From Chiloscyllium plagiosum (taxonomy: Eukaryota): DNA of 58,138 nucleotides. Shown piece after piece: positions 1 through 58,138 of this stretch. The stretch is from contig NC_057749.1 in assembly GCF_004010195.1 (NCBI RefSeq), positions 11,971,833-12,029,970 on the forward strand, in the 5' to 3' direction. How positions within the stretch are numbered: position 1 is the stretch's first letter; each line of letters opens with the position of its first letter. The notes beneath the pieces are model-generated. The model did not search any database and was not told where the DNA came from. It worked only from the letters and a program-made list of their open reading frames with translations. Both the position numbers and the translations under genes were made by a program.

Positions 1-1012
1 TGGAGGGTTGTTTTTCAGACTGGAGGCCTGTGACCAGTGGAGTGCCACAACGATCGGTGCTGGGCCCTCCAATTTTTGTCATTTACATAAATGATTTGGA
101 TGCGAGCATAAGAGGTACAGTTAGTAAGTTTGCAGATGACACCAAAATTGGAGGTGTAGTGGACAGCGAAGAGAGTTACCTCAGATTACAACAGCATCTG
201 GACCAGATGGGCCAATGGCTGAGAAGTGGCAGATGGAGTTTAATTCAGATAAATGTGAGGTGCTGCATTTTGGGAAAGCAAATTGTAGCAGGACTTATAC
301 ACTTAACGGTAAGATCCTAGGGATGCTGAACAAAGAGACCTTCGATGCAGGTTCATAGCTCCTTGAAAGTGGAGTCGCAGGTAGATAGGATAATGAAGAA
401 GGCATTTGGTATGCTTTCCTTTATTGGTCAGAGTATTGAGTACAGGAGTTGGGAGGTCATGTTGCGGCTGTACAGAACATTGGTTAAGCCACTGTTGGAA
501 TATTGCATGCAATTCTGGTCTCCTTCCGATTGGAAAGATGTTGTGAAACTTGAAAGGGTTCAGAAAAGATTTACAAGGATGTTGCCAGGGTTGGAGGATC
601 TGAGCTACAAGGAGTGGCTGAACAGCTGGGGCTGTTTTCCCTGGAGCGTCGGAGACTGAGGGGTGACCTTAATAGAGGTTTACAAAATTATGAGGGGCAT
701 GGATAGGATAAATAGACAAAGTCTTTTCCCTGGAGTCGGGGAGTCCAGAACTAGAGGGCATAGGTTTACGGTGAGAGGGGAAAGATATAAAAGAGACCTA
801 AGGGGCAATGTTTTCACGCAGAGGGTGGTACGTGTATGGAATGAAGATGTGGTGGAGGAAGGTAAGAGGCATTTGGATGGGTGTGTGAATAGGAGGGTTT
901 GGAGGAATATGGGCCGGGTGCTGGCAGGTGGTACTAGATTGGGTTGGGATATCTGGTCGGCATGGACGGGTTGGACCGAAGGGTCTGTTTCCATGCTGTA
1001 CATCTCTATGAC
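1..1012 (+). mobile_element. CR1-clade LINE (HER1-like), 3' fragment
   Basis: SGVPQ.SVLGP and KFADDTKIGG RT motifs, frameshifts, CTCTATGA-type tail. Confidence 0.9.
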
Positions 1013-4000
1013 CCTAACTTTGGATCACCAGAGAAGGCTAAAGAATTCTTTGACTCTCTTAAATAGACTGTGAGACTTAAACTCTATGGATAATGATTTT
1101 ATTCCCCCCCCCCACCCCGTTTACCCTTTTTGCCTTCTCCATCTGTTTTTGTTCATTACCTTCTCCGGGGGGGGGGGGGCAGGGAGGGGGGGGTTATTTG
1201 CTATTCACACTGTTATTTTTTTATATAGGCCATGCGGCTTATTTGATTTGTATGGGAGGGGGGTTTGTTGTTTTGTCCTACCTCTTTTTTTGAGCGAGGT
1301 TCTTTTCTTCTGTCATCTTACTTAGTTTTCTAATAATTGCTGGGATTGTAACTTTGTAGTTTTATATATTTATATTTTGTATTATGCTTGCTAAATGCAC
1401 CTAGGTGTGGGTGTTGGTTTGGGGGTGGGGGGAGGTAGGTCACTCACTTTCAACTTTGGTTTTATAGAACACTCAAATTTGTCTACTCTATTTTATAATG
1501 CCTGGGCCGAGGGCGGGGCACTAGTTAGGAGAGGTTACAGTGGGGTTACTGACAGGTAGTTATGACCCCTGGGAGCAAGGGGGAAAATCTCCTTTCAAAT
1601 GTGTTTTGTATTGTTTTCTTTACTTAGGAATAGTTTTTAATTGTGTCAGTGTAAATGTCTTAAAGAATGTTTGCTTTTGTGAATTTTCCATGGTCTTTAT
1701 TCAAGGTGTTTTGGGTAGGTTTCTTCCTCCTGGAGGGGTCTCGGGCTTGCCTGGACGATCATGGCTAGCCATTTGCTAAGGCGGTACACCTGGAATATGA
1801 AGGGGAGTAATTCACCAATCAAAAGGAAGAAGATATTATCAAACCTTAAAAAAGAAAGGGTTGAGATAGCTTTCTTACAGGAGATGCATCTACTTGACAA
1901 AGAGCACTTAAAATTACAACAGGGTGGATTTGACCAGGCCTTTTTCTCATCTTTTTGTTCAAAAAATAGGGGAGTAGTCATTCTCATTCATAAGAATCTT
2001 CCTTTCAAAATCTTAAGTCAGATAAAAGATGAATCTGGACGGTATATACTAATTAAAGCCCTAATAAATGGAGAGGTGTATGGGAATTTGAATCTTTATT
2101 GCCCCCCCAGCAAAACCCTTCAAATTTGTAACGGAAGCGTTCTCCAAGTTGATGGCTTTTGGGGCACACTATACAATTATAGGAGGAGATTTTAACTGTA
2201 TTATGGACTCAGAGACAGATAGGATACCCAAGAGCACTATGAGTATATCTCTTAGATCTCGACAATTTGGGGATCTGAATAAGGAGCTATGGCAAGTAGA
2301 TGTGTGGAGGTGCCTTCACTCCCAGGGCAGAGACTTTATTTTCTATTGTAATCCACACAAGTCCATACTATAATTGATATGTTTTTTGCTCCCTCGACCC
2401 TTTTGAATTCCATATTGTCCTGCAAAATAGGTAATATAGCAATCCCTGATCATGCCGCAGTATATATGGAAGTTAAGACTAGGGACAATGGGACAGACCC
2501 CGACATTGGCATGTGGATAGCAAATTTATAAAATATTTTTTTCAGGAATTCAAAACCTCTTTGGAAATTAATTCAGGCACGGCCAGTAACCTGTCGACAA
2601 TGTGGGAGACCATTAAGGCTTATGCACGAGGTTTGATCATCTCATATTCTGTGACCCAGAAAAGACAAAAGGGAGAACAACAGCACCTGCTCGAGGCTCG
2701 CTTGAAGGCAGCTGAGACAACGTATGTTGATAGGTCCTCCATTACTAAGCTACAAAGGATCACAGCCCTTAAGACAGTCTTGAACATTCCACTTACCCAA
2801 ACAGCAAAGAGGGAAATATTATTTGCAAAGCAAAGACTATATGAATATGGTGACAAGTCTGGCAGATACCTAGCATATCTCACTAGGTACAAAAAGGCTC
2901 CTCAAGCTATCATGTCCATTCGGGAAAGTGCTGGTACTCTGACTTGTGATCGTAATAGGATCAATACAGCCTTTAGAAAGTTCTATTTTGAATTGAATAA
3001 ATCGCAGGACTATGGGGATAGAACTCAGAAGATGGAGTCCTTCTTTAAAAACTTGGCCTTTCCGGATTTAACCTCGGAGCGGGTGTCAATCCTGAATGCC
3101 CCCCCCAAAAACCCAGGAAGTACTCAACGCAATTAGACAGCTTCAGAGTGGCAAAGTACCTGGACAAGACGGATTCCAGGTTGAATTTTATGAAGATTTT
3201 ATAGGGGAACTGGCTGGTCCACTTATAGACATGTATAATTACTCACATAGTCAGGGCTGCCTCCCGCCTTCGTTGAGAGAAGCAAATATTTCTCTCACTC
3301 TTAAAAAAAGGAAAGGGCCCAGAAGATTGCTCATCATATCGACCAATATCCTTGCTAAATGTAGATTTAAAATCCTTTCTAAAACATTAGCATTAAGATT
3401 TGAGAGGGTCTTACTATATATCATAAAAGAGGACCAGACTGGGTTTATCAAGGGCTGTAGATCAACTAACAATATTAGAAGGGTCTTAATTACGATACAA
3501 GCCTGTCAACAGGGACGAATACTGGGGTTAGTTGTCTCCTTGGATGCAGAGAAGGCATTTGATTGGGTAGAATGGTCATATCTTTATTACACACTGGAAA
3601 GGTTCGGTGTCAGAGAGGTATTTTCTAAATGGGTCTCAATATTATACAATGACCCTAAAGCAGCCGTGATTACCAATGGTTTGGGTTCAGATAGCTTCAG
3701 TGTGGGTAGGGGCTGTCGTCAGGGATGTCCTCTCACACCTTTATTATTCACACTAATAATCGAACGACTAGCAGAAGCTATACGAACTGACTCTAACATG
3801 GTGGCTCCAAGGGTTGGTTCGGGTAAACATAAAATCACTCTCCATGCAGATGATGTCCTCCTTTTCTTAAGTAATCCTTTGATATCCATGCCCTGCTTAA
3901 TTCAAGTGATTAATCTATTTAGTATGTTCTCAGGCTATAAAATCAATTTAACGAAATCGGAGACCATGCTGTTGGGGGGTCTCGCTAGTGTATCCAATTT

Positions 4001-5861
4001 ATCAGACGGATCTTGCTTTCCCTTTCAGTGGTCACTGGAGGGTTTTCTATACTTAGGCATTTTTATCACCCCAGTATTTGGTCAGCTGTATAACGGCAAT
4101 TTTGTACACCTATAGAGAAAATAAGGCAGGACCTTCAACGCTGGGGAGATCTCCTAATATCCTGGTTAAGCAGAGTAGCTCTAGTTAAACTGAATATTCT
4201 GCCTCATCTCCTATATCCTATGAGAATGCTTTCTCTGATGTTACCGAGACTGGCACTGCGTAAACTACACGGCTGGCTTGGTTCCTTTATTTGGAATCGT
4301 AGACGGCTCCTTATCAAATTAGAAATGCTGCAGCTTCCACAAGCAAGGGGAGGACTGGATTTTCCAGACTTTAGGAGGTATCAGTTGAGTTCTTTATTAT
4401 GCTATGTAGCTGACTGGGTCTCTTGTGACCCGCAATCAATTTGGTTAGACATTGAGACTTCCCCTCATCAATCTTTTATTTTTAGATAAGATGAGAGCTA
4501 TTATGGACCATTGCAAAAACCCTATTGTACTAAATACAATTAAAGCCTGGAGGATAATGCGACAAGATGAGGATAACCTACAAAAAAACCTCTCCTTATA
4601 CTCCTATAGTGGGAGCATCTGGTTTTCAGCCAGGGCTGACAGATGCTGCATTTAAAATCTGGAGGTCCAGAGGTATCTCTTGCTTAGGGAACCTGTTTGA
4701 TGGGGAGGTTATGATGTCTTTTGAGCAATTGCACTAGTTGAACTGCCTAATGGAGACCTTTTTCGGTATTTCCAAATACGAGATTATATACAGAAGAAGA
4801 CCACGTTATTAGACAGTCCTTCCAAATTGGATAGGGAGAGAAGAATGCTGTGGCCAATGGGTCCACCCTCGGTCAGTATTCTTTATCACTCATTATATAA
4901 TGAGATATCGAAAGACAGGAATTGGGGTTTGAAATCCCTCTAGAAATGTGGGAGGATATTTGGGAAAATGCCAGAAAGATCTCTATTTGCAATAGAAGCC
5001 AAGCTATTCAATTAAAGATACTACATAGGGCTCATATAGCACCTGAACGACTGGCAAAATTTAGGGTAGGTACATCCCCAATGTGTCCTCAATGCAAAAT
5101 AGAAGTGGGCACTCTGACGCATTGTTTATGGACACGTCACAAGATCTGTAGATACTAAGACAGAGTAGCAAATGCTCTGACAGAAATCTTGGGAACGGTG
5201 ATTAGATTGGATCCAGTGTCTCTTCTCCTGGCTTTTCATATTTGCCCTTCCTGGATGTGCATGGGAGGAAACTATTTTCCATTCTCTCTTTTTGTGCAAG
5301 GAAAAATATCTTAGTGAATTGGATAGCTGAGGGCCCTCCAGGACTTTCGAAGTGGCACAGGTTAATCATGGAACATATCCACCTTGACTTCCTCACAAAT
5401 ATGGTCCACCAAAAAACTGAATTATTCTATAAAATATGGCAGCCCTTTCTGAACTATATCAATACAGATATTTCAGCCATATTGTCAAGGGCTTTTGTCT
5501 GGCTGTGGTAGTGGCTCTGGCTGGTCCGGGGGCCCTCTGAGGAGGAATCCTGTATAAATACGGGTTTTATTATGACTTGATGTTAATTCATTTTGAGTAA
5601 GTACTTAATTATTTAATTATCCTGTTATTTTTCGCTAGTAATGTAGAATATCCTACTTTATGTTTTGGTTGTTTGTAGGATAGATTAGTTGGGGGTTTTT
5701 TCCATTTTTTTGTGTGTTTTGGTTATTATTGATTTCTTTATATATATATATATATATATTTAATTGTATATTAGTGTTTATACTTGTTTGTATTACTTTG
5801 TAATTTTGTAAAAAGAAGGTTAAAAATGTCCTTATTTTTTCAATAAAAATACCTATTAAAA
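1013..5861 (+). mobile_element. L1-clade LINE: ORF1 C-terminus, ~700-nt spacer, frameshifted ORF2 (1761-5511), T-rich 3'UTR
   Basis: ORF1 end FGSPEKAKEFFDSLK* (stop at 1066). Endonuclease TWNMKG/FLQEMHL/GGDFN. RT LDAEKAFDWVEW, GCRQGCPLTP, LHADD. CPQC...HCLW knuckle. AATAAA at 5842. Confidence 0.92.
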
Positions 5862-5875
5862 TTTTTTTTTTTTAA

Positions 5876-7112
5876 AACTTGGCAAGTCTACTCCTTTTGC
5901 AGGCAGGGTGTTCCCTACTACTCTCTGAATAAAGAAACTACCTCTGGCATCTGTCCTATATCTATCACCCCTCAATTTAAAGCTATGTCCCCTCGTACTG
6001 GCCATCACCATCCGAGGAAAAAGGCTCACACTGCCAACCCTATTGAACCCTCTGATTATCTTGTATGTCTCTATTAAGGCACCTCTCAACCTTCTTCTCT
6101 CTAACAAAAACAGCCTCAAGTCCCTCAGCCTTTCCTCATAAGACCTTCCCTCCATACCAGGCAACATCCTAGTAAATCTCCTCTGAACCCTTTCCAAAGC
6201 TTCCACATTCCTATAATGCGGTGACCACTGTACGCAATACTCCAAGAGTGGCCACACCAGAGCTGCAGCATGACCTCTTGGTTCTGAAACTCGATCCCTC
6301 TATCAATAAAAGCTAACACACCGTATGCCTTCTTAACAACCCTATCAACCTGGGTGACAACTTTCAGGGATCTATGCACTTGGACACAGAGATCTCTCTG
6401 TTCATCTACGCTACCAAGAATCTTACCATTAGCCCAATACTCTTTATTGCTGTTGCTCCTTCCAAAGTGAATCACCTCACACTTGTCCACCTCTCAGCCC
6501 AGCTCTGCACCTTACCTCTGTCCCTCTGTAACCTGCAAAATCTTTCGGCACTATGCACAACTCCACTGACCTTAATTTCATCTGAAAATTTACTAACACA
6601 TTCTTCTACGCCCTCATTCTGGTTATTTTTAAAAGTGACAAATAGCATTGGCCCCAAAGCAGATCCTTGTGGTACACCACTAGTAACTGAACTCCAGGAT
6701 GAACATTTTCCATCAACCACCACCCTGTCTTCTTTCAGCTAGCCAATTTCTGATCCAAACTGCTAAATCACCCTCGATCTCATGCCTCCGTATTTTTGGC
6801 AGTAGCTTACCATAGGGAACCTTATCAAACGTCTTACTGAAATCCATATGCACCATATCAACTGCTTTACCCTCATCCACCTGTTTGGTCACCCTCTCAA
6901 AGAACTCAATAAGGTTTGTGAGGCATGACCTATCCTGACTATCCCTAATTAAATTATTCCTTTCTGGATTATTATAAATCCTCTCTGTTATAACCTTTTC
7001 CAACACTTTACCCACAACCAAAGTAATGCTCACTGGCCTATAATTACCAGGGTGGTCTCTACTCCCCTTCTTGAACAAGTGAACAACATTTGCTATCCTC
7101 CAGTCTTCTGGA
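5876..7112 (-). mobile_element. CR1-clade LINE fragment
   Basis: PGNYRPVS, DFSKTFDKVP and SGVPQGSALGP in minus-strand ORFs. Confidence 0.9.
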
Positions 7113-7282
7113 AGATAAGCAACACTAATCCCCAGTCACAGTTCTTCTTCCTTAGGCAGCACAGGAAATTTGGCATGTCCATAATTTTTATAGATACACC
7201 ATAGAAAGCATACAGTCTGGGTGAACAAAGTTTTTCACTGTACTCAGGTACAGGTGACAATAAATCAGTCAATCAGGAAATG

Positions 7283-7585
7283 GCAGTAAACACAAGATCA
7301 AATCCAGATACTTCATCTTTGCACTAACTCTCCACCAATTACAAGCTAGTGTTCTGTGCAATGTCTGCTGGGAACTGACCAATAAAATAGATTCTCCCAT
7401 TTCCTCTCCTAAAAGTAACAGCTAAGTTGACCACTGCCAATGTGACCCTTAACGAACCCCTCCCTGCAGTTCCACTGACACCTCCCTTAAACTATTCTCT
7501 GTCCCTCAATACACCAAACAACAGCCCCTTCCCTCACCAATACCCCTTGCCCACCCCCACCTTGTCTACTCCAAGGAACTGTCCC
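7283..7585 (+). repeat. Direct repeat, copy A (copy B at 9098-9445)
   Basis: Colinear shared blocks such as CTAACTCTCCACCAATTA, GTTGACCACTGCCAATGTGACCCT and CCCCTCCCTGCAGTTCCACTGA. Confidence 0.85.
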
Positions 7586-7734
7586 TTCCCCAACTGCACT
7601 CCTGTCCACACACTACAACACCCACTTCTCCAAATCCTCACTCAGTGACTCCTCGGACAGTTTCTCCAACAATTAATTATCTCTCCAGATGTGTATCTGA
7701 TCTTCTCAATCCCACGTTGTTTAAATGTCTTTTG

Positions 7735-8195
7735 CTTTTTTTTATTTCAAAAATATACCTTATTCATAAAAAGTCTTTCTATAAAAGATTAGTTACAATA
7801 GCAGTTCAGTTTTGTGTAGTTTTTGTATATGGAGAACTAAACAAACATTGAAGTTTGGCTTTTGACAGCTCTAACAAACCTGAAGGCATTTCTTAATTAT
7901 GCAAGATACTATTTACACATATTGGAACCACCAAAAAGTCCAATAACTGAACTGGTCCCCATTGTACTTTGGCAGAAAGACCTTATATGGTCTTTCCCCA
8001 CTGCGCCTTGGTGGCAGCTGCCCCAAGCTTTCGTGCATCCCTCAGTAAATAATCCTGGACCTTAGAATGCGCCAGTCTGCAACACTAGGTCAAGGCTAAC
8101 TCCTTGCTCTGGAAGACCAAGGGGATTTGGGCGGACCAAAGAACATCTTTCACAGAGGTGATGGTCCTCCAGGCGCAGTTGATGTTCGTCTCAGT
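7735..8195 (-). mobile_element. Tx1/L1-type LINE 3' end
   Basis: Minus strand reads RLAHSKVQDYLLRDARKLGAAATKAQWGKTI*, then AATAAA and an A-rich tail. Confidence 0.7.
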
Positions 8196-8380
8196 ATACT
8201 GATAATAGATCTTGAAAGTCAATTCACCAAGTTCTTCTCAGTTTGACTCCTGACACTGTTTTACTCTGACCCACTGATCCCTCTCCTGGTCACTGATATT
8301 TAATTCATGGTGTCTGTTCATGTTGAGAGAAATCTGTCACATAATTAGAGGTGTCCAGTGTGAATTGCAGCTGTTCTTAC

Positions 8381-8431
8381 CTTTTTGACATCTCTGACCA
8401 GGTAGTGCAGAGTGTTGGGAGGGCCCAGCCT
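8381..8431 (-). CDS. TRPM1: TRPM1-type coding exon 13 (RLGPPNTLHYLVRDVKK); gene continues beyond the window start
   Basis: ttccag|AGG...AAG|gtaaga, 51 bp. Confidence 0.94.
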
Positions 8432-8551
8432 CTGGAAAAAAACATGAAGTCGTTACTTAGTCCTGTTTCAGTGGTTACCCCAGCACCCTCCCCCACCTCA
8501 GTCCAACCATCTTACTCAGCCAATCTCTGTTGAGGGATGATGCTGACTCAC

Positions 8552-8686
8552 CGTGTTGTAAAGCTCCTCTAATCGAGGGATGGTCAGGAAATTGTGGATA
8601 TTTACTCCATTTTCAATCAACAGCTTCACAAAGTCAACACGGTCCAGAACCAGTGCATCGATCATGGCCTGTTCCAGAGAGTTCAC
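8552..8686 (-). CDS. TRPM1: TRPM1-type coding exon 12 ([23 protein letters not shown]...LEELYNT)
   Basis: ctgcag|GTG...ACG|gtgagt, 135 bp; preceded by an 82-bp intron. Confidence 0.96.
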
Positions 8687-8768
8687 CTGCAGTACCAGCA
8701 CAGAGCAGTCAGTACATGGTCATATCAACAGCTGTGAGGCAGGAATGCTACAACAGCTGGATTCTCAC

Positions 8769-8918
8769 CCAGTTCAGCAGCTCCAACTTCCGTGGGTCAC
8801 TCTCCTCTTTCACTTCATCCTTTCCTTTCCTCTTCCCTTTTCCCTTTACTTTAGTTGGCCGCTGTTTTACAGATTTTTTCACTTCCTGAGGGGCGGATCC
8901 AGACCTGCTGCCCATTGG
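8769..8918 (-). CDS. TRPM1: TRPM1-type coding exon 11 (PMGSRSG...KGKGKRKGKDEVKEESDPRKLELLNW)
   Basis: tttcag|CCA...TGG|gtgaga, 150 bp. The lysine-rich insert ending DPRK.ELLNW is characteristic of TRPM1 rather than TRPM3. Confidence 0.93.
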
Positions 8919-9097
8919 CTGAAAACAGAACAAGACAGGGATGTTGGCTGTGAACCAGAGACAGTTTACACACTACAGGATTTAACCAGCACTTCATGTC
9001 AATCCATCAAACCCAGCCAGTTGTTACCTCATAGAATTAGAAAAAATAAATTATTCAAACATTGGACTCATCCCCAGTCAGGTTTTTAAAAGGAGTC

Positions 9098-9445
9098 AGC
9101 AGTAAGCACAAGGTCAAATCCAGACACCAAGGGTCACCAGACACTACACCTTTGCCCTAACTCTCCACCAATTAAAACCCAGAGTTCTGCAATGTCTGCT
9201 AAGGCCTGACCAGTAAAATGAGTCTATATTCCACCTAATTCCCCTGTTTCCTCTCCTGGAAGTAACATCTAGGTTGACCACTGCCAATGTGACCCTCATC
9301 CTAACCCCTCCCTGCAGTTCCACTGATACCTCCACTGCACTATTCTCTGTCCCCTGAATGCACTGAACAGCAGCCCCTTCAGTCACCAATACCCTCACCC
9401 ACCCACACCTTGATTCCCCACCTTGTTTACCCCACGGAACTGTCC
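9098..9445 (+). repeat. Direct repeat, copy B (copy A at 7283-7585)
   Basis: Same blocks as copy A with small indels. Confidence 0.85.
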
Positions 9446-9469
9446 TAACAGCGCTGCCCTACTTGAGCC

Positions 9470-10400
9470 CGTTATCTAAAGCAAGATATATTGACATTGG
9501 AGGCAGTTCAGAGAAGGTTCACTAGACTGAGACCAGACATAGAGGAACTATCTTAAAAACGTTGAGAAAATTGTGCCTGTACTCAATGGATTAAAGAAGA
9601 AGAGGAAACTTTATTGAAACATGCAAGATTCTTACAGGATAGATGTGGAGAGATTGTTTCCCCTTTTGAGAGAGTTTAAGACCAATCGCCATCATCTCAG
9701 AATAAAGGGTCATACGTTTAAGAAAGCTATGTGGAAGAATGTTCTCTAAGAGGGTAATGAATCTGTGAAACTCTTTACTGCAAAGGGCTGTAGGAACAGG
9801 ATTGTTAAGTCTATTTAAGGCTGGGACAGATGGATTTTAATCAGTAAGGGATTCAAGAGTTACAGAGAAAAAGCAGGAAAGTGGAGCTGAGAATTATCAG
9901 ATCAGCAATGATCTCAGTGAACAGTAGAGCAGACATGATGGGTTGAATAGCCTACATCTGCTCCAACATCTAATGGCCCGGTGGAAGGAAAAAGAGGAAC
10001 AAATTTGTAAGGAAATTATACAAAGTTGCAAAAATTAAATGATAAAACAGTCATAATGGAGGGGGGGGGGGGGGTTTAATTATCCAAATATAGATTGGGA
10101 TAGTGGTAGTGTAAACGGAAGAGAGTGGCAACAATTCCCAGAGTGTTTCAGAAGAATTCTGTACCGAGGCAATATGTATCAAGTCTGACAGAAAAGGAAG
10201 CACTGCTACACTGGTTCTTGGGAACAAGGAAGGCTAAGTGGATTAAGTGTCAGTCAAGGAGTATTTAGGGAACAGTGATCTTCTATCACAAGGTTTAGAT
10301 TGAATATAAAAAAAGGACAAAACAAAAACAGAGTAAGAATAATTAGCTGGGAGGAAAGCCAATTTCACTGGGGGTAAAAATGGATCCAAACCAAATAAAC
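9470..10400 (+). mobile_element. Old CR1 fragments (3' end, then an endonuclease-region piece)
   Basis: Degenerate LEAVQRRFTRL and FNYPNIDW motifs. Confidence 0.65.
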
Positions 10401-11120
10401 TGGAGTTAAACAAAAACAGAAATCACTGGAGAAAATTCAGCAGGTCTGACAGCATCTGTGGGAAGAAAGCAGGGTCAAGATTTCGAGTCCGGTGACTTCA
10501 GAACTATTGGTCATTAGGAAAAGCCAGTACTTACGCTGAAACTGAAGTGGGGTAGGCAGAGGAAAAGTTGAACAGATAGGAGGAGATGGAGCCAGGAGAG
10601 AGAGAGAGATATGGAAGGGGCAGGTAAACAAGAAGATATTGAAGACCAAGCTAGGACAGAAAGAAAACTTAATAAGAGATAGTAAGAGCTAAATATGAGA
10701 AAATGGGTTCACTGTGCTAAAAGCTGTCCTGTCCTGCTATCCATTATCTCCTTGTTTGTCTACAATAGAAGAGGTATTTATACTAATTTTTCAGTCTTAG
10801 ACTCAAGGCTGGTGCCAGACAACTGAATAATTGTGAACTGTTACATCCTTGTTCAAAAAAGGGGACAAAGATAAACTTAGCAACTATATTTTTATATTTT
10901 ACTCTTCCTGCATCAAAAGTTCTATCAGAAATCCCACATACACATCCCATCCAACACCTGTCCTGTCCCGTTCCAGGATATAGCCAGATTATCACACAGC
11001 TGTGGCTACATTCCTTACATTCCACAGAACTGCATAGTTTTCTCAGATAGCTATGTGAATCTGTCAATGCCACGAAAGCCCCAAAATCCGTATCAGAAAT
11101 ACAAATCAAAGGAATTGTAC

Positions 11121-11221
11121 CGGCCAATGATTCCCAAAGACAAAAATTTGATTGCGGGCAATATCCACCCTATTCCAGGCCATTGCTAGACTCAGTTGGT
11201 CTGGGGCTGACGCATTTGTAC
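11121..11221 (-). CDS. TRPM1: TRPM1-type coding exon 10 ([34 protein letters not shown])
   Basis: ttccag|GT...CCG|gtacaa, 101 bp; contains WNRVDIAR. Confidence 0.95.
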
Positions 11222-11399
11222 CTGGAATGGAAGAAAAACAAGGCATGAATCAGAATAGGAAAGCCTGGCAGGGTAATCTGTTGTTAGTTCAGTAATCACA
11301 ATCTGATAACAAATGATTCGAGTTCATAACTGTGGTTACAAGTATGATATTTATGAGATGATTATTTTTTGGGGCTGTGTCTTTAAACTTATAGTGGAG

Positions 11400-11975
11400 A
11401 GGTGGACAAGTTAAAAATCACAACATCAGGTTATTGTCCAACAGGTTTATTTAGCAGTACAAGCTTTCAGAGCACTGCTCCTTCATCAGGTAGCTAGTGC
11501 GGCAGGATCATAGGACTCAGAATTTATAGTAAAAGGTCAGAGTGTCATACAACTGATGCGAAGTATTGAACAAACCGAGATTGGTGTTAAATCTGTAATC
11601 ACTTAGAATGGGTTGCAGGTTTCAATTCATTAATGTGTAAATCCCAGAACTTCTTTCAAGTCACATTCCCGAGATAACTAAAGTTTAAACTTTAAACTTA
11701 AATGTTAAGTTATCTCGGGAATGTGACTTGAAAGAAGTTCTGGGATTTACATATTAATGAATTAAAATCTGCAATCCCATTCTAAGTGATTAAAGTCTTA
11801 ACAGCAATCTAGGTTTGTTCAATACATCACATCAGTTGTATGAAACTTTGATCTTTTACTATAAATTCTGTGTCTATGATCCTGCCTCACTAGCTACCTG
11901 ACAAAGGAGCGGCATTCTGAAAGCTTGTACTTCCAAATAAACCTGTTGGACCATAACCTGATGTTGTGTGATGTT
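11400..11975. mobile_element. Palindromic Penelope-derived element with ~260-bp inverted arms
   Basis: 11417-11679 is the reverse complement of 11708-11972. Its terminus GTTAAAAATCACA is shared with the GIY-YIG-bearing element at 49548. Confidence 0.85.
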
Positions 11976-13333
11976 TATCTTTAAACTTAGGGTAAAGTAA
12001 AAGAGGTTGTTTGACCTGTTCTGAAGTCTGACTGATAGGATGTTTGGATGACACACTGATAAAGATTAAATGGAGGCCCAGACTGTTCTGCTGGGAACAA
12101 GGTGCATGGTGTACACCTGGGGAAAACCCAGTATTGGTGCTGGTCAAACCATTAGTTTCCAAAGCCCCAGGAAGGAGTTGAGAATATGGAAAAAAGATCT
12201 CTTCTTCATTGTCCATGTAAGTTCTAAAATAGAAACAAAACAGAAATTGCTGGAAAAATTCAGCAGGTCTGGCAACAGATTGTGTAGAGAAAATAGAGTT
12301 AATGTTTCAAGATCCAGTGACCCTTCTTTTCATGCTTTCAATACTTTTCATTGTATCTCACTACACGTGACAATAATAACTCAAATCTAACCTAATCTTC
12401 AGAACACTTTTGTTTCTGATTTCTAGCATTTGCAGGTTTTTTTTTATTTTGAATTCCAAGATAGACTTGGGTTCTAAATTTTACTTGATCAGTTTTAGTA
12501 TTTGGATACAAAGCCCATGTAATTCCTGTTACAATAGCACTTAACTTTGAGAGGAGAACGTTTCTAAGATACTCCTGAAACTCACACACCTAGTCTTCCA
12601 GAAATTAGGAGAGCAAGCAGCTCGATGTCAAAAACATCAAAAAAATGTTCACTATGTAGGAATGTACTGAGACCTCATGCTTGGATTAAAAACAAGGAAA
12701 ACTCATAAAATGAGACTAGAAACTTTACCTAAAGGGAGGGAAGTTTGTTGTTTTTGTGTTAAAAAGAAAATGGGCACATGGGTTGGGAGATGGAGATCAA
12801 TTTCAGACTGTAAAGTTGCTTACAAAAGTAGCCTTTAGTCAATAGTCCTTTTAATTAGATTAAAATCTAAAAATGTAAAATCTTAGGTGGAAACTCAATA
12901 ATTCCTGAAGACCATGTGAAATCTTGTTGTGCTGCCTTTTCAGCTATTACCTGAAGGTTCAAATTTATTTTTTAAAGGTTATTCGTCTCTACGATACCAT
13001 AAAACAAATCTCACTTCCCTTGGTATCTTAAAAACTCAGATTTTCCCATGTTCACCAATTGCTCCCAGTGCACTTAATGCAAGATGGTAAGATAAACAAT
13101 CCAGTCACTGAGAGGATTAAACAAGAGTAAATTACAAGTAAATTCCAAAAACACAGATGGGCTATGAAAGAAAATTGAACCAGCTCTTTTGGGATTTATT
13201 TATTTATTAGGATATAATAAGCATTTCATCTGGAGATTGGGGGGGAGGGTGCATGAGAACAATTCTGATTACATCGATTTTAACACAGTTGAAGATAACA
13301 ACAGGAGGAAATTCAGCAGAAGATGAGAGTAAG

Positions 13334-14484
13334 GCGTTCAACAAGGTTCCCCATGGTAGACTGGTTAGCAAGGTTAGATTTCATGGAATACAGGGAGAAC
13401 TAGCCAATTGGATACAGAACTGACTCGAAGGTAAAAGGAAGAGGGTGGTGGTGGAGGGTTGCTTTTCAGACTGGAGGCCATAGGCACACCAGTGATGTGC
13501 CGCAAGGATTGGTGCTGGATCCACTGTTTTTTGTCATTTATATAAACGATTTGGATGTGAACGTAGGAGGTATAGTTAGTAAGTTTGCAGATGACACCAA
13601 AATTGGAGGTGTAGTGGAGAGCAAAGAAGGTTACCTCAGAGTACAATAGGATCTTGATCAGATGGGCCAATGTGCTAAGGAATGGCAGATGGAGCTTAAT
13701 TTAGATAAATGTGAGGAAATCAGAGCAGGACTTATACACCGAATGGTAAGATCCTGGGGAATGTTGCTGAACAAAGAAACCTTGGAGTGCAGGTTCATAG
13801 TTCCATGAAAGTGGAGTCGCATGTAGATTGGATAGTGAAGAAGGCGTTTGGTATGCTTTCCTTGATTGGTCAGAGCATTGAGTATAGGAGTTGGGAGGTC
13901 ATGTTGCGGCTATGCAGAACATTGGTTAGGCCACCTTTGAAATATTGCGTGCAATTCTGGTCTCCCTCCTACAGGAAGGATGTTGTGAAACTTGAAAGGG
14001 TTCAGAAAAGATTTGTAAGGATGTTGCCAGGGTGGGAGGATGTAAGCTATAGGAAGAGGCTGAATAGGTTGGGGCTGTTTTCCCTGGAGTGTTGGAGGCT
14101 GAGCGGTGACCTTATAGAGGTTTATAAAATAATGAGGGGCATGGATAGGATAAATAGACAAGGTATTTTTCCTGGGGTGGGGGAGTCCAGAATTAAAGGG
14201 CATAAGTTTAGGGTGAGAGGGGAAAGATATAAAAGGGACCTAAGGGGCAACCTTTTCATGCAGAGGGTCATGCATGTATGGAATAAGCTGCCAGAGAAAG
14301 TGGTGGAGGCTGGTATAATTACAACTTTTAAAAGGCATCTGGATGGGTATATGAATAGGAAGGATTAGAGGGATATGAGTCAAGTGCTGGCAAATGGGAC
14401 GAGATTGGGTTGGGATATCTGGTCAGCATGGATGAATTGGACCAAATGGTCTGTTTCCATGCTGTACATCTTTATAACTCAATG
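13334..14484 (+). mobile_element. CR1-clade LINE 3' fragment
   Basis: ORF 13787..14368; same family as 1-1012. Confidence 0.9.
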
Positions 14485-14879
14485 AGAAGCTGGTGGGATA
14501 GGGAGCACTGTCATTGGGCGAGGTATCCAGGGGTTCATTTAAATTCTCTGGGGACATGGGTTTGAATCCCATCATGGAAAATAAATTTAAAGTCAAAGCA
14601 ATCTGAAATTGAAATCTAGTCTAAGTCATAGTGACCACGAAACCATCAACTGTTCAAAAAATTTACTAATAGTTCACCAATGCCTTCTGAAATGGTACTT
14701 TTCTTTAGGGAAGGAAATCTATTGTTTTTATCTGCCCTGACCTACGTAACACCAGACCCGCAGAAATGTGGTTGACTCTTCACTTGTCTCTGAAATGGCC
14801 AAGTCAGTTCAAAGACATTGGGCAACAAATTTTGGTAATTTCCACATCTATGAGAAAATAATTAAATAAATAGTCTTAC

Positions 14880-14952
14880 CTTTTAGCAGTGCCATTAAGA
14901 TAGCAAGATCAATATCCTGTTGTCCTTCTGAACCCATTCGAAAAACTGTGAT
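14880..14952 (-). CDS. TRPM1: TRPM1-type coding exon 9 (ITVFRMGSEGQQDIDLAILMALLK)
   Basis: ccacag|ATC...G|gtaaga, 73 bp. Not in the ORF track. Confidence 0.95.
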
Positions 14953-15605
14953 CTGTGGGAGAGAAAAGCCAAAACTGGAGTGACAGGTTGAAGACTTAAT
15001 AAATTCAGGGATAAACCAATGAACATTTTCTTTTCAGGTTCTGTCCCTGAAGGGAGGTCTGACCCACAATGCCATGATCTTCATCACAGGGAGGGCATAG
15101 AGGAGCTCCCAAGCCGACACCAGCTGCATTAGGGATTGAACTGTGTGCTGTTCTAATCCACACTGGCCTACCCAGCCACTGAGTCTAGATTAGACTGGTG
15201 CTGGAAAAGCACAGCAGCTCAGGCAGCATCCAAGGAGCAGGAAAATCGCCGTTTCGGGCAAAAGCCCTTCATCAGGAATAGAGGGACCTTTTACCTATCC
15301 AGCCACTGAGCTAACTGGACCCGCATAAGACCGGCGTCTATGTGGTGACACTTCCGTCATGTTGTAGCCTGGAGGTATCGATAATGACAGTAGAAGGTCC
15401 AATTATTTTCCATCCAACATGTCTGACTAGCAATCTCTTCCATTCCTGGTGCCTAACATTGATGTATGTTGGAAGGATTTACAAGTTGCTCCTCCACCTT
15501 TTTGTCTGAGTTATGAATGCATCTTCATTAAGCCCCGGAGTGGGACTTAAACCTGGAATTCCTGGCTCAGAAGCAGGAACACTACCTTCTGCACCACAGG
15601 ACCTA

Positions 15606-15822
15606 CAGACCATTCAGATATAACACACTTTTCCTCAACGCAAATTCATTCTAACCTGATTGACGAATCGGGGACACTATTTGTAAAGTGCAAACTTTTA
15701 AAACGTGTTGGCTGTAATACGATTACATCGCCAACACTTTAAGCGCTGTTTCTAAAGCACAGTTTTTCTATAACGCGGGGTTGTACAAGAATGCTACCAT
15801 CATGTTATCGAAGAATTGACTG
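15606..15822. mobile_element. Possible Tc1/mariner-type MITE
   Basis: Imperfect terminal inverted repeats (CAGACCATTC / GAATTGACTG) flanked by TA. Confidence 0.45.
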
Positions 15823-16123
15823 TACTTCTGAGATAACAAAACCCATGGTTAAGCTAAATGGATTAATAAAAACCTAAAAATTGAACGATTTGTGTATCAC
15901 TAATGGAAGGAAGGGTCAGCTGCTGAGTTGTTGCCTACCTAGTAGAATACAATGCTAGTGACCCTTCTTTCCATTTTTGAAATTCTCCCACGAAAAGCTT
16001 TTATAGGGACCATCTGCTTACCGTCTGCCTAACTCAGCTTCAGCCCAGTCATGAACAGCAGGCTGGTCGATCACAGCATACCTCACGACAAGAGACATAG
16101 GAGGTGGGAGCAGGAGTATGCCA

Positions 16124-16351
16124 GGCGAAAGTGAGGACTGCAGATGCTGGAGATCAGAGTCAAGATCAGAGTCAAAAGCCCTTTCTGCTCCTCAGATGCT
16201 GCCTGACCTGTTGTGCTTTTCCAGCACCACTCTAATCTTGACTCTGATCTCCAGCATCTGCAGTCCTCACTTTCACCTAGTTGATTTTAACCTTCTTGCA
16301 AATCCTCTTGCAAGGATGCCTATGTTGAAGAAGTTCTCCTCCTCTCTCTAC
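16124..16351 (+). mobile_element. Short Penelope-derived insert with an inverted terminus
   Basis: 13-bp TSD CAGGAG(T/C)ATGCCA at 16111 and 16352. Shares the TAGTTGATTTTAACC...GGATGCCT segment with 35905-36341. Confidence 0.7.
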
Positions 16352-16740
16352 CAGGAGCATGCCATTTAGCCCTTTTGAATCTGCTGACTGTGGCTGATCA
16401 TCCAAAGGAGTATTCTGTTCCCAGTTTCATCCCATACCCTTTGATCCCTTAGCTCTAAAGATTTCATATATACTGTATCCAATATTTTGGTCTCAAACAC
16501 TTACTGTGACAGAATTCCAAATGAACTCACCAGACCAGCATTTACACATTCACTCAATTGCCCAGCATTTATACACTTCATCAACAGCCCAGTGTTTACA
16601 CATTGACTCAATCGATCAGGGTTTAAAGATGGACTCAACAGGCAAATCTTTCCATGACAAATCAAAAACAATGAAAGCCAAATGTAAAATATACCAAATA
16701 AGAAATTCATTGTGTTCTCTATGCCCATGTTGATGCTCAC

Positions 16741-16864
16741 CAATGCTTTCTTCTTCATACACTCCATGATGCTGACAAAGAGTTGCTGTGACTGATGGCG
16801 ATTGTAGTTGAAGGTTTTCTGAACGGTAACCATGAGCTGATCTCGCACTGACTCACTGATTATT
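16741..16864 (-). CDS. TRPM1: TRPM1-type coding exon 8 ([10 protein letters not shown]...ECMKKKAL)
   Basis: gtgcag|A...TTG|gtgagc, 124 bp. Confidence 0.95.
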
Positions 16865-17357
16865 CTGCACAGAGCAGTGGAAATGAAAGACCTGAGAGTG
16901 ACTCCTTTGTGAGTCAAAAACATTCATTTACATAGCACCTTTAACAAGTAATATCTCCCAAGGGGTGTTATCAAACACAATTTGATGGAGTATCATGAGG
17001 AAAAAGGAAAACAGGTGACTAGAAGCTTGCCAACATGCTAGGTTTAAGAAGCATCTTAAAGGAATGAGATGAGATAAAGCAGGAATCCCAGAGGCAAGGA
17101 GATTAGGCAGGCCTGAGATCAGAACTACTAGTGGAGGACCAGGTTTGGAGTGTGCAGCAACCTGCGAAGGTCGTCAGGCTGGAGAAAGTGACAGAGATAG
17201 GGAGGAGTGTAGAGACTGAAAGAGATTATAGAGATAGGGAGGGGTGTTGGAGCTGGGGGCAGTGACAGAGATAGGGAGGGGTATAGCAGCTGAAGGAGAT
17301 TACTGAGATAGGAAGGGGGTGTAGGGGCAGGAGGACGTGACAGAGGTAGGGGGGGTG

Positions 17358-18328
17358 AATGTAAGTTTGCTCACTGAGCTAGAAGGTTCGCTTTCAGACT
17401 TTTCATTACCATATGAGGTAACATCATCAGTGAGAGTCCGGTGAAGCACTGATGTTAGTGACCTGCTTTCTATTTATGTATTTAGGTTTCCTTGGGTTGG
17501 TGATGTCATTTCCTATTCTTTTTCTCCAAAGGTGGTAAATGGGGTCCAAGTGGATGTGTTTGTCGATAGAGTTTTAGTTGGAATGCCATGCTGTAAGGAA
17601 TTCTCGTGGATGTCTCTGTTTAGCTTGTCCTAGAGTATATATGTTGTCCCAGTTGCAGTGGTGTCCTTCCTCATCTTATATAAGGATACTAATGAGAGAG
17701 GGTCATGTCTTTTTGTGGCTGGTTGATGTTCATGTATCCTGGCGGCTAGTTTTTTGCCTGTTTGTCCAATGTAGCGTTTGTTACAATTCTTGCAAGGTAC
17801 TTTGCAAATGACATTAGTTTTGCTTGTTGTCTGTATGGGGTCTTTTAAGTTCATTAGCTGCTGTTTTAGTGGGCTACTATGATGCCAAGGGATCTGAGTA
17901 GTCTGGCAGTCATTTCTGAGATGTCTTTGATGTAGGGGAGAGTGGCTAGGGTTTCTAGATGCATTTTGTCTGCTTGTTTGCGTTTGTTGCTGAGAATCGG
18001 TGGATTGTGTTCACTGAGTACCCGTTCTTTTTGAATACGCTGTATAGGTGATTTTTCTCTGCTCTTCATAGTTCCTCTGTGCTGCAGTGTGTGGTGGCTC
18101 ATTGAAATAATGTGCTAATGCAGCTTCATTTGTGGATGTTGGGATGATTGCTTCTGGCGTTCAGTATTTGGTCTGTACGTGTTGTTTTCCTGTAGACGCT
18201 GGTTTGAAGTTCCCCATTGACTGTTCACTCTACTGTGACATCTAGGAATGGCAGTTTTTTGTTGTTTTCCTCCTCTGTTGTGAATTTTATGCCAGTAAGG
18301 GTATTATTGATGGTCTTGAAGGTCTCTG
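17358..18328 (-). mobile_element. Penelope-like retroelement fragment (RT C-terminus, GIY-YIG endonuclease, terminal repeat)
   Basis: LPFLDV and TLPYIKDISE motifs; NVICKVPCKNCNKRYIGQT is a GIY-YIG motif. Confidence 0.85.
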
Positions 18329-18523
18329 GTCAGAACTACCAGAGGAGGACCGGGTTTGGAGTGTGCAGCCATCTCAGAAGGTCATCAGGCTAGAGGAGGT
18401 GATAGAGATAAGGAGGTATAGGGGCTGGAAGAAGTAACAGAGGTAGGTAGGAGTGTAGATACTGGAGGAGGTGACAGAGATAGTGAGGGCTGTGTAGGGG
18501 ATGAAGCAGGTGACAGATAGGGA

Positions 18524-18746
18524 GTCATGATTTGGAGAGGCCGGTGTTGGACTGGGGTGTACAAAGTTAAAAATCACATAACACCAGGTTATAGTCCAAC
18601 AGGTTTATTTTGGAGCGCTGCTCCTTCATCAGGTAGTTGTGCAGTATTCTCCACAACCACCTGATGAAGGACCAGTGCTCCAATAGCTAGTGCTTCCAAA
18701 TAAACCTGTTAGATTAAAATCTGGTGTGTGATTTTTAACTTTGTAC
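18524..18746. mobile_element. Short palindromic Penelope-derived element; relatives at 46820-46903, 49165-49270, 51247-51452 and 52150-52380
   Basis: Inverted termini AAAGTTAAAAATCACA...TGTGATTTTTAACTTT. Confidence 0.8.
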
Positions 18747-19269
18747 AGATAGGAAGGGCTGTGTAGGAGATGGAGTAGGTGACAGAGATAGGGAGGAGTA
18801 TAGAGACTGGAGGAGATTCCAGAGTTGGGAAGGGTTTGGCGCTGAATAAGGTTGCAGAGATCGGGAGGGTTGAACTAGTGATTTAAAAAGGAATGGGATT
18901 TGAAAATTGAAGTGCTGTCAGACTGGGCGCCTGTGCAAATCAGCAAGCACCTGGGTAATGTGTGAACAAATGTGGAGTGAGCTAGGGCTGGGACAGCAGA
19001 GTTTTCAATGAGGTCAAATTGCTCTAAGAGAGAAGCAATGCTGCAATGGCATATGCTGACTTGCAAATTCATATTTTTCTCAAATTCAGATCAAAATATA
19101 GATCAATGTAAGTGTGAACAAGTAAAGGGCTTTATAAGATCATCAGATGCTAAAATGTTGTCATACCCTTGCGTTGTTCAGGTGACACACAGTCTCACAC
19201 AGTTATGGGTTGGATAGTACTGGGTTGCTATGGGCATACTGTCAAGCTGTAAGTGATTTAAAGTTGTAC

Positions 19270-19444
19270 CCTCCTTCTGCTGAGTACTTGTGCGCAAATG
19301 CCAGGATGTCAGAAGCTCTTCCGCTACCATCACAGACCACCACCGGGACAGGAGGGTCCTCACGGAGACTCTCCAGGACAATCGATATCACATTGGGACC
19401 ACCTTCCACGATCAAACACACCACTGGTACTCCCTGGCCAAGCC
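19270..19444 (-). CDS. TRPM1: TRPM1-type coding exon 7 ([18 protein letters not shown]...KYSAEGG)
   Basis: cctag|GG...GG|gtacaa, 175 bp. Confidence 0.95.
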
Positions 19445-19819
19445 CTAGGCACAAAACAGAAAAGTCAGGAAAACTCAAACCAAAAGCACACAGTCCCACC
19501 TTTGCAAAAATTCAAGTCAATAAGTTCAGAGATAACAATATCCTGACTTGGCAGTGAGAGAGGTCACAGACTGAGTGCCACAATCTTTAATCAAGGCTCC
19601 ATATGTAACCAGGACAAATACCATGCAAGTCTCTACTAACTATTTGCTATAAGGGAATTTGATCTCAAGAGTGATGTTGTTCACAACAGGACTGGGTCTA
19701 CAGGACAAAATGAAGATCCCAAAGTTAATTTCAGGCAGCAGACCACCTACATAAGTCATGTGGTCATGGGAAAATTTCTGAAGTTGGATTTGGCATATAT
19801 TCACAGACAGTTAAATGAA

Positions 19820-20360
19820 TGTGCTGTCCCTGTCCTGGGAGTGTTTGATGGGAACAGAGTAGAGAGTGTGTTACATTTACCTTTCCCATGCTGTCCCTTC
19901 CTGATAAAGAGCTTATGCTCGAAGTATCGATTTTCCTGCTCCTCGGATGTTGCCTGACTGGCTGTGCTTTTCTAGCACCACACTCTCGACCCATGCTGTC
20001 CCTGTGCTTGGAGTGATTGATGGGGGACAGTGTAGAGAGAGCTTTATTTTGTACTTAACTGTGTGCTGTCCTGGTTCTGGGATTGTTTACAGAGGCAGTA
20101 TAAAGAGGGCTTTACTTTCAGTTTAAAAGAGCAGAAAAAGCTTTATGTTGTAACTAAACCTGTGTCATCCCTGTCCAGAGAGTGTTTGATGGGAACGATG
20201 CATTTTACTTTCAGTTTAAATGAGTACACAGGACTTCAAGTTTACTTTCTGTTTAAAAGAGTACAGGGAGCTATACTCTGTATCTAATCCTGTGCTGTTC
20301 CTGTCCTGGAAGTGTTTGATGGGAGACAGTGTAGATGGAGCTTTACACTGTATCTAACTT
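19820..20360 (+). repeat. Degenerate tandem repeat (TGTGCTGTCCCTGTCCTGGGAGTGTTTGATGGG...), roughly 65-bp unit
   Basis: Motif recurs at about 19820, 19995, 20063, 20161 and 20291. Confidence 0.7.
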
Positions 20361-20657
20361 GTTGTGGAGGTGGAATGCTATGTTGGTGGGATTAGAAAAG
20401 TGAAATTGTCAAACTGGGAATAGTTCTATTAACTTATAGAAAAGGTAAAATGTATTGAATTTTCAGAATGATCATTGATCCTCATTGTAAAGTTGACATT
20501 CATTCCCTTTCCCAAAGAGAAACTGTGTGGATCTAAATTCCCTAAAGAAACATTATCATGAGCAATCAAAGAATCTCCAAACTTCAGATCAATTGCTTGT
20601 CTTATCAACTCTCGCTCACAAAAGCTCAATAAAACTGAAAAGTATAGAAGTGACCTG

Positions 20658-20739
20658 GTGACAATTGAGTGATCCTTTGTCCTCCTCGCCTTATGAATAT
20701 TCCCAGGCACAGGATGAGAAAGGGAAACTCACTGGCCAC
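20658..20739 (-). ncRNA. miR-204/miR-211 family precursor; predicted 5p arm at 20705-20726, UUCCCUUUCUCAUCCUGUGCCU
   Basis: 5p arm matches miR-204-5p at 20/22 with the UCCCUUU seed intact. Loop GGGAAUAUUCAU and 3' flank UCAAUUGUCAC resemble pre-miR-204. The arms pair by eye. It sits in the intron that hosts miR-211/204 in TRPM1/TRPM3, about 90 nt from the donor. Confidence 0.9.
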
Positions 20740-20827
20740 AGGGACTTGGCAAACTTCTTCTAATGTTAGCGACGAGCTGACTCGCAGTGCACACGCCGGG
20801 TACACCTTGTGCTGAAAATTTCCTTAC

Positions 20828-20999
20828 GTGTGTTGATTTTCTGCAGGGAAATATGTTTCTCCAGTTGTCGCCGGAGCCTAACCTCAGCTCCATACTTGCC
20901 CAGGCTGCCATTATCAGCCAGGATGAAGTGAGTGTGTGTGTTGCTCAGCACCGTCAGTTTACTTAGAGGGTTTGACATTGTTTGATAGGGTTTGGTAAC
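20828..20999 (-). CDS. TRPM1: TRPM1-type coding exon 6 ([15 protein letters not shown]...LQKINTR)
   Basis: ttcaag|GTT...C|gtaagg, 172 bp; contains [10 protein letters not shown]. Confidence 0.96.
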
Positions 21000-21514
21000 C
21001 TTGAAAAAAAAAGCAAAATATTAGTGATCTGTCCCCCTCCCCCAACTCTCAGTGACCTCCCCCCTTCCCCTGACCCTCAGTGACCTCTGCCCCTTTACTT
21101 TCAGTTGATACCCCTGATCCTCAGTGACTTTTCTCTCCTCTGACCCTGTGACTTCCCCCTCTCCTGACCCTCAGTGACCTTCTCCTCTTCCTGACCCTCA
21201 CTGATATTACTGCTCTCCCTGACCTTTGGTGTTTTGTCCAATCACAGATTATTGGTGCCTGGCCCCACTACAACTCAATACTGACATACCCACCCCAGAA
21301 GGTAAATCTGACACTGGAGCTCTCACTGGAATCAGAAACTGTGTCAGAGAAAACATTCCATTATTACCTGGAGAGAAATCAACTCAAAGAGACCATGACC
21401 TTCCTGAGTTTGGGTTCCCCTGGCCTTCAAGTCAGATAAATCTTACCTTTTGGGAATGTGCACAGTTTGAGAAGTTTCTGATCTGGGGAAACAATTACTG
21501 CTTTTAATACTCAC

Positions 21515-21639
21515 ATCTTTCCCAATTAAATCCATTCTGTTCTCTACAATGCCCCAGGGAGCAAATCCAATTGCATAGATCCTTCCACGCGATTTGGAAG
21601 AATGATCTTTCAAGGCATCTCCTACATGACGGATCACAC
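21515..21639 (-). CDS. TRPM1: TRPM1-type coding exon 5 ([12 protein letters not shown]...DLIGKD)
   Basis: tgaag|GT...GAT|gtgagt, 125 bp. Confidence 0.96.
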
Positions 21640-22731
21640 CTTCAAATCAACAAGAAGTAATTGTCAGCCCCAGCAGTGTTACTCACCACTTGCCCTGGGA
21701 AATGGGGAATTTGTTGGGACAGTAGGACAGGGCTAGAATATGGTGAGTGTGCAATGAATCTATAGAGAAGCATGTCGGGTAGATGGTGGGGAAATTGGGA
21801 GGATTGGAGTTTGGGTGGCAAAGTTTGGAGTACAGGTGGAGGTGAGGATACATGCAGAAGTGATGGGGAGGGGGCTGGGATACAGGTGGAGATGTGGGAG
21901 ATACAGACTGAGGTGGAGGAGGGATACAGGTTGAGGTGGGGATACAGGCCAAGATTAGGTTACAGGCAGAGGCGGGGAATGGTAATCGTATATTGTTTGT
22001 GTTTAATTGTGTGAGGCGAGTGCACATTAGTCTGAGTGTCACTACATTATGTAACTGTACTTTTTGTAACATGTAACTCTGTAGATAATAATTTCTGAAA
22101 ATATGTAAAGATTAACTCCAATGCTATGCATCATTGCCCGGCTTTTAGGTGTGACAGAGGTATGAGCTAAATTCCAAAGAACAAGCAGGAATAAGAGGTG
22201 AAATAAGTTCAAGGAAAAACTTTAATTCCGATTTAACATCAGGCTATACCCCAGTCCCATGGTACCTGCCCTGCTCCGGGCCACAGATGGGAATGTGGAG
22301 TGGTGTCTTCCAGATCACCTTTGCCTAATTGATTTGTCCAGTCTATTTGAAAGTTAAAACTCCCCACGACTTTTTTTAAAAGTACCAATTATTTGGATAA
22401 TGTTCTGTTTAATTGTTTAATGGCTATTACGGGGCCTTTTGTCTAGTGTCAGCCATGTTTTCTTTCCTTTTCTAATCTCCAAATGTACTGAGATTCTTAG
22501 CCAAGATCCTTTCTCATTACTGTCCTCATGCCATCTTTTATCCAAGACAAATACTTTTCCTTTTCCATTCTGTCTGCCTCTTTGAAATGTTTTGCATCCC
22601 AGAATATTTATTTCCCAACCTTAGTCACCTTGTAACCATGTCTCTGTAATGACGACCAGGTTAAAATCATTTAACTCTATTTCACCTCTAGTTCACATAT
22701 GTTATAAATGCTTCAGGTGTGCAAATCTTCA

Positions 22732-23094
<363 letters not shown>

Positions 23095-23221
23095 TTAAAC
23101 CTTCATCACAGATCATCCTATCCATTTACCACAGAATCTGAAATCTTCTTGCTCTCGAAATGTATCCTCCTGCCCAAATTGAGCTTGATCTCAATCTAAT
23201 CTAAAGTCACTGAATCTCCAT

Positions 23222-23792
23222 AGGACACAGTTCCTGAAGGTGCTGACTCTCACTGGGATATAGTTCCTGAAGGTGCAGACTCTCACTGTGACATAGCTCC
23301 TGAAGGGGCAGACTCTCATTGGGACACAGTTCCTGAAGGTGCTGACTCTCACTGGGACACAGTTCCTGAAGGTGCTGGCTCTCACTGGGACATTGCTCCT
23401 GAAGGTGCTGACTCTCACTGGGACACTGCTCCTGAAGGTGCTGACTCTCACTGGGACACAGTTCCTGAAGGTGCTGACTCTCTCTGGGACACAGTTCTTG
23501 AAGGTGCTGACTCTCTCTGGGACACAGTTCCTGAAGGTGCTGACTCTCACTGGGACACAGTTCCTGAAGGGGCTGACTCTCACTGGGATACAGTTCCTGA
23601 AGGTGCAGACTCTCACTGGGACACAGTTCCTGAAGGTGCAGACTCTCACTGGGACACAGTTCCTGAAGGTGCTGACTCTCACTGGGACGTAGTTCCTGAA
23701 TGTGCTGACTCTCACTGGGACACAGTTCCTGATGGGGCTGACGCTCACTGGGATACAGTTCTTGAAGGTGCTGACTCTTATGGGGACACAGT
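23222..23792 (+). repeat. 33-bp minisatellite, about 17 copies (GGGACACAGTTCCTGAAGGTGCTGACTCTCACT)
   Basis: Directly visible; produces the 11-aa periodic ORFs in the track. Confidence 0.95.
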
Positions 23793-25027
23793 CGGAAATA
23801 TTTTTTGGCCTCTATCGCTCCCCCTTTTCTCACACTCTTTATTTGCCTCTCATTCTTTAAAAATGAAATTTTTGCTGGAACAGCAGTTGCTTCTCTCTTG
23901 GTTCCTTGACTAACACTTCATTCAAATTATTCAAAAAGCTGGTTTTATACAGATCAGTTTGTATAACTGCACTCCAGTTGAGTGAAACAGTGAATCTGGG
24001 TCACAATGGGATTAAATGATGGAATCAGCTTTAAATCACATTTTTGTAACAGAATTTTGGTAATAAACCTTCAGATCAGCACAAGTCCCTGCAGGAAGAT
24101 GAGATGCATCACAAATTCAATCCATTTGCTCACAATTAAAGCGGACAAAAGAAAACAACACATTTCTAAAAGAGAAATTTGGTACAGAACTAGCAATAAA
24201 ATTCCTCAGCCCCAATCCCATCCACACCATCAGAATACCCCATAAAAGCCCAATCTACTACATCACCTCAGTGACCCAAATTCACTTCCCATTGCGAGTT
24301 CTACTTCACTGCAGATATGTGATAAACTTTAAGGGACTTATTCATATCATTACTGAATCACAGCATGTTGCCAGATGGTACAAAGGTTTCAGTTTCCATC
24401 TTACTGAGCTCTCTTGTAGCATGATGGGCTGAAGGAAGTGTATTACAGTACATCCAAGTTACTTGGATTGAACTGAGACATGCACGTGCATGTGATTGTA
24501 CAGTGCATATGTAAATATAAGTGCTGTGATAAAACGTCATTGAATGCTGCAGTATCGTGTAACTCATGTCTCATGCATGTATAATAGGAGCTAACATCAG
24601 GATTCACATCATGATAGTTGAAGATCATCAGCTATCATTCCATGTCATGTCAAGAAGTCTAGTGGCATGATTACTCAAATATTAATCCAGAGTCTCACAT
24701 TCAAATCCAACTAGAGAAGATGATGAAACTTGAATCTAATAAAATCTGGAATTAGGAATTTAATGGATGACCATGAATCCATTGTTGATTGCTGGAAAAA
24801 CCCAATTGTGGTTCACTATTGTCCTTCAGAGAAGGAAATTGCATTCCTTACCTGGTCTGGCCTACATGTGACTCCAGACTGACAAACATGTTGCTAAACT
24901 TAACTGCTCTCTGGACAATTAGGGATGGGCAATAAACACTGGCCTAGCCAGCAACACCCACATCAATGAATGAATGTTTTAAAGAAATATCACGATGGCA
25001 ACATGGCAGTAAGCATCAAGGTTGGAA

Positions 25028-25335
25028 CTGCATGGTGGCTCAATTGTTAGCGCTGTTGCCTCACAGCGCAGGGGACCTGGGTTTGATTTCAGCCTTAGGT
25101 GACCATCTGTGTGGAGTTTGCACATTCTCCCCGTGTCTGTGTGGGTTTCCTCCGGGTGCTCTAGTTTTCTCCAGTAAAAAAAATGCAGGTTGGGTGAATT
25201 GGCCATGCGAAATGCAGGGTTACAGGTGAAGGGGTGGGTCTAGGTGGGATGCTCTTCAGAGGGTTGGTGTAGACTCGATGGGCTGAATGGCCTGCTTCGA
25301 CAGTGTAGGGATTCTATGAATTCTATTCTATGAAT
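25028..25335 (+). mobile_element. HE1-type tRNA-derived SINE
   Basis: A/B-box head GGTGGCTCAA...GGGTTTGATTTC, core GTGGAGTTTGCACATTCTCCCCGTGTCTG, ATTCTATG tail. Confidence 0.85.
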
Positions 25336-25606
25336 TGCTTATAAAATAATCCTGTTTAGAATACTAAACAGCTCTGGATCACAAATCATTTGGATGACCA
25401 GCCACTATAAATTTACCGGAGTACAGATCTTTAATTTGAATAGACAGATTTACCTTCTTATTGCATGAAGGTTGGGCTGAAAAAGTGAGAAACCCTCTAT
25501 CTCTTTTACAATAATACATTACTGCTGTGAGACGTGACATAACACACAGCAGTCACCATTCCAATCTAACTCCAAGCGCCCTGTTCCTCATTCCTTGGAA
25601 TAATTT

Positions 25607-26861
25607 GGAAAATTATAGGCTAATTAGCCTAACTTTGGTTGTTGGTAAAATTCTAGAATCCATAATTAAGGATGAGGTTTCTAAATTCTTGAAAGAGCAG
25701 GGTCGGATTAGAACAAGTCAACATGGATTTAGTAAGGGGAGGCCATGCCTGACAAACCTGTTGGAATTCTTTGAAGAGGTGACAAGTAGGTTAGACCAGG
25801 GAAACCCAGTGGATGTGGTCTATCTAGACTTCCAAAAGACCTTTGATAAGGTGCCACACGGGAGGCTGCTGAGTAAGGTGAGGGTCCATGGTGTTCGAGG
25901 TGAGCTACTGGTATGGATTGAGGATTGGCTGGCTGATAGAAGGCAGAGAGTTGGGATAAAAGGTTCTTTTTTGGACTGGCAGCCGGTGACAAGCGGTGTC
26001 CCGCAGGGTTCAGTGTTGGGGACGTAGCAGTTCACGTTATATATTAATGATCTGGATGAAGGGACTCGGGGTAATCTAGTGAAGTTTGGCGATGATACGA
26101 AGTTAGGTGGACAGGCAGGTAGTACTGAGGAAGTGGGAAGGCTGCAGAAAGATCTAGACAGTTTGGGAGAGTGGTCCAGGAATTGGCTGATGGAATTCAA
26201 TGTGAGCAAATGCGAGGTCTTGCACTTTGGAAAAAAGAATACAAGCATGGACTACTTTCTAAACGGTGAGAAAATTCATAAAGCCAAAGTACAAAGGGAT
26301 CTGAGAGTGCTCGTTGAGGATTCTCTAAATGTAAACATGCAGGTTAGGTCCGTGATTAAGAAAGCGAATGCAATGTTGTCATTTATCTCAAGAGGGTTGG
26401 AATATAAAAGCACCGTTGTGCTACTGAGACTTTATAAAGCCCAGGTTAGGCCCCACTACTGTGTCTAGTTTTGTTCCCCACACCTCATGAAGGACATACT
26501 GGCACTGGAGCGTGTCCAGCAGAGATTCACATGGATGATCCCTGGAATGGTAGGTCTAACATATGAGGAACGGCTGAGGATCCTGGGATTGTATTCATTG
26601 GAGTTTAGAAGATTAAGGCGAGATCTAATAGAAACTTACAAGATAATACATGGCTTGGAAAGTGCTGCAGAGTGTAGTGGAGGCCGGGACGCTAAATGTC
26701 TTCAAGGCAGAGATTGATAAATTCTTGATGTCACAAGGAATTAAGGGCTACGGGGAGAATGCGGGTAAGTGGAGTTGAAATGCCCATCAGCCATGATTGA
26801 ATGGCGGAGTGGACTCGATGGGCCGAATGGCCTTACTTCCACTCCTATGTCTTATGGTCTT
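25607..26861 (+). mobile_element. CR1-clade LINE, 3' half
   Basis: [40 protein letters not shown]. Confidence 0.9.
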
Positions 26862-27093
26862 ATTCCCAGACAGTGAACAACAGATCCATAATCATTAGGA
26901 TCAGATTCATGTATTTAATTATCTTCATGAATATTTATTTACATTGTACCAAGTCTAATGCTTAGATCAAACACTTTGGGAAGGTACAGCCAAATCCAGT
27001 GTCTCCAAGATGGAATGCAAAGAAAGATTTTGGTGTTGATTTGGGTCAATATCACATGAAATTCATAATGTACAATTTGGTGTTGGTCCTTAC

Positions 27094-27286
27094 CATGGCT
27101 TTGCTCGTGTGCCCACCACCTTGAAATTCCATGGCTCCGTAAGCATCAGTGGGACTAGCCTGAGTGTGCTTCTGGGGTGTCCATTTCTCGGGCTGAACCA
27201 CCTGCTTCTCCTCCTCTCCTGTGTCATTGGATGGAGCAGTTGGAGCAATAGTGACATGTTGGCCAATCAGCTGACCACAGCCGCAC
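27094..27286 (-). CDS. TRPM1: TRPM1-type coding exon 3 (CGCGQLIGQH...EFQGGGHTSKAM)
   Basis: ccaag|G...ATG|gtaagg, 193 bp; lies inside ORF 27052..27330. Confidence 0.95.
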
Positions 27287-27409
27287 CTTGGAAAAAGAGG
27301 GAGCTGAATTATCACATCCAAAGGAGACACTAAGTCACCAACACAACTTGCATTTAACCTTGAAACCTCATAACATTGAATGCCCAGCTCTTCAGAACTG
27401 TACTGTTAC

Positions 27410-27489
27410 CTTTGTGGATCTTTGGGGTTTGGAATAACACAAATACAGTCACGTTTCTGGAAATGTTTCTCGATCCAAGCTTTGTGACC
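27410..27489 (-). CDS. TRPM1: TRPM1-type coding exon 2 (GHKAWIEKHFQKRDCICVIPNPKDPQR)
   Basis: ctccag|GGT...AG|gtaaca, 80 bp. Matches the TRPM1 GQKAWIEKTFCKRECIFVIP motif. Not in the ORF track. Confidence 0.93.
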
Positions 27490-29047
27490 CTGGAGTTAGA
27501 AATAAGATTTTTTAAATTCAAATTTTAAATTCAAATTAAATTCAAGGATATAATCTAGAGATAAAAAACAAATTTATGTTGTATTGCAGTTTTCACAATC
27601 AGATGTCAGTGAAGGAGCATACACTCTCACCCCTTCAGCCCATTGCCTATTGTTCTGTTGCTAACAAAAAAAATGGAATCTCATTTGAGAAAATGTGGAC
27701 TCTTGTACTCTGATACCTTGCATTCATACAACATTAGTAACATAATTAAATATCTCAAGGTGTTTAACAATAGCATGCTAGATAAAAGCTGACACTGCAC
27801 CATTGAAACGATTATTAGAGGTGACTGAAAGCTTGGTCAAAGAAATGGCTTTTAAAGATCCTCCTGAAGGAGGCGGAAGAGCAATAGGGAGATTTAGGGA
27901 GGGAATTTCAAAGCAAAAGGACTAGGAAGCTCACGGCACAGCTAGCATTGGTGGCAAGCTGAAAATTATAAATCAGTCACCTTGGATGGTTGTGGGGCTG
28001 GAGGAGAGGTAAAGAGGGGCAAGACCATTGAGGGATTTGATCTCAAAGAGCCCATATAGGTCAGTAAGCACAGGGATGGTATGTAAATGGGACTTTGTGT
28101 TGACTTGGAAACAGGCAATAAAGTTTTGTCAAGTTGAATCAGATGGAGAGTGAGATTTGGGAGAATTTTGTCTCCCTAATGCTGCATCTATCCATTTCCT
28201 GCAAAATTAAGTCCTTTAGCTTAATATTTGAGAGACACACTGACACAAACTTATGACAAGTTTAACCATAAATCAAGGATTGAAATTAAATTCAAAAGGC
28301 ATTTTTATTAATATTGAAACCAGAGTTTTGTTCTGTGGCTCTATTATTCCAAACCCACCGCCCCCAAGGGGAATTTCTTAACACCGAGGAGGAATTGATG
28401 GAAATCACATGGGTGTAGGTGAAGTCCAAGGTTTCTGTGTAGTTTCAGGAGATTTTTCACTGTCCAAAACTACAAGGAAATCTGTAAACTCACACACCTG
28501 GATGTCATAACTGCCTCAGCTTTCCCTGGTGGCTCTGGCACCTACCATTACAGACAGTCCCTGCCTCTAGCCAGCAGTTCCTGGAAACCTGGCACTCTAG
28601 CGACTAAACTTAATCATCAGTTTTTCAACTCAAAAGGAGTCTGGCCCTACCACAAAGTTAGCTGCCAGTCATGAGTCCAACTCATTTAAACCAGAATTGC
28701 ACACGGATCGGTCTAAGTAAAGCAATGTTCCAAGAATGGAAACACAAAATCAGAAAGTAAAATTTAAATATGCATCATAATTCTACCTTGACAATGAAAT
28801 GTTGGTGAAGTTACATTTCAGACTGGGGAACGACCTCTGTTATAAAGTAGACCAAGTCTTCCATTTCTTCAACTTTCTCACCTTTAGTTCTTGGGAATTT
28901 CTTCAGTTCACTAACAATGTAGTTACAATGAAGTTAGAATACTTTGTAACTTCAGTGTCTTGTTCAATTTAGTGATCCGGTCCCATGATCAGGTTCCTGT
29001 TGTTTTCTTGCAATTCTACATGCCAGTGAGGTGACTTTTGAACTCTG

Positions 29048-29194
29048 TGAGTCAAGTGTAGCCATTTAAGCAGCAGCTCATGTGACCAGGAATTGAAGAA
29101 GCTGTTTTGTTTGGCTCATGAGTTGAGCTGAAAGGTAAATCCCCCTGTGGCTTCATGACATCCTCTTGGCCTGAAGATTTTACTTCACATGTGA
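29048..29194 (-). promoter_or_regulatory. Candidate MITF-responsive (pigment-cell) TRPM1 promoter
   Basis: TCATGTGAC 29078-29086 and palindromic TCACATGTGA 29185-29194. On the minus strand these are followed by TATA-like TTAAAT (29064-29069) and AP-1-like TGAGTCA (29048-29054). Confidence 0.5.
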
Positions 29195-29513
29195 GATGAG
29201 ACATTTGTTGATAAGAACCCATCACCACCGTGCAAAAGGATCCTTTCACCCCACATCCACACTCCTGATCCTTAGCTGCTGCAATGATTGGCCAGCCACA
29301 GGAGAAAGTCCTCAAAATTCAAACTCACTTTTCAACTCGAGGAGCCCAAGTTCATGTTCAACTGATTCGCCATAATTGGAACAACTGTGCAAATGTTCCA
29401 AAGACCCAGGTGAAAACTATAGTTCTACATTCTCTCTAGATGAGGAATTACTGACAGGCTTGTAAAAAGAGGTCACTGAAAAATAATCACAATTAATCTG
29501 TCTAATGCATATT

Positions 29514-30945
29514 GACCTTAGTGTCATCCGCAAATTTATTAGCCCATCTTTCTAAGCCCTATCCAGGTCATTTATGAAAATGACAAACAGCAGTGGCCTC
29601 AAAACAGATCCTTGTGGTACACCACTAGTTACTGAACTCCAGGAACATTTCCCATCAACCACTATCCTCTGTCTTCTTTCAGCTAGCCAATTTCTGATCC
29701 AACCGCTAAATTACCTTCAATCCCATGCCTCTGTATTTTCTGCATCAGCCTACCGTGGGGCATCTTATCAAATGCTTTATTGAAATCCATATACAGCACA
29801 TCAACCACTTTATCCTCAAACACCTGTTTGGTCACCTTCTCAAAGAACTCAATAAGGTTTGGGAGGCACGACCTACCCTTCACAAAACCGTGTTGACTAT
29901 TGCTAATTAATTTATTTCTCTCTAGTTGGTTATAAGTCCTCTCTCTTGCAACCTTTTGCAACACTTTACCCACAATTGAAGTAAGACTCACTGGTCTATA
30001 ATTACCACGGTTGTCTCTACTCCTATTGTTGAACAAGGGGACAACATTTGCTATCCTCCAATCTTTTGGCACTATTCCTGTACACAATGATAACATAAAG
30101 ATCAAAGCCAAAGGCTCTGCAATACTCCGGGTGCTCCGGTTTCCCCCCACAGTCCAAAGATGTGTAGGTCAGGTGAATTGGCCATGCTAAATTGCCCATA
30201 GTGTTAGGTGCATTAGTCAGAGGGAGTTGGGTCTGGGTGGGTTACTCTTCGGAGGGTCGGTGTGGACTGGTTGGGCTGAAGAGCCTGTTTCCACACTGTA
30301 GGGAAATCTAAAAAAAAACCCATCTGGCCCAGGGGACTTAGCTATTTTCACACTTTCCAGAATTGCTAACACCTCCTCCTTGTGAACCTCAATCCCATCT
30401 AGTCTAGTAGCCTTTATCTCAATATACTCCTCGACAACATTGTCTTTTTCCAGTGTGAATACTGACCAAATATTTTCATTTAACACTTCTCCTATCTCCT
30501 CAGACTCCATGCACAACTTCCCACTACTGTCTTTGATTGGCCCTAATCTTACTCTAGTCATTCTTTTATTCCTGACATACCAATAGAAAGCTTTAGGGTT
30601 TACCTTGATTTTACCTGCCAATGACTTCTCATGTCACCTCCTGGCTCTTCTTAGCTCTCTCTTTGGGTCTTTCCTAGCTAACTTGTAACTCTCAAGCACC
30701 CTACCTGAGCCTTCATGTCTCATCTTTACATAAGCTCCTGTCTTCCTCTTGACAAGAGAGTCAACTTCTTCAGTAAACCACGGTTCCCTCACTCGAGCAC
30801 TTCCTCCCTGCCTGATGTACACACTTATCAAGGACATGCAGTAGTTGTTCCTTGAATAAGCTCCACATTTTAATTGTGCCCAATCCCTGCAGTTTCTTTC
30901 ACCATCCTCTGCATCCCAAATCTTGTCTAATTGCATCATAATTGC
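29514..30945 (-). mobile_element. CR1-clade LINE fragment with a nested partial HE1 SINE (30126-30318, +)
   Basis: GNYRPVSLTS and KSPGPDG in minus-strand ORFs; HE1 3' half inserted. Confidence 0.88.
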
Positions 30946-33391
30946 AAGTTCCTGGAGATGCTGACTCTCACTGGGATACAGGACATTGATATAAGATGTT
31001 GAAGACAAAAGGATAAAATCTGTTTGAATAATTTGCTCATTCAGAAATTCATTAAAAATGCTTGTAGAAATAGATTAATTGCGTCTTTCACCAATGAATT
31101 GAATAAATCCTTTAAAAGTTAAAAATGTGCACAATAATGGGAAGAGATGAAGAGAAGGTAACCAAATGGATAACTCCTTCAATAAGTCAGCAAAGCCCCA
31201 TGGGTAAATGGCCACTTACTGTCATGTCATTGTATAATGCTACATGAATGAATTTGAGATCAGGCATCTTTTTTTAAAAAATAAACATCTCATTTGTTCA
31301 TTTGATGAATTAACCTCTAACATTTGCTTCCTATAAATGTGTCCGTTATAATTCTGGAACACAAGTCTCGATGAATGCTCCACACTGCTTATAACTTGCC
31401 TAGTCCACATATTGACCACAACTAAGATGCCACATCAGTGACTGTTCCCAATTTATTTCTAGTCTGTTCTAACCAATGGCCAAAATGACTGAGTGGTCCT
31501 GTCCTGTCTCCCTGTGGCAGTTCTACAGTGGCCTCTGCTCAATACTTCGTAAAGCCCTGCATCAAGATCAGCAAGTCAGCTCATGGGTGAGCAGTATCCC
31601 AAGGTGAAGAATGAGAACCTCCCAAAATGCTGTGGTCACAAATGGTTTTAATATTTCACCCTAACGTAGTGTTGATCATTAAGTATTCCACATTTCATGG
31701 TCAGATTCCTGTCATTCTAAACATTCTAGGACTTATCATGCTTAGAGTTAAATATTCCCTGATCGATATCAGAAAGCAGTTCCAGAATCCAAATAGTTTT
31801 AAATGAGATTTGATTAAATTGCTTGGACAATGACTAATGTCTTTAACCCCTGTACTGACAACACGTTAAAGGGGAATGTGTTCAAACACATAAATTTGTG
31901 TTCAGAATTACTCACAAAGAATTGCCATCATAGGACATACTGTCATAAATCCATGCCAAAATCAGAAAACTGACTATTCCCAGCACACGGTTTCAGTTGT
32001 AAAGGAAGACAATTTGTCAATGTTCTTTTCAGTTTAGTGTTTTTCTTGTTTTGATCTCATTATTGCTCATATCTTGTTTGTGAAGAGTTTCTCATTCTTT
32101 TAGTTTGCTGTAAGTTACAAATGCCAGGAGTTCTCCGTACTGTTCACGTAATCGTGAAAACACAACACAGAGGCAGGTAATTGAAAATGTACTGCATGAA
32201 GGTTGGAAGTTGTGATCTTGGGGTATATAGAACATGCATCAATCTCTTACATGCCATCCCCCAGTCCAACAGCACATTCCTCAACCATCATAACCCCAGT
32301 TCCTCACTGCCACCCGAAACAAACATTTTTAAAAATCCATTCTTGAGATGCAAGTGTCACTGTCAAGGCCAGTATTTGTGTCCTGTTCCTAATTTCCCTG
32401 TTAATTGAGTGGTTTATTCAGGCCATTTCAGAGGGCAGATAGAAGTTCACCATATTGACCTGGAGTCATATGGAGGCCACACTAGGTAAGGATGACAGGT
32501 TTCCTTCCTTAAGGATGTTCATGAATCAGATGGGTTTTTATGACAATCCATGCTATGTAACAAGTTTTTATTTATTCCAGATTTTTAATGAAATAAAATT
32601 CCACAGGTTCTGTGATGAGATTTGAATTAATTTCTCCAGTATATTAGTCCAGGCCTTTGAATCAATTATCCAGTAACATTACCATTGTACAATCACCCCT
32701 ATGAGGTCTCTTGACCACCAACACCACATTCCCCACTCCCACCGTGCAATATATACATACACACACCTCCCCATCCAATATCTACACAACCATCCCCCAA
32801 AAGGGCCAGCGAACACTAGCCTCTGCTTATTTGGCATAAGGTCACTGGAATGCCTTCAGTGTTTCTGTCTTTCCCCCTCCCAATAATCACCTGGATGTTC
32901 ACACTTTGAACTTTGTCAGTCAGCTTTGCTGGAAATGTGGAGAATTGGATGTGGATAGAATTAGATAGTCAGTGATATCCTCAACTGTCAAATAGCCTGT
33001 TACCGATCACTTCCTTGGCATAACTGTACAAAGCACAAGAGAATATTAGGTGACCTGGAAATCAGACCCAGTAAGAGTGAGGAGATTGGGAAATAAACAT
33101 GCTCAGTTTAATTTTAAGTCAATGTTACACTTACACATGTAATAAACGTAAAAGGGCATGTATGATGCAGTTATCATAACAAAACCTGTCCCTTAATCAG
33201 ACACAAACTGGAGGAAAATTTAAGTCTTTAAATCTGTCTCAAATTATAAAATGGATGGATCTAGACCCCTCCCCTGTAATGGTCTCCTTAAGCTCGGTTC
33301 TACACTTGATTGATAGGTTAAGCACTGTTTATACACAGGATGATGAAGATGAATCAACAGCTTGGACTGTGACTACCACCGTGTTACTCAC

Positions 33392-33472
33392 CTTCTGTGA
33401 CCCAGATATCGTACGTTTAATGGAGGTGCGTTTCAAGGAGCCACTTGTTTGTTTCAAGGAGTTTGTCAGCAT
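33392..33472 (-). CDS. TRPM1: TRPM1-type channel, first coding exon (MLTNSLKQTSGSLKRTSIKRTISGSQK)
   Basis: ATG at 33472 with an in-frame TAA four codons upstream; 27 codons ending AAG|gtgagt. Resembles the mouse TRPM1 N-terminus (SSSFKRGSIKSSTSGSQK, recalled). Phase 0 into the next exon. Confidence 0.85.
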
Positions 33473-35904
33473 CTTTCCTCTTTAACAGCCGGCTCTACTT
33501 GCTCCCATTGGACCTGCATCTTCAAGGTGGGCTCAGTTTTCACTTGTACTCAACCAATGGGTGCCGACACACATTACACGGGAGGAAAATAAAAAAAAGA
33601 GATGGCAGCAGCCTGACAGAGACAGTTGTGCAGAAAGTAGATCAATGGAGCACGGGGCAATACATCAGTCCCACTCTGCCCCAACTATAATCAGGCTTAA
33701 ATCAGCTTCCGACCACAACGGCTGTAAGGAAGGAGATTTAACAAATGGTGATTGGAAATAAATCTACTTTGCAGAGTGGAGATTTCGTACACGCACAGGA
33801 GTCAGATGGAAATAATTTATATCATCAGGAAAAGAGTGAATGAATTAAGCAGATGGCCAACATTTGTTGGAATGTAATGTTAATGATGAGCTATATGCTG
33901 AAAGTTAACCAGGGCACCCCCGATAGTGCCCAATCCACAACAGGGATGGATTTACAAGGCGCAATCATAATTTACTGAACAAGATTAAATTAAAACGGTT
34001 GCAGGTGAAATGACAGAATGTTTCTGATTGACATTTTGCAGATAGCGTAAAATTTCTTCAGGACTTTACTGGAACTCAGTGATGATCATAATTGCTGCCA
34101 CTTGAGGATTTTTCCCAAGTATTCATGGGAGATCAACAGCAACATCTCTGCCTCATATTCCTGTCTGTAACCACAGTAAAACTAATTGCTCCAGCACCAA
34201 AACAGGCCATTCAGCTTAACAAATTTCAAATGACCACCTTCTCCATGGAGGCTGTCATTAATACAAAGAAAGAGGCCATTCAGTCCTTCTAGTTCATACC
34301 AGGCCAACTAATTCTATTCCCCACAGCCTTTCGTAACCCATCAAGTTTAATCCCACTCCTCTGCTCATTCTCCCTACCCTTTAATATACCAAATTAAAAA
34401 CAAAATACAGTGGGTGATAGAGACCTATAATAAAAACAGAAAGTGCTGAAGAAACTCAAAGGTCTGGCACCATCTAGGGAGAGAAACAACTTCTTGAAGA
34501 GTAATTATGGATTTGAAACATTAACTCTGTTTCAACGGTGCCGAATTTCTCCAGCACTTTCCATCTCTCTTTAATATCACAGTCAGCCTAACCCCATTCT
34601 TCTTATTACCCTTCAATATTCCTATCTTAAAGCAAAGAGTTTGTGGATCATGCAGGAAGGTTTGCATGAGAGTTCCACACCTACCACTTGTTTTCAGGAA
34701 ATTGACCTTCCCCTATCTGAGCAGATAGGGGAAGCCCTCAATGAGTTTTTTGCTTCGGTTTTCACCAAGGAAAGGGACCTTGTTGTGAATGAAAACTTTG
34801 AGGAGCCGGAATACAGTCTTGACCAGATCAAGATTGATGACGTTGATGTGCTGGACATTTTGGAAAACATTAGGATTTATCAGTCCCCAGGACCAGACCA
34901 GATTTATCCTTGGCTGCTCCGGGAAGCGAGAAAGGAGGTTGCTAAGCCACTGGAGAGGATATTTGCCTCCACACTCTCCACAGGAGTCGTATCGGAGGAT
35001 TGGAAGGAGGCAAATGTTATTCCTCTTTTCAAGAAGGGTAATAGGTAAATCCCCTGGCAATTACAGACCAGTCAGTCATATGTCTGTGATCAGCAAAGTT
35101 TTGGAAAGAATTCTGAGGGATAGGATTTATGACTATTTGGTAAAGCATAGTGTCATTAAAGGCAGTCAGCATGGCTTTGTGAGGGGCAGGTCATGCCTCA
35201 CAAATCTTATTGAGTTCTTTGACGTGGTGTCAAGACAGGTCAATGACGGTCAAGCAGTGGATGTGGTGTATTTGGACTTCAGCAAGGCATTTGATAAGGC
35301 TCTCCATGGTAGGCTCATTCATAAAGTCAGGAAGTATGGGATACAGGGAGATTAGGCTATCTGGATTCAGAATTGGCTGGCCGACAGAAGGCTGAGAGTA
35401 GTTGTAGATGGAAAGTATTCTGCCTGGAAGTCAGCATTGAGTGGGGTCCCGTAGGGCTCTTTTCTTGGGCCTGTGCTCTTTGTAGTTTTTATAAATGATT
35501 TGGATGAGGAGGTTGAGGGGTGGGTTAGTAAATTGCAGATGACACAAATGTTGGAGATGTGGTCAATAGTATCGAGGACTACTGCAGGTTGCAGCGTGAC
35601 ATTGACAGGATGCAGAGCTGGGCTGAGAAATGGCAGATAGTGTTCAGCCTGGATAAATGTGAAGTGATGCATTTTGGAAGGTCGAATTCAAATGCTGAAT
35701 ATAGGATTAAAGACAGGATTCATGGCAGTGTGGAGGAACAGAAGGATCTGGATGTGCAAGTACATAGATCCCTCAAAGTTGCTACCCAAGTGGATCGGGT
35801 TGTTAAGAAAGCATATGATTTTTGGCTTTCATTAACAAGGGGATCGAGCCGCGAGGTTTTGCTGCAGCTCTACAAGTCCCTGGTGAGACTACACTTAGAA
35901 TACT

Positions 35905-36341
35905 CCAAAATCTGGTTTCCAGCATCTGCAGTCATTGTTTTTGCCTAGTTGATTTTAACCCTACTGCGAATCCTCTTGCAAGGATGCCTGCCTTGAAGAT
36001 GTTTTCCTCCTCTCGCTACAAGAATCTCAGGGAGTCCCTCTCCCACTGCAACTCCCAGGTCATTTCTTCTGCCCTGAAGCTCTTCAACCAGGTCATGAAA
36101 CAAACTCGCTACCACAGCCACATTTGCTTCACCTATTGTACTCCATGCTACTTTCTCCCCACCCCCACCCTCCTCTAGCTTATCTCTCCACGCTTCAGGC
36201 TCCCTGCCTTTATTCCTGATGAAGGGTTTTTGTCCAAAACGTCTATTTTGCTGCTCCTCGGTTGCTGCCTGAACTGCTGTGCTCTTCCAGCACCACTAAT
36301 CCAAAATCTGGTTTCCAGCATCTGCAGTCATTGTTTTTACC
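35905..36341 (+). mobile_element. 437-bp non-autonomous Penelope-derived element with a 41-bp terminal direct repeat and a hammerhead-like motif
   Basis: Repeat at 35905-35945 and 36301-36341; 13-bp TSD CACTTAGA(A/G)TACT at 35892 and 36342. Confidence 0.8.
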
Positions 36342-36470
36342 CACTTAGAGTACTATGTCCAGTGCTGATCGCCCTACTATAGGAAAGATACAGAGGCTTT
36401 GGAGAGGGTGCAAAGAAGATTTAGCAGGATGCTGCCTAGACAGGAGGGCTTGCCCTATGAAGAAATTTTT

Positions 36471-36780
36471 TAGATTAGATTACTTACAGTGTGGAAACAG
36501 GCCCTTCAGCCCAACAAGTCCACACTGACCCGCCGAAGCGTAACCCACCCATTCCCATACATTTACCCCTTTACCTAACACTACGGGCAATTTAGCATGG
36601 CCAATTCACCTGATGTGCACATCTTTGTGACTGTGGGAGGAAACTGGAGCACCCGGAGGAAACCCATGCGGACACGGGGAGAATGTGCAAACTCCACACA
36701 GTCAGTCGCCTGAGTCGGGAATTGAACCCGGGTCTCTGGCGCTGTGAGGCAGCAGCGCTAACCACTGTGCCACCGTGCCA
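36471..36780 (-). mobile_element. HE1 SINE, full length
   Basis: Reverse complement of GGCACGGTGGCACAGTGGTTAGC...GGGTTCAATTCC through the TAATCTAATCTAAA tail. Confidence 0.9.
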
Positions 36781-37590
36781 CCCAAATGTTGAATAAGCTT
36801 GGATTTTTCTCTCTGGAGAGAAGGAGGAAGAGAGGAGACCTGATTGAGGTATACAAGATAATGAGTGGAATAGATACAGTCAATAGCCAGAGACTTTTCC
36901 CCAGGGCAGGACTGACTGGTGCGAGGAGTCATAGTTTGAAGATATTAGGAAGAAGGTATAAAGGAGGTGTCAGAGGTAGGTTCTTTACGCAGAGAGTTGT
37001 GAATGCATGGAATGCGTTGCCAGCTGTGGTGGTGGAAGCAGAGTCATTTGGGACATTTAAGCAACTGCTGGACATGAACATGGATAGCAGTGAGTTGAGG
37101 GGTGCATAGGTTAGATTATTATATTTCACATTAGGATTAAACCTCGGCACAACATCATGGGCCAAAGGGCCTGTTCTGTGCTGTACTTTTCTATATTCTA
37201 TGCATATGTTCTGTGTTCTTCATTCCCTACATTCCTCCTAATTTGGGCAAAACATCGCCATCTGCTGGAATATTCCCAATACTACACAAACCATTTCATT
37301 TGAAAACCAGATCCTACAGATGCTAATAGGAATGTTTCATGTTTCACAGCTTTTTACACCAATTAAATACTGTTAAAGTACTGTGCTGAAACTGAAGGTA
37401 ACCTTGTGAAATGGTTCAGTTAATTGTTCGCTGATCTCACATTTTTTTTCCATTTGGGGAATAGTTGGGAAATGTTTCTAGGATGAGCAGACTGTTACCA
37501 ACATGAACAATTTTACTGTGGCCAGTAAATCCTGGAATGGGAGTCAGAAGATCTGGCCAAAAGGCAGGGATGCTATTTACCAAAGTCCAA

Positions 37591-39010
37591 TGGACTGGCT
37601 CAAAGGTAGAAGACATAGAGTGGTGGTGGAGGGTTGTTTTTCAGATTGGAGGCCTGTGACCAGTGGAGTGCCACAAGGATCGGTGCTGGGTCCATTACCT
37701 TTTGTCATTTATATAAATGATTTGGATGTGAGCATAAGAGGTACAGTTAGTAAGTTTGCACATAAGAGGTACAGTTAGTAAGTTTGCAGATGATACCAAA
37801 ATTGGAGGTGTAGTGGACAGCGATGGTGGTTACCTCAGATTACAACAGGATCTTGATCAGATGGGCCAATGAGCTGAGAAGTGGTAGATGGAGTTTAATT
37901 TAAATAAATATAAGGTGCTTCATTTTAGGAAACTAAATCTTAGCAGGACTTATACACATAATGGTAAGGTCCTAGGGAGTGTTGCTGAACTTTTATCTGA
38001 ATTAAACTCCATCTGCCACTTTTTGGCCCATTGGCCCATCTGGTCCAGATCCTGTTGTAATCTGAGGTAACCCTCTTCGCTGTCCAATACACCTCCAATT
38101 TTGGTGTCATCTGCAAAGTTACTAACTGTACCTCTTATGCTTGCATCCAAATCATTTATGTAAATGACAAAAAGTAGAGGACCCAGCACCGATCCTTGTG
38201 GCACTCCACTGGTCACAGGCCTCCAGTCTGAAAAATAACCCTCCACCACCACCCACTGTCTTCTACCTTTAAGCCAGTTCTGTATCTATATGGCTAGTTC
38301 TCCCTGTATTCCGTGAGATCTAACCTTGCTAACCAGTCTCCCATGGGGAACCTTGTCAAACGCCTTACTGAAGTCCATATAGATCACATCTACTTCTCTG
38401 CCCTCATCAAACCTCTTTGTTACTTCTACAAAACACTCAATCAAGTTTGTGGGACATGATTTCCCACGCACAAAGCCATGTTGACTATCCCTAATCAGTC
38501 CTTGCCTCTCCAAATACATGTACATTCTGTCCCTCAGGATTCCCTCCAACAACTTGCCCACCACTGACATCAGCCTCACCAGTCTATAGTTCCCTGGCTT
38601 TCCCTTACCACCCTTTTTAAACAGTGGCACCATGTTAGCCAACCTCCAGTCTTTTGGCACCTCACCTGTGACTATCGATGATACAAATATCTCAGCAAGA
38701 GGCCCAGCAAACACTTCCCTAGCTTCCCACAGAGTTATAGAGTACACCTGATCAGGTCCTGGGGATTTATCCACCTTTATGCATTTCAAGACATCCAGCA
38801 CTTCCTCCTCTGTAATATGGACATTTTGCAAGGTGTCATTTAAGAGGCATTTGGATGGGTATATGAATAGGAATGAGTTGGAGGGATATGGGCCGGGTGC
38901 TGGCAGGTGGGATTAGATTGGGTTGGAACATCTGGTCGGCATGGACGGGTTAGATCGAAGGGTCTGTTTCCGTGCTGTACATCTCTGACTCTATGACTCT
39001 ATGACTCTCT
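37591..39010. mobile_element. Composite CR1: + (37591-37990), - (37992-38838), + 3' end (38839-39010)
   Basis: Same family in opposite orientations; CTCTATGA tandem tail. Confidence 0.88.
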
Positions 39011-40425
39011 GTCTATCCTGGTAGGGATCTACAGGGTCTGCTTGATCTAATGTGTTAAAAGAAAACTATTTGTAGATGAAAGAAGAGAAGCTTGACTGAA
39101 ACAGTATGTACATTATTGTATGATAAAGACAAAGTTGGTAGAATTCTAATGGACCATAGGGCTGCTCTCTCATTAGAGAGATGACAGGTAGTGGTTTAAG
39201 GGTCACCACATATGTTGACGGGAGAGTTTGAGAAGGACAGTCTTTCATGGTAATCTCTGTTTATGCTGGAATTGAAAATCACAAACCAGCCATCTAGCCA
39301 CCGATCTAACCAACACACCTGCAACACTACACAAGTTACAGTAATATAACAGACATCATAACAGAGACACCAAGGCAGATCCACTTCACCACTTTTACTC
39401 GGTCAAAGTCCTAAGTCCATATGACATAATTATTGTGGGTGTTGCTTAAAGCACTGCTCAGTACTAACCCTTTCAGACCTTTACACCCTGATACATTATC
39501 AGATCCCTACTTTGTTTACTGGGGATGTTGAGATCATTAGGGACCCTTGTCTTCTGACTTTCTACAGATTTCCGGTCAGAACTCTCTGAGGCTGCCCAGC
39601 TACGGCCTGGCTGCAATGCGGACAGTGGCACTGACCTTCTTTGATGTAGAAAAGTGAAAGTTTGGACAAAAACAACGACTGAGCAACTATTATGTTTTCA
39701 TAAGCAACCATTCCTGACCCTATCCCATGGTCCCAGTTCTCTATCTGTCATGCACACTTTGAAGATGAAGACACTGAGATGGCAACCACAGCAACAGCTG
39801 TTAATTTGGGATTGAATGTGGCCTCATTCCTTGGTGTACTACCTGAATGCCAGCTTCCTGGGCCTTAATTGGGTGGAAGATCCATTTCTCGAGTTGTTCA
39901 AACCCCAACCCAATGAAGATCATGCGAGAGGGTGAATTTGCAGCTGGGGCAGCTTCATGACCCAGAATCAAAACCTGCTTTTGATTCCCACCTCCAACTG
40001 GATAAGGAGCAACAGGACGTTACAAAGAGACATAAATAGATCAGATCAGATGAAGTTTAACATAGAGAAATATAAGCTCATCCAGTTTGGACTGAAGGAA
40101 GTCAAATTAAAATATTTTCTTAAAAGAAGAAAGAATTTCTTTATTTTGTTCAGTTCTCTGTTCAAAGGGAAGTCTGGGTAATAACATCACAATCTCTGCT
40201 ATGGGTACAGCTAGAAGGCAAGTCTCAATTCTATCCAGTTTATTGCCATTGGCACCAATCTGCTTCAAAACAACTCTCTAACCAAAACCCAGCCTCCACT
40301 GAACAGTGCTCTGATAAGGCTGAGTGGCTTCCACGGCCATTTTCAATAGCAGTTAAGAACAACCACGTTGCTGTGAATCTGAAGTCACATTTGGCCAGTA
40401 AGGCCAACATATTTCCTTTCCTAAA

Positions 40426-41135
40426 ACAAGGTCCTGAGGAGTATTGTGGAACAGAGGGACCTAGGAGTACAAGTACATAGTTCTTTGAAAGCAGCATCAT
40501 GGATAATCAGGGTGGTGAAGAAGGCATTAAGTATAGGAGGTAGGGCATTATATTACAGTTGTATAAGTCATTGGTGAGGCTGTACTTGGAGTATTTTGTA
40601 CTGTTTTGGTCACCCTATTATAGGAAAGACATTGTTAAACTGGAAAAAGAGCAAAGAAAATTTACGAGGATGTTGCCAGGACAAGTAGGCCTGAATTATA
40701 GGGAGAGGTTGGCCAGGATAGGACTTTATTCCTTGAAATGTAGGAGAAGGAGGGGTAACCTCATTGAGGTGTATAAAATCATGAGGAGCATTGGTAGGAT
40801 GAATGCATATAATCTTTTTCTCAGGTATGGGGAATTGAAAATTAGAAGGCATAGGTTTAAAGTGAGAGAGGAAAGATTTAAATACGACCTGAGAGGCAAC
40901 TTCTTCATGCAGAGAGTGGTGTGTATATAGAATGGGATGCCAGAGAAAGTGGATGAGGTAGGTACAATAGCAATATTTATAAAAAAACATTTGGATAGGT
41001 ACATGGATGGGAAAGGTTTAGAGGGATATGGACCAAATGCAAACAATTGGAACTAACTGACTGGGCACCATGGACCAACATGGACCGGTTTGAGCTGAAA
41101 GACCTGTTTCCATGCCGTTTAACTCTATGACTCTA
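40426..41135 (+). mobile_element. CR1 3' fragment
   Basis: ORF 40559..40930 and CTCTATGACTCT tail. Confidence 0.85.
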
Positions 41136-43874
41136 AGGATAATGGGAGGCAAGGCTTTCCATGTTTTTTTTCAATTCTGGATTGCTTGTCTCCATTTATA
41201 AAGCTGATTTTGCTATTTATTCTTTGAAAAGAGTAAAGCACCACTACACTCTCCCCATTACACACTCCCAGGACTGATACAGGATGGGTCAATACACCAG
41301 TCAGAAGAAACTTTCACCTCATCATTCTGTCCTGGACATTAAGCCTGATTCAGTGTAAATGTTCCTGCAACCTTAAAAGTGTGTTCAATTAGATCAGTTG
41401 GCTGGACAGCTATTTTTCAATTCTCATTCCTGATGAAGGGCTCTGGCCCGAAACATCAATGCTCCTGCTCCTTGGATGCTGCCTGACCTGCTGTGCTTTT
41501 CCAGCAACACACTCTCAGCAGTGTTTCAATGCAGAGTGTTGCTAACCATATGGGTTCAATTCCTGCACTGGCTAAAGGAGTCAAACTCTCTCCTCACCTC
41601 AGTGTGCTTGCTCAACAATCATCTTATTTTGAAAATTTGATTGAGGAATTGATTGAGTGTGAGCCAACAAGCCCTGCATGTTACCAGATATATAACCTGA
41701 CTGCATGGGATATGCACTTGTCATAACGGATTAGTGCTATTTAATTATGTTAACGCAATATTTAATTGATTAAAAACAATGGCTTTAATCCCTCTGGAAT
41801 GGGGTCATTGAGTTGATAAATATTTGGGAATGAAAGCCAGAATTTGAATTGTTTAGTTTCCAAGAGCCAGGGTACCAGATCCATTCTCCCACAGGCGTAC
41901 TGTGTGGCTGCACTATATGTTAGGGCATTTATTCCCAACTCTTTCAACAACTCAGCACACTTCAGTGAGACAAACAATTCCATAGTACACCCACTTTTTC
42001 AGCCAAATTAATTGCCCATTACTTAAATTTATAATAGTTATTGTCTTACTGGAGAGGTTTGCAACATAGTGCATACACAAGATACAGGAGAATCAAAAGC
42101 TCTGAAAAAATACACCATCTTCAACTATGAGCACCAAAACATTATTAATGTCTGCTCAATTCAACTATTTTTAACTATTTACAGACTTTAATCTGTTCCA
42201 CATGTTGCAGTCAGTTCCGAGTTTAACTTTTGCAGAAGACATTTCATTTTTGTAACACTTTGTTTAAAAGAATATTTTTTATGAAGTAAGTGAATCGATA
42301 CCTAATTGAAACTCAATGGATCAGAGCAAAACACAAAGTGGAGAAAATTGCAATTTACCTGGTTAGTGGGAGGCCTGGGTTTGCCAGTGTGTGCAGTCTG
42401 TTGATCCTGGGAGGAATTGATGAAACGGCCACCTACAAATCTTGCTCCATTGACAAGCTCTCCCTCCTGTTGTTTTCATGCACTCTCTAGTATTGGAAAC
42501 ACTAGCTCACTGAGATATGATTTCAGAAACAGCAAGAATACAGTAATAGCACAGTCAGAGATCATTGGATATTTATGTACTGCAGTCCAAACTTCGAGGT
42601 TTTGAATTATAATTTTGGTTGGACAGAATATTGTTGAAGATGAAACAATGTTTGATTACATTTGTTTTTCTTTACTTTAGTACAAAATTTCATGGCATAC
42701 TTGGACAGTTCTCACACCACACTGCTGTGGTACACTGGTTGAAGACCACCATTAAACTGTACAGGATAGAGTCAGCAGCATCCTCTGGTTAGTAAAATGA
42801 CACTTTTACACCTATAAAAATAACTAATGGCCAAAGTTTTGAAATAACTATAATCTCCTTAATCCAAAAGCCCTTGGAAGAAATAATTTTGGAATTTTTT
42901 GGATTATAATGCAATGACGCATTATTAACAATGATAAAATTATGTTTTATGTACCAAATGTTGCATCTTCCAAGTTTCTGTTCCCAAAGTACTATACTGA
43001 AATAATGCTACAATTGTGGGCAATTAGTGTTTCCTACCTGGAGAGGTTGTTGTGTATTATGTAAATGGGAAAAGGGGCAGGGATAGAAATCACAGGCTGT
43101 TCCTGGTCTGAGTCCCTGCCATGGCAACCTCCCACCCACCTCCTCCTGCCCCCACCCTGACGCCTCCCTCTTGAGCACAGAGGCTTAACCTCAGACTCAA
43201 CGACAGGGCCCTAGCCATGATTGCATGGAGAATGTGAAACTCTCTCAGACGATCACTGTTGATATCTTGCAATATTTGGCACCTTTCTTAGAGCATGGAC
43301 CTGGTTAAAGGAGGTTTGAGATAGTTCACTGGCACCAATCCTCGTTTTTTTTACCTATTGTATAGAGGATACAACACTTATAGCATCTACAGAATAGACC
43401 TTTTACCCAGAAAATAAGGTTTAGTGTAAGACAGCAATATATCCTTCCAAATCCACTACCACATCTACCTAGTAGGACAAGGGCAGCTGATACATGGGAA
43501 CACCATCAACTGCAAGTTCTTCTTCAAGCCACTTACCATCCTGATGTGGAAATGTATCGCTGTTACTTCAGTGTCACTGAAAAGTCAAAATTCCAGAAAT
43601 CATTCCCACTTAGCACTGGGGGTGTACTTCAACACACCGTCTGTACTGATTCAAGATGGTAGCTCATCACCACCTTAAGGGAAATTAGGGATGGGTAATA
43701 AAAGCCTTGGTAGCAATGCCCACATCCTGTGAATGAATTACAAAAAGTACAACAACATTTGATCAGACTAATGACCATGGCCTTATTGGTTGGTGTAGAT
43801 ACATTTGCTCCCTCCAAAAGCTGATTTAGAACTCCTGACTCCAACCGTAGACTATTGGATCAGGCGCTGACCAT

Positions 43875-44372
43875 CATAGAACATTACAGCTCAGTACAGG
43901 CCCTTCAGCCCTCAATATTGCACTAACGTAAAACCAATCTGAAGCCTATCTAACCTACACAATTCCATTATCATCCATATGTTTATCCAATAACCATTTA
44001 AATTCCCTAAACGTTGACGAGTCTACTATTATTGCAGGCAGGGCGATCCACGCCCTTACTATTCATTGAATAAAGAAACTACCTCTGACCTCTGTCTTAT
44101 TTCTATCACCCCTTAATCTAAAGCTATATCTCCTCATGCTAGCCATCACCATCCAAGGAAAAAGGCTCTCACTGTCCACCCTATCTAATCCTCTGATCAT
44201 CTTGTATGTCTCTATTAAGTCACCTCTTAACCTTCTCTCTAATGAAAACAGCCTCAAGTCCCTCAGCCTTTCCTCCTAAGACCTTCTCTTCATACTAGGC
44301 AACATCCTGGTTAATCTCCTCTGCACCATTTCCAATACTTCTACATCCTTCCTATAATGCAGCAACCAGAAC
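43875..44372 (-). mobile_element. CR1 3' fragment
   Basis: ORF 44063..44257, LFSLERRLRGDLIETYK. Confidence 0.85.
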
Positions 44373-46903
44373 TTATAATATTACCGGGATCAGTGAAAGG
44401 TAAGGCTGTGAGAAACGTTTCTTTACTCTGATCATCAATGTACTGACTCAGGAAGCCCGATTGGAAAGGAACATCATTTATGGTTGAACACCAAAATAGA
44501 GCCACTGCTCGTAGCGTACATCAGCTCGTTCCAGTTTGGGATTGAAAGTTCTACTTCATAAAGGGCTCAGATGATGAGTCCCGACTGGCAGGCCATTTCC
44601 TGTTACCAAGGGAACTTGTAGTCAATGAGCTCCACGGGCAGATTTATTAGTGATTCTCTGTGGGCCCTGCACAGCTTATCTCCAGACCTCATCCTGAGCT
44701 TACTATGAAAATACAATCAACATGCAGTTAGCAGCCATTGATTTTTGGTTAAATGTAGATATAGAACAGATGTCAATGTGAAATTATGTAATTTTAAATT
44801 TGACATTTGCCTCCAAATGCTCTGGTATTTTGGCAAAATAACTCAAGATTATAAAACTCAGGCTACTTTTTTTGAATAACAATCTTTTTATTCTGTAAAT
44901 CCTTGAACCATCACTGCTTCTGGCTAGGCCCACCTCATGCTCACCAAACTGAGCTATTGACAGTTTCTAGAAGGAAATGATGTGCACATGATTTCCCAGC
45001 TTTTGGTGATGGAATGGTATGAATGAGAAGGCTTGAGGGTTGGTCAAGGAAAATCTCTGTCCCAGCCACTGGTCAAAACCTCATGGCCAGACTCCTGGCC
45101 CCTGCTCATTGTGTATCCAGTACGGCACAAACTGAACATTTGCACATGTGGAATTCAGCCTGACTTTGCAGGTAAGAGGATTAGGATAAAGTTGTTTTAA
45201 GCCCCAAACATCTATTGGCAGAGGGCAGCTGTTGTATATGTGCTGCATTCCAGAAACTCATACACAGCTGGAACTTAGGGAACTGAATACCACAACTCAG
45301 GAACAACACACACCCCAGAATTCTCTTACCTCGAGGAAAGAATCTATTCCAACTTGGTGAACGATTCAGAACCACACTCCCATACTCCTACATTCCACTC
45401 TCCAACACCACAAACTCCCACCCTATCTCCTAACTCACCTCATTCCAACCCCAACATCACCTCAACCCATTCAACCCTTTCCCCACCCCTCTTCTACACC
45501 ACTACATTCCCCACCCTCAACTTCATACCACCCCCACTTCAATCCCCACCCATCCCAGAAAGGGCGATGGTGGGGAGGGGGTAGAGAATATAAGAAAAAT
45601 GGAGACTGCCACTGAACTAATTTTGCATTGAGATTGTGATATTAGTCTGGATCCTGTTGGCTCTTATTTCTCTAAACAGTCTGCACTGGGGTGTCAGCTA
45701 AAGTTTTGGGCTCAAGTCTCAGGAGGTTAGCCCAGAATCTTTCCCCACAAATGTGAGACCACCTAACAAGCCCTGAGGAAACAAGCAGAAGCAGGAACAT
45801 CAGTAATAAAAATAAAAACAGAAATTACTGGAAAAATTCAGCAGGTCTGGCAGCATCTGTGGAGAGGAACATCAATAGATGATTTCTCCTTCTTTCTTGT
45901 CCTGGGAGCACTGGGGTTAACTATACCATCCCACACCACAAACAAAAGTCATATTTGCCCATCCTGCACAAAACAAGGCTGAAAGTTAGGGCCCCTTGAG
46001 TGTGTACATCTACTAAGCTTTCAGCAAGATATGGGAACTGAAAAAGATGGGGGTTCTAAAAGAACCATTTACAAAAGAATCATTCTGTTCAGCCAGCGAC
46101 ACAACTTCTCCCAATCAGCAAGGGCTCCAAGACAGTCCTTCACAAAACATCCTGTCACTTTTCAGCTTTCCCTATAATTTAGATTCTATTTAAATCTCTT
46201 ACTTGTCTGTTCAGAGATTATCAGAGATGGGATGTGTACCTTGTCAGATGTAGCTGAACAACAAAGGCTCTGGCATCTGCTCCAAGCCTTGATGCATGGG
46301 GTTAATGAACTCGAGCCTTTGGGAGGTCTGTATTCTTGGCTCCTGGGTCAGATTCTACCCATTGAAAACTGCAGAATCATACCCTTGCTGCCCAGAAATT
46401 GCATGCCACTCCACATCCTTAAAGCTGTGAGTGGTGGACAGGGTGTTACAGTCAGCACTGAGGGAAAACACTTCTTGATCTAATCTGTGGTCAGACGCAA
46501 TAATGAATAACAACTTTACAGCCACTAACTCTGAACAGAATCAGTGGATACCAAACCAGTTCACCCTCCTCATTACAAATAGAATAGTTAAATTATAATC
46601 AATGTATTCTTCCTTGCTTTATTGAATTTCCTTTGTGCTCAACATTGCCCACTAATTTCCCAGAGAGGAGAATCCTTACTGAGAAACGGGATTGCCCAGA
46701 CACTTGATTTCCATTCATACCTTATGTCTGTCACAATTCCACAAGTGTGAACTTAAATATTAGGAATCAGTAGCAGATTCCACATCTAGCTCAAAATTGT
46801 GCTCCTTCTATGTCCATAGAGTTAAAAATCACATAACACCAGGTTATAGTCCAACAGGTTTATTTGGAAGTATTAGCTTTCGGACCGCTGCTCTTTCATC
46901 AGG

Positions 46904-47744
46904 TAGACAATAGACAATAGGTGCAGGAGTAGGCCATTCTGCCCTTCGAGCCTGCACCACCATTCAATATGATCATGGCTGATCATCTTTAATCAGTATC
47001 CTGTTCCTGCCTTATCTCCATAACCCTTGATTCCACTATCCTTGACAGCTCTATCCAACTCTTTCTTAAATGAATCCAGAGACTGGGCCTCCACTGCCCT
47101 CTGGGGCAGAGCATTCCACACAGCCACCACTCTCTGGGTGAACAAGTTTCTCCTCATCTCTGTCCTAAATGATCTACCCCGTATTTTTAAGCTGTGTCCT
47201 CACCCATCAGCGGAAACATGTTTCCTGCCTCCAGAATGTCCAATCCNNNNNNNNNNNNNNNNNNNNNNNNNNNNNNNNNNNNNNNNNNNNNNNNNNTTTT
47301 TGCTTCTATACTCAATCCCTCTTGTTATGGAGGCCAGCATGCTATTAGCCTTCTTCACTACCTGCTGTACCTGCATGCTTACCTTCATTGACTGGTGTAC
47401 AAGAACACCCAGATCTCTCTGTACTGCCCCTTTACCTAAATTGATTCCATTTAGGTAGTAATCTGCCTTCCTGTTTTTGCCACTAAAGTGAATAACCATA
47501 CATTTATCCACATTAAACTGCATGTGCCATGCATCTGACCACTCACCTAACCTGTCCAGGTCACCCTGTAATCTCCTAACATCCTCCTCACATTTCACCC
47601 TGCCACCCAGATTAGTATCATCAGCAAATTTGCTAATGTTATTACTAATACCATCTTCTATATCATTAACATATATTGTAAAAAGCTGCGGTCCCAACAC
47701 TGATCCCTGCGGTACCCCACTGGCCACTGCCTGCCATTCCGAAA
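46904..47744 (-). mobile_element. CR1 3' fragment spanning an assembly gap
   Basis: [11 protein letters not shown] and KFADDTNLGG. Confidence 0.88.
47247..47296. other. Assembly gap (50 N)
   Basis: Run of n. Confidence 1.
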
Positions 47745-49547
47745 TGGAGTGTAAACTCTTCCGTACTGAATGTGCAATTTAAGACTAGTAGGGTGGTAAT
47801 TGAACAGGTTGAATCTATCATTTGTGCAGATAGGCCATCCCTGGGCAATTATTCACATTGTAGGTAGATGCTAATGTTGTAACTGTACTGGTTCAGTTTG
47901 GTGAGGGTGTGGCTAGTCCTGTAACACATACCTTCAGCACTACTGCTGGAGTGTTCTCAGGATCACCAGCTTTGCAGAGTCCAGTGACTTCCGCCATTTG
48001 TTGATATCATATAGAGAGAATCAAATTAGCTCAAGGCTGGGATCTGTGATGCTGGGCATCTAAGGAAGTGGCACATCAGATAGGAAATGCTTCAGCCACT
48101 CTTTTGCACTAATTTGCTGGGCTCCCCATCATCAAGAATAAGGATATCTATGAAGCCTCCCCTTACAGAGAGCCATTTAATTGTCCACCACCATTCACCA
48201 CTCAATGTGGCAAGACTTTGGACTTTAGAGGTTTGATTTGTTTGATGCAGCTTCTACTGTGTTGTAGAGACACCACGCTGAAGCCTCATTTTTAGCTATG
48301 CTTGGTGCTCGCACAATCAATGTGAAAAAGAACCCTCAAACCACCCACATAGAGCAACAACCGAGAAACTGGAAACAACATTTAATACGAACAAGGGTTG
48401 TGGTACAGTGTTGTCATAGTAACTGATGCTGGTTACTGTGATCAATGCAGCTGGAATTGCAAAAGACGTGTAAACACAGCATTCACACTGACAGTGTCAA
48501 AATTATACCAACACAGTAAACAACACCCACACCAATTCTTAGCATGAGAAACATGAGTTGGTATCAAGAAACTGTGCAAGGCACTTGAGGGAAGAGAAGA
48601 GCTTGGCTTTTAAAAACCTATATGAAAGAGGAACAACAATGTGTTTCTATGGTCTTAAGATCCCAGGAAAGTGTTTTGAGTGGAAGCAGTGTGATAGTAA
48701 ATAGAAGTACAAATAACTGTCTCTGGTCACTCATTATGTGTGGTTTTTAACCTAAAAATGATGGATCTCTGTCACTGAACTCCAGCTTTCCAACACAGAA
48801 CATATACTATAGGCCCAAATCCAGGGGACTCTAAGTTGGAGCTTCCTGCTTTAACAGTAATTGATGGTGTGAAACTAGTGATGGGCTAACATGATGAGAC
48901 AGAATTCAAGGCATGACACAAAATAGCCACTACTTTGAGTATGTTTTAACTAAGGATCTGCACATGAGTTAGTAAGTGAAGCAAAACCAGAGAATCAGAG
49001 TGTGTGGCCCAGGAAGGATAACAGATAATTACATACACACAACTGGCATGCACATATAAATATATACAGATAGCAATGATCAGTGATTACTGTGATAAAG
49101 GGCACAGACAGACCATTACTCAAGACTAGGAATTTGATCTAAACATTAAGATCATAGTCAAAATTAAGTTAAAAATCACACAACAGGTTATAGTCCAACC
49201 TATTGGACTATAACCTGATGTTGTGTGATTTTTAATTTTGTCCACCCCAGTCCAACACCGGCACCTCCACTTTGTAGTCAGGATTGGTTAAGTACCCACC
49301 AGACAGTAAACCCAAGTATTCACAAGATGGCAGTGATGAGCCAAATTCTCCATTAACTCAAAAGAACTCCCTTTCCTATACACCAACTATATCTATGGAC
49401 AACAACAACCCTGCACTTATATAGCACTTTTAATGTTGTGAACCCCTTCACAAGAGACTATCAAGCAAATCTCGACAGGAGATTATAAGTAAAATTACCA
49501 AAATATTGATCAAAAAGGTACATTTTGAGGAGTGACTTAAATAATGA

Positions 49548-52050
49548 GGTTAAAAATCACACAACACCAGGTTATGGTCCAACAGATTTATTTGGAAACA
49601 CTAGCTTTTGAAGCACTGCTTCTTCATCAGGAGGTGGTGGAGAATAAGATAATAAGACACTGAATTTATAGCCAAATGAGTACAGTGTCATGGAGATGTG
49701 ATGGTAGATTAAACAATTTTAGATCAAGTTTTTCTTTTTTATAATGGGATGTGTTGGTTTCTGTTCTTTGATATGTAAATCTCAGAACTTCTTTTAAATT
49801 ACATTTTCAAGAAAGGTCTATCTTTTCTAACAATAAGTGCTATCTCAGCTCAGACAATGCATTAAGGTGTGAGGTCTGTCTGTGTCCCAATGTTGAGTTA
49901 GACTGGTTCTATTTCTAAAGTGGGATTTGCAGAGTTTTCCATGGATTCATGCAGTCTTTGAGCAAAATATAATGTAATTCTGCAAAAACAAATTCACCCC
50001 ATAAACTTATATGTGTGCATGTGTAGGAGAGACAGAGCAAGTGTGTGCTTATGAGTGCAAGTCCATGTGATAGAATGTGTGTGTGTAGGCTTGGTTAAGT
50101 TTGATGGGGTATATGCCGATGAGAGGGTGTGCACGTGGATGTGAGTGCAGTGGGTGTATGTGTGCGTATGTGAGCGAGCTTGTGTATGACAGAGTGTCTG
50201 TGTGGGTGTGTGAGTATGTAGGAGTGTGTGTGTGTGAGAGAGAGAATGTATAATACAGTGGGGTCACCTGTAGTATGACATGAATTCAAAGTCCTGATTG
50301 AGGCCATTCCCATGGGTACCGAACTTTGCTATCAGCTTCTGCTCAGACACTCTTGTGTTGTTACTTGTCCTGATGTCCACCTTGGAGGATGGTCACCCGA
50401 AGGTCCGAGGCCGAATGGCCTGGCCCACTGAAGTGTTCCCCGACTGGGAGGGTACACTCCTGCCTGGTGATTGTTGCGCGGTGTAAGTTCATCCACTGTC
50501 GTAACATCTGCCTGGTCTCACTAATTTACCATGCCTCAGGGCATCTTTGCCTGCAGTGCATGACATAGACAATGCTTGCTGAGTCTTTGCAGCCTACAAC
50601 ACATTATCAATGAGGATGAGCACCTCACCAGACCTTTCCCACGCTTCCACTTCTCACCTTTAAACAACCATCAAACCTTAAACAGATCATTGTTCGCAGC
50701 AAACTGCCCAGTCTTCAGGACAACAACACTGTCACCTCCCATCATGTATGCCACCAGCACTCATGTGACTTGGCCAATATTGTCTATCTCATACACTGCA
50801 GGTAAGGATGCCCTGAGGCATGGTATATTGGTGAGACCGAGCGGACGTTATGACAATAGGTGATTGGACACCGCCCAACAATCACCAGGCAGGGGTGTTC
50901 CCTCCCAGTCGGGGAACACTTCAGCTGTCCGGGCCATTCGGCCTCGGACTTTCGGGTGAACACCTTCCAAGGCGGACTCTGAGATAAGCAACAATGCAGA
51001 GTGGCTGAGCAGAAGCTGATAGCCATGTTTGGTACCCATGGGAATGGCCTCAACCAGGACCTTGGGTTCATGTCACACTACAGGTGACCCCACTGCACTA
51101 TACATTCTCTTACACCCACACACCCATGCAAGCCCTCTCTCATACACAAGCACTCGCTCACATGCACACACATACAACTCCCGCACTCACACCCATGCAT
51201 GCACTTTCTCCCAGGTGTATTCCCATCACACTCATACACACATTTAAATTAAAAATCACACAACACCAGGTTATAGTCCAATAGGTTTACTTGGGAGCAC
51301 ACTAGCTTTCGGAGTGCAGTTCAACCACCTGATGAAGGACCGGTGCTCCGAAAGCTAGTGTGCTTCCAATTAAGCCTGTTGGACTATAACCTGGTGTTGT
51401 GTGATTTTTAACTTTGTCCACCCCAGTCTAACACCGGCATCTCCAAATCATGACACACATTTAACCAAGCCTACACACACACTCTATCACATGCACTCAC
51501 ACCCACACACACACTCACATGCACACACTCACTCTGTCTCTCTTAAACATGCACACATATAAGTTTATGGGTGAATTTGTTTTTGCAAAATTACATTATA
51601 TTTTGCTCAAAAACTGCATGAATTCGTGTAAAACTCTGCGAATCCCACTATATAGAAATAGAACCAGTCTAACTCAACATTGGGACACAGACAGACCTCA
51701 CACCTTAATGCATTGTCTGAGCTGAGATGGCACCTATTGTTAGAAAAGATAGACCTTTCTTGAAAATGTAATTTAAAAGAAGTTCTGAGATTTACATATC
51801 AAAGAACAGAAACCAACACATCCCATTCTAAAAGATGGAAGACTTGATCTAAAATTGTTTAATCTACCATCACATTCCCATGACACTGTACTCATTTGGC
51901 TATAAATTCAGTGTCTTATTATCTTATTCTCCACAACCACTTGATAAAGGAGCAGCGCTTCAAAAGCTATTGTTTCCAAATAAATCTGTCAGACTGTAAC
52001 CTGATGTTGTGTGATTTTTAACTTTGTCCACCCCAGTCTAACACCGGGTC
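49548..52050. mobile_element. ~2.5-kb inverted-repeat Penelope-like element with a degenerate GIY-YIG region in both arms
   Basis: 49548-50574 is the reverse complement of 50780-52050, apart from a nested insert at ~51247-51455. The right arm reads NIVYLIHC...WYIGET...VGEHF...GLNQDLG with stops. Confidence 0.88.
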
Positions 52051-52380
52051 CTTCAAGTCTTACATAATTAGGACAACGACAGGGAATTCCAGAATTTAGG
52101 GTCCAGACAGCTGGAGGTCTTACTACCAAAGATGCAGTGATTAAAAATGATGAGCAGGTGCCGGTATTGGACTGGGATGGACAAAGTTAAAAATCACACA
52201 GCAACATGTTATTGTCCAACAGGTTTATTTGTAAGTACAAGATTTTGAAGCGCTGTTCCTTCGTCAGGTAGCTCCTTTGTCACTAGCTACCTGACGAAGG
52301 AACAGCGCTCTGAAAGCTTGTACTTCAAAATAAGCCTGTTGGACTGTAACCTAGTGTTGTACAATTTTTAACTTTGCCCA

Positions 52381-52678
52381 TGCACGGTGGCACTGCTGCC
52401 TCACAGTGCCAGAGACCCGGGTTCCCGTCTCAGGCGACTGACTGTGGAGTTTGCACATTCTCCCCGTGTCTGCGTGGGTTTCCTCCAGGTGCTCCGGTTT
52501 CCTCCCACAGTCCAAAAATGTGCAGGTTAGGTGAATTGGCCATGCTAAATTGCCAGTAGTGTTGGGTGAAGGGATAAATGTAGGGGAATGGGTCTGGGTG
52601 GGTTGCGCTTCGGAGGGTCGGTGTGGACTTGTTGGGCTGAAGGACCTGTTTCCACACTGTAAGTAATCTAATCTATAA
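52381..52678 (+). mobile_element. HE1 SINE
   Basis: Same core and tail as 36471-36780. Confidence 0.88.
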
Positions 52679-53252
52679 AAAAAGATTAAAAATGCTAGAC
52701 TGAAAGAACATAAAAGATCCCAGAAGACTGTAGCTGATGACAGAGATTGGAATGAACAGTCCATTTTAATCAGCCTATTCAGAGATGGTACTGCATACCT
52801 CTGGGGCAGTGGAACCTGAACCAAAGCCTGCTAGCTCAGAGATATGGACACTACCAATGCACAACAGGAGCCCAGCCTCATGGAGTGATTTTAAAAATTA
52901 GGCGACTTTAAAATGGAGGCACTAACTGGAAGCCAGTGTTTGTAAGTGAGCACAGGGGTGATGGGGAATGGGTTTTCCAACATTAAGAAAGGGGCAGTTT
53001 TTGGGGGTGGGAGTGAAAAACTGGAACACAGCCGGGCGAGTCCTAGGATAATCAAGCCTGAGACAGGGCGGAGTGCGATTGAATGTTTCAGTGAGGGATC
53101 AGAGACGGATTTGAAGGCTATAAGGCTCGTGCTCCTGGCTCAGGTTGTTCCCTTGCCTGAGATGTATCTTTGGCTCATTTTGTTTTCTGACTCTGTGTCT
53201 GGAGGATGTTTCGGTGCTGATTGCGTGTGTGTCTCTGCTGTTGTACAAAAAC

Positions 53253-53326
53253 CCAATGACGCAGAAGGGCTATAAATAGCCCAGAACGAAATGTTCTCAA
53301 CTCAGTGAAAGGGTCAGAAAGGGCGA
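53253..53326 (+). promoter_or_regulatory. Candidate enhancer: CCAAT/CRE half-site, MEF2/TATA, GRE and DR4-like element
   Basis: TGACGCA 53257; CTATAAATAG 53270-53279; AGAACG-AAA-TGTTCT 53283-53297; GGGTCA-GAAA-GGGCGA 53311-53326. All in non-repetitive, locally CpG-rich DNA. Confidence 0.55.
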
Positions 53327-55408
53327 GTATAAACAATACAGGCGCGCAGAAAAACAGTCTGAGCAGGAAAAAACTTCGAGACGCCGTAACCACAGTCACT
53401 GTCTGCATGTAACATTCACAGTTTTAAAAGCGAGATTCCTTCCCGCTCGGTGAGCTCTCACTCGGACTCTGCACGTCCCCTGGATCTTTAGGGCAGCTTT
53501 TGAATAGATATTTAACCAATCCTGACCATGTTCTGCCGTTTGCTTTACTCTGCATTGCTAACCAAGGCTGGGCCGCCCCCTGCCCCTCAAAGCCCGCATT
53601 TGGCCATGAGGTTCCCCACCCCTCCACACACAGGAATTTCCAATGCTGGCGATTCCACTGTAGACTCCACCATCACCTATTCTTGCCTCAGGCACGGGCA
53701 CACCTGACTCAGGGCAACTGTTGCCCTTTAAAACATACACAGAAAATATAAAACACAAATTAGCTAGACAACTTCTCAAAATTGGGTCAGAACTTTGGCC
53801 GCCACTCTTTGTACTCTGTTTAAGAGAAAACGGATGATTGAAAGCTGCACTGGTCTGTGCCACTAAATTCGGCAGGGAATTAGAAACCAAGCCAACAAAC
53901 AGACACGAAGAACCAGCTCAGTCTGCAAAACAAATGCTATCTTCAGGTTTCTGCGTGCAGACTTTTTTCTGTGAACTGTACACTTCATGGTCTGGTGAAT
54001 CATTTTACCCAGCATACTGAGTATGAGGTACAAACATTAGCCATATGACTTTGCCTTAACCATATTCTTTGTTTGAAAATAGTCTCTAACTTCTGGTAAA
54101 ACAACTTTCACTTATATAGTGCCTTTGACTAATAAAACGTTCCAAAGTACTTCAGAGGGAAGTCATGAAGCAAAATATGAGATCAAACACAAAAGGAGGT
54201 ATTTGGCTAAAATAATTTATTTATTGAGGCTACTTAAAGGAGCAGAACAAGGTTAAGGGCAGTAGGGAGGGTATACCAGAAGTTGTGGTGCAGGCACTAA
54301 TGGAACAAGTTAAAATCAGGTTGTGCAAGAGGTCAGAATGAACTGGGTGATGCTGGAGAGGCCGAGGAAGATAAGATGACCAAAAATGTCAGAGGCTGCT
54401 GACAGTTCTAGAAGGTTGAGGAGGGATCTCTGTCACAGTCACATGGGATGTCATGTAACTGTTAGATGCTAATGATGGCTCAGGGTAGTACATCTTGCTA
54501 CTAAGTATGGTGTTCACCCTCTATAAAGGTAAGCACAAAGTCTAGGCCCGAACTCCAGTGCGATACTTCAGGGGTGCTGCACTGCCAGAGGTGTTGTCTG
54601 TTGAATTTGAAGAACTGAAAGTTCCTCCCTGTGTGCTGACCTATGCACAACCAACATCACTAAAGCAGCTGTTTTTGGAATCTTGCTGTGTGCAAATTGT
54701 TTGCCATATTTCCTACCTGACAATAGTGACCACACTCCAAAGATATGTCATTAGTTATTAAATACTTGAGGATTTTCGGAGCTATTTGAAAGGTCATTGG
54801 GTGAGTGCAAGGTTAATATTGAAGGTCTATCAATTCCAGGCAGTGGGGTGGACAATCAAACATTCCACAAAACCTCTCTACTTTTAGCAGAATTTCAGGC
54901 AGTTTCTGTGGAACACTGCTGAAGGAAATAGGATTTAAATTTTACTTGACAATAAACACTTTCGTCACTGCACCAATCTTTTTCAAAGTCTCTCCTCAGA
55001 GCAGTTCTTATCATTAATCCCAGTCCCAGCTTTACAGTCTTGGACCTTAAACCATAAGATATAAGAGCAGAGTTCGGCCATTTGGTCCACTCCACCATTC
55101 AATGAAATATTCTGTAAACAACAGGAAGACAATTCATTCCCTTGATCGGATTTCACCATTTTAATAAATATGTGTTGATTAATCTCTCAATATCCTTCAA
55201 TAACCTTACCTAACAACCATTTTGGGATCGATACACATTACCATTTGTGCCTCCTGACATCATTCCTGAGGGGTCTGGCTCTAATTTTCAGATTCTGCCA
55301 ATTTTTCTGGACACAATTTCTCAATGTTTCTGCCTCCAATGTTCTCCCCACCTGCCTTCTTCCAATTTCTCACTACAGAGAAATAGAAGAAAAAGTTTGA
55401 ATCCAAGA

Positions 55409-55832
55409 TGCTGCAGGATCCACTGGTTTACCCCCAGAGAGGGTGCAGGATCCACATGTTCACCCCCCAGGGAGGATGCAGGATCCACAGGTTCACCCCC
55501 AGAGAGGGTGCAGGATCCACAAGTTCACCCCCAGGGAGGATGCAGAATCCGCAGGTTCACCCCCAGAGAGGATGCAGGGTCTGCAGGTTCACCCCCAGGG
55601 AGGATGCAGAATCCGCAGGTTCACCCCCAGGGAGGGTGCAGGGTCTGCAGGTTCACCCCCAGGGAGGATGCAAGATCTGCAGGTTCACCCCCAGGGAGGA
55701 TGCAGGGTCTGCAGGTTTGCCTCCAGGGAAGGTGCAGGGTCTGCAGGTTTGCCTCCAGGGAGGGTGTAGGGTCTGCAGGAGGATGCAGGGTCTGCAGGTT
55801 CACCCCCAGGGATGGTGCAGGGTCCACAGGTT
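55409..55832 (+). repeat. 32-bp minisatellite, about 13 copies (GGGAGGATGCAGGGTCTGCAGGTTCACCCCCA)
   Basis: Directly visible; period checked at 55571 and 55603. Confidence 0.93.
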
Positions 55833-57179
55833 AATCTGACTACTATGTATCTTTTATGAATGGTTTTGAGTGTATCCTCCTAACCAACTGCTCTCTACTC
55901 GTGGAGCCAAAGCTCCTTAATAGAACAAGCAGGTTTTAGACCTGATATGAGCTGGTTGACCAAGTACATTTAAGCCAACTCAGAATAAACTATCTGCAAA
56001 AATCTTCAGAATCTCTTGAATGTGTGACTCCAAGACACATACATTTTTCTGGAGGTCTGTGCATCTTTTGACAAAACAAATAGAAGCCCACTTCCAGGCT
56101 GACAGCAATGTTGCCAAAGATTTGGTGAATGATCAGTCAAGAGAGAATCCAGGGTTTGAAAAACAGCAACATCCACTCAACAAAATCTACTTTATGCAAG
56201 GGACTCACATCCCTCCATAAGCAGAATGACTAAGATTGCCCAGCACGAGACTGTGGTCACCCAATGCACTGTACACTGCATTGGGAGTGAATGAAGTCTA
56301 TGAAAAGTTGCAGGATTTAAAATAATTGAGCTAACAAGCCTCAGTGCTGTAATCTGGCTGTCCAATTCAGACTCTGACTTGTAAAGTTGCAAGATATCAA
56401 ATAGGAGGTGACAGGATCCCAGTGGAGGTTTCTGGCAGGTTTTTAAAAAACTGAGATTTCTAATTCTTGTAGTCATCAGAGGAAGGAAAGTTAACAACAG
56501 TTCTTGGAGCACTTACTTTGCAAATAGAGTCACACCTAAGTAAATGTGCAACACAATCAGGACAGATCAAAACTGAATTTATAACTGGGAGTCAAATATG
56601 GCATCAGACTGAGTAATGTTATTGTTGTAAATCATTTGAAATGCCTCAGCCCCTCATTGGCTGCCTGTTGACAATACAGCAGCATTGTCCTTCACTCAAT
56701 CTTCTCTTGTTTAGCCTACAGTATACACACCCTTGGCTTGTTCTGCCTTCTCCTGTTCATCCCGTGACTGAAGAACATTACTGAAGAGTCGATCCATGCA
56801 CTGAAGATAAAACTAAACATGCCTAACTTGCTCAGTGTCAAACATGACAAGTTGGCAGTGATTTAGAATGAAGATTTCACAATCTCTGGAGATTGCCATT
56901 TGGAAGTCGACATTGAAATGGGGGATTATGTGCCCTGGCCAGTTAACAGAAAATTACTGAACATTTTGGCGAGCTACCTGACGCCTTTCAAAAGCAGGTC
57001 ATGTATTGGCTGAAATATGAATATCTTCTAGGTCAAAAGTAGACTCGGTAGATAGGAAAGGGTTAAAGAGATAAAACCAAGCTCCTCTATTTCTGCACTC
57101 TCTCAACATCGGGTAAACAAATTGAAAGCTAGCAATGTGGGTGAGAACTTAAACACAGGGATCATCTTAACATGACAGA

Positions 57180-57635
57180 GCTGGCCTGTGACAGGATTAT
57201 TAGACTCGTCCTGCCCATGGCGAACGACACGGAACATGCCCCGCACCTACTCCATGACAAGCCGTTCCTTTCTCGCGTAACAGAACCAATAGAAGTGGAG
57301 ATTCTGAGACTGACGGTCATGTCCCGCCTCTAACCTGAGGCTCAAACTGTAATAAGGGCAGATCCATTTTTTTTTTAGCTACAATGAGACAAAGACGGAC
57401 TGATTAGTTAGTTGTTTTTTCCCTCCAAATGGTACTTAACCCAAAACTTAGCCCCAAAATTGATCCGGAGGAGTTTTCTTAAATCAGAGAAAGCAGATTA
57501 CGAGGCTGTGCAGATACTTTTCTGCATTGCAATATTTCCGGGAGTCTGGGTGTGTTCCCACTCGTTATCAAACAAAGGGGCTCGGTGTCTAGGATTTTCA
57601 GAGGGTCTTGTGTCCTCGTTATTGTCGCATGCGAA
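57180..57635 (+). promoter_or_regulatory. Probable KLF13 promoter/5'UTR (CpG-enriched)
   Basis: CpG density rises here; CCAAT at 57286-57290 and GC box CCCGCC at 57323-57328. Confidence 0.55.
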
Positions 57636-58002
57636 ATGGCGAGTGCAGCTTTCGATCGTTTTGCTGCCGAGTGCCTGGTGTCCATGTCCCGGACAGCAGT
57701 GGTCCACAGCCCCAGTCCAGCAGCCACTCCCCCCGGGGACTGTCAGGACAAAGGCACCGGGTTGCTGCTGGTTCTGGCTGGGATCCCGGCTCAGGGCGGC
57801 CCGTCGGCTGATGGCAGCCCGCAGGATGGGGCGAGGAGCCTGGCTACCGGGCACTGCGTCCCCCCGAGACCCAGGAGCCGGAGAGGCAAAGGCAGGAGCG
57901 GTCAGGAGCGGCGGCCCAAGAAGCACCAGTGTCAGTATCCTGGCTGCGGTAAGGTCTACGGCAAATCCTCGCACCTGAAGGCTCACCTCCGGACTCACAC
58001 AG
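57636..58002 (+). CDS. KLF13: Kruppel-like factor 13-type, exon 1 (Sin3A-interaction motif, basic NLS, zinc finger 1)
   Basis: Open 122-codon frame [26 protein letters not shown]...RSRRGKGR...[29 protein letters not shown] ending ACA G|gtcagt. VYGK plus HLRTH fits KLF13. Head-to-head with TRPM1, as in mammals. Not in the ORF track. Confidence 0.9.
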
Positions 58003-58138
58003 GTCAGTGTGGCCCAGGGGCCATTCCCCACGCCATCCCCTCCCGCACTACCACTCCCAACCCTTGCCCACCTCAACACCACCACTCCAATAACCTTCCA
58101 CCAATACCACCTCAACTCCACCCCTTTCCCACCACCCC

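Follow-up and report, generated by a model that had tools for sequence, protein, structure and literature searches.

Minimal hammerhead-type motifs in three repeat families at a shark TRPM1a-like locus and their association with Penelope-like elements

Does a short pattern that recurs through a shark locus mark self-cutting RNA and, if so, what kind of element carries it? The window, which is the whole 58,138-nucleotide stretch of Chiloscyllium plagiosum DNA analysed here, was described in an earlier note as holding repeated CTGANGA and GAAA boxes between short stems, and these were read as minimal hammerhead ribozymes of Penelope-like elements (PLEs). The motifs are very probably minimal type I hammerhead ribozyme sequences that sit in the 3′-terminal module of PLEs and of short non-coding elements mobilised by PLEs.

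Recurrence and layout of the motif

The motif letters quoted in the earlier note are found exactly at 51326-51360(+), 11458-11492(-), 52288-52322(+) and 17394-17433(-). The recurrence claimed for the pattern is borne out by chance controls. The loose core CTGANGA..GAAA has 20 sites in the window against 6.07 (sd 2.48) expected from 100 shuffles, none of which attains 20. A strict minimal-hammerhead descriptor (helix I >=3 bp, CUGANGA, 0-1 extra nucleotides, helix II >=4 bp, GAAA, 15.2 complementary to 16.2, and U-H) finds 11458-11492(-) as its sole window site, with a shuffle mean of 0.005 (a match in 1 of 200 shuffles). With the minimum lowered to 2 bp for helix I and 3 bp for helix II, and with the palindrome optional, it returns exactly the four motifs above and no others in the window (shuffle mean 0.01, 100 shuffles). 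A further family given as ATTC-CTGATGA-A-GGGC..GCCC-GAAA is present at 15244-15280(-), 36212-36247(+) and 41425-41461(+), damaged as claimed. Copies beyond the earlier list occur in family A (18617-18644(-), 46871-46905(-) and 49599-49630(-)), in opposite-strand arms of family A (11898-11929(+), 18661-18692(+) and 52236-52267(-)) and in family B (19901-19932(+)). The window holds 14 counted hammerhead-derived segments, one of which is intact. Rfam hammerhead models gave no matches in the whole window, at the gathering score or at E<=10, or on 91-nt pieces around intact copies.

The window motifs fall into three repeat families (A, B and C), each abundant genome-wide and each with the intact form as its commonest form in the genome. 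Near-exact cores number 22,637 for family A (28-mer, <=2 mismatches, 11,174 + 11,463 matches; reversed-pattern control 0), 121,470 for family B (<=1 mismatch, 60,818 + 60,652; control 0) and 106 for family C (<=3 mismatches, 56 + 50). The first 100 family B matches listed are all exact, and most listed family C variants are GAAACGTC or CpG-decay forms thereof. All three families have a common layout, which begins with a helix I of 3-4 bp and the CUGANGA box. One additional base follows A9, ahead of a helix II that has 4-6 bp and is closed by pairing of G10.1 with C or U; after GAAA, a self-complementary ACGU or AGCU replaces the helix III hairpin and leads to H17. The proposed reduction of stem III to such a palindrome is thus seen in each family, at 15.1-16.1. 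Core nucleotides C3-A9, G12-A14, A15.1, U16.1 and H17 (not G) recur across the families; their helices and flanks have no common sequence, with helices I and II wholly unlike from one family to another, as had been noted for stem II. In intact natural copies of families B and C, the minimum-energy fold comprises helix I and helix II with an open core.

Within family C, 87.4% of cells are paired compared with 30-50% when the partner is slid, and helix I pair 2.3-1.3 is U-A in 17 copies, C-G in eight and something else in two. The stem I covariation that had been proposed is real in that family C has one clean compensatory change, but it is modest: this is a single within-family event, and pairs changed on both sides (2 observed, 3.5 expected from the shuffle) do not beat the control. 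It is unlikely that the module resembles a hammerhead without self-cleavage in vivo, being instead a hitch-hiker or a PLE 3′ element for recognition or packaging, conserved by reverse-transcriptase (RT)/endonuclease binding or by plain inheritance from master copies. A helix I of just 3-4 bp is consistent with such a lookalike, as are reports that metazoan minimal hammerheads cleave very poorly in vitro, even as dimers (PMC4209133), and that some hammerhead-less PLE clades proliferate well, with the suggestion that hammerheads “simply parasitize PLEs” (PMC8557442). However, a protein-binding site by itself predicts neither a full core recurring in three families with unrelated helices and flanks, nor the U-A to C-G compensation seen in helix I, nor a palindrome in every family.

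Elements that carry the motifs

The minimal hammerhead reading of the motifs leads to their carriers (Table 1). The family C hammerhead lies 3′ of an RT/GIY-YIG remnant within the window, and its ACGU palindrome is broken because 15.2 has changed from C to A. The Pfam GIY-YIG model is matched by the window ORF and by 23 of 25 related translations (best E 4.2e-5), with support mostly under the curated cut-off. RVT_1 occurs just upstream of GIY-YIG (29.3 bits in locus L025), and homologues carry PF00078. The hammerhead stands at a fixed place after the endonuclease in 27 of 29 other genomic family C copies (endonuclease-anchored loci), and is intact in five of those 27. On this evidence, the family C hammerhead is PLE-borne.

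Table 1. Hammerhead-derived features and host-gene context in the window
Feature	Position	Strand	Details
Host-gene exons (context)	8381..33472	-	residues 1-558 of the shark protein NCBI names TRPM1a
Family A fold-back insertion	11392..11977	.	two inverted ~275-nt arms joining at 11693/11694
Family A minimal hammerhead	11458..11492	-	TAC / CTGATGA / A / GGAGC-AGT-GCTCT / GAAA / GC / TT / GTA; sole strict-descriptor pass in the window
Family B hammerhead	15244..15280	-	U16.1 to G; inside 5′-truncated ~115-nt insertion 15184-15298
5′-truncated PLE copy bearing family C hammerhead	17356..18326	-	RT C-terminal part ~17967-18326; GIY-YIG endonuclease ORF 17633-18010
Family C hammerhead	17393..17433	-	helix II 6 pairs; 15.2 C to A
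Family A fold-back	18558..18747	.	~90-nt arms, 4 nt between
Decayed family B core	19901..19932	+	7 substitutions relative to an intact genomic copy
Family B non-coding unit	35905..36341	+	inserted in LINE reverse-transcriptase ORF
Family B hammerhead	41425..41461	+	16.2 G to A (CpG decay); 1.1 G to A
Single family A copy	46871..46905	-	without inverted arm; two helix II mismatches; 1.1 G to A
Family A core	49599..49630	-	G12 to A
Family A fold-back	51246..51452	.	69-nt arms, 31 nt between; 3′ tail on right arm only
Family A fold-back	52177..52381	.	97-nt arms, 11 nt between

Family B belongs to a second, very young GIY-YIG lineage. At two randomly drawn loci its hammerhead lies in the 3′ end of ORFs encoding a GIY-YIG endonuclease, within the last codons (24.0 bits in L071 against a cut-off of 22.6; E 0.2 in L068). 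Among the matches listed, head-to-tail pairs lie 406-776 nt apart, and just three close same-strand pairs occur among 100 listed copies. In the window, a 12-nt duplication (at 15172 and 15299) brackets the 15184-15298 insertion, and position 15249 has the family B base in 422/431 and 226/232 RNA reads. The unit at 35905..36341 has terminal direct repeats of ~40-50 nt (the “tail”) at 396-nt spacing and a ~13-nt target-site duplication; the hammerhead it holds at 36212-36247(+) is dead, with G12 changed to A and helix II altered. An origin of families A and B as SINE-like, LINE-mobilised elements with the motif in a LINE-derived 3′ tail is very improbable. That origin was suggested partly by tRNA-like boxes preceding the copies at 15245 and 41425, by the position of the 36212 copy ~300 nt past, and just 3′ of, an L2/CR1-type RT ORF, and by the LINE type of all window RT ORFs seen except 17356-18326. 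However, the 35905-36341 unit interrupts that LINE ORF, which resumes beyond it, and the 15244 copy is likewise an insertion, its duplication being of tRNA-like sequence. Family B hammerheads elsewhere lie within GIY-YIG-encoding ORFs, and the 3′ ends have no A-rich or microsatellite tail but two alternative ends and fold-back partners. A LINE-mobilised SINE origin of family B was rejected on the GIY-YIG ORF linkage and the LINE ORF interrupted with duplication.

Family A, which comprises three of the four originally listed motifs, is a ~520-nt non-coding unit with hallmarks of PLE insertion: an adjoining inverted 5′-truncated copy (in four of five insertions checked for repeats), an optional ~30-nt 3′ tail and a target-site duplication. 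A 12-nt target-site duplication (11380-11391 and 11978-11989) brackets the 11392..11977 insertion, whose opposite arm holds a core-mutated hammerhead copy at 11898-11929(+). In the 18558..18747 fold-back, 18617-18644(-) is without the GAAA-to-helix I half and 18661-18692(+) has a mutated GAAA box. The 51246..51452 fold-back is flanked by a 10-nt duplication and CA-rich repeats, and helix II of its hammerhead (51326-51360(+)) contains a single C-C mismatch. One helix II mismatch also occurs in 52288-52322(+), opposite the core-mutated copy 52236-52267(-) in the other arm of 52177..52381. The proposal of at least three shark PLE families is supported: there are three families, B and C are GIY-YIG-linked, and family A shows PLE insertion hallmarks, but a coding partner or ORF link was sought for it and none was found. 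Families A, B and C all have two alternative 3′ ends ~30-37 nt apart, and insertion targets are CA-rich or minisatellite. Window copies show 5′ truncation, target-site duplications, fold-back partners and CpG decay. Few copies are intact (5/27 in family C, 1/14 in the window) and, therefore, individual copies are not under selection.

Position within the host gene

The TRPM1a-like exons occupy the minus strand between 33472 and 8381, which places the 11458, 15245 and 17394 copies in introns and makes them sense in the TRPM1 pre-mRNA, as the earlier note had proposed; the 18617 copy is likewise intronic and sense. A poly(A) single-cell RNA run contains RNA derived from these repeat families, and no end pile-ups were seen in the RNA reads inspected. 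It is scarcely credible that the sense intronic copies (11458, 15244, 17393 and 18617) cut TRPM1 pre-mRNA, alone or in trans with repeat RNA, to regulate the gene or an intronic mir-204-family hairpin: 11458 is intact and repeat RNA is present, but three of the four copies are damaged in the core or helix III, the intact one pairs with its own inverted arm (hairpin fold of 11392..11977, -387.6 kcal/mol, z -41), and copies occur in either orientation and also beyond the coding span. In the predicted fold, a 275-bp fold-back hairpin of the TRPM1 pre-mRNA would trap the intact 11458 copy.

Relation to known hammerhead-bearing elements

Identification of the motifs as minimal type I hammerheads holds up: their layout agrees feature by feature with that described for metazoan PLE minimal hammerheads, which sit in pseudo-LTRs (Cervera and De la Pena 2014, PMC4209133). 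Both are type I without a helix III hairpin, are palindromic at 15.2-16.2, conserve an additional base between A9 and 10.1, and have G10.1-C11.1 and a short helix I with a longer helix II. Both also occur as many sequence families per genome, with copies mostly single and 5′-truncated and some paired on opposite strands. Unlike those described there, the commonest family A form closes helix II with G-U. The present host is a cartilaginous fish, a group unnamed in the text and two supplements of that paper, and copy numbers are far above the ~4,000 (coelacanth) and 9,000 (Xenopus) that it gives, with descriptors that differ. Canonical type I hammerheads (Rfam Hammerhead_1 and relatives; schistosome and newt satellite ribozymes, PMC6765202) have the same catalytic core, cleavage site and dimer logic, but the window motifs differ from them in being without helix III, in having no evident loop-loop tertiary contacts and in being matched by no Rfam model.

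As described for canonical EN+ PLEs (Craig et al. 2021, PMC8557442; Frangieh et al. 2024, PMC11167929), RT in these elements precedes a C-terminal GIY-YIG domain that has a CX2C..H.H motif. Also common to both are 5′ truncation and partial tandems, together with an adjoining inverted 5′-truncated copy, an optional 30-40-bp end extension and microsatellite-like insertion targets. Unlike canonical EN+ PLEs, families A and B are mainly short non-coding derivatives. The hammerhead of the B lineage lies within the last ORF codons, whereas in the anole PLE, as reported, the ORF begins inside the hammerhead. Animal non-LTR retrozymes (Cervera and De la Pena 2020, PMC7229834) are likewise units that bear hammerheads and are short and non-autonomous; they have a proposed origin in PLE pLTRs and are reported in one Chondrichthyes species, where consensus length averages 363 bp (Li, Clavereau and Pollet 2026 preprint, 10.64898/2026.07.22.740005). 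What defines a retrozyme, however, is circular RNA and a tandem array that holds two or more hammerheads; no head-to-tail pairs occur in the window.

Following the literature, a single copy would be unable to form helix III, and two sense copies would pair through the palindrome, either between two RNAs or within a single transcript that spans tandem or partial-tandem elements. Paired copies would be cut after H17, which would trim element RNA to unit length, and reverse transcription would then begin downstream of the hammerhead, at either of two internal sites. Two such start sites could produce the optional 30-37-nt tail at 3′ ends. The window copies are ordinary dead insertions, and the motifs are genuine, mostly worn-out copies of a type of self-cutting RNA that PLEs are already known to carry.

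Hammerhead motifs and their anatomy

The four hammerhead motifs quoted in the earlier note, three of family A and one of family C among the three hammerhead-bearing repeat families (A, B and C), are present in the window exactly as quoted in letters and position, and three family B sites are likewise present and damaged in the way it had described. The loose core CTGANGA..GAAA occurs 20 times in the window compared to 6.07 (sd 2.48) times in shuffled sequence, and none of 100 shuffles reaches 20. A strict descriptor modelled on published minimal hammerheads (in order, ≥3 bp of helix I, CUGANGA, up to one additional base, ≥4 bp of helix II, GAAA, a complementary 15.2/16.2, U and H) picks out a single window site, 11458-11492(-), where 200 dinucleotide shuffles average 0.005; a relaxed descriptor recovers exactly the four quoted sites, the average over 100 shuffles being 0.01. 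These three counts imply that the motifs are not due to chance. Extra family A and family B copies were also found, along with three core-mutated copies on opposite arms of fold-backs (family A insertions with an adjacent inverted 5'-truncated arm), and by our own count the window holds 14 hammerhead-derived segments, one of them fully intact. The four relaxed-descriptor matches retain the core boxes CUGANGA and GAAA, U16.1, H17 other than G and the type I order, and the remaining window copies are mutated; the same features hold in the commonest genomic form of all three families.

Minimal hammerheads have been described in terminal repeats of metazoan Penelope-like elements (PLEs) by Cervera and De la Pena (2014, PMC4209133). 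In their description helix III is absent, 15.2-16.2 is palindromic, one conserved base stands between A9 and 10.1, G10.1 pairs with C11.1, and helix II is longer than the short helix I; there are many families per genome, the copies are mostly single and truncated, some are paired on opposite strands, and in vitro activity is low and confined to dimers. Families A, B and C share all of these structural features. Their helices have no sequence in common between families and the core is constant. The best helix II found by the descriptor uses a 1-nt offset in three of four window matches and in both random-locus matches. The 10.1-11.1 pair is G-C in family B; in family C it is G-C in 11 copies, G-U in 10 (CpG decay) and other in 5, and in family A it is G-U in the 28-mer form and G-C in several copies. 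A helix III hairpin is absent throughout, and the palindrome is broken in window copies 17393, 15244 and 41425.

Family-typical hammerhead form and near-exact core matches in the 3.56-Gb assembly (forward + reverse)
Family	Helix I	Box	Unpaired base between A9 and 10.1	Helix II	Box	Palindrome 15.1-16.1	H17	Core searched	Matches	Reversed-pattern control
A	YAC / GUR	CUGAUGA	A	GGAGC..GCUCY	GAAA	AGCU	A or U	28-base core, ≤2 mismatches	11,174 + 11,463	0
B	AUUC / GAUU or GAAU	CUGAWGA	A	GGGC..GCCC	GAAA	ACGU	C	core, ≤1 mismatch	60,818 + 60,652	0
C	YCA / UGR	CUGAWGA	U	GUUACC..GGUGAC	GAAA	ACGU	C	window copy, ≤3 mismatches	56 + 50	0

Rfam hammerhead models (Hammerhead_1, _3, _II, HH9 and HH10) gave no match in the window at gathering score or E≤10 and none when intact A and B copies were scanned within 91-nt pieces, which fits a motif without helix III. 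For annotation, standard RNA-family scans overlook every one of these motifs. Rfam C/D-box sRNA rows (sR14, 11.8 bits; snoU82P, 9.4 bits) were rejected as weak matches to UGAUGA..CUGA letters, and a CTGATGA at 47624(-) was rejected as a hammerhead box, its letters being codons of a LINE FADDT motif.

Stem covariation, which the earlier note had proposed, is real but modest. Among 27 endonuclease-anchored family C copies, 87.4% of cells are paired compared to 30-50% when the partner is slid by 1-3 columns. Helix I pair 2.3-1.3 is U-A in 17 copies, C-G in 8 and other in 2, one clean two-sided change that counts as a single event because the copies are related by descent. Family A subfamilies differ at the same pair (CAC/GUG versus UAC/GUA, a handful of copies). 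Two-sided change affects 2 family C pairs, which is no excess over the shuffle mean of 3.5, and helix II variation in family C is one-sided only (G-C to G-U, U-G to U-A). Intact natural B and C copies are predicted by minimum-energy folding to form helices I and II with an open core; in a modelled cofold of the intact family A copy the two strands pair through their palindromes, AGC with GCU, a thermodynamic hint only.

Repeat families, their abundance and their elements

Matches to all three cores are found across the assembly, with near-exact family B cores exceeding 120,000. The first 100 family B matches listed are without exception exact, and all come from the initial 13.5 Mb of a single contig. 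In unselected sequence (the window plus five random 10-kb stretches, 108 kb in total) there are 10 A-type, 15 B-type and 1 C-type cores and three strict-descriptor matches. The family C variants among the matches listed are mostly GAAACGTC or CpG-decay forms of it, so GAAAAGTC in the window copy is a mutated state. RNA and DNA reads placed on the window agree that the family B form differs from the window copy; at position 15249 the family B base, not that of the window, is carried by 422 of 431 and 226 of 232 RNA reads.

The earlier note assigned all families a Penelope origin, and for C and B endonuclease ORFs bear this out. Family C is evidently Penelope-derived on the coding content of the window itself. 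The stretch upstream of its motif aligns over ~1 kb with other genomic copies and translates into a C-terminal part of a reverse transcriptase (RT) and an endonuclease with ..IYKIPC..C..YIGQTGR..RI.EH.., which is the RT then C-terminal GIY-YIG endonuclease order of EN+ PLEs. With this endonuclease as query there are 54,569 first-look genome candidates, and all 150 that were scored match. Pfam GIY-YIG is matched by 23 of 25 translations at E≤0.1 (best 4.2e-5; most single matches below the Pfam cut-off), RVT_1 in the upstream ORF reaches E 8.5e-7 (29.3 bits against a cut-off of 29.6), and RVT_1 is present in database homologues. A PDB profile search with the endonuclease alignment found no GIY-YIG chain, and the Pfam GIY-YIG model run against the whole genome gave one weak match with 150 of 14,403 candidates scored, too few to be informative. 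The hammerhead region lies at a constant distance after the endonuclease in 27 of 29 endonuclease-anchored family C loci; five of these 27 copies have an intact hammerhead, and the rest show mostly CpG decay at the two CpGs of ACGAAACGUC.

Family B came under suspicion of being a LINE or SINE tail because its 36212 copy follows an L2/CR1-type RT. This was rejected: the element interrupts the LINE ORF, which breaks at 35905 and resumes past 36341, and carries a target-site duplication of ~13 nt. A direct repeat of ~40-50 nt terminates the inserted unit on either side, with a spacing of 396 nt. Two of the five random stretches hold a B-type hammerhead within the final codons of an ORF that encodes ..IIYCIRCSRCGLLYIGETGR..EH..; of these two ORFs the one at the randomly drawn locus L071 passes the Pfam GIY-YIG cut-off (24.0 bits against 22.6) and the other gives E 0.2. 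With the B-lineage endonuclease (L071:5578-5880) as query, 127,463 first-look candidates emerge in the genome. The 150 copies scored all show 98-100% protein identity to the query, 61 of them 100% by our own count; 149 of 150 are without a stop, and the listed open frames reach several hundred residues. As the scored copies are near-identical and almost all stop-free, this lineage appears to be very young and is possibly a still active PLE. Two other family B fragments sit at similar positions inside tRNA-like (box A-like) SINE heads; the fragment at 41380-41560 may belong to a composite SINE, since no clear duplication was found there. Among the LINE fragments of the window, one has Exo_endo_phos and RVT_1 and several are of L2/CR1 type with FADDT motifs.

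For family A, neither tblastn with six PLE proteins against A units nor the neighbouring elements examined yielded a coding partner, and its assignment to PLEs would follow from insertion hallmarks and the motif. The PLE at locus L042 was rejected as partner, since the A copy after it was inserted separately and has a duplication of its own. A defined non-coding 5' end, ~520 nt from the 3' end, is common to the longest A copies, which lie in CA-rich DNA. Craig et al. (PMC8557442) and Frangieh et al. (PMC11167929) describe signatures peculiar to PLEs: copies are 5'-truncated, may form partial tandems, may lie next to an inverted 5'-truncated copy and may carry a 30-40-bp tail, which they attribute to reverse transcription that starts at either of two internal sites. 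All of these signatures are seen here. Fold-backs make up four of the five family A insertions checked for repeats; the largest arose in one event, since a 12-nt target-site duplication flanks the whole. Each of families A, B and C has two alternative 3' ends ~30-37 nt apart, and head-to-tail same-strand family B pairs occur 406, 537 and 776 nt apart among the 100 matches listed. Animal non-LTR retrozymes are defined as tandem arrays of at least two consecutive hammerhead units with circular RNA. The window has no tandem hammerhead pair; elsewhere in the genome there are a few head-to-tail pairs. The PLE copy and one family A fold-back both lie inside a G-rich minisatellite (period 37-38 nt) and another fold-back inside CA-rich repeats, sites that fit the tandem-repeat target bias reported for PLEs. 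Weak Rfam rows on both strands for mir-8536 (39.6 bits against 100) and mir-4900 (31.1 against 60) were rejected as microRNA genes and are centres of family A fold-backs; short fold-back PLE fragments can thus mimic microRNA-like hairpins in annotation.

Positions of hammerhead copies, repeats and other features in the window
Feature	Position	Strand	Remark
Family A hammerhead	11458-11492	-	quoted in the earlier note; fully intact
Family A hammerhead	51326-51360	+	quoted in the earlier note
Family A hammerhead	52288-52322	+	quoted in the earlier note
Family A hammerhead	18617	-	extra copy
Family A hammerhead	46871	-	extra copy; single insertion
Family A hammerhead	49599	-	extra copy
Family B hammerhead	15244-15280	-	damaged
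Family B hammerhead	36212-36247	+	damaged
Family B hammerhead	41425-41461	+	damaged
Family B hammerhead	19901	+	extra copy
Family C hammerhead	17394-17433	-	quoted in the earlier note
Family A fold-back	11392-11977		repeat check; largest
Family A fold-back	18558-18747		repeat check; in minisatellite
Family A fold-back	51246-51452		repeat check; in CA-rich repeats
Family A fold-back	52177-52381		repeat check
PLE copy, family C	17356-18326	-	in minisatellite
Inserted family B unit	35905-36341		in LINE ORF
Family B fragment	15172-15320		in SINE head; 12-nt duplication
Family B fragment	41380-41560		in SINE head
G-rich minisatellite	17204-17355
G-rich minisatellite	18450-18528
G-rich minisatellite	18758-18869
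LINE-type fragment	1719-4112	+
LINE-type fragment	6128-7135	-
LINE-type fragment	25515-26465	+
LINE-type fragment	29686-30168	-
LINE-type fragment	34575-35900	+
LINE-type fragment	37953-38912	-
LINE-type fragment	47203-47778	-
Assembly gap	47247-47296		50-N run inside LINE RT fragment
Weak mir-8536 row	11642-11745	both
Weak mir-4900 row	52246-52312	both
TRPM1a-like exon	19269-19442
TRPM1a-like exon	20826-20999
TRPM1a-like exon	22834-23049	-	100% identical to TRPM1a protein
mir-204-family hairpin	20654-20741	-	RF00646
Open frame	57483-58136	+	continues past window end; C2H2 zinc-finger match E 4.3e-5, below cut-off

Host gene and RNA reads

The exon identical to the shark protein that NCBI calls TRPM1a belongs to a series encoding TRPM1a residues 1-558 on the minus strand between 33472 and 8381. 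Because of this exon placement, copies 11458, 15244 and 17393 are intronic and sense in the TRPM1a-like gene, as the earlier note had claimed, and so is the 18617 copy; the other hammerhead copies lie upstream of the first coding exon. A mir-204-family hairpin (58.1 bits against a gathering score of 48.4) lies on the gene's strand in the intron between two of the TRPM1a-like exons. The 591-nt stretch with the intact 11458 copy and its inverted arm folds at -387.6 kcal/mol (z -41); in the pre-mRNA this copy would, on the model, pair with the inverted arm, and a ribozyme fold there is unlikely.

In X15, a poly(A) single-cell RNA run, reads over 11300-18800 fall only on repeat-derived bins and unique intron bins have 0; the intron is not visibly transcribed in this sample. 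The deepest coverage is on family B (15065-15315, 167.8 and 83.3), and since the reads cover repeat bins, the repeats are transcribed somewhere in the genome. No preferred places are listed among X15 read starts or ends, which in a poly(A) single-cell library is not decisive for cleavage. The second RNA run, X16, has 0 reads on the window.

Possible function and significance

By analogy with the minimal hammerheads of PMC4209133 and PMC6765202, two sense copies would pair through the palindrome and build helix III, the paired copies would then cut after H17, and such cutting would process tandem-derived transcripts. Little of this is new in principle. Published work already includes PLE minimal hammerheads in 2014 (PMC4209133), the dimer requirement (Lunse et al. 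2017, as cited in PMC6765202), the tail and fold-backs in 2021 and 2024 (PMC8557442, PMC11167929) and, in a 2026 preprint (10.64898/2026.07.22.740005), retrozymes in one Chondrichthyes species. Cartilaginous fish are not named in the text and two of the three supplements of PMC4209133, and a literature search for Penelope, shark and ribozyme found nothing on the subject. The finding adds a host group and numbers, not a principle; only the copy numbers and the very young B lineage, with dozens of identical copies in one endonuclease lineage, are somewhat unexpected.

A broader reading, which we consider unlikely, is that the genome holds an unusually large and growing population of hammerhead-bearing PLEs and non-coding parasites (~10^5 motifs), in which the motif, preserved in the youngest lineage and restored through compensatory change, would be required for PLE propagation instead of being a passenger. 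If this is true, the shark genome would offer a natural system for showing in vivo cleavage of minimal hammerheads. Should the B lineage be active, sharks would be well suited to testing the role of the hammerhead in PLEs.

What the first reader, a model, noticed from the sequence alone, without database searches (positions are those of the whole stretch)
53253..53326. Compact CRE/MEF2/glucocorticoid/thyroid-type module 4.3 kb upstream of the KLF13-type gene
Seen: within 74 bp of unique DNA are CCAAT plus TGACGCA, a perfect MEF2 site inside an inverted repeat (GGGCTA-TAAA-TAGCCC), a GRE with one mismatch (AGAACG AAA TGTTCT) and a DR4-like pair (GGGTCA GAAA GGGCGA; the second half-site is weak). 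Known: the paralog KLF9, next to TRPM3, has a conserved upstream GRE plus thyroid-response 'synergy module' a few kb from its TSS in tetrapods. Inference: this may be an ohnologous hormone-synergy enhancer at a KLF13-type locus, which would date the module to before the vertebrate genome duplications.
Basis: partly seen in the sequence, partly recalled or inferred. Interest (0 to 1): 0.75.

Follow-up and report, generated by a model that had tools for sequence, protein, structure and literature searches.

The report
Conserved signal-response element upstream of KLF13
A short, single-copy stretch 4.3 kb upstream of a shark's KLF13 gene carries good MEF2, cAMP and corticosteroid binding motifs and is unchanged in a close relative, so it is probably a real regulatory switch, but its thyroid-hormone motif is weak and nothing ties it by descent to the known KLF9 hormone-synergy enhancer.

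Summary
All motifs are at the stated coordinates. The gene is bamboo-shark KLF13 (100% match), head-to-head with TRPM1, whose intron holds a miR-204-family hairpin. The MEF2 site and the one-mismatch GRE are each the only such site in 58 kb. The CCAAT (168 sites) and the DR4-like pair (66 sites at two mismatches) are at chance level. The segment is single-copy in a relative about 3% diverged. It lies in a 248-bp block with no listed substitution where 7-8 are expected (P 0.003, or 0.01-0.07 with uneven rates), and it is the window's second most CpG-rich region. Best reading: a constrained KLF13 enhancer that joins calcium/cAMP (MEF2, CREB-type) and corticosteroid inputs. Descent shared with the KLF9 synergy module is not supported: its known GRE and DR4 match little beyond the consensus letters, and frog klf13 shows no distal upstream thyroid-receptor peak. 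Frog and axolotl klf13 do respond to T3. A rival reading is an alternative promoter, because the MEF2 site is also a TATA box. Deep conservation and function are untested.

The parts
53129..53372 (.). Constrained block: no listed substitution or indel versus organism B; the likely extent of the element
   Evidence: X12: no substitution listed at 53129-53376, first indel after 53372; X16 piece 53165-53340, 176 bp, 0 differences, 0 gaps
53137..53151 (.). Second, weaker GRE-like site (1 mismatch to a relaxed pattern; 9 such sites in the window)
53253..53257 (+). CCAAT; chance-level frequency, overlaps the CRE-like site
53257..53263 (+). CRE-like site TGACGCA (half-CRE with good flank; CREB/ATF-type)
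   Evidence: 4 in window
53267..53282 (.). MEF2 site (53269-53280 fits the 12-position SELEX consensus) inside a 6-bp inverted repeat; 53271-53278 TATAAATA is also a TATA box on the + strand
53283..53297 (.). 3-ketosteroid receptor element (GRE/MRE; also read by AR and PR), 1 mismatch, directly abutting the inverted repeat
   Evidence: receptor sharing is recalled knowledge
53301..53306 (+). Initiator-like CTCAGT; its A (53304) is 33 bp after the first T of the TATA box (belongs to the rival promoter reading)
   Evidence: initiator consensus recalled
53311..53326 (+). DR4-like pair: one good nuclear-receptor half-site plus a 2-mismatch half-site; probably not a thyroid element
53329..53335 (+). 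Forkhead-like site (common, 100 in window)
53450..53455 (+). Donor-like GTGAGC after 53449; would close a 146-nt first exon under the promoter reading; no joint seen
53001..53550 (.). CpG-retaining region (observed/expected 0.70; window median 0.23), second only to the KLF13 promoter
57151..57635 (+). Probable KLF13 proximal promoter and 5' UTR (CpG o/e 0.78 over 57151-57700; CCAAT, half-CRE and GC-box-like motifs at 57280-57335)
   Evidence: TSS not mapped
57636..58002 (+). KLF13 first coding exon (N-terminal repression motif to zinc finger 1), donor after 58002
33391..33472 (-). TRPM1 first coding exon; gene runs away from KLF13 (head-to-head, ATGs about 24 kb apart)
20654..20741 (-). miR-204-family hairpin in a TRPM1 intron (the miR-211 position; that name is recalled)
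   Evidence: 58.1 bits, E 7.6e-12

Best explanation
A roughly 250-bp, single-copy upstream enhancer of shark KLF13 that works as a signal integrator. Shown: the motifs, their tight packing, single copy, CpG retention, and no listed change across about 3% divergence. Inferred: MEF2 and a CREB/ATF factor bind side by side and keep the site open and responsive to calcium, cAMP and MAPK signals, as in immediate-early gene enhancers (recalled). Ligand-bound GR or MR binds the abutting palindrome (with possible help from the second site at 53137) and adds a corticosteroid input. The complex loops to the CpG-rich KLF13 promoter about 4 kb away. The DR4-like pair is most likely one half-site plus a chance neighbour, so no T3 synergy is expected. 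It resembles the KLF9 synergy module by position and by carrying a GRE, through independent origin or turnover, not by traceable descent.
For: MEF2 and strict GRE are each unique in 58 kb, yet adjacent. MEF2 fits 12 of 12 consensus positions. An independent run, X16, gives 0 differences in 176 bp. CpG o/e ranks second in the window. Single-copy depth. KLF13 is 4.3 kb away and TRPM1 19.8 kb. Mouse Klf13 is corticosterone-induced.
Against: Conservation was shown only against one close relative. With uneven local rates P rises to 0.013-0.068, and for the 74 bp alone it is 0.09-0.11. The longest-gap test without a fixed position gives 0.03. The substitution table was truncated (40 rows shown, 67 not), so invariance outside 53165-53340 is inferred from row order and rate arithmetic. 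No chromatin, binding or reporter data. Motif co-occurrence is not corrected for motif choice. The mammalian Klf13 GRE is reported in intron 1, not upstream. MEF2 and GR footprints abut and may compete rather than cooperate. Amphibian klf13 is T3-induced, so a thyroid input cannot be dismissed.
Confidence: 0.5

Rival explanations
1. An alternative core promoter. The MEF2 site is a compound MEF2-TATA box, with the CRE just upstream, an initiator at 53304 and a non-coding first exon ending at 53449, feeding KLF13 or a long non-coding RNA. The GRE between TATA and start would then modulate or block pre-initiation complex assembly.
For: TATAAATA at 53271, initiator-like A 33 bp on, donor-like site after 53449. 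Promoter-like CpG content. Compound MEF2-TATA boxes are functional in Drosophila antimicrobial-peptide genes (PMC3807682, passages). In run X19 (RNA is only a guess) contigs of the locus cover parts of 53510-55400 and nothing of it upstream; contigs give no strand or start, so this is compatible at most.
Against: Many MEF2 sites contain a TATA-like core, and TATA-type 7-mers occur 93 times in the window. The constrained block extends 140 bp upstream of the TATA and stops before the donor. No splice joint was listed at 53449 (very low coverage). The two annotated isoforms share the same first coding exon. KLF13 has its own CpG-rich promoter.
Confidence: 0.17
2. An ohnologue of the KLF9 synergy module: one ancestral GRE + DR4 enhancer, duplicated with the KLF9/KLF13 and TRPM3/TRPM1 block, giving T3-corticosteroid synergy at shark KLF13.
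For: Similar distance from the gene (human KSM about 4.3-4.6 kb). GRE upstream of a DR4-like pair, and the second GRE-like site and the DR4-like pair span about 190 bp, against about 180 bp for the KSM. The locus is paralogous: TRPM1 here, TRPM3 near KLF9. KLF13 is T3-regulated with log2 fold change 2.1 and 2.2 in frog and axolotl tailfin and 0.26 in tadpole brain.
Against: DR4-like pair at chance level, with its downstream half-site broken and no T at the third spacer position favoured in amphibian TREs. 8 of 16 letters shared with the mouse KSM DR4, and 9 of 15 (10 of 15 for the second site) with the human KSM GRE, mostly consensus positions (by eye). Frog klf13 has 3 weak TR peaks (2 inside the gene, 1 at 156 bp; scores 37-94) and none distal, versus score 550 at the klf9 KSM. 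Mouse Klf13 is not T3-induced. The KSM GRE was not found even at ray-finned fish klf9. Paralogous conserved elements are rare: 31 of 861 paralogous gene pairs in one survey. No MEF2 or CRE is mentioned for the KSM in the passages read ('mef2' 0 hits).
Confidence: 0.07
3. A real element whose main target is TRPM1, or both genes, since it lies in the shared 24-kb upstream interval.
For: Head-to-head layout. 20 kb is an ordinary enhancer distance.
Against: It is 4.5 times closer to KLF13. No MITF-type box was found in it (nearest at 50761). The motif set fits a broadly inducible gene better than a retina/pigment-cell channel (recalled).
Confidence: 0.1
4. Chance motif cluster in neutral or weakly constrained unique DNA, picked out after the fact.
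For: Many motif families could have been noticed. The 74 bp alone are not significantly conserved (P about 0.1), and uneven rates weaken the block statistic to 0.01-0.07.
Against: Three partly independent signals coincide: two window-unique sites side by side, a 248-bp invariant block and the second-highest CpG retention.
Confidence: 0.16

Closest known systems
Klf9 synergy module (KSM), tetrapods (Bagamasbad 2015, not read; described through bioRxiv 10.1101/2021.12.01.470809, PMC8724051, PMC9948451, PMC3346809)
   Same: A short element 4-6 kb upstream of a KLF9/13-class gene beside a TRPM1/3 gene; carries a GRE; locally constrained.
   Different: No convincing DR4. GRE and DR4 letters match little beyond the consensus. 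The core here is MEF2 + CRE, not mentioned for the KSM in what was read, where E-boxes are reported instead. The TRPM neighbour is head-to-head here and tandem at human KLF9 (orientation recalled).
CRE + MEF2 signal-responsive elements of immediate-early type (c-jun, NR4A1, PGC-1alpha, Arc SARE; recalled)
   Same: A half-CRE next to a high-affinity MEF2 site within a few tens of bases.
   Different: An abutting near-perfect steroid palindrome; no serum-response box noted; function untested.
Compound MEF2-TATA core promoters (Drosophila antimicrobial peptides, PMC3807682; Xenopus MyoDa recalled)
   Same: The MEF2 site contains a TATA box, with an initiator-like motif 33 bp on.
   Different: No start site is shown. 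A GRE lies between TATA and the putative start. The known coding exon is 4.3 kb away behind its own CpG-rich promoter.
Mammalian Klf13 intron-1 GRE (Cruz-Topete 2016, not read; cited in PMC7689098)
   Same: A direct corticosteroid input to KLF13.
   Different: Intronic, not upstream; no homology test possible.

Membership tests
Klf9 synergy module (homologue) | Lies a few kb upstream of a KLF9-class gene in the TRPM1/3 paralogon | tested here: met
   KLF13 at 4.3 kb, TRPM1 neighbour, miR-204 family
Klf9 synergy module (homologue) | Canonical GRE/MRE motif | tested here: met
   1-mismatch palindrome, unique in window
Klf9 synergy module (homologue) | DR4 thyroid response element of functional quality | tested here: not met
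   2 mismatches in the downstream half-site, 66 equal sites in window, no third-position spacer T. Motif-level test only.
Klf9 synergy module (homologue) | Sequence homology to the about 180-bp KSM | tested here: inconclusive
   Only the published GRE and DR4 could be compared, by eye: 9/15 and 8/16. The full KSM was not available.
Klf9 synergy module (homologue) | TR occupancy at the distal upstream site of the orthologous gene | tested here: not met
   Xenopus tropicalis brain TR peak table: klf13 peaks inside the gene and at 156 bp only. One tissue and stage, file cut when stored, searched by gene name.
Klf9 synergy module (homologue) | Synergistic T3 + corticosteroid activation in reporter assays | not testable with these tools
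   needs experiment
Signal-responsive enhancer (CRE + MEF2 type) | High-quality MEF2 site next to a CRE-like site | tested here: met
Signal-responsive enhancer (CRE + MEF2 type) | Sequence constraint relative to flanks | tested here: met
   0 of about 7-8 expected substitutions in 248 bp, one close relative only
Signal-responsive enhancer (CRE + MEF2 type) | Deep conservation across chondrichthyans or gnathostomes | not testable with these tools
   no vertebrate genome collection; run X19 does not cover the site
Signal-responsive enhancer (CRE + MEF2 type) | Open chromatin and orientation-independent activation | not testable with these tools
   needs ATAC and reporter data
MEF2-TATA core promoter | TATA box with initiator about 30 bp downstream | tested here: met
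   33-bp spacing, at the long end of the usual range (recalled)
MEF2-TATA core promoter | Mapped transcription start and spliced first exon | tested here: inconclusive
   8 raw reads laid on 2.7 kb, none on the element, no joint
Interspersed repeat or solo LTR | Multiple genomic copies | tested here: not met
   single-copy depth at >=80% identity in run X12; no copy in the window
KLF13 orthologue (target gene) | Protein identity and TRPM1 synteny | tested here: met

The most novel reading that the evidence does not exclude
The 250-bp block is the KLF13-side descendant of the enhancer that became the tetrapod KLF9 synergy module. Sharks would have kept an upstream corticosteroid element with a degenerate DR4, built around a MEF2-TATA/CRE core, while mammalian KLF13 lost it. 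That would date hormone-integrating control of KLF9/13 to before the vertebrate genome duplications and explain why amphibian klf13 still responds to T3.
Probability: 0.07. Interest if true: 0.72.

Novelty: new member of a known kind. Interest (0 to 1): 0.32.

Why it matters
If the best reading holds, it is a compact, testable candidate for direct corticosteroid and calcium/cAMP control of KLF13 in a cartilaginous fish. It would suggest that steroid inducibility of KLF9/13 genes is old while the sites that deliver it turn over. That is useful but an ordinary kind of element. If it proved homologous to the KLF9 synergy module, it would be one of few paralogous enhancers with a known hormonal function and would date thyroid-corticosteroid synergy to before the genome duplications. 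The evidence for that is thin.

Tried and rejected
Own genome not held. A MEF2+GRE spaced pattern in metagenome contigs gave 3 hits, all low-GC chance matches with no similarity beyond the pattern. Run search: no RNA holder listed; this is no evidence either way. Raw single-cell run X21 (about 2% read) laid only 8 reads on 2.7 kb, none on the element: uninformative. Only 4 of 24 listed runs were laid, on 52690-55400, so the KLF13 start was not examined. Structured-RNA idea for 53240-53500 rejected: z = -0.94, and no Rfam hit there. Interspersed-repeat or solo-LTR idea rejected at >=80% identity; a very old exapted element is not excluded. PDB search could not separate TRPM1 from TRPM3 (2 of 3 exons narrowly favoured TRPM1); the protein search did (11 of 12 hits named TRPM1-type, 1 unnamed). 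Earlier scan findings: nothing relevant in 5 look-ups. The primary KSM paper was not held. Supplementary figures holding the KLF9 GRE sequences and factor tracks are pictures and gave no text. A correction of the motif-cluster probability for the choice of motif families was not obtained, so that probability stays uncorrected. Searches that found no description of this element or of a paralogous KLF9/KLF13 enhancer: (listings only; open-licence library, most subscription papers missing).

Full report
Locus. The reading frame from 57636 translates to a 122-residue stretch. It is 100% identical to the protein annotated Krueppel-like factor 13 isoform X1 of Chiloscyllium plagiosum, and the next named hits are KLF13 of other sharks. 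Its neighbour on the minus strand is a TRPM gene. Five exon frames at 16.5-23.1 kb match the TRPM SLOG domain (5 of 6 exon frames scanned). The sixth, at 27.1 kb, finds shark TRPM1 proteins at 75-88% identity, with 11 of 12 hits named TRPM1-type. The first coding exon at 33391-33472 matches their N-termini. A miR-204-family hairpin lies in an intron at 20654-20741. TRPM1 and KLF13 are therefore head-to-head, about 24 kb apart, and the element lies 4,346 bp from the KLF13 ATG and 19,818 bp from the TRPM1 ATG.

Observation. Over both strands of the window the exact MEF2 core occurs once, the strict GRE at one mismatch once, the CRE-type 7-mer 4 times, CCAAT 168 times, and DR4 at two mismatches 66 times (11 at one mismatch, none of them here) (patterns recalled). 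The chance of a site within 74 bp of a fixed point is 0.0025 for MEF2, 0.010 for the CRE-type, 0.15 for the DR4-like pair and 0.35 for CCAAT. These values are post hoc and uncorrected for the choice of motif families. Positions 53269-53280 fit all 12 positions of the SELEX MEF2A consensus quoted in PMC3807682 (passages), which accounts for most of the inverted repeat. Additional features: a second GRE-like site at 53137, a forkhead-like site at 53329, and the fact that 53271-53278 is also a TATA box with an initiator-like A 33 bp on and a donor-like site after 53449.

Is it unique and constrained? There is no second copy in the window. Four of 24 listed runs were laid on 52690-55400. In DNA run X12 (organism B) one contig spans 52690-55080 with 69 substitutions in 2,391 bp (2.9%). 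Depth over 53054-53508 is a flat 14.1, against about 1,400-2,000 over three repeats nearby, so the element is not an interspersed repeat at 80% identity or more. Listed substitutions number 13 in 52690-53128, none in 53129-53376 and 16 in 53377-53878. The table showed 40 rows and withheld 67. The 40 X12 substitutions not among the 29 above would give 3.3% over 53879-55080, in line with the flanks, so none need be hidden in the block. Independently, a contig of run X16 (also organism B) matches 53165-53340 with 0 differences and 0 gaps. Expected substitutions in 248 bp are 7.2-8.0. The longest gap anywhere gives 0.03, and the 74 bp alone give 0.09-0.11. CpG observed/expected is 0.70 at 53001-53550, second to the KLF13 promoter (0.78) and far above the window median of 0.23. 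Together these make a real regulatory element likely, but the comparison reaches only one close relative. Run X19 (organism C, about 4% diverged) does not cover the element.

How it most likely works. Shown: motifs, packing, single copy, CpG retention, local constraint. Inferred, from recalled knowledge of CRE+MEF2 elements: MEF2 and a CREB/ATF factor hold the site open and pass on calcium, cAMP and MAPK signals; GR or MR on the abutting palindrome adds a corticosteroid input; the element contacts the KLF13 promoter 4 kb away. Mouse Klf13 is induced by corticosterone with or without T3 (PMC6660079, passages), and a paper introduction places its known GRE in intron 1 (PMC7689098, passages). The same palindrome is read by androgen and progesterone receptors (recalled), so the hormone is not fixed by sequence. 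Confidence 0.5.

The KLF9 synergy-module claim. The KSM is about 180 bp, conserved among tetrapods, with a functional GRE and TRE (bioRxiv 10.1101/2021.12.01.470809, abstract, introduction and passages). The primary paper was not held. In favour of a link: a similar distance, a paralogous TRPM neighbour (legend), and T3 regulation of KLF13 in frog and axolotl tailfin (log2 fold change 2.1 and 2.2; PMC6454024, one passage and supplement rows) and weakly in tadpole brain (0.26, padj 0.018; PMC10310023 supplement). Against: the DR4-like pair is at chance level and lacks the third-position spacer T favoured in amphibian TREs (PMC9937655, passages). It shares 8 of 16 letters with the mouse KSM DR4 (PMC3346809, Table 2 passage). 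The GRE shares 9 of 15 with the human KSM GRE, and the second site 10 of 15 (PMC9948451, Table 1 passage). These comparisons were made by eye and fall mostly on consensus positions. In the frog brain TR peak table klf9 has 5 peaks, including one of score 550 at 5,263 bp, while klf13 has 3 weak peaks, two inside the gene and one at 156 bp (one tissue and stage, file cut when stored, searched by gene name). Mouse Klf13 appears unaffected by T3, and a review states that thyroid regulation of KLF13 had not been reported (PMC10705314, passages). The KSM GRE was not identified at ray-finned fish klf9, although putative sites exist there (PMC8724051, passages). Paralogous conserved elements were found for 31 of 861 paralogous gene pairs (PMC3595034, passages). 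That human TRPM3 lies in tandem with KLF9, unlike the head-to-head layout here, is recalled and comes from no call. It would imply a rearrangement upstream of one paralogue. I put ohnology at 0.07.

Other rivals. An alternative MEF2-TATA promoter (0.17) fits the geometry and CpG content, and such compound boxes are functional in Drosophila. But no start or splice joint was seen at very low coverage, and both annotated isoforms share the first coding exon. A TRPM1 or shared enhancer (0.10) and a chance cluster (0.16) remain open.

Literature status. Eight searches (listings only) found no description of this element or of a paralogous KLF9/KLF13 enhancer; a ninth served to find a KLF9 paper. 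Also consulted by passages without direct bearing: PMC7949084 (main-text passages and the supplement text; its sequence figures are pictures), PMC10024234 (no mention of Klf13) and PMC13682713. Six supplement files of PMC6660079 and one of PMC10310023 were not searched, the figure supplements of PMC9948451 that show the extended KSM were not held, and bioRxiv supplements are closed. These could bear on the KSM comparison.

Verdict. This is probably a real, previously unremarked signal-responsive element of shark KLF13, of a known kind. The thyroid and pre-duplication claims are unsupported but not excluded. Interest 0.32.

Noticed in passing
window 53373-53395 and after 53496: Organism B carries a 27-bp insertion after 53496 whose reverse complement resembles window 53373-53395 (about 20 of 23 aligned letters by eye, two short gaps). 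So B has a roughly 100-bp-spaced inverted repeat just downstream of the constrained block and the window keeps one arm. Polarity unknown.
   Followed up: partly
window 57944-57956: An internal splice donor inside zinc finger 1 explains KLF13 isoform X2, which lacks 18 residues of finger 1. The same isoform is annotated in two carpet sharks and would bind DNA with two fingers only.
   Followed up: partly
window 20654-20741 (-): miR-204-family hairpin in a TRPM1 intron.
   Followed up: yes
window 53510-55400: Run X19 (RNA only a guess) has low-depth contigs across much of the intergenic stretch between the element and KLF13, but none of the locus upstream of it. This could be divergent or read-through transcription, or DNA carry-over.
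   Followed up: no
window 53570-53712: A GC-box-like site (53573) and an AP-1 site (53705; 8 in window) lie just downstream of the block, in DNA that does vary between species.
   Followed up: no
window 55412-55798 and 23223-23792: Two minisatellites, periods 32 bp (11.5 copies) and 33 bp (17.3 copies); the first sits between the element and KLF13, the second in a TRPM1 intron.
   Followed up: no
window 1761-4115: Broken frames that look like an L1/Tx1-type LINE (endonuclease and reverse transcriptase-like, judged by eye); many CR1/L2-like fragments elsewhere. About 29% of the window is repeated within itself.
   Followed up: no
human KLF9 P2 ChIP primer, PMC7949084 supplement: The forward primer for the second KLF9 GR site contains a MEF2-like or forkhead-like A/T-rich motif with one mismatch (seen by eye). 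If MEF2 binds there, a MEF2 + GRE pairing also exists upstream of KLF9.
   Followed up: no
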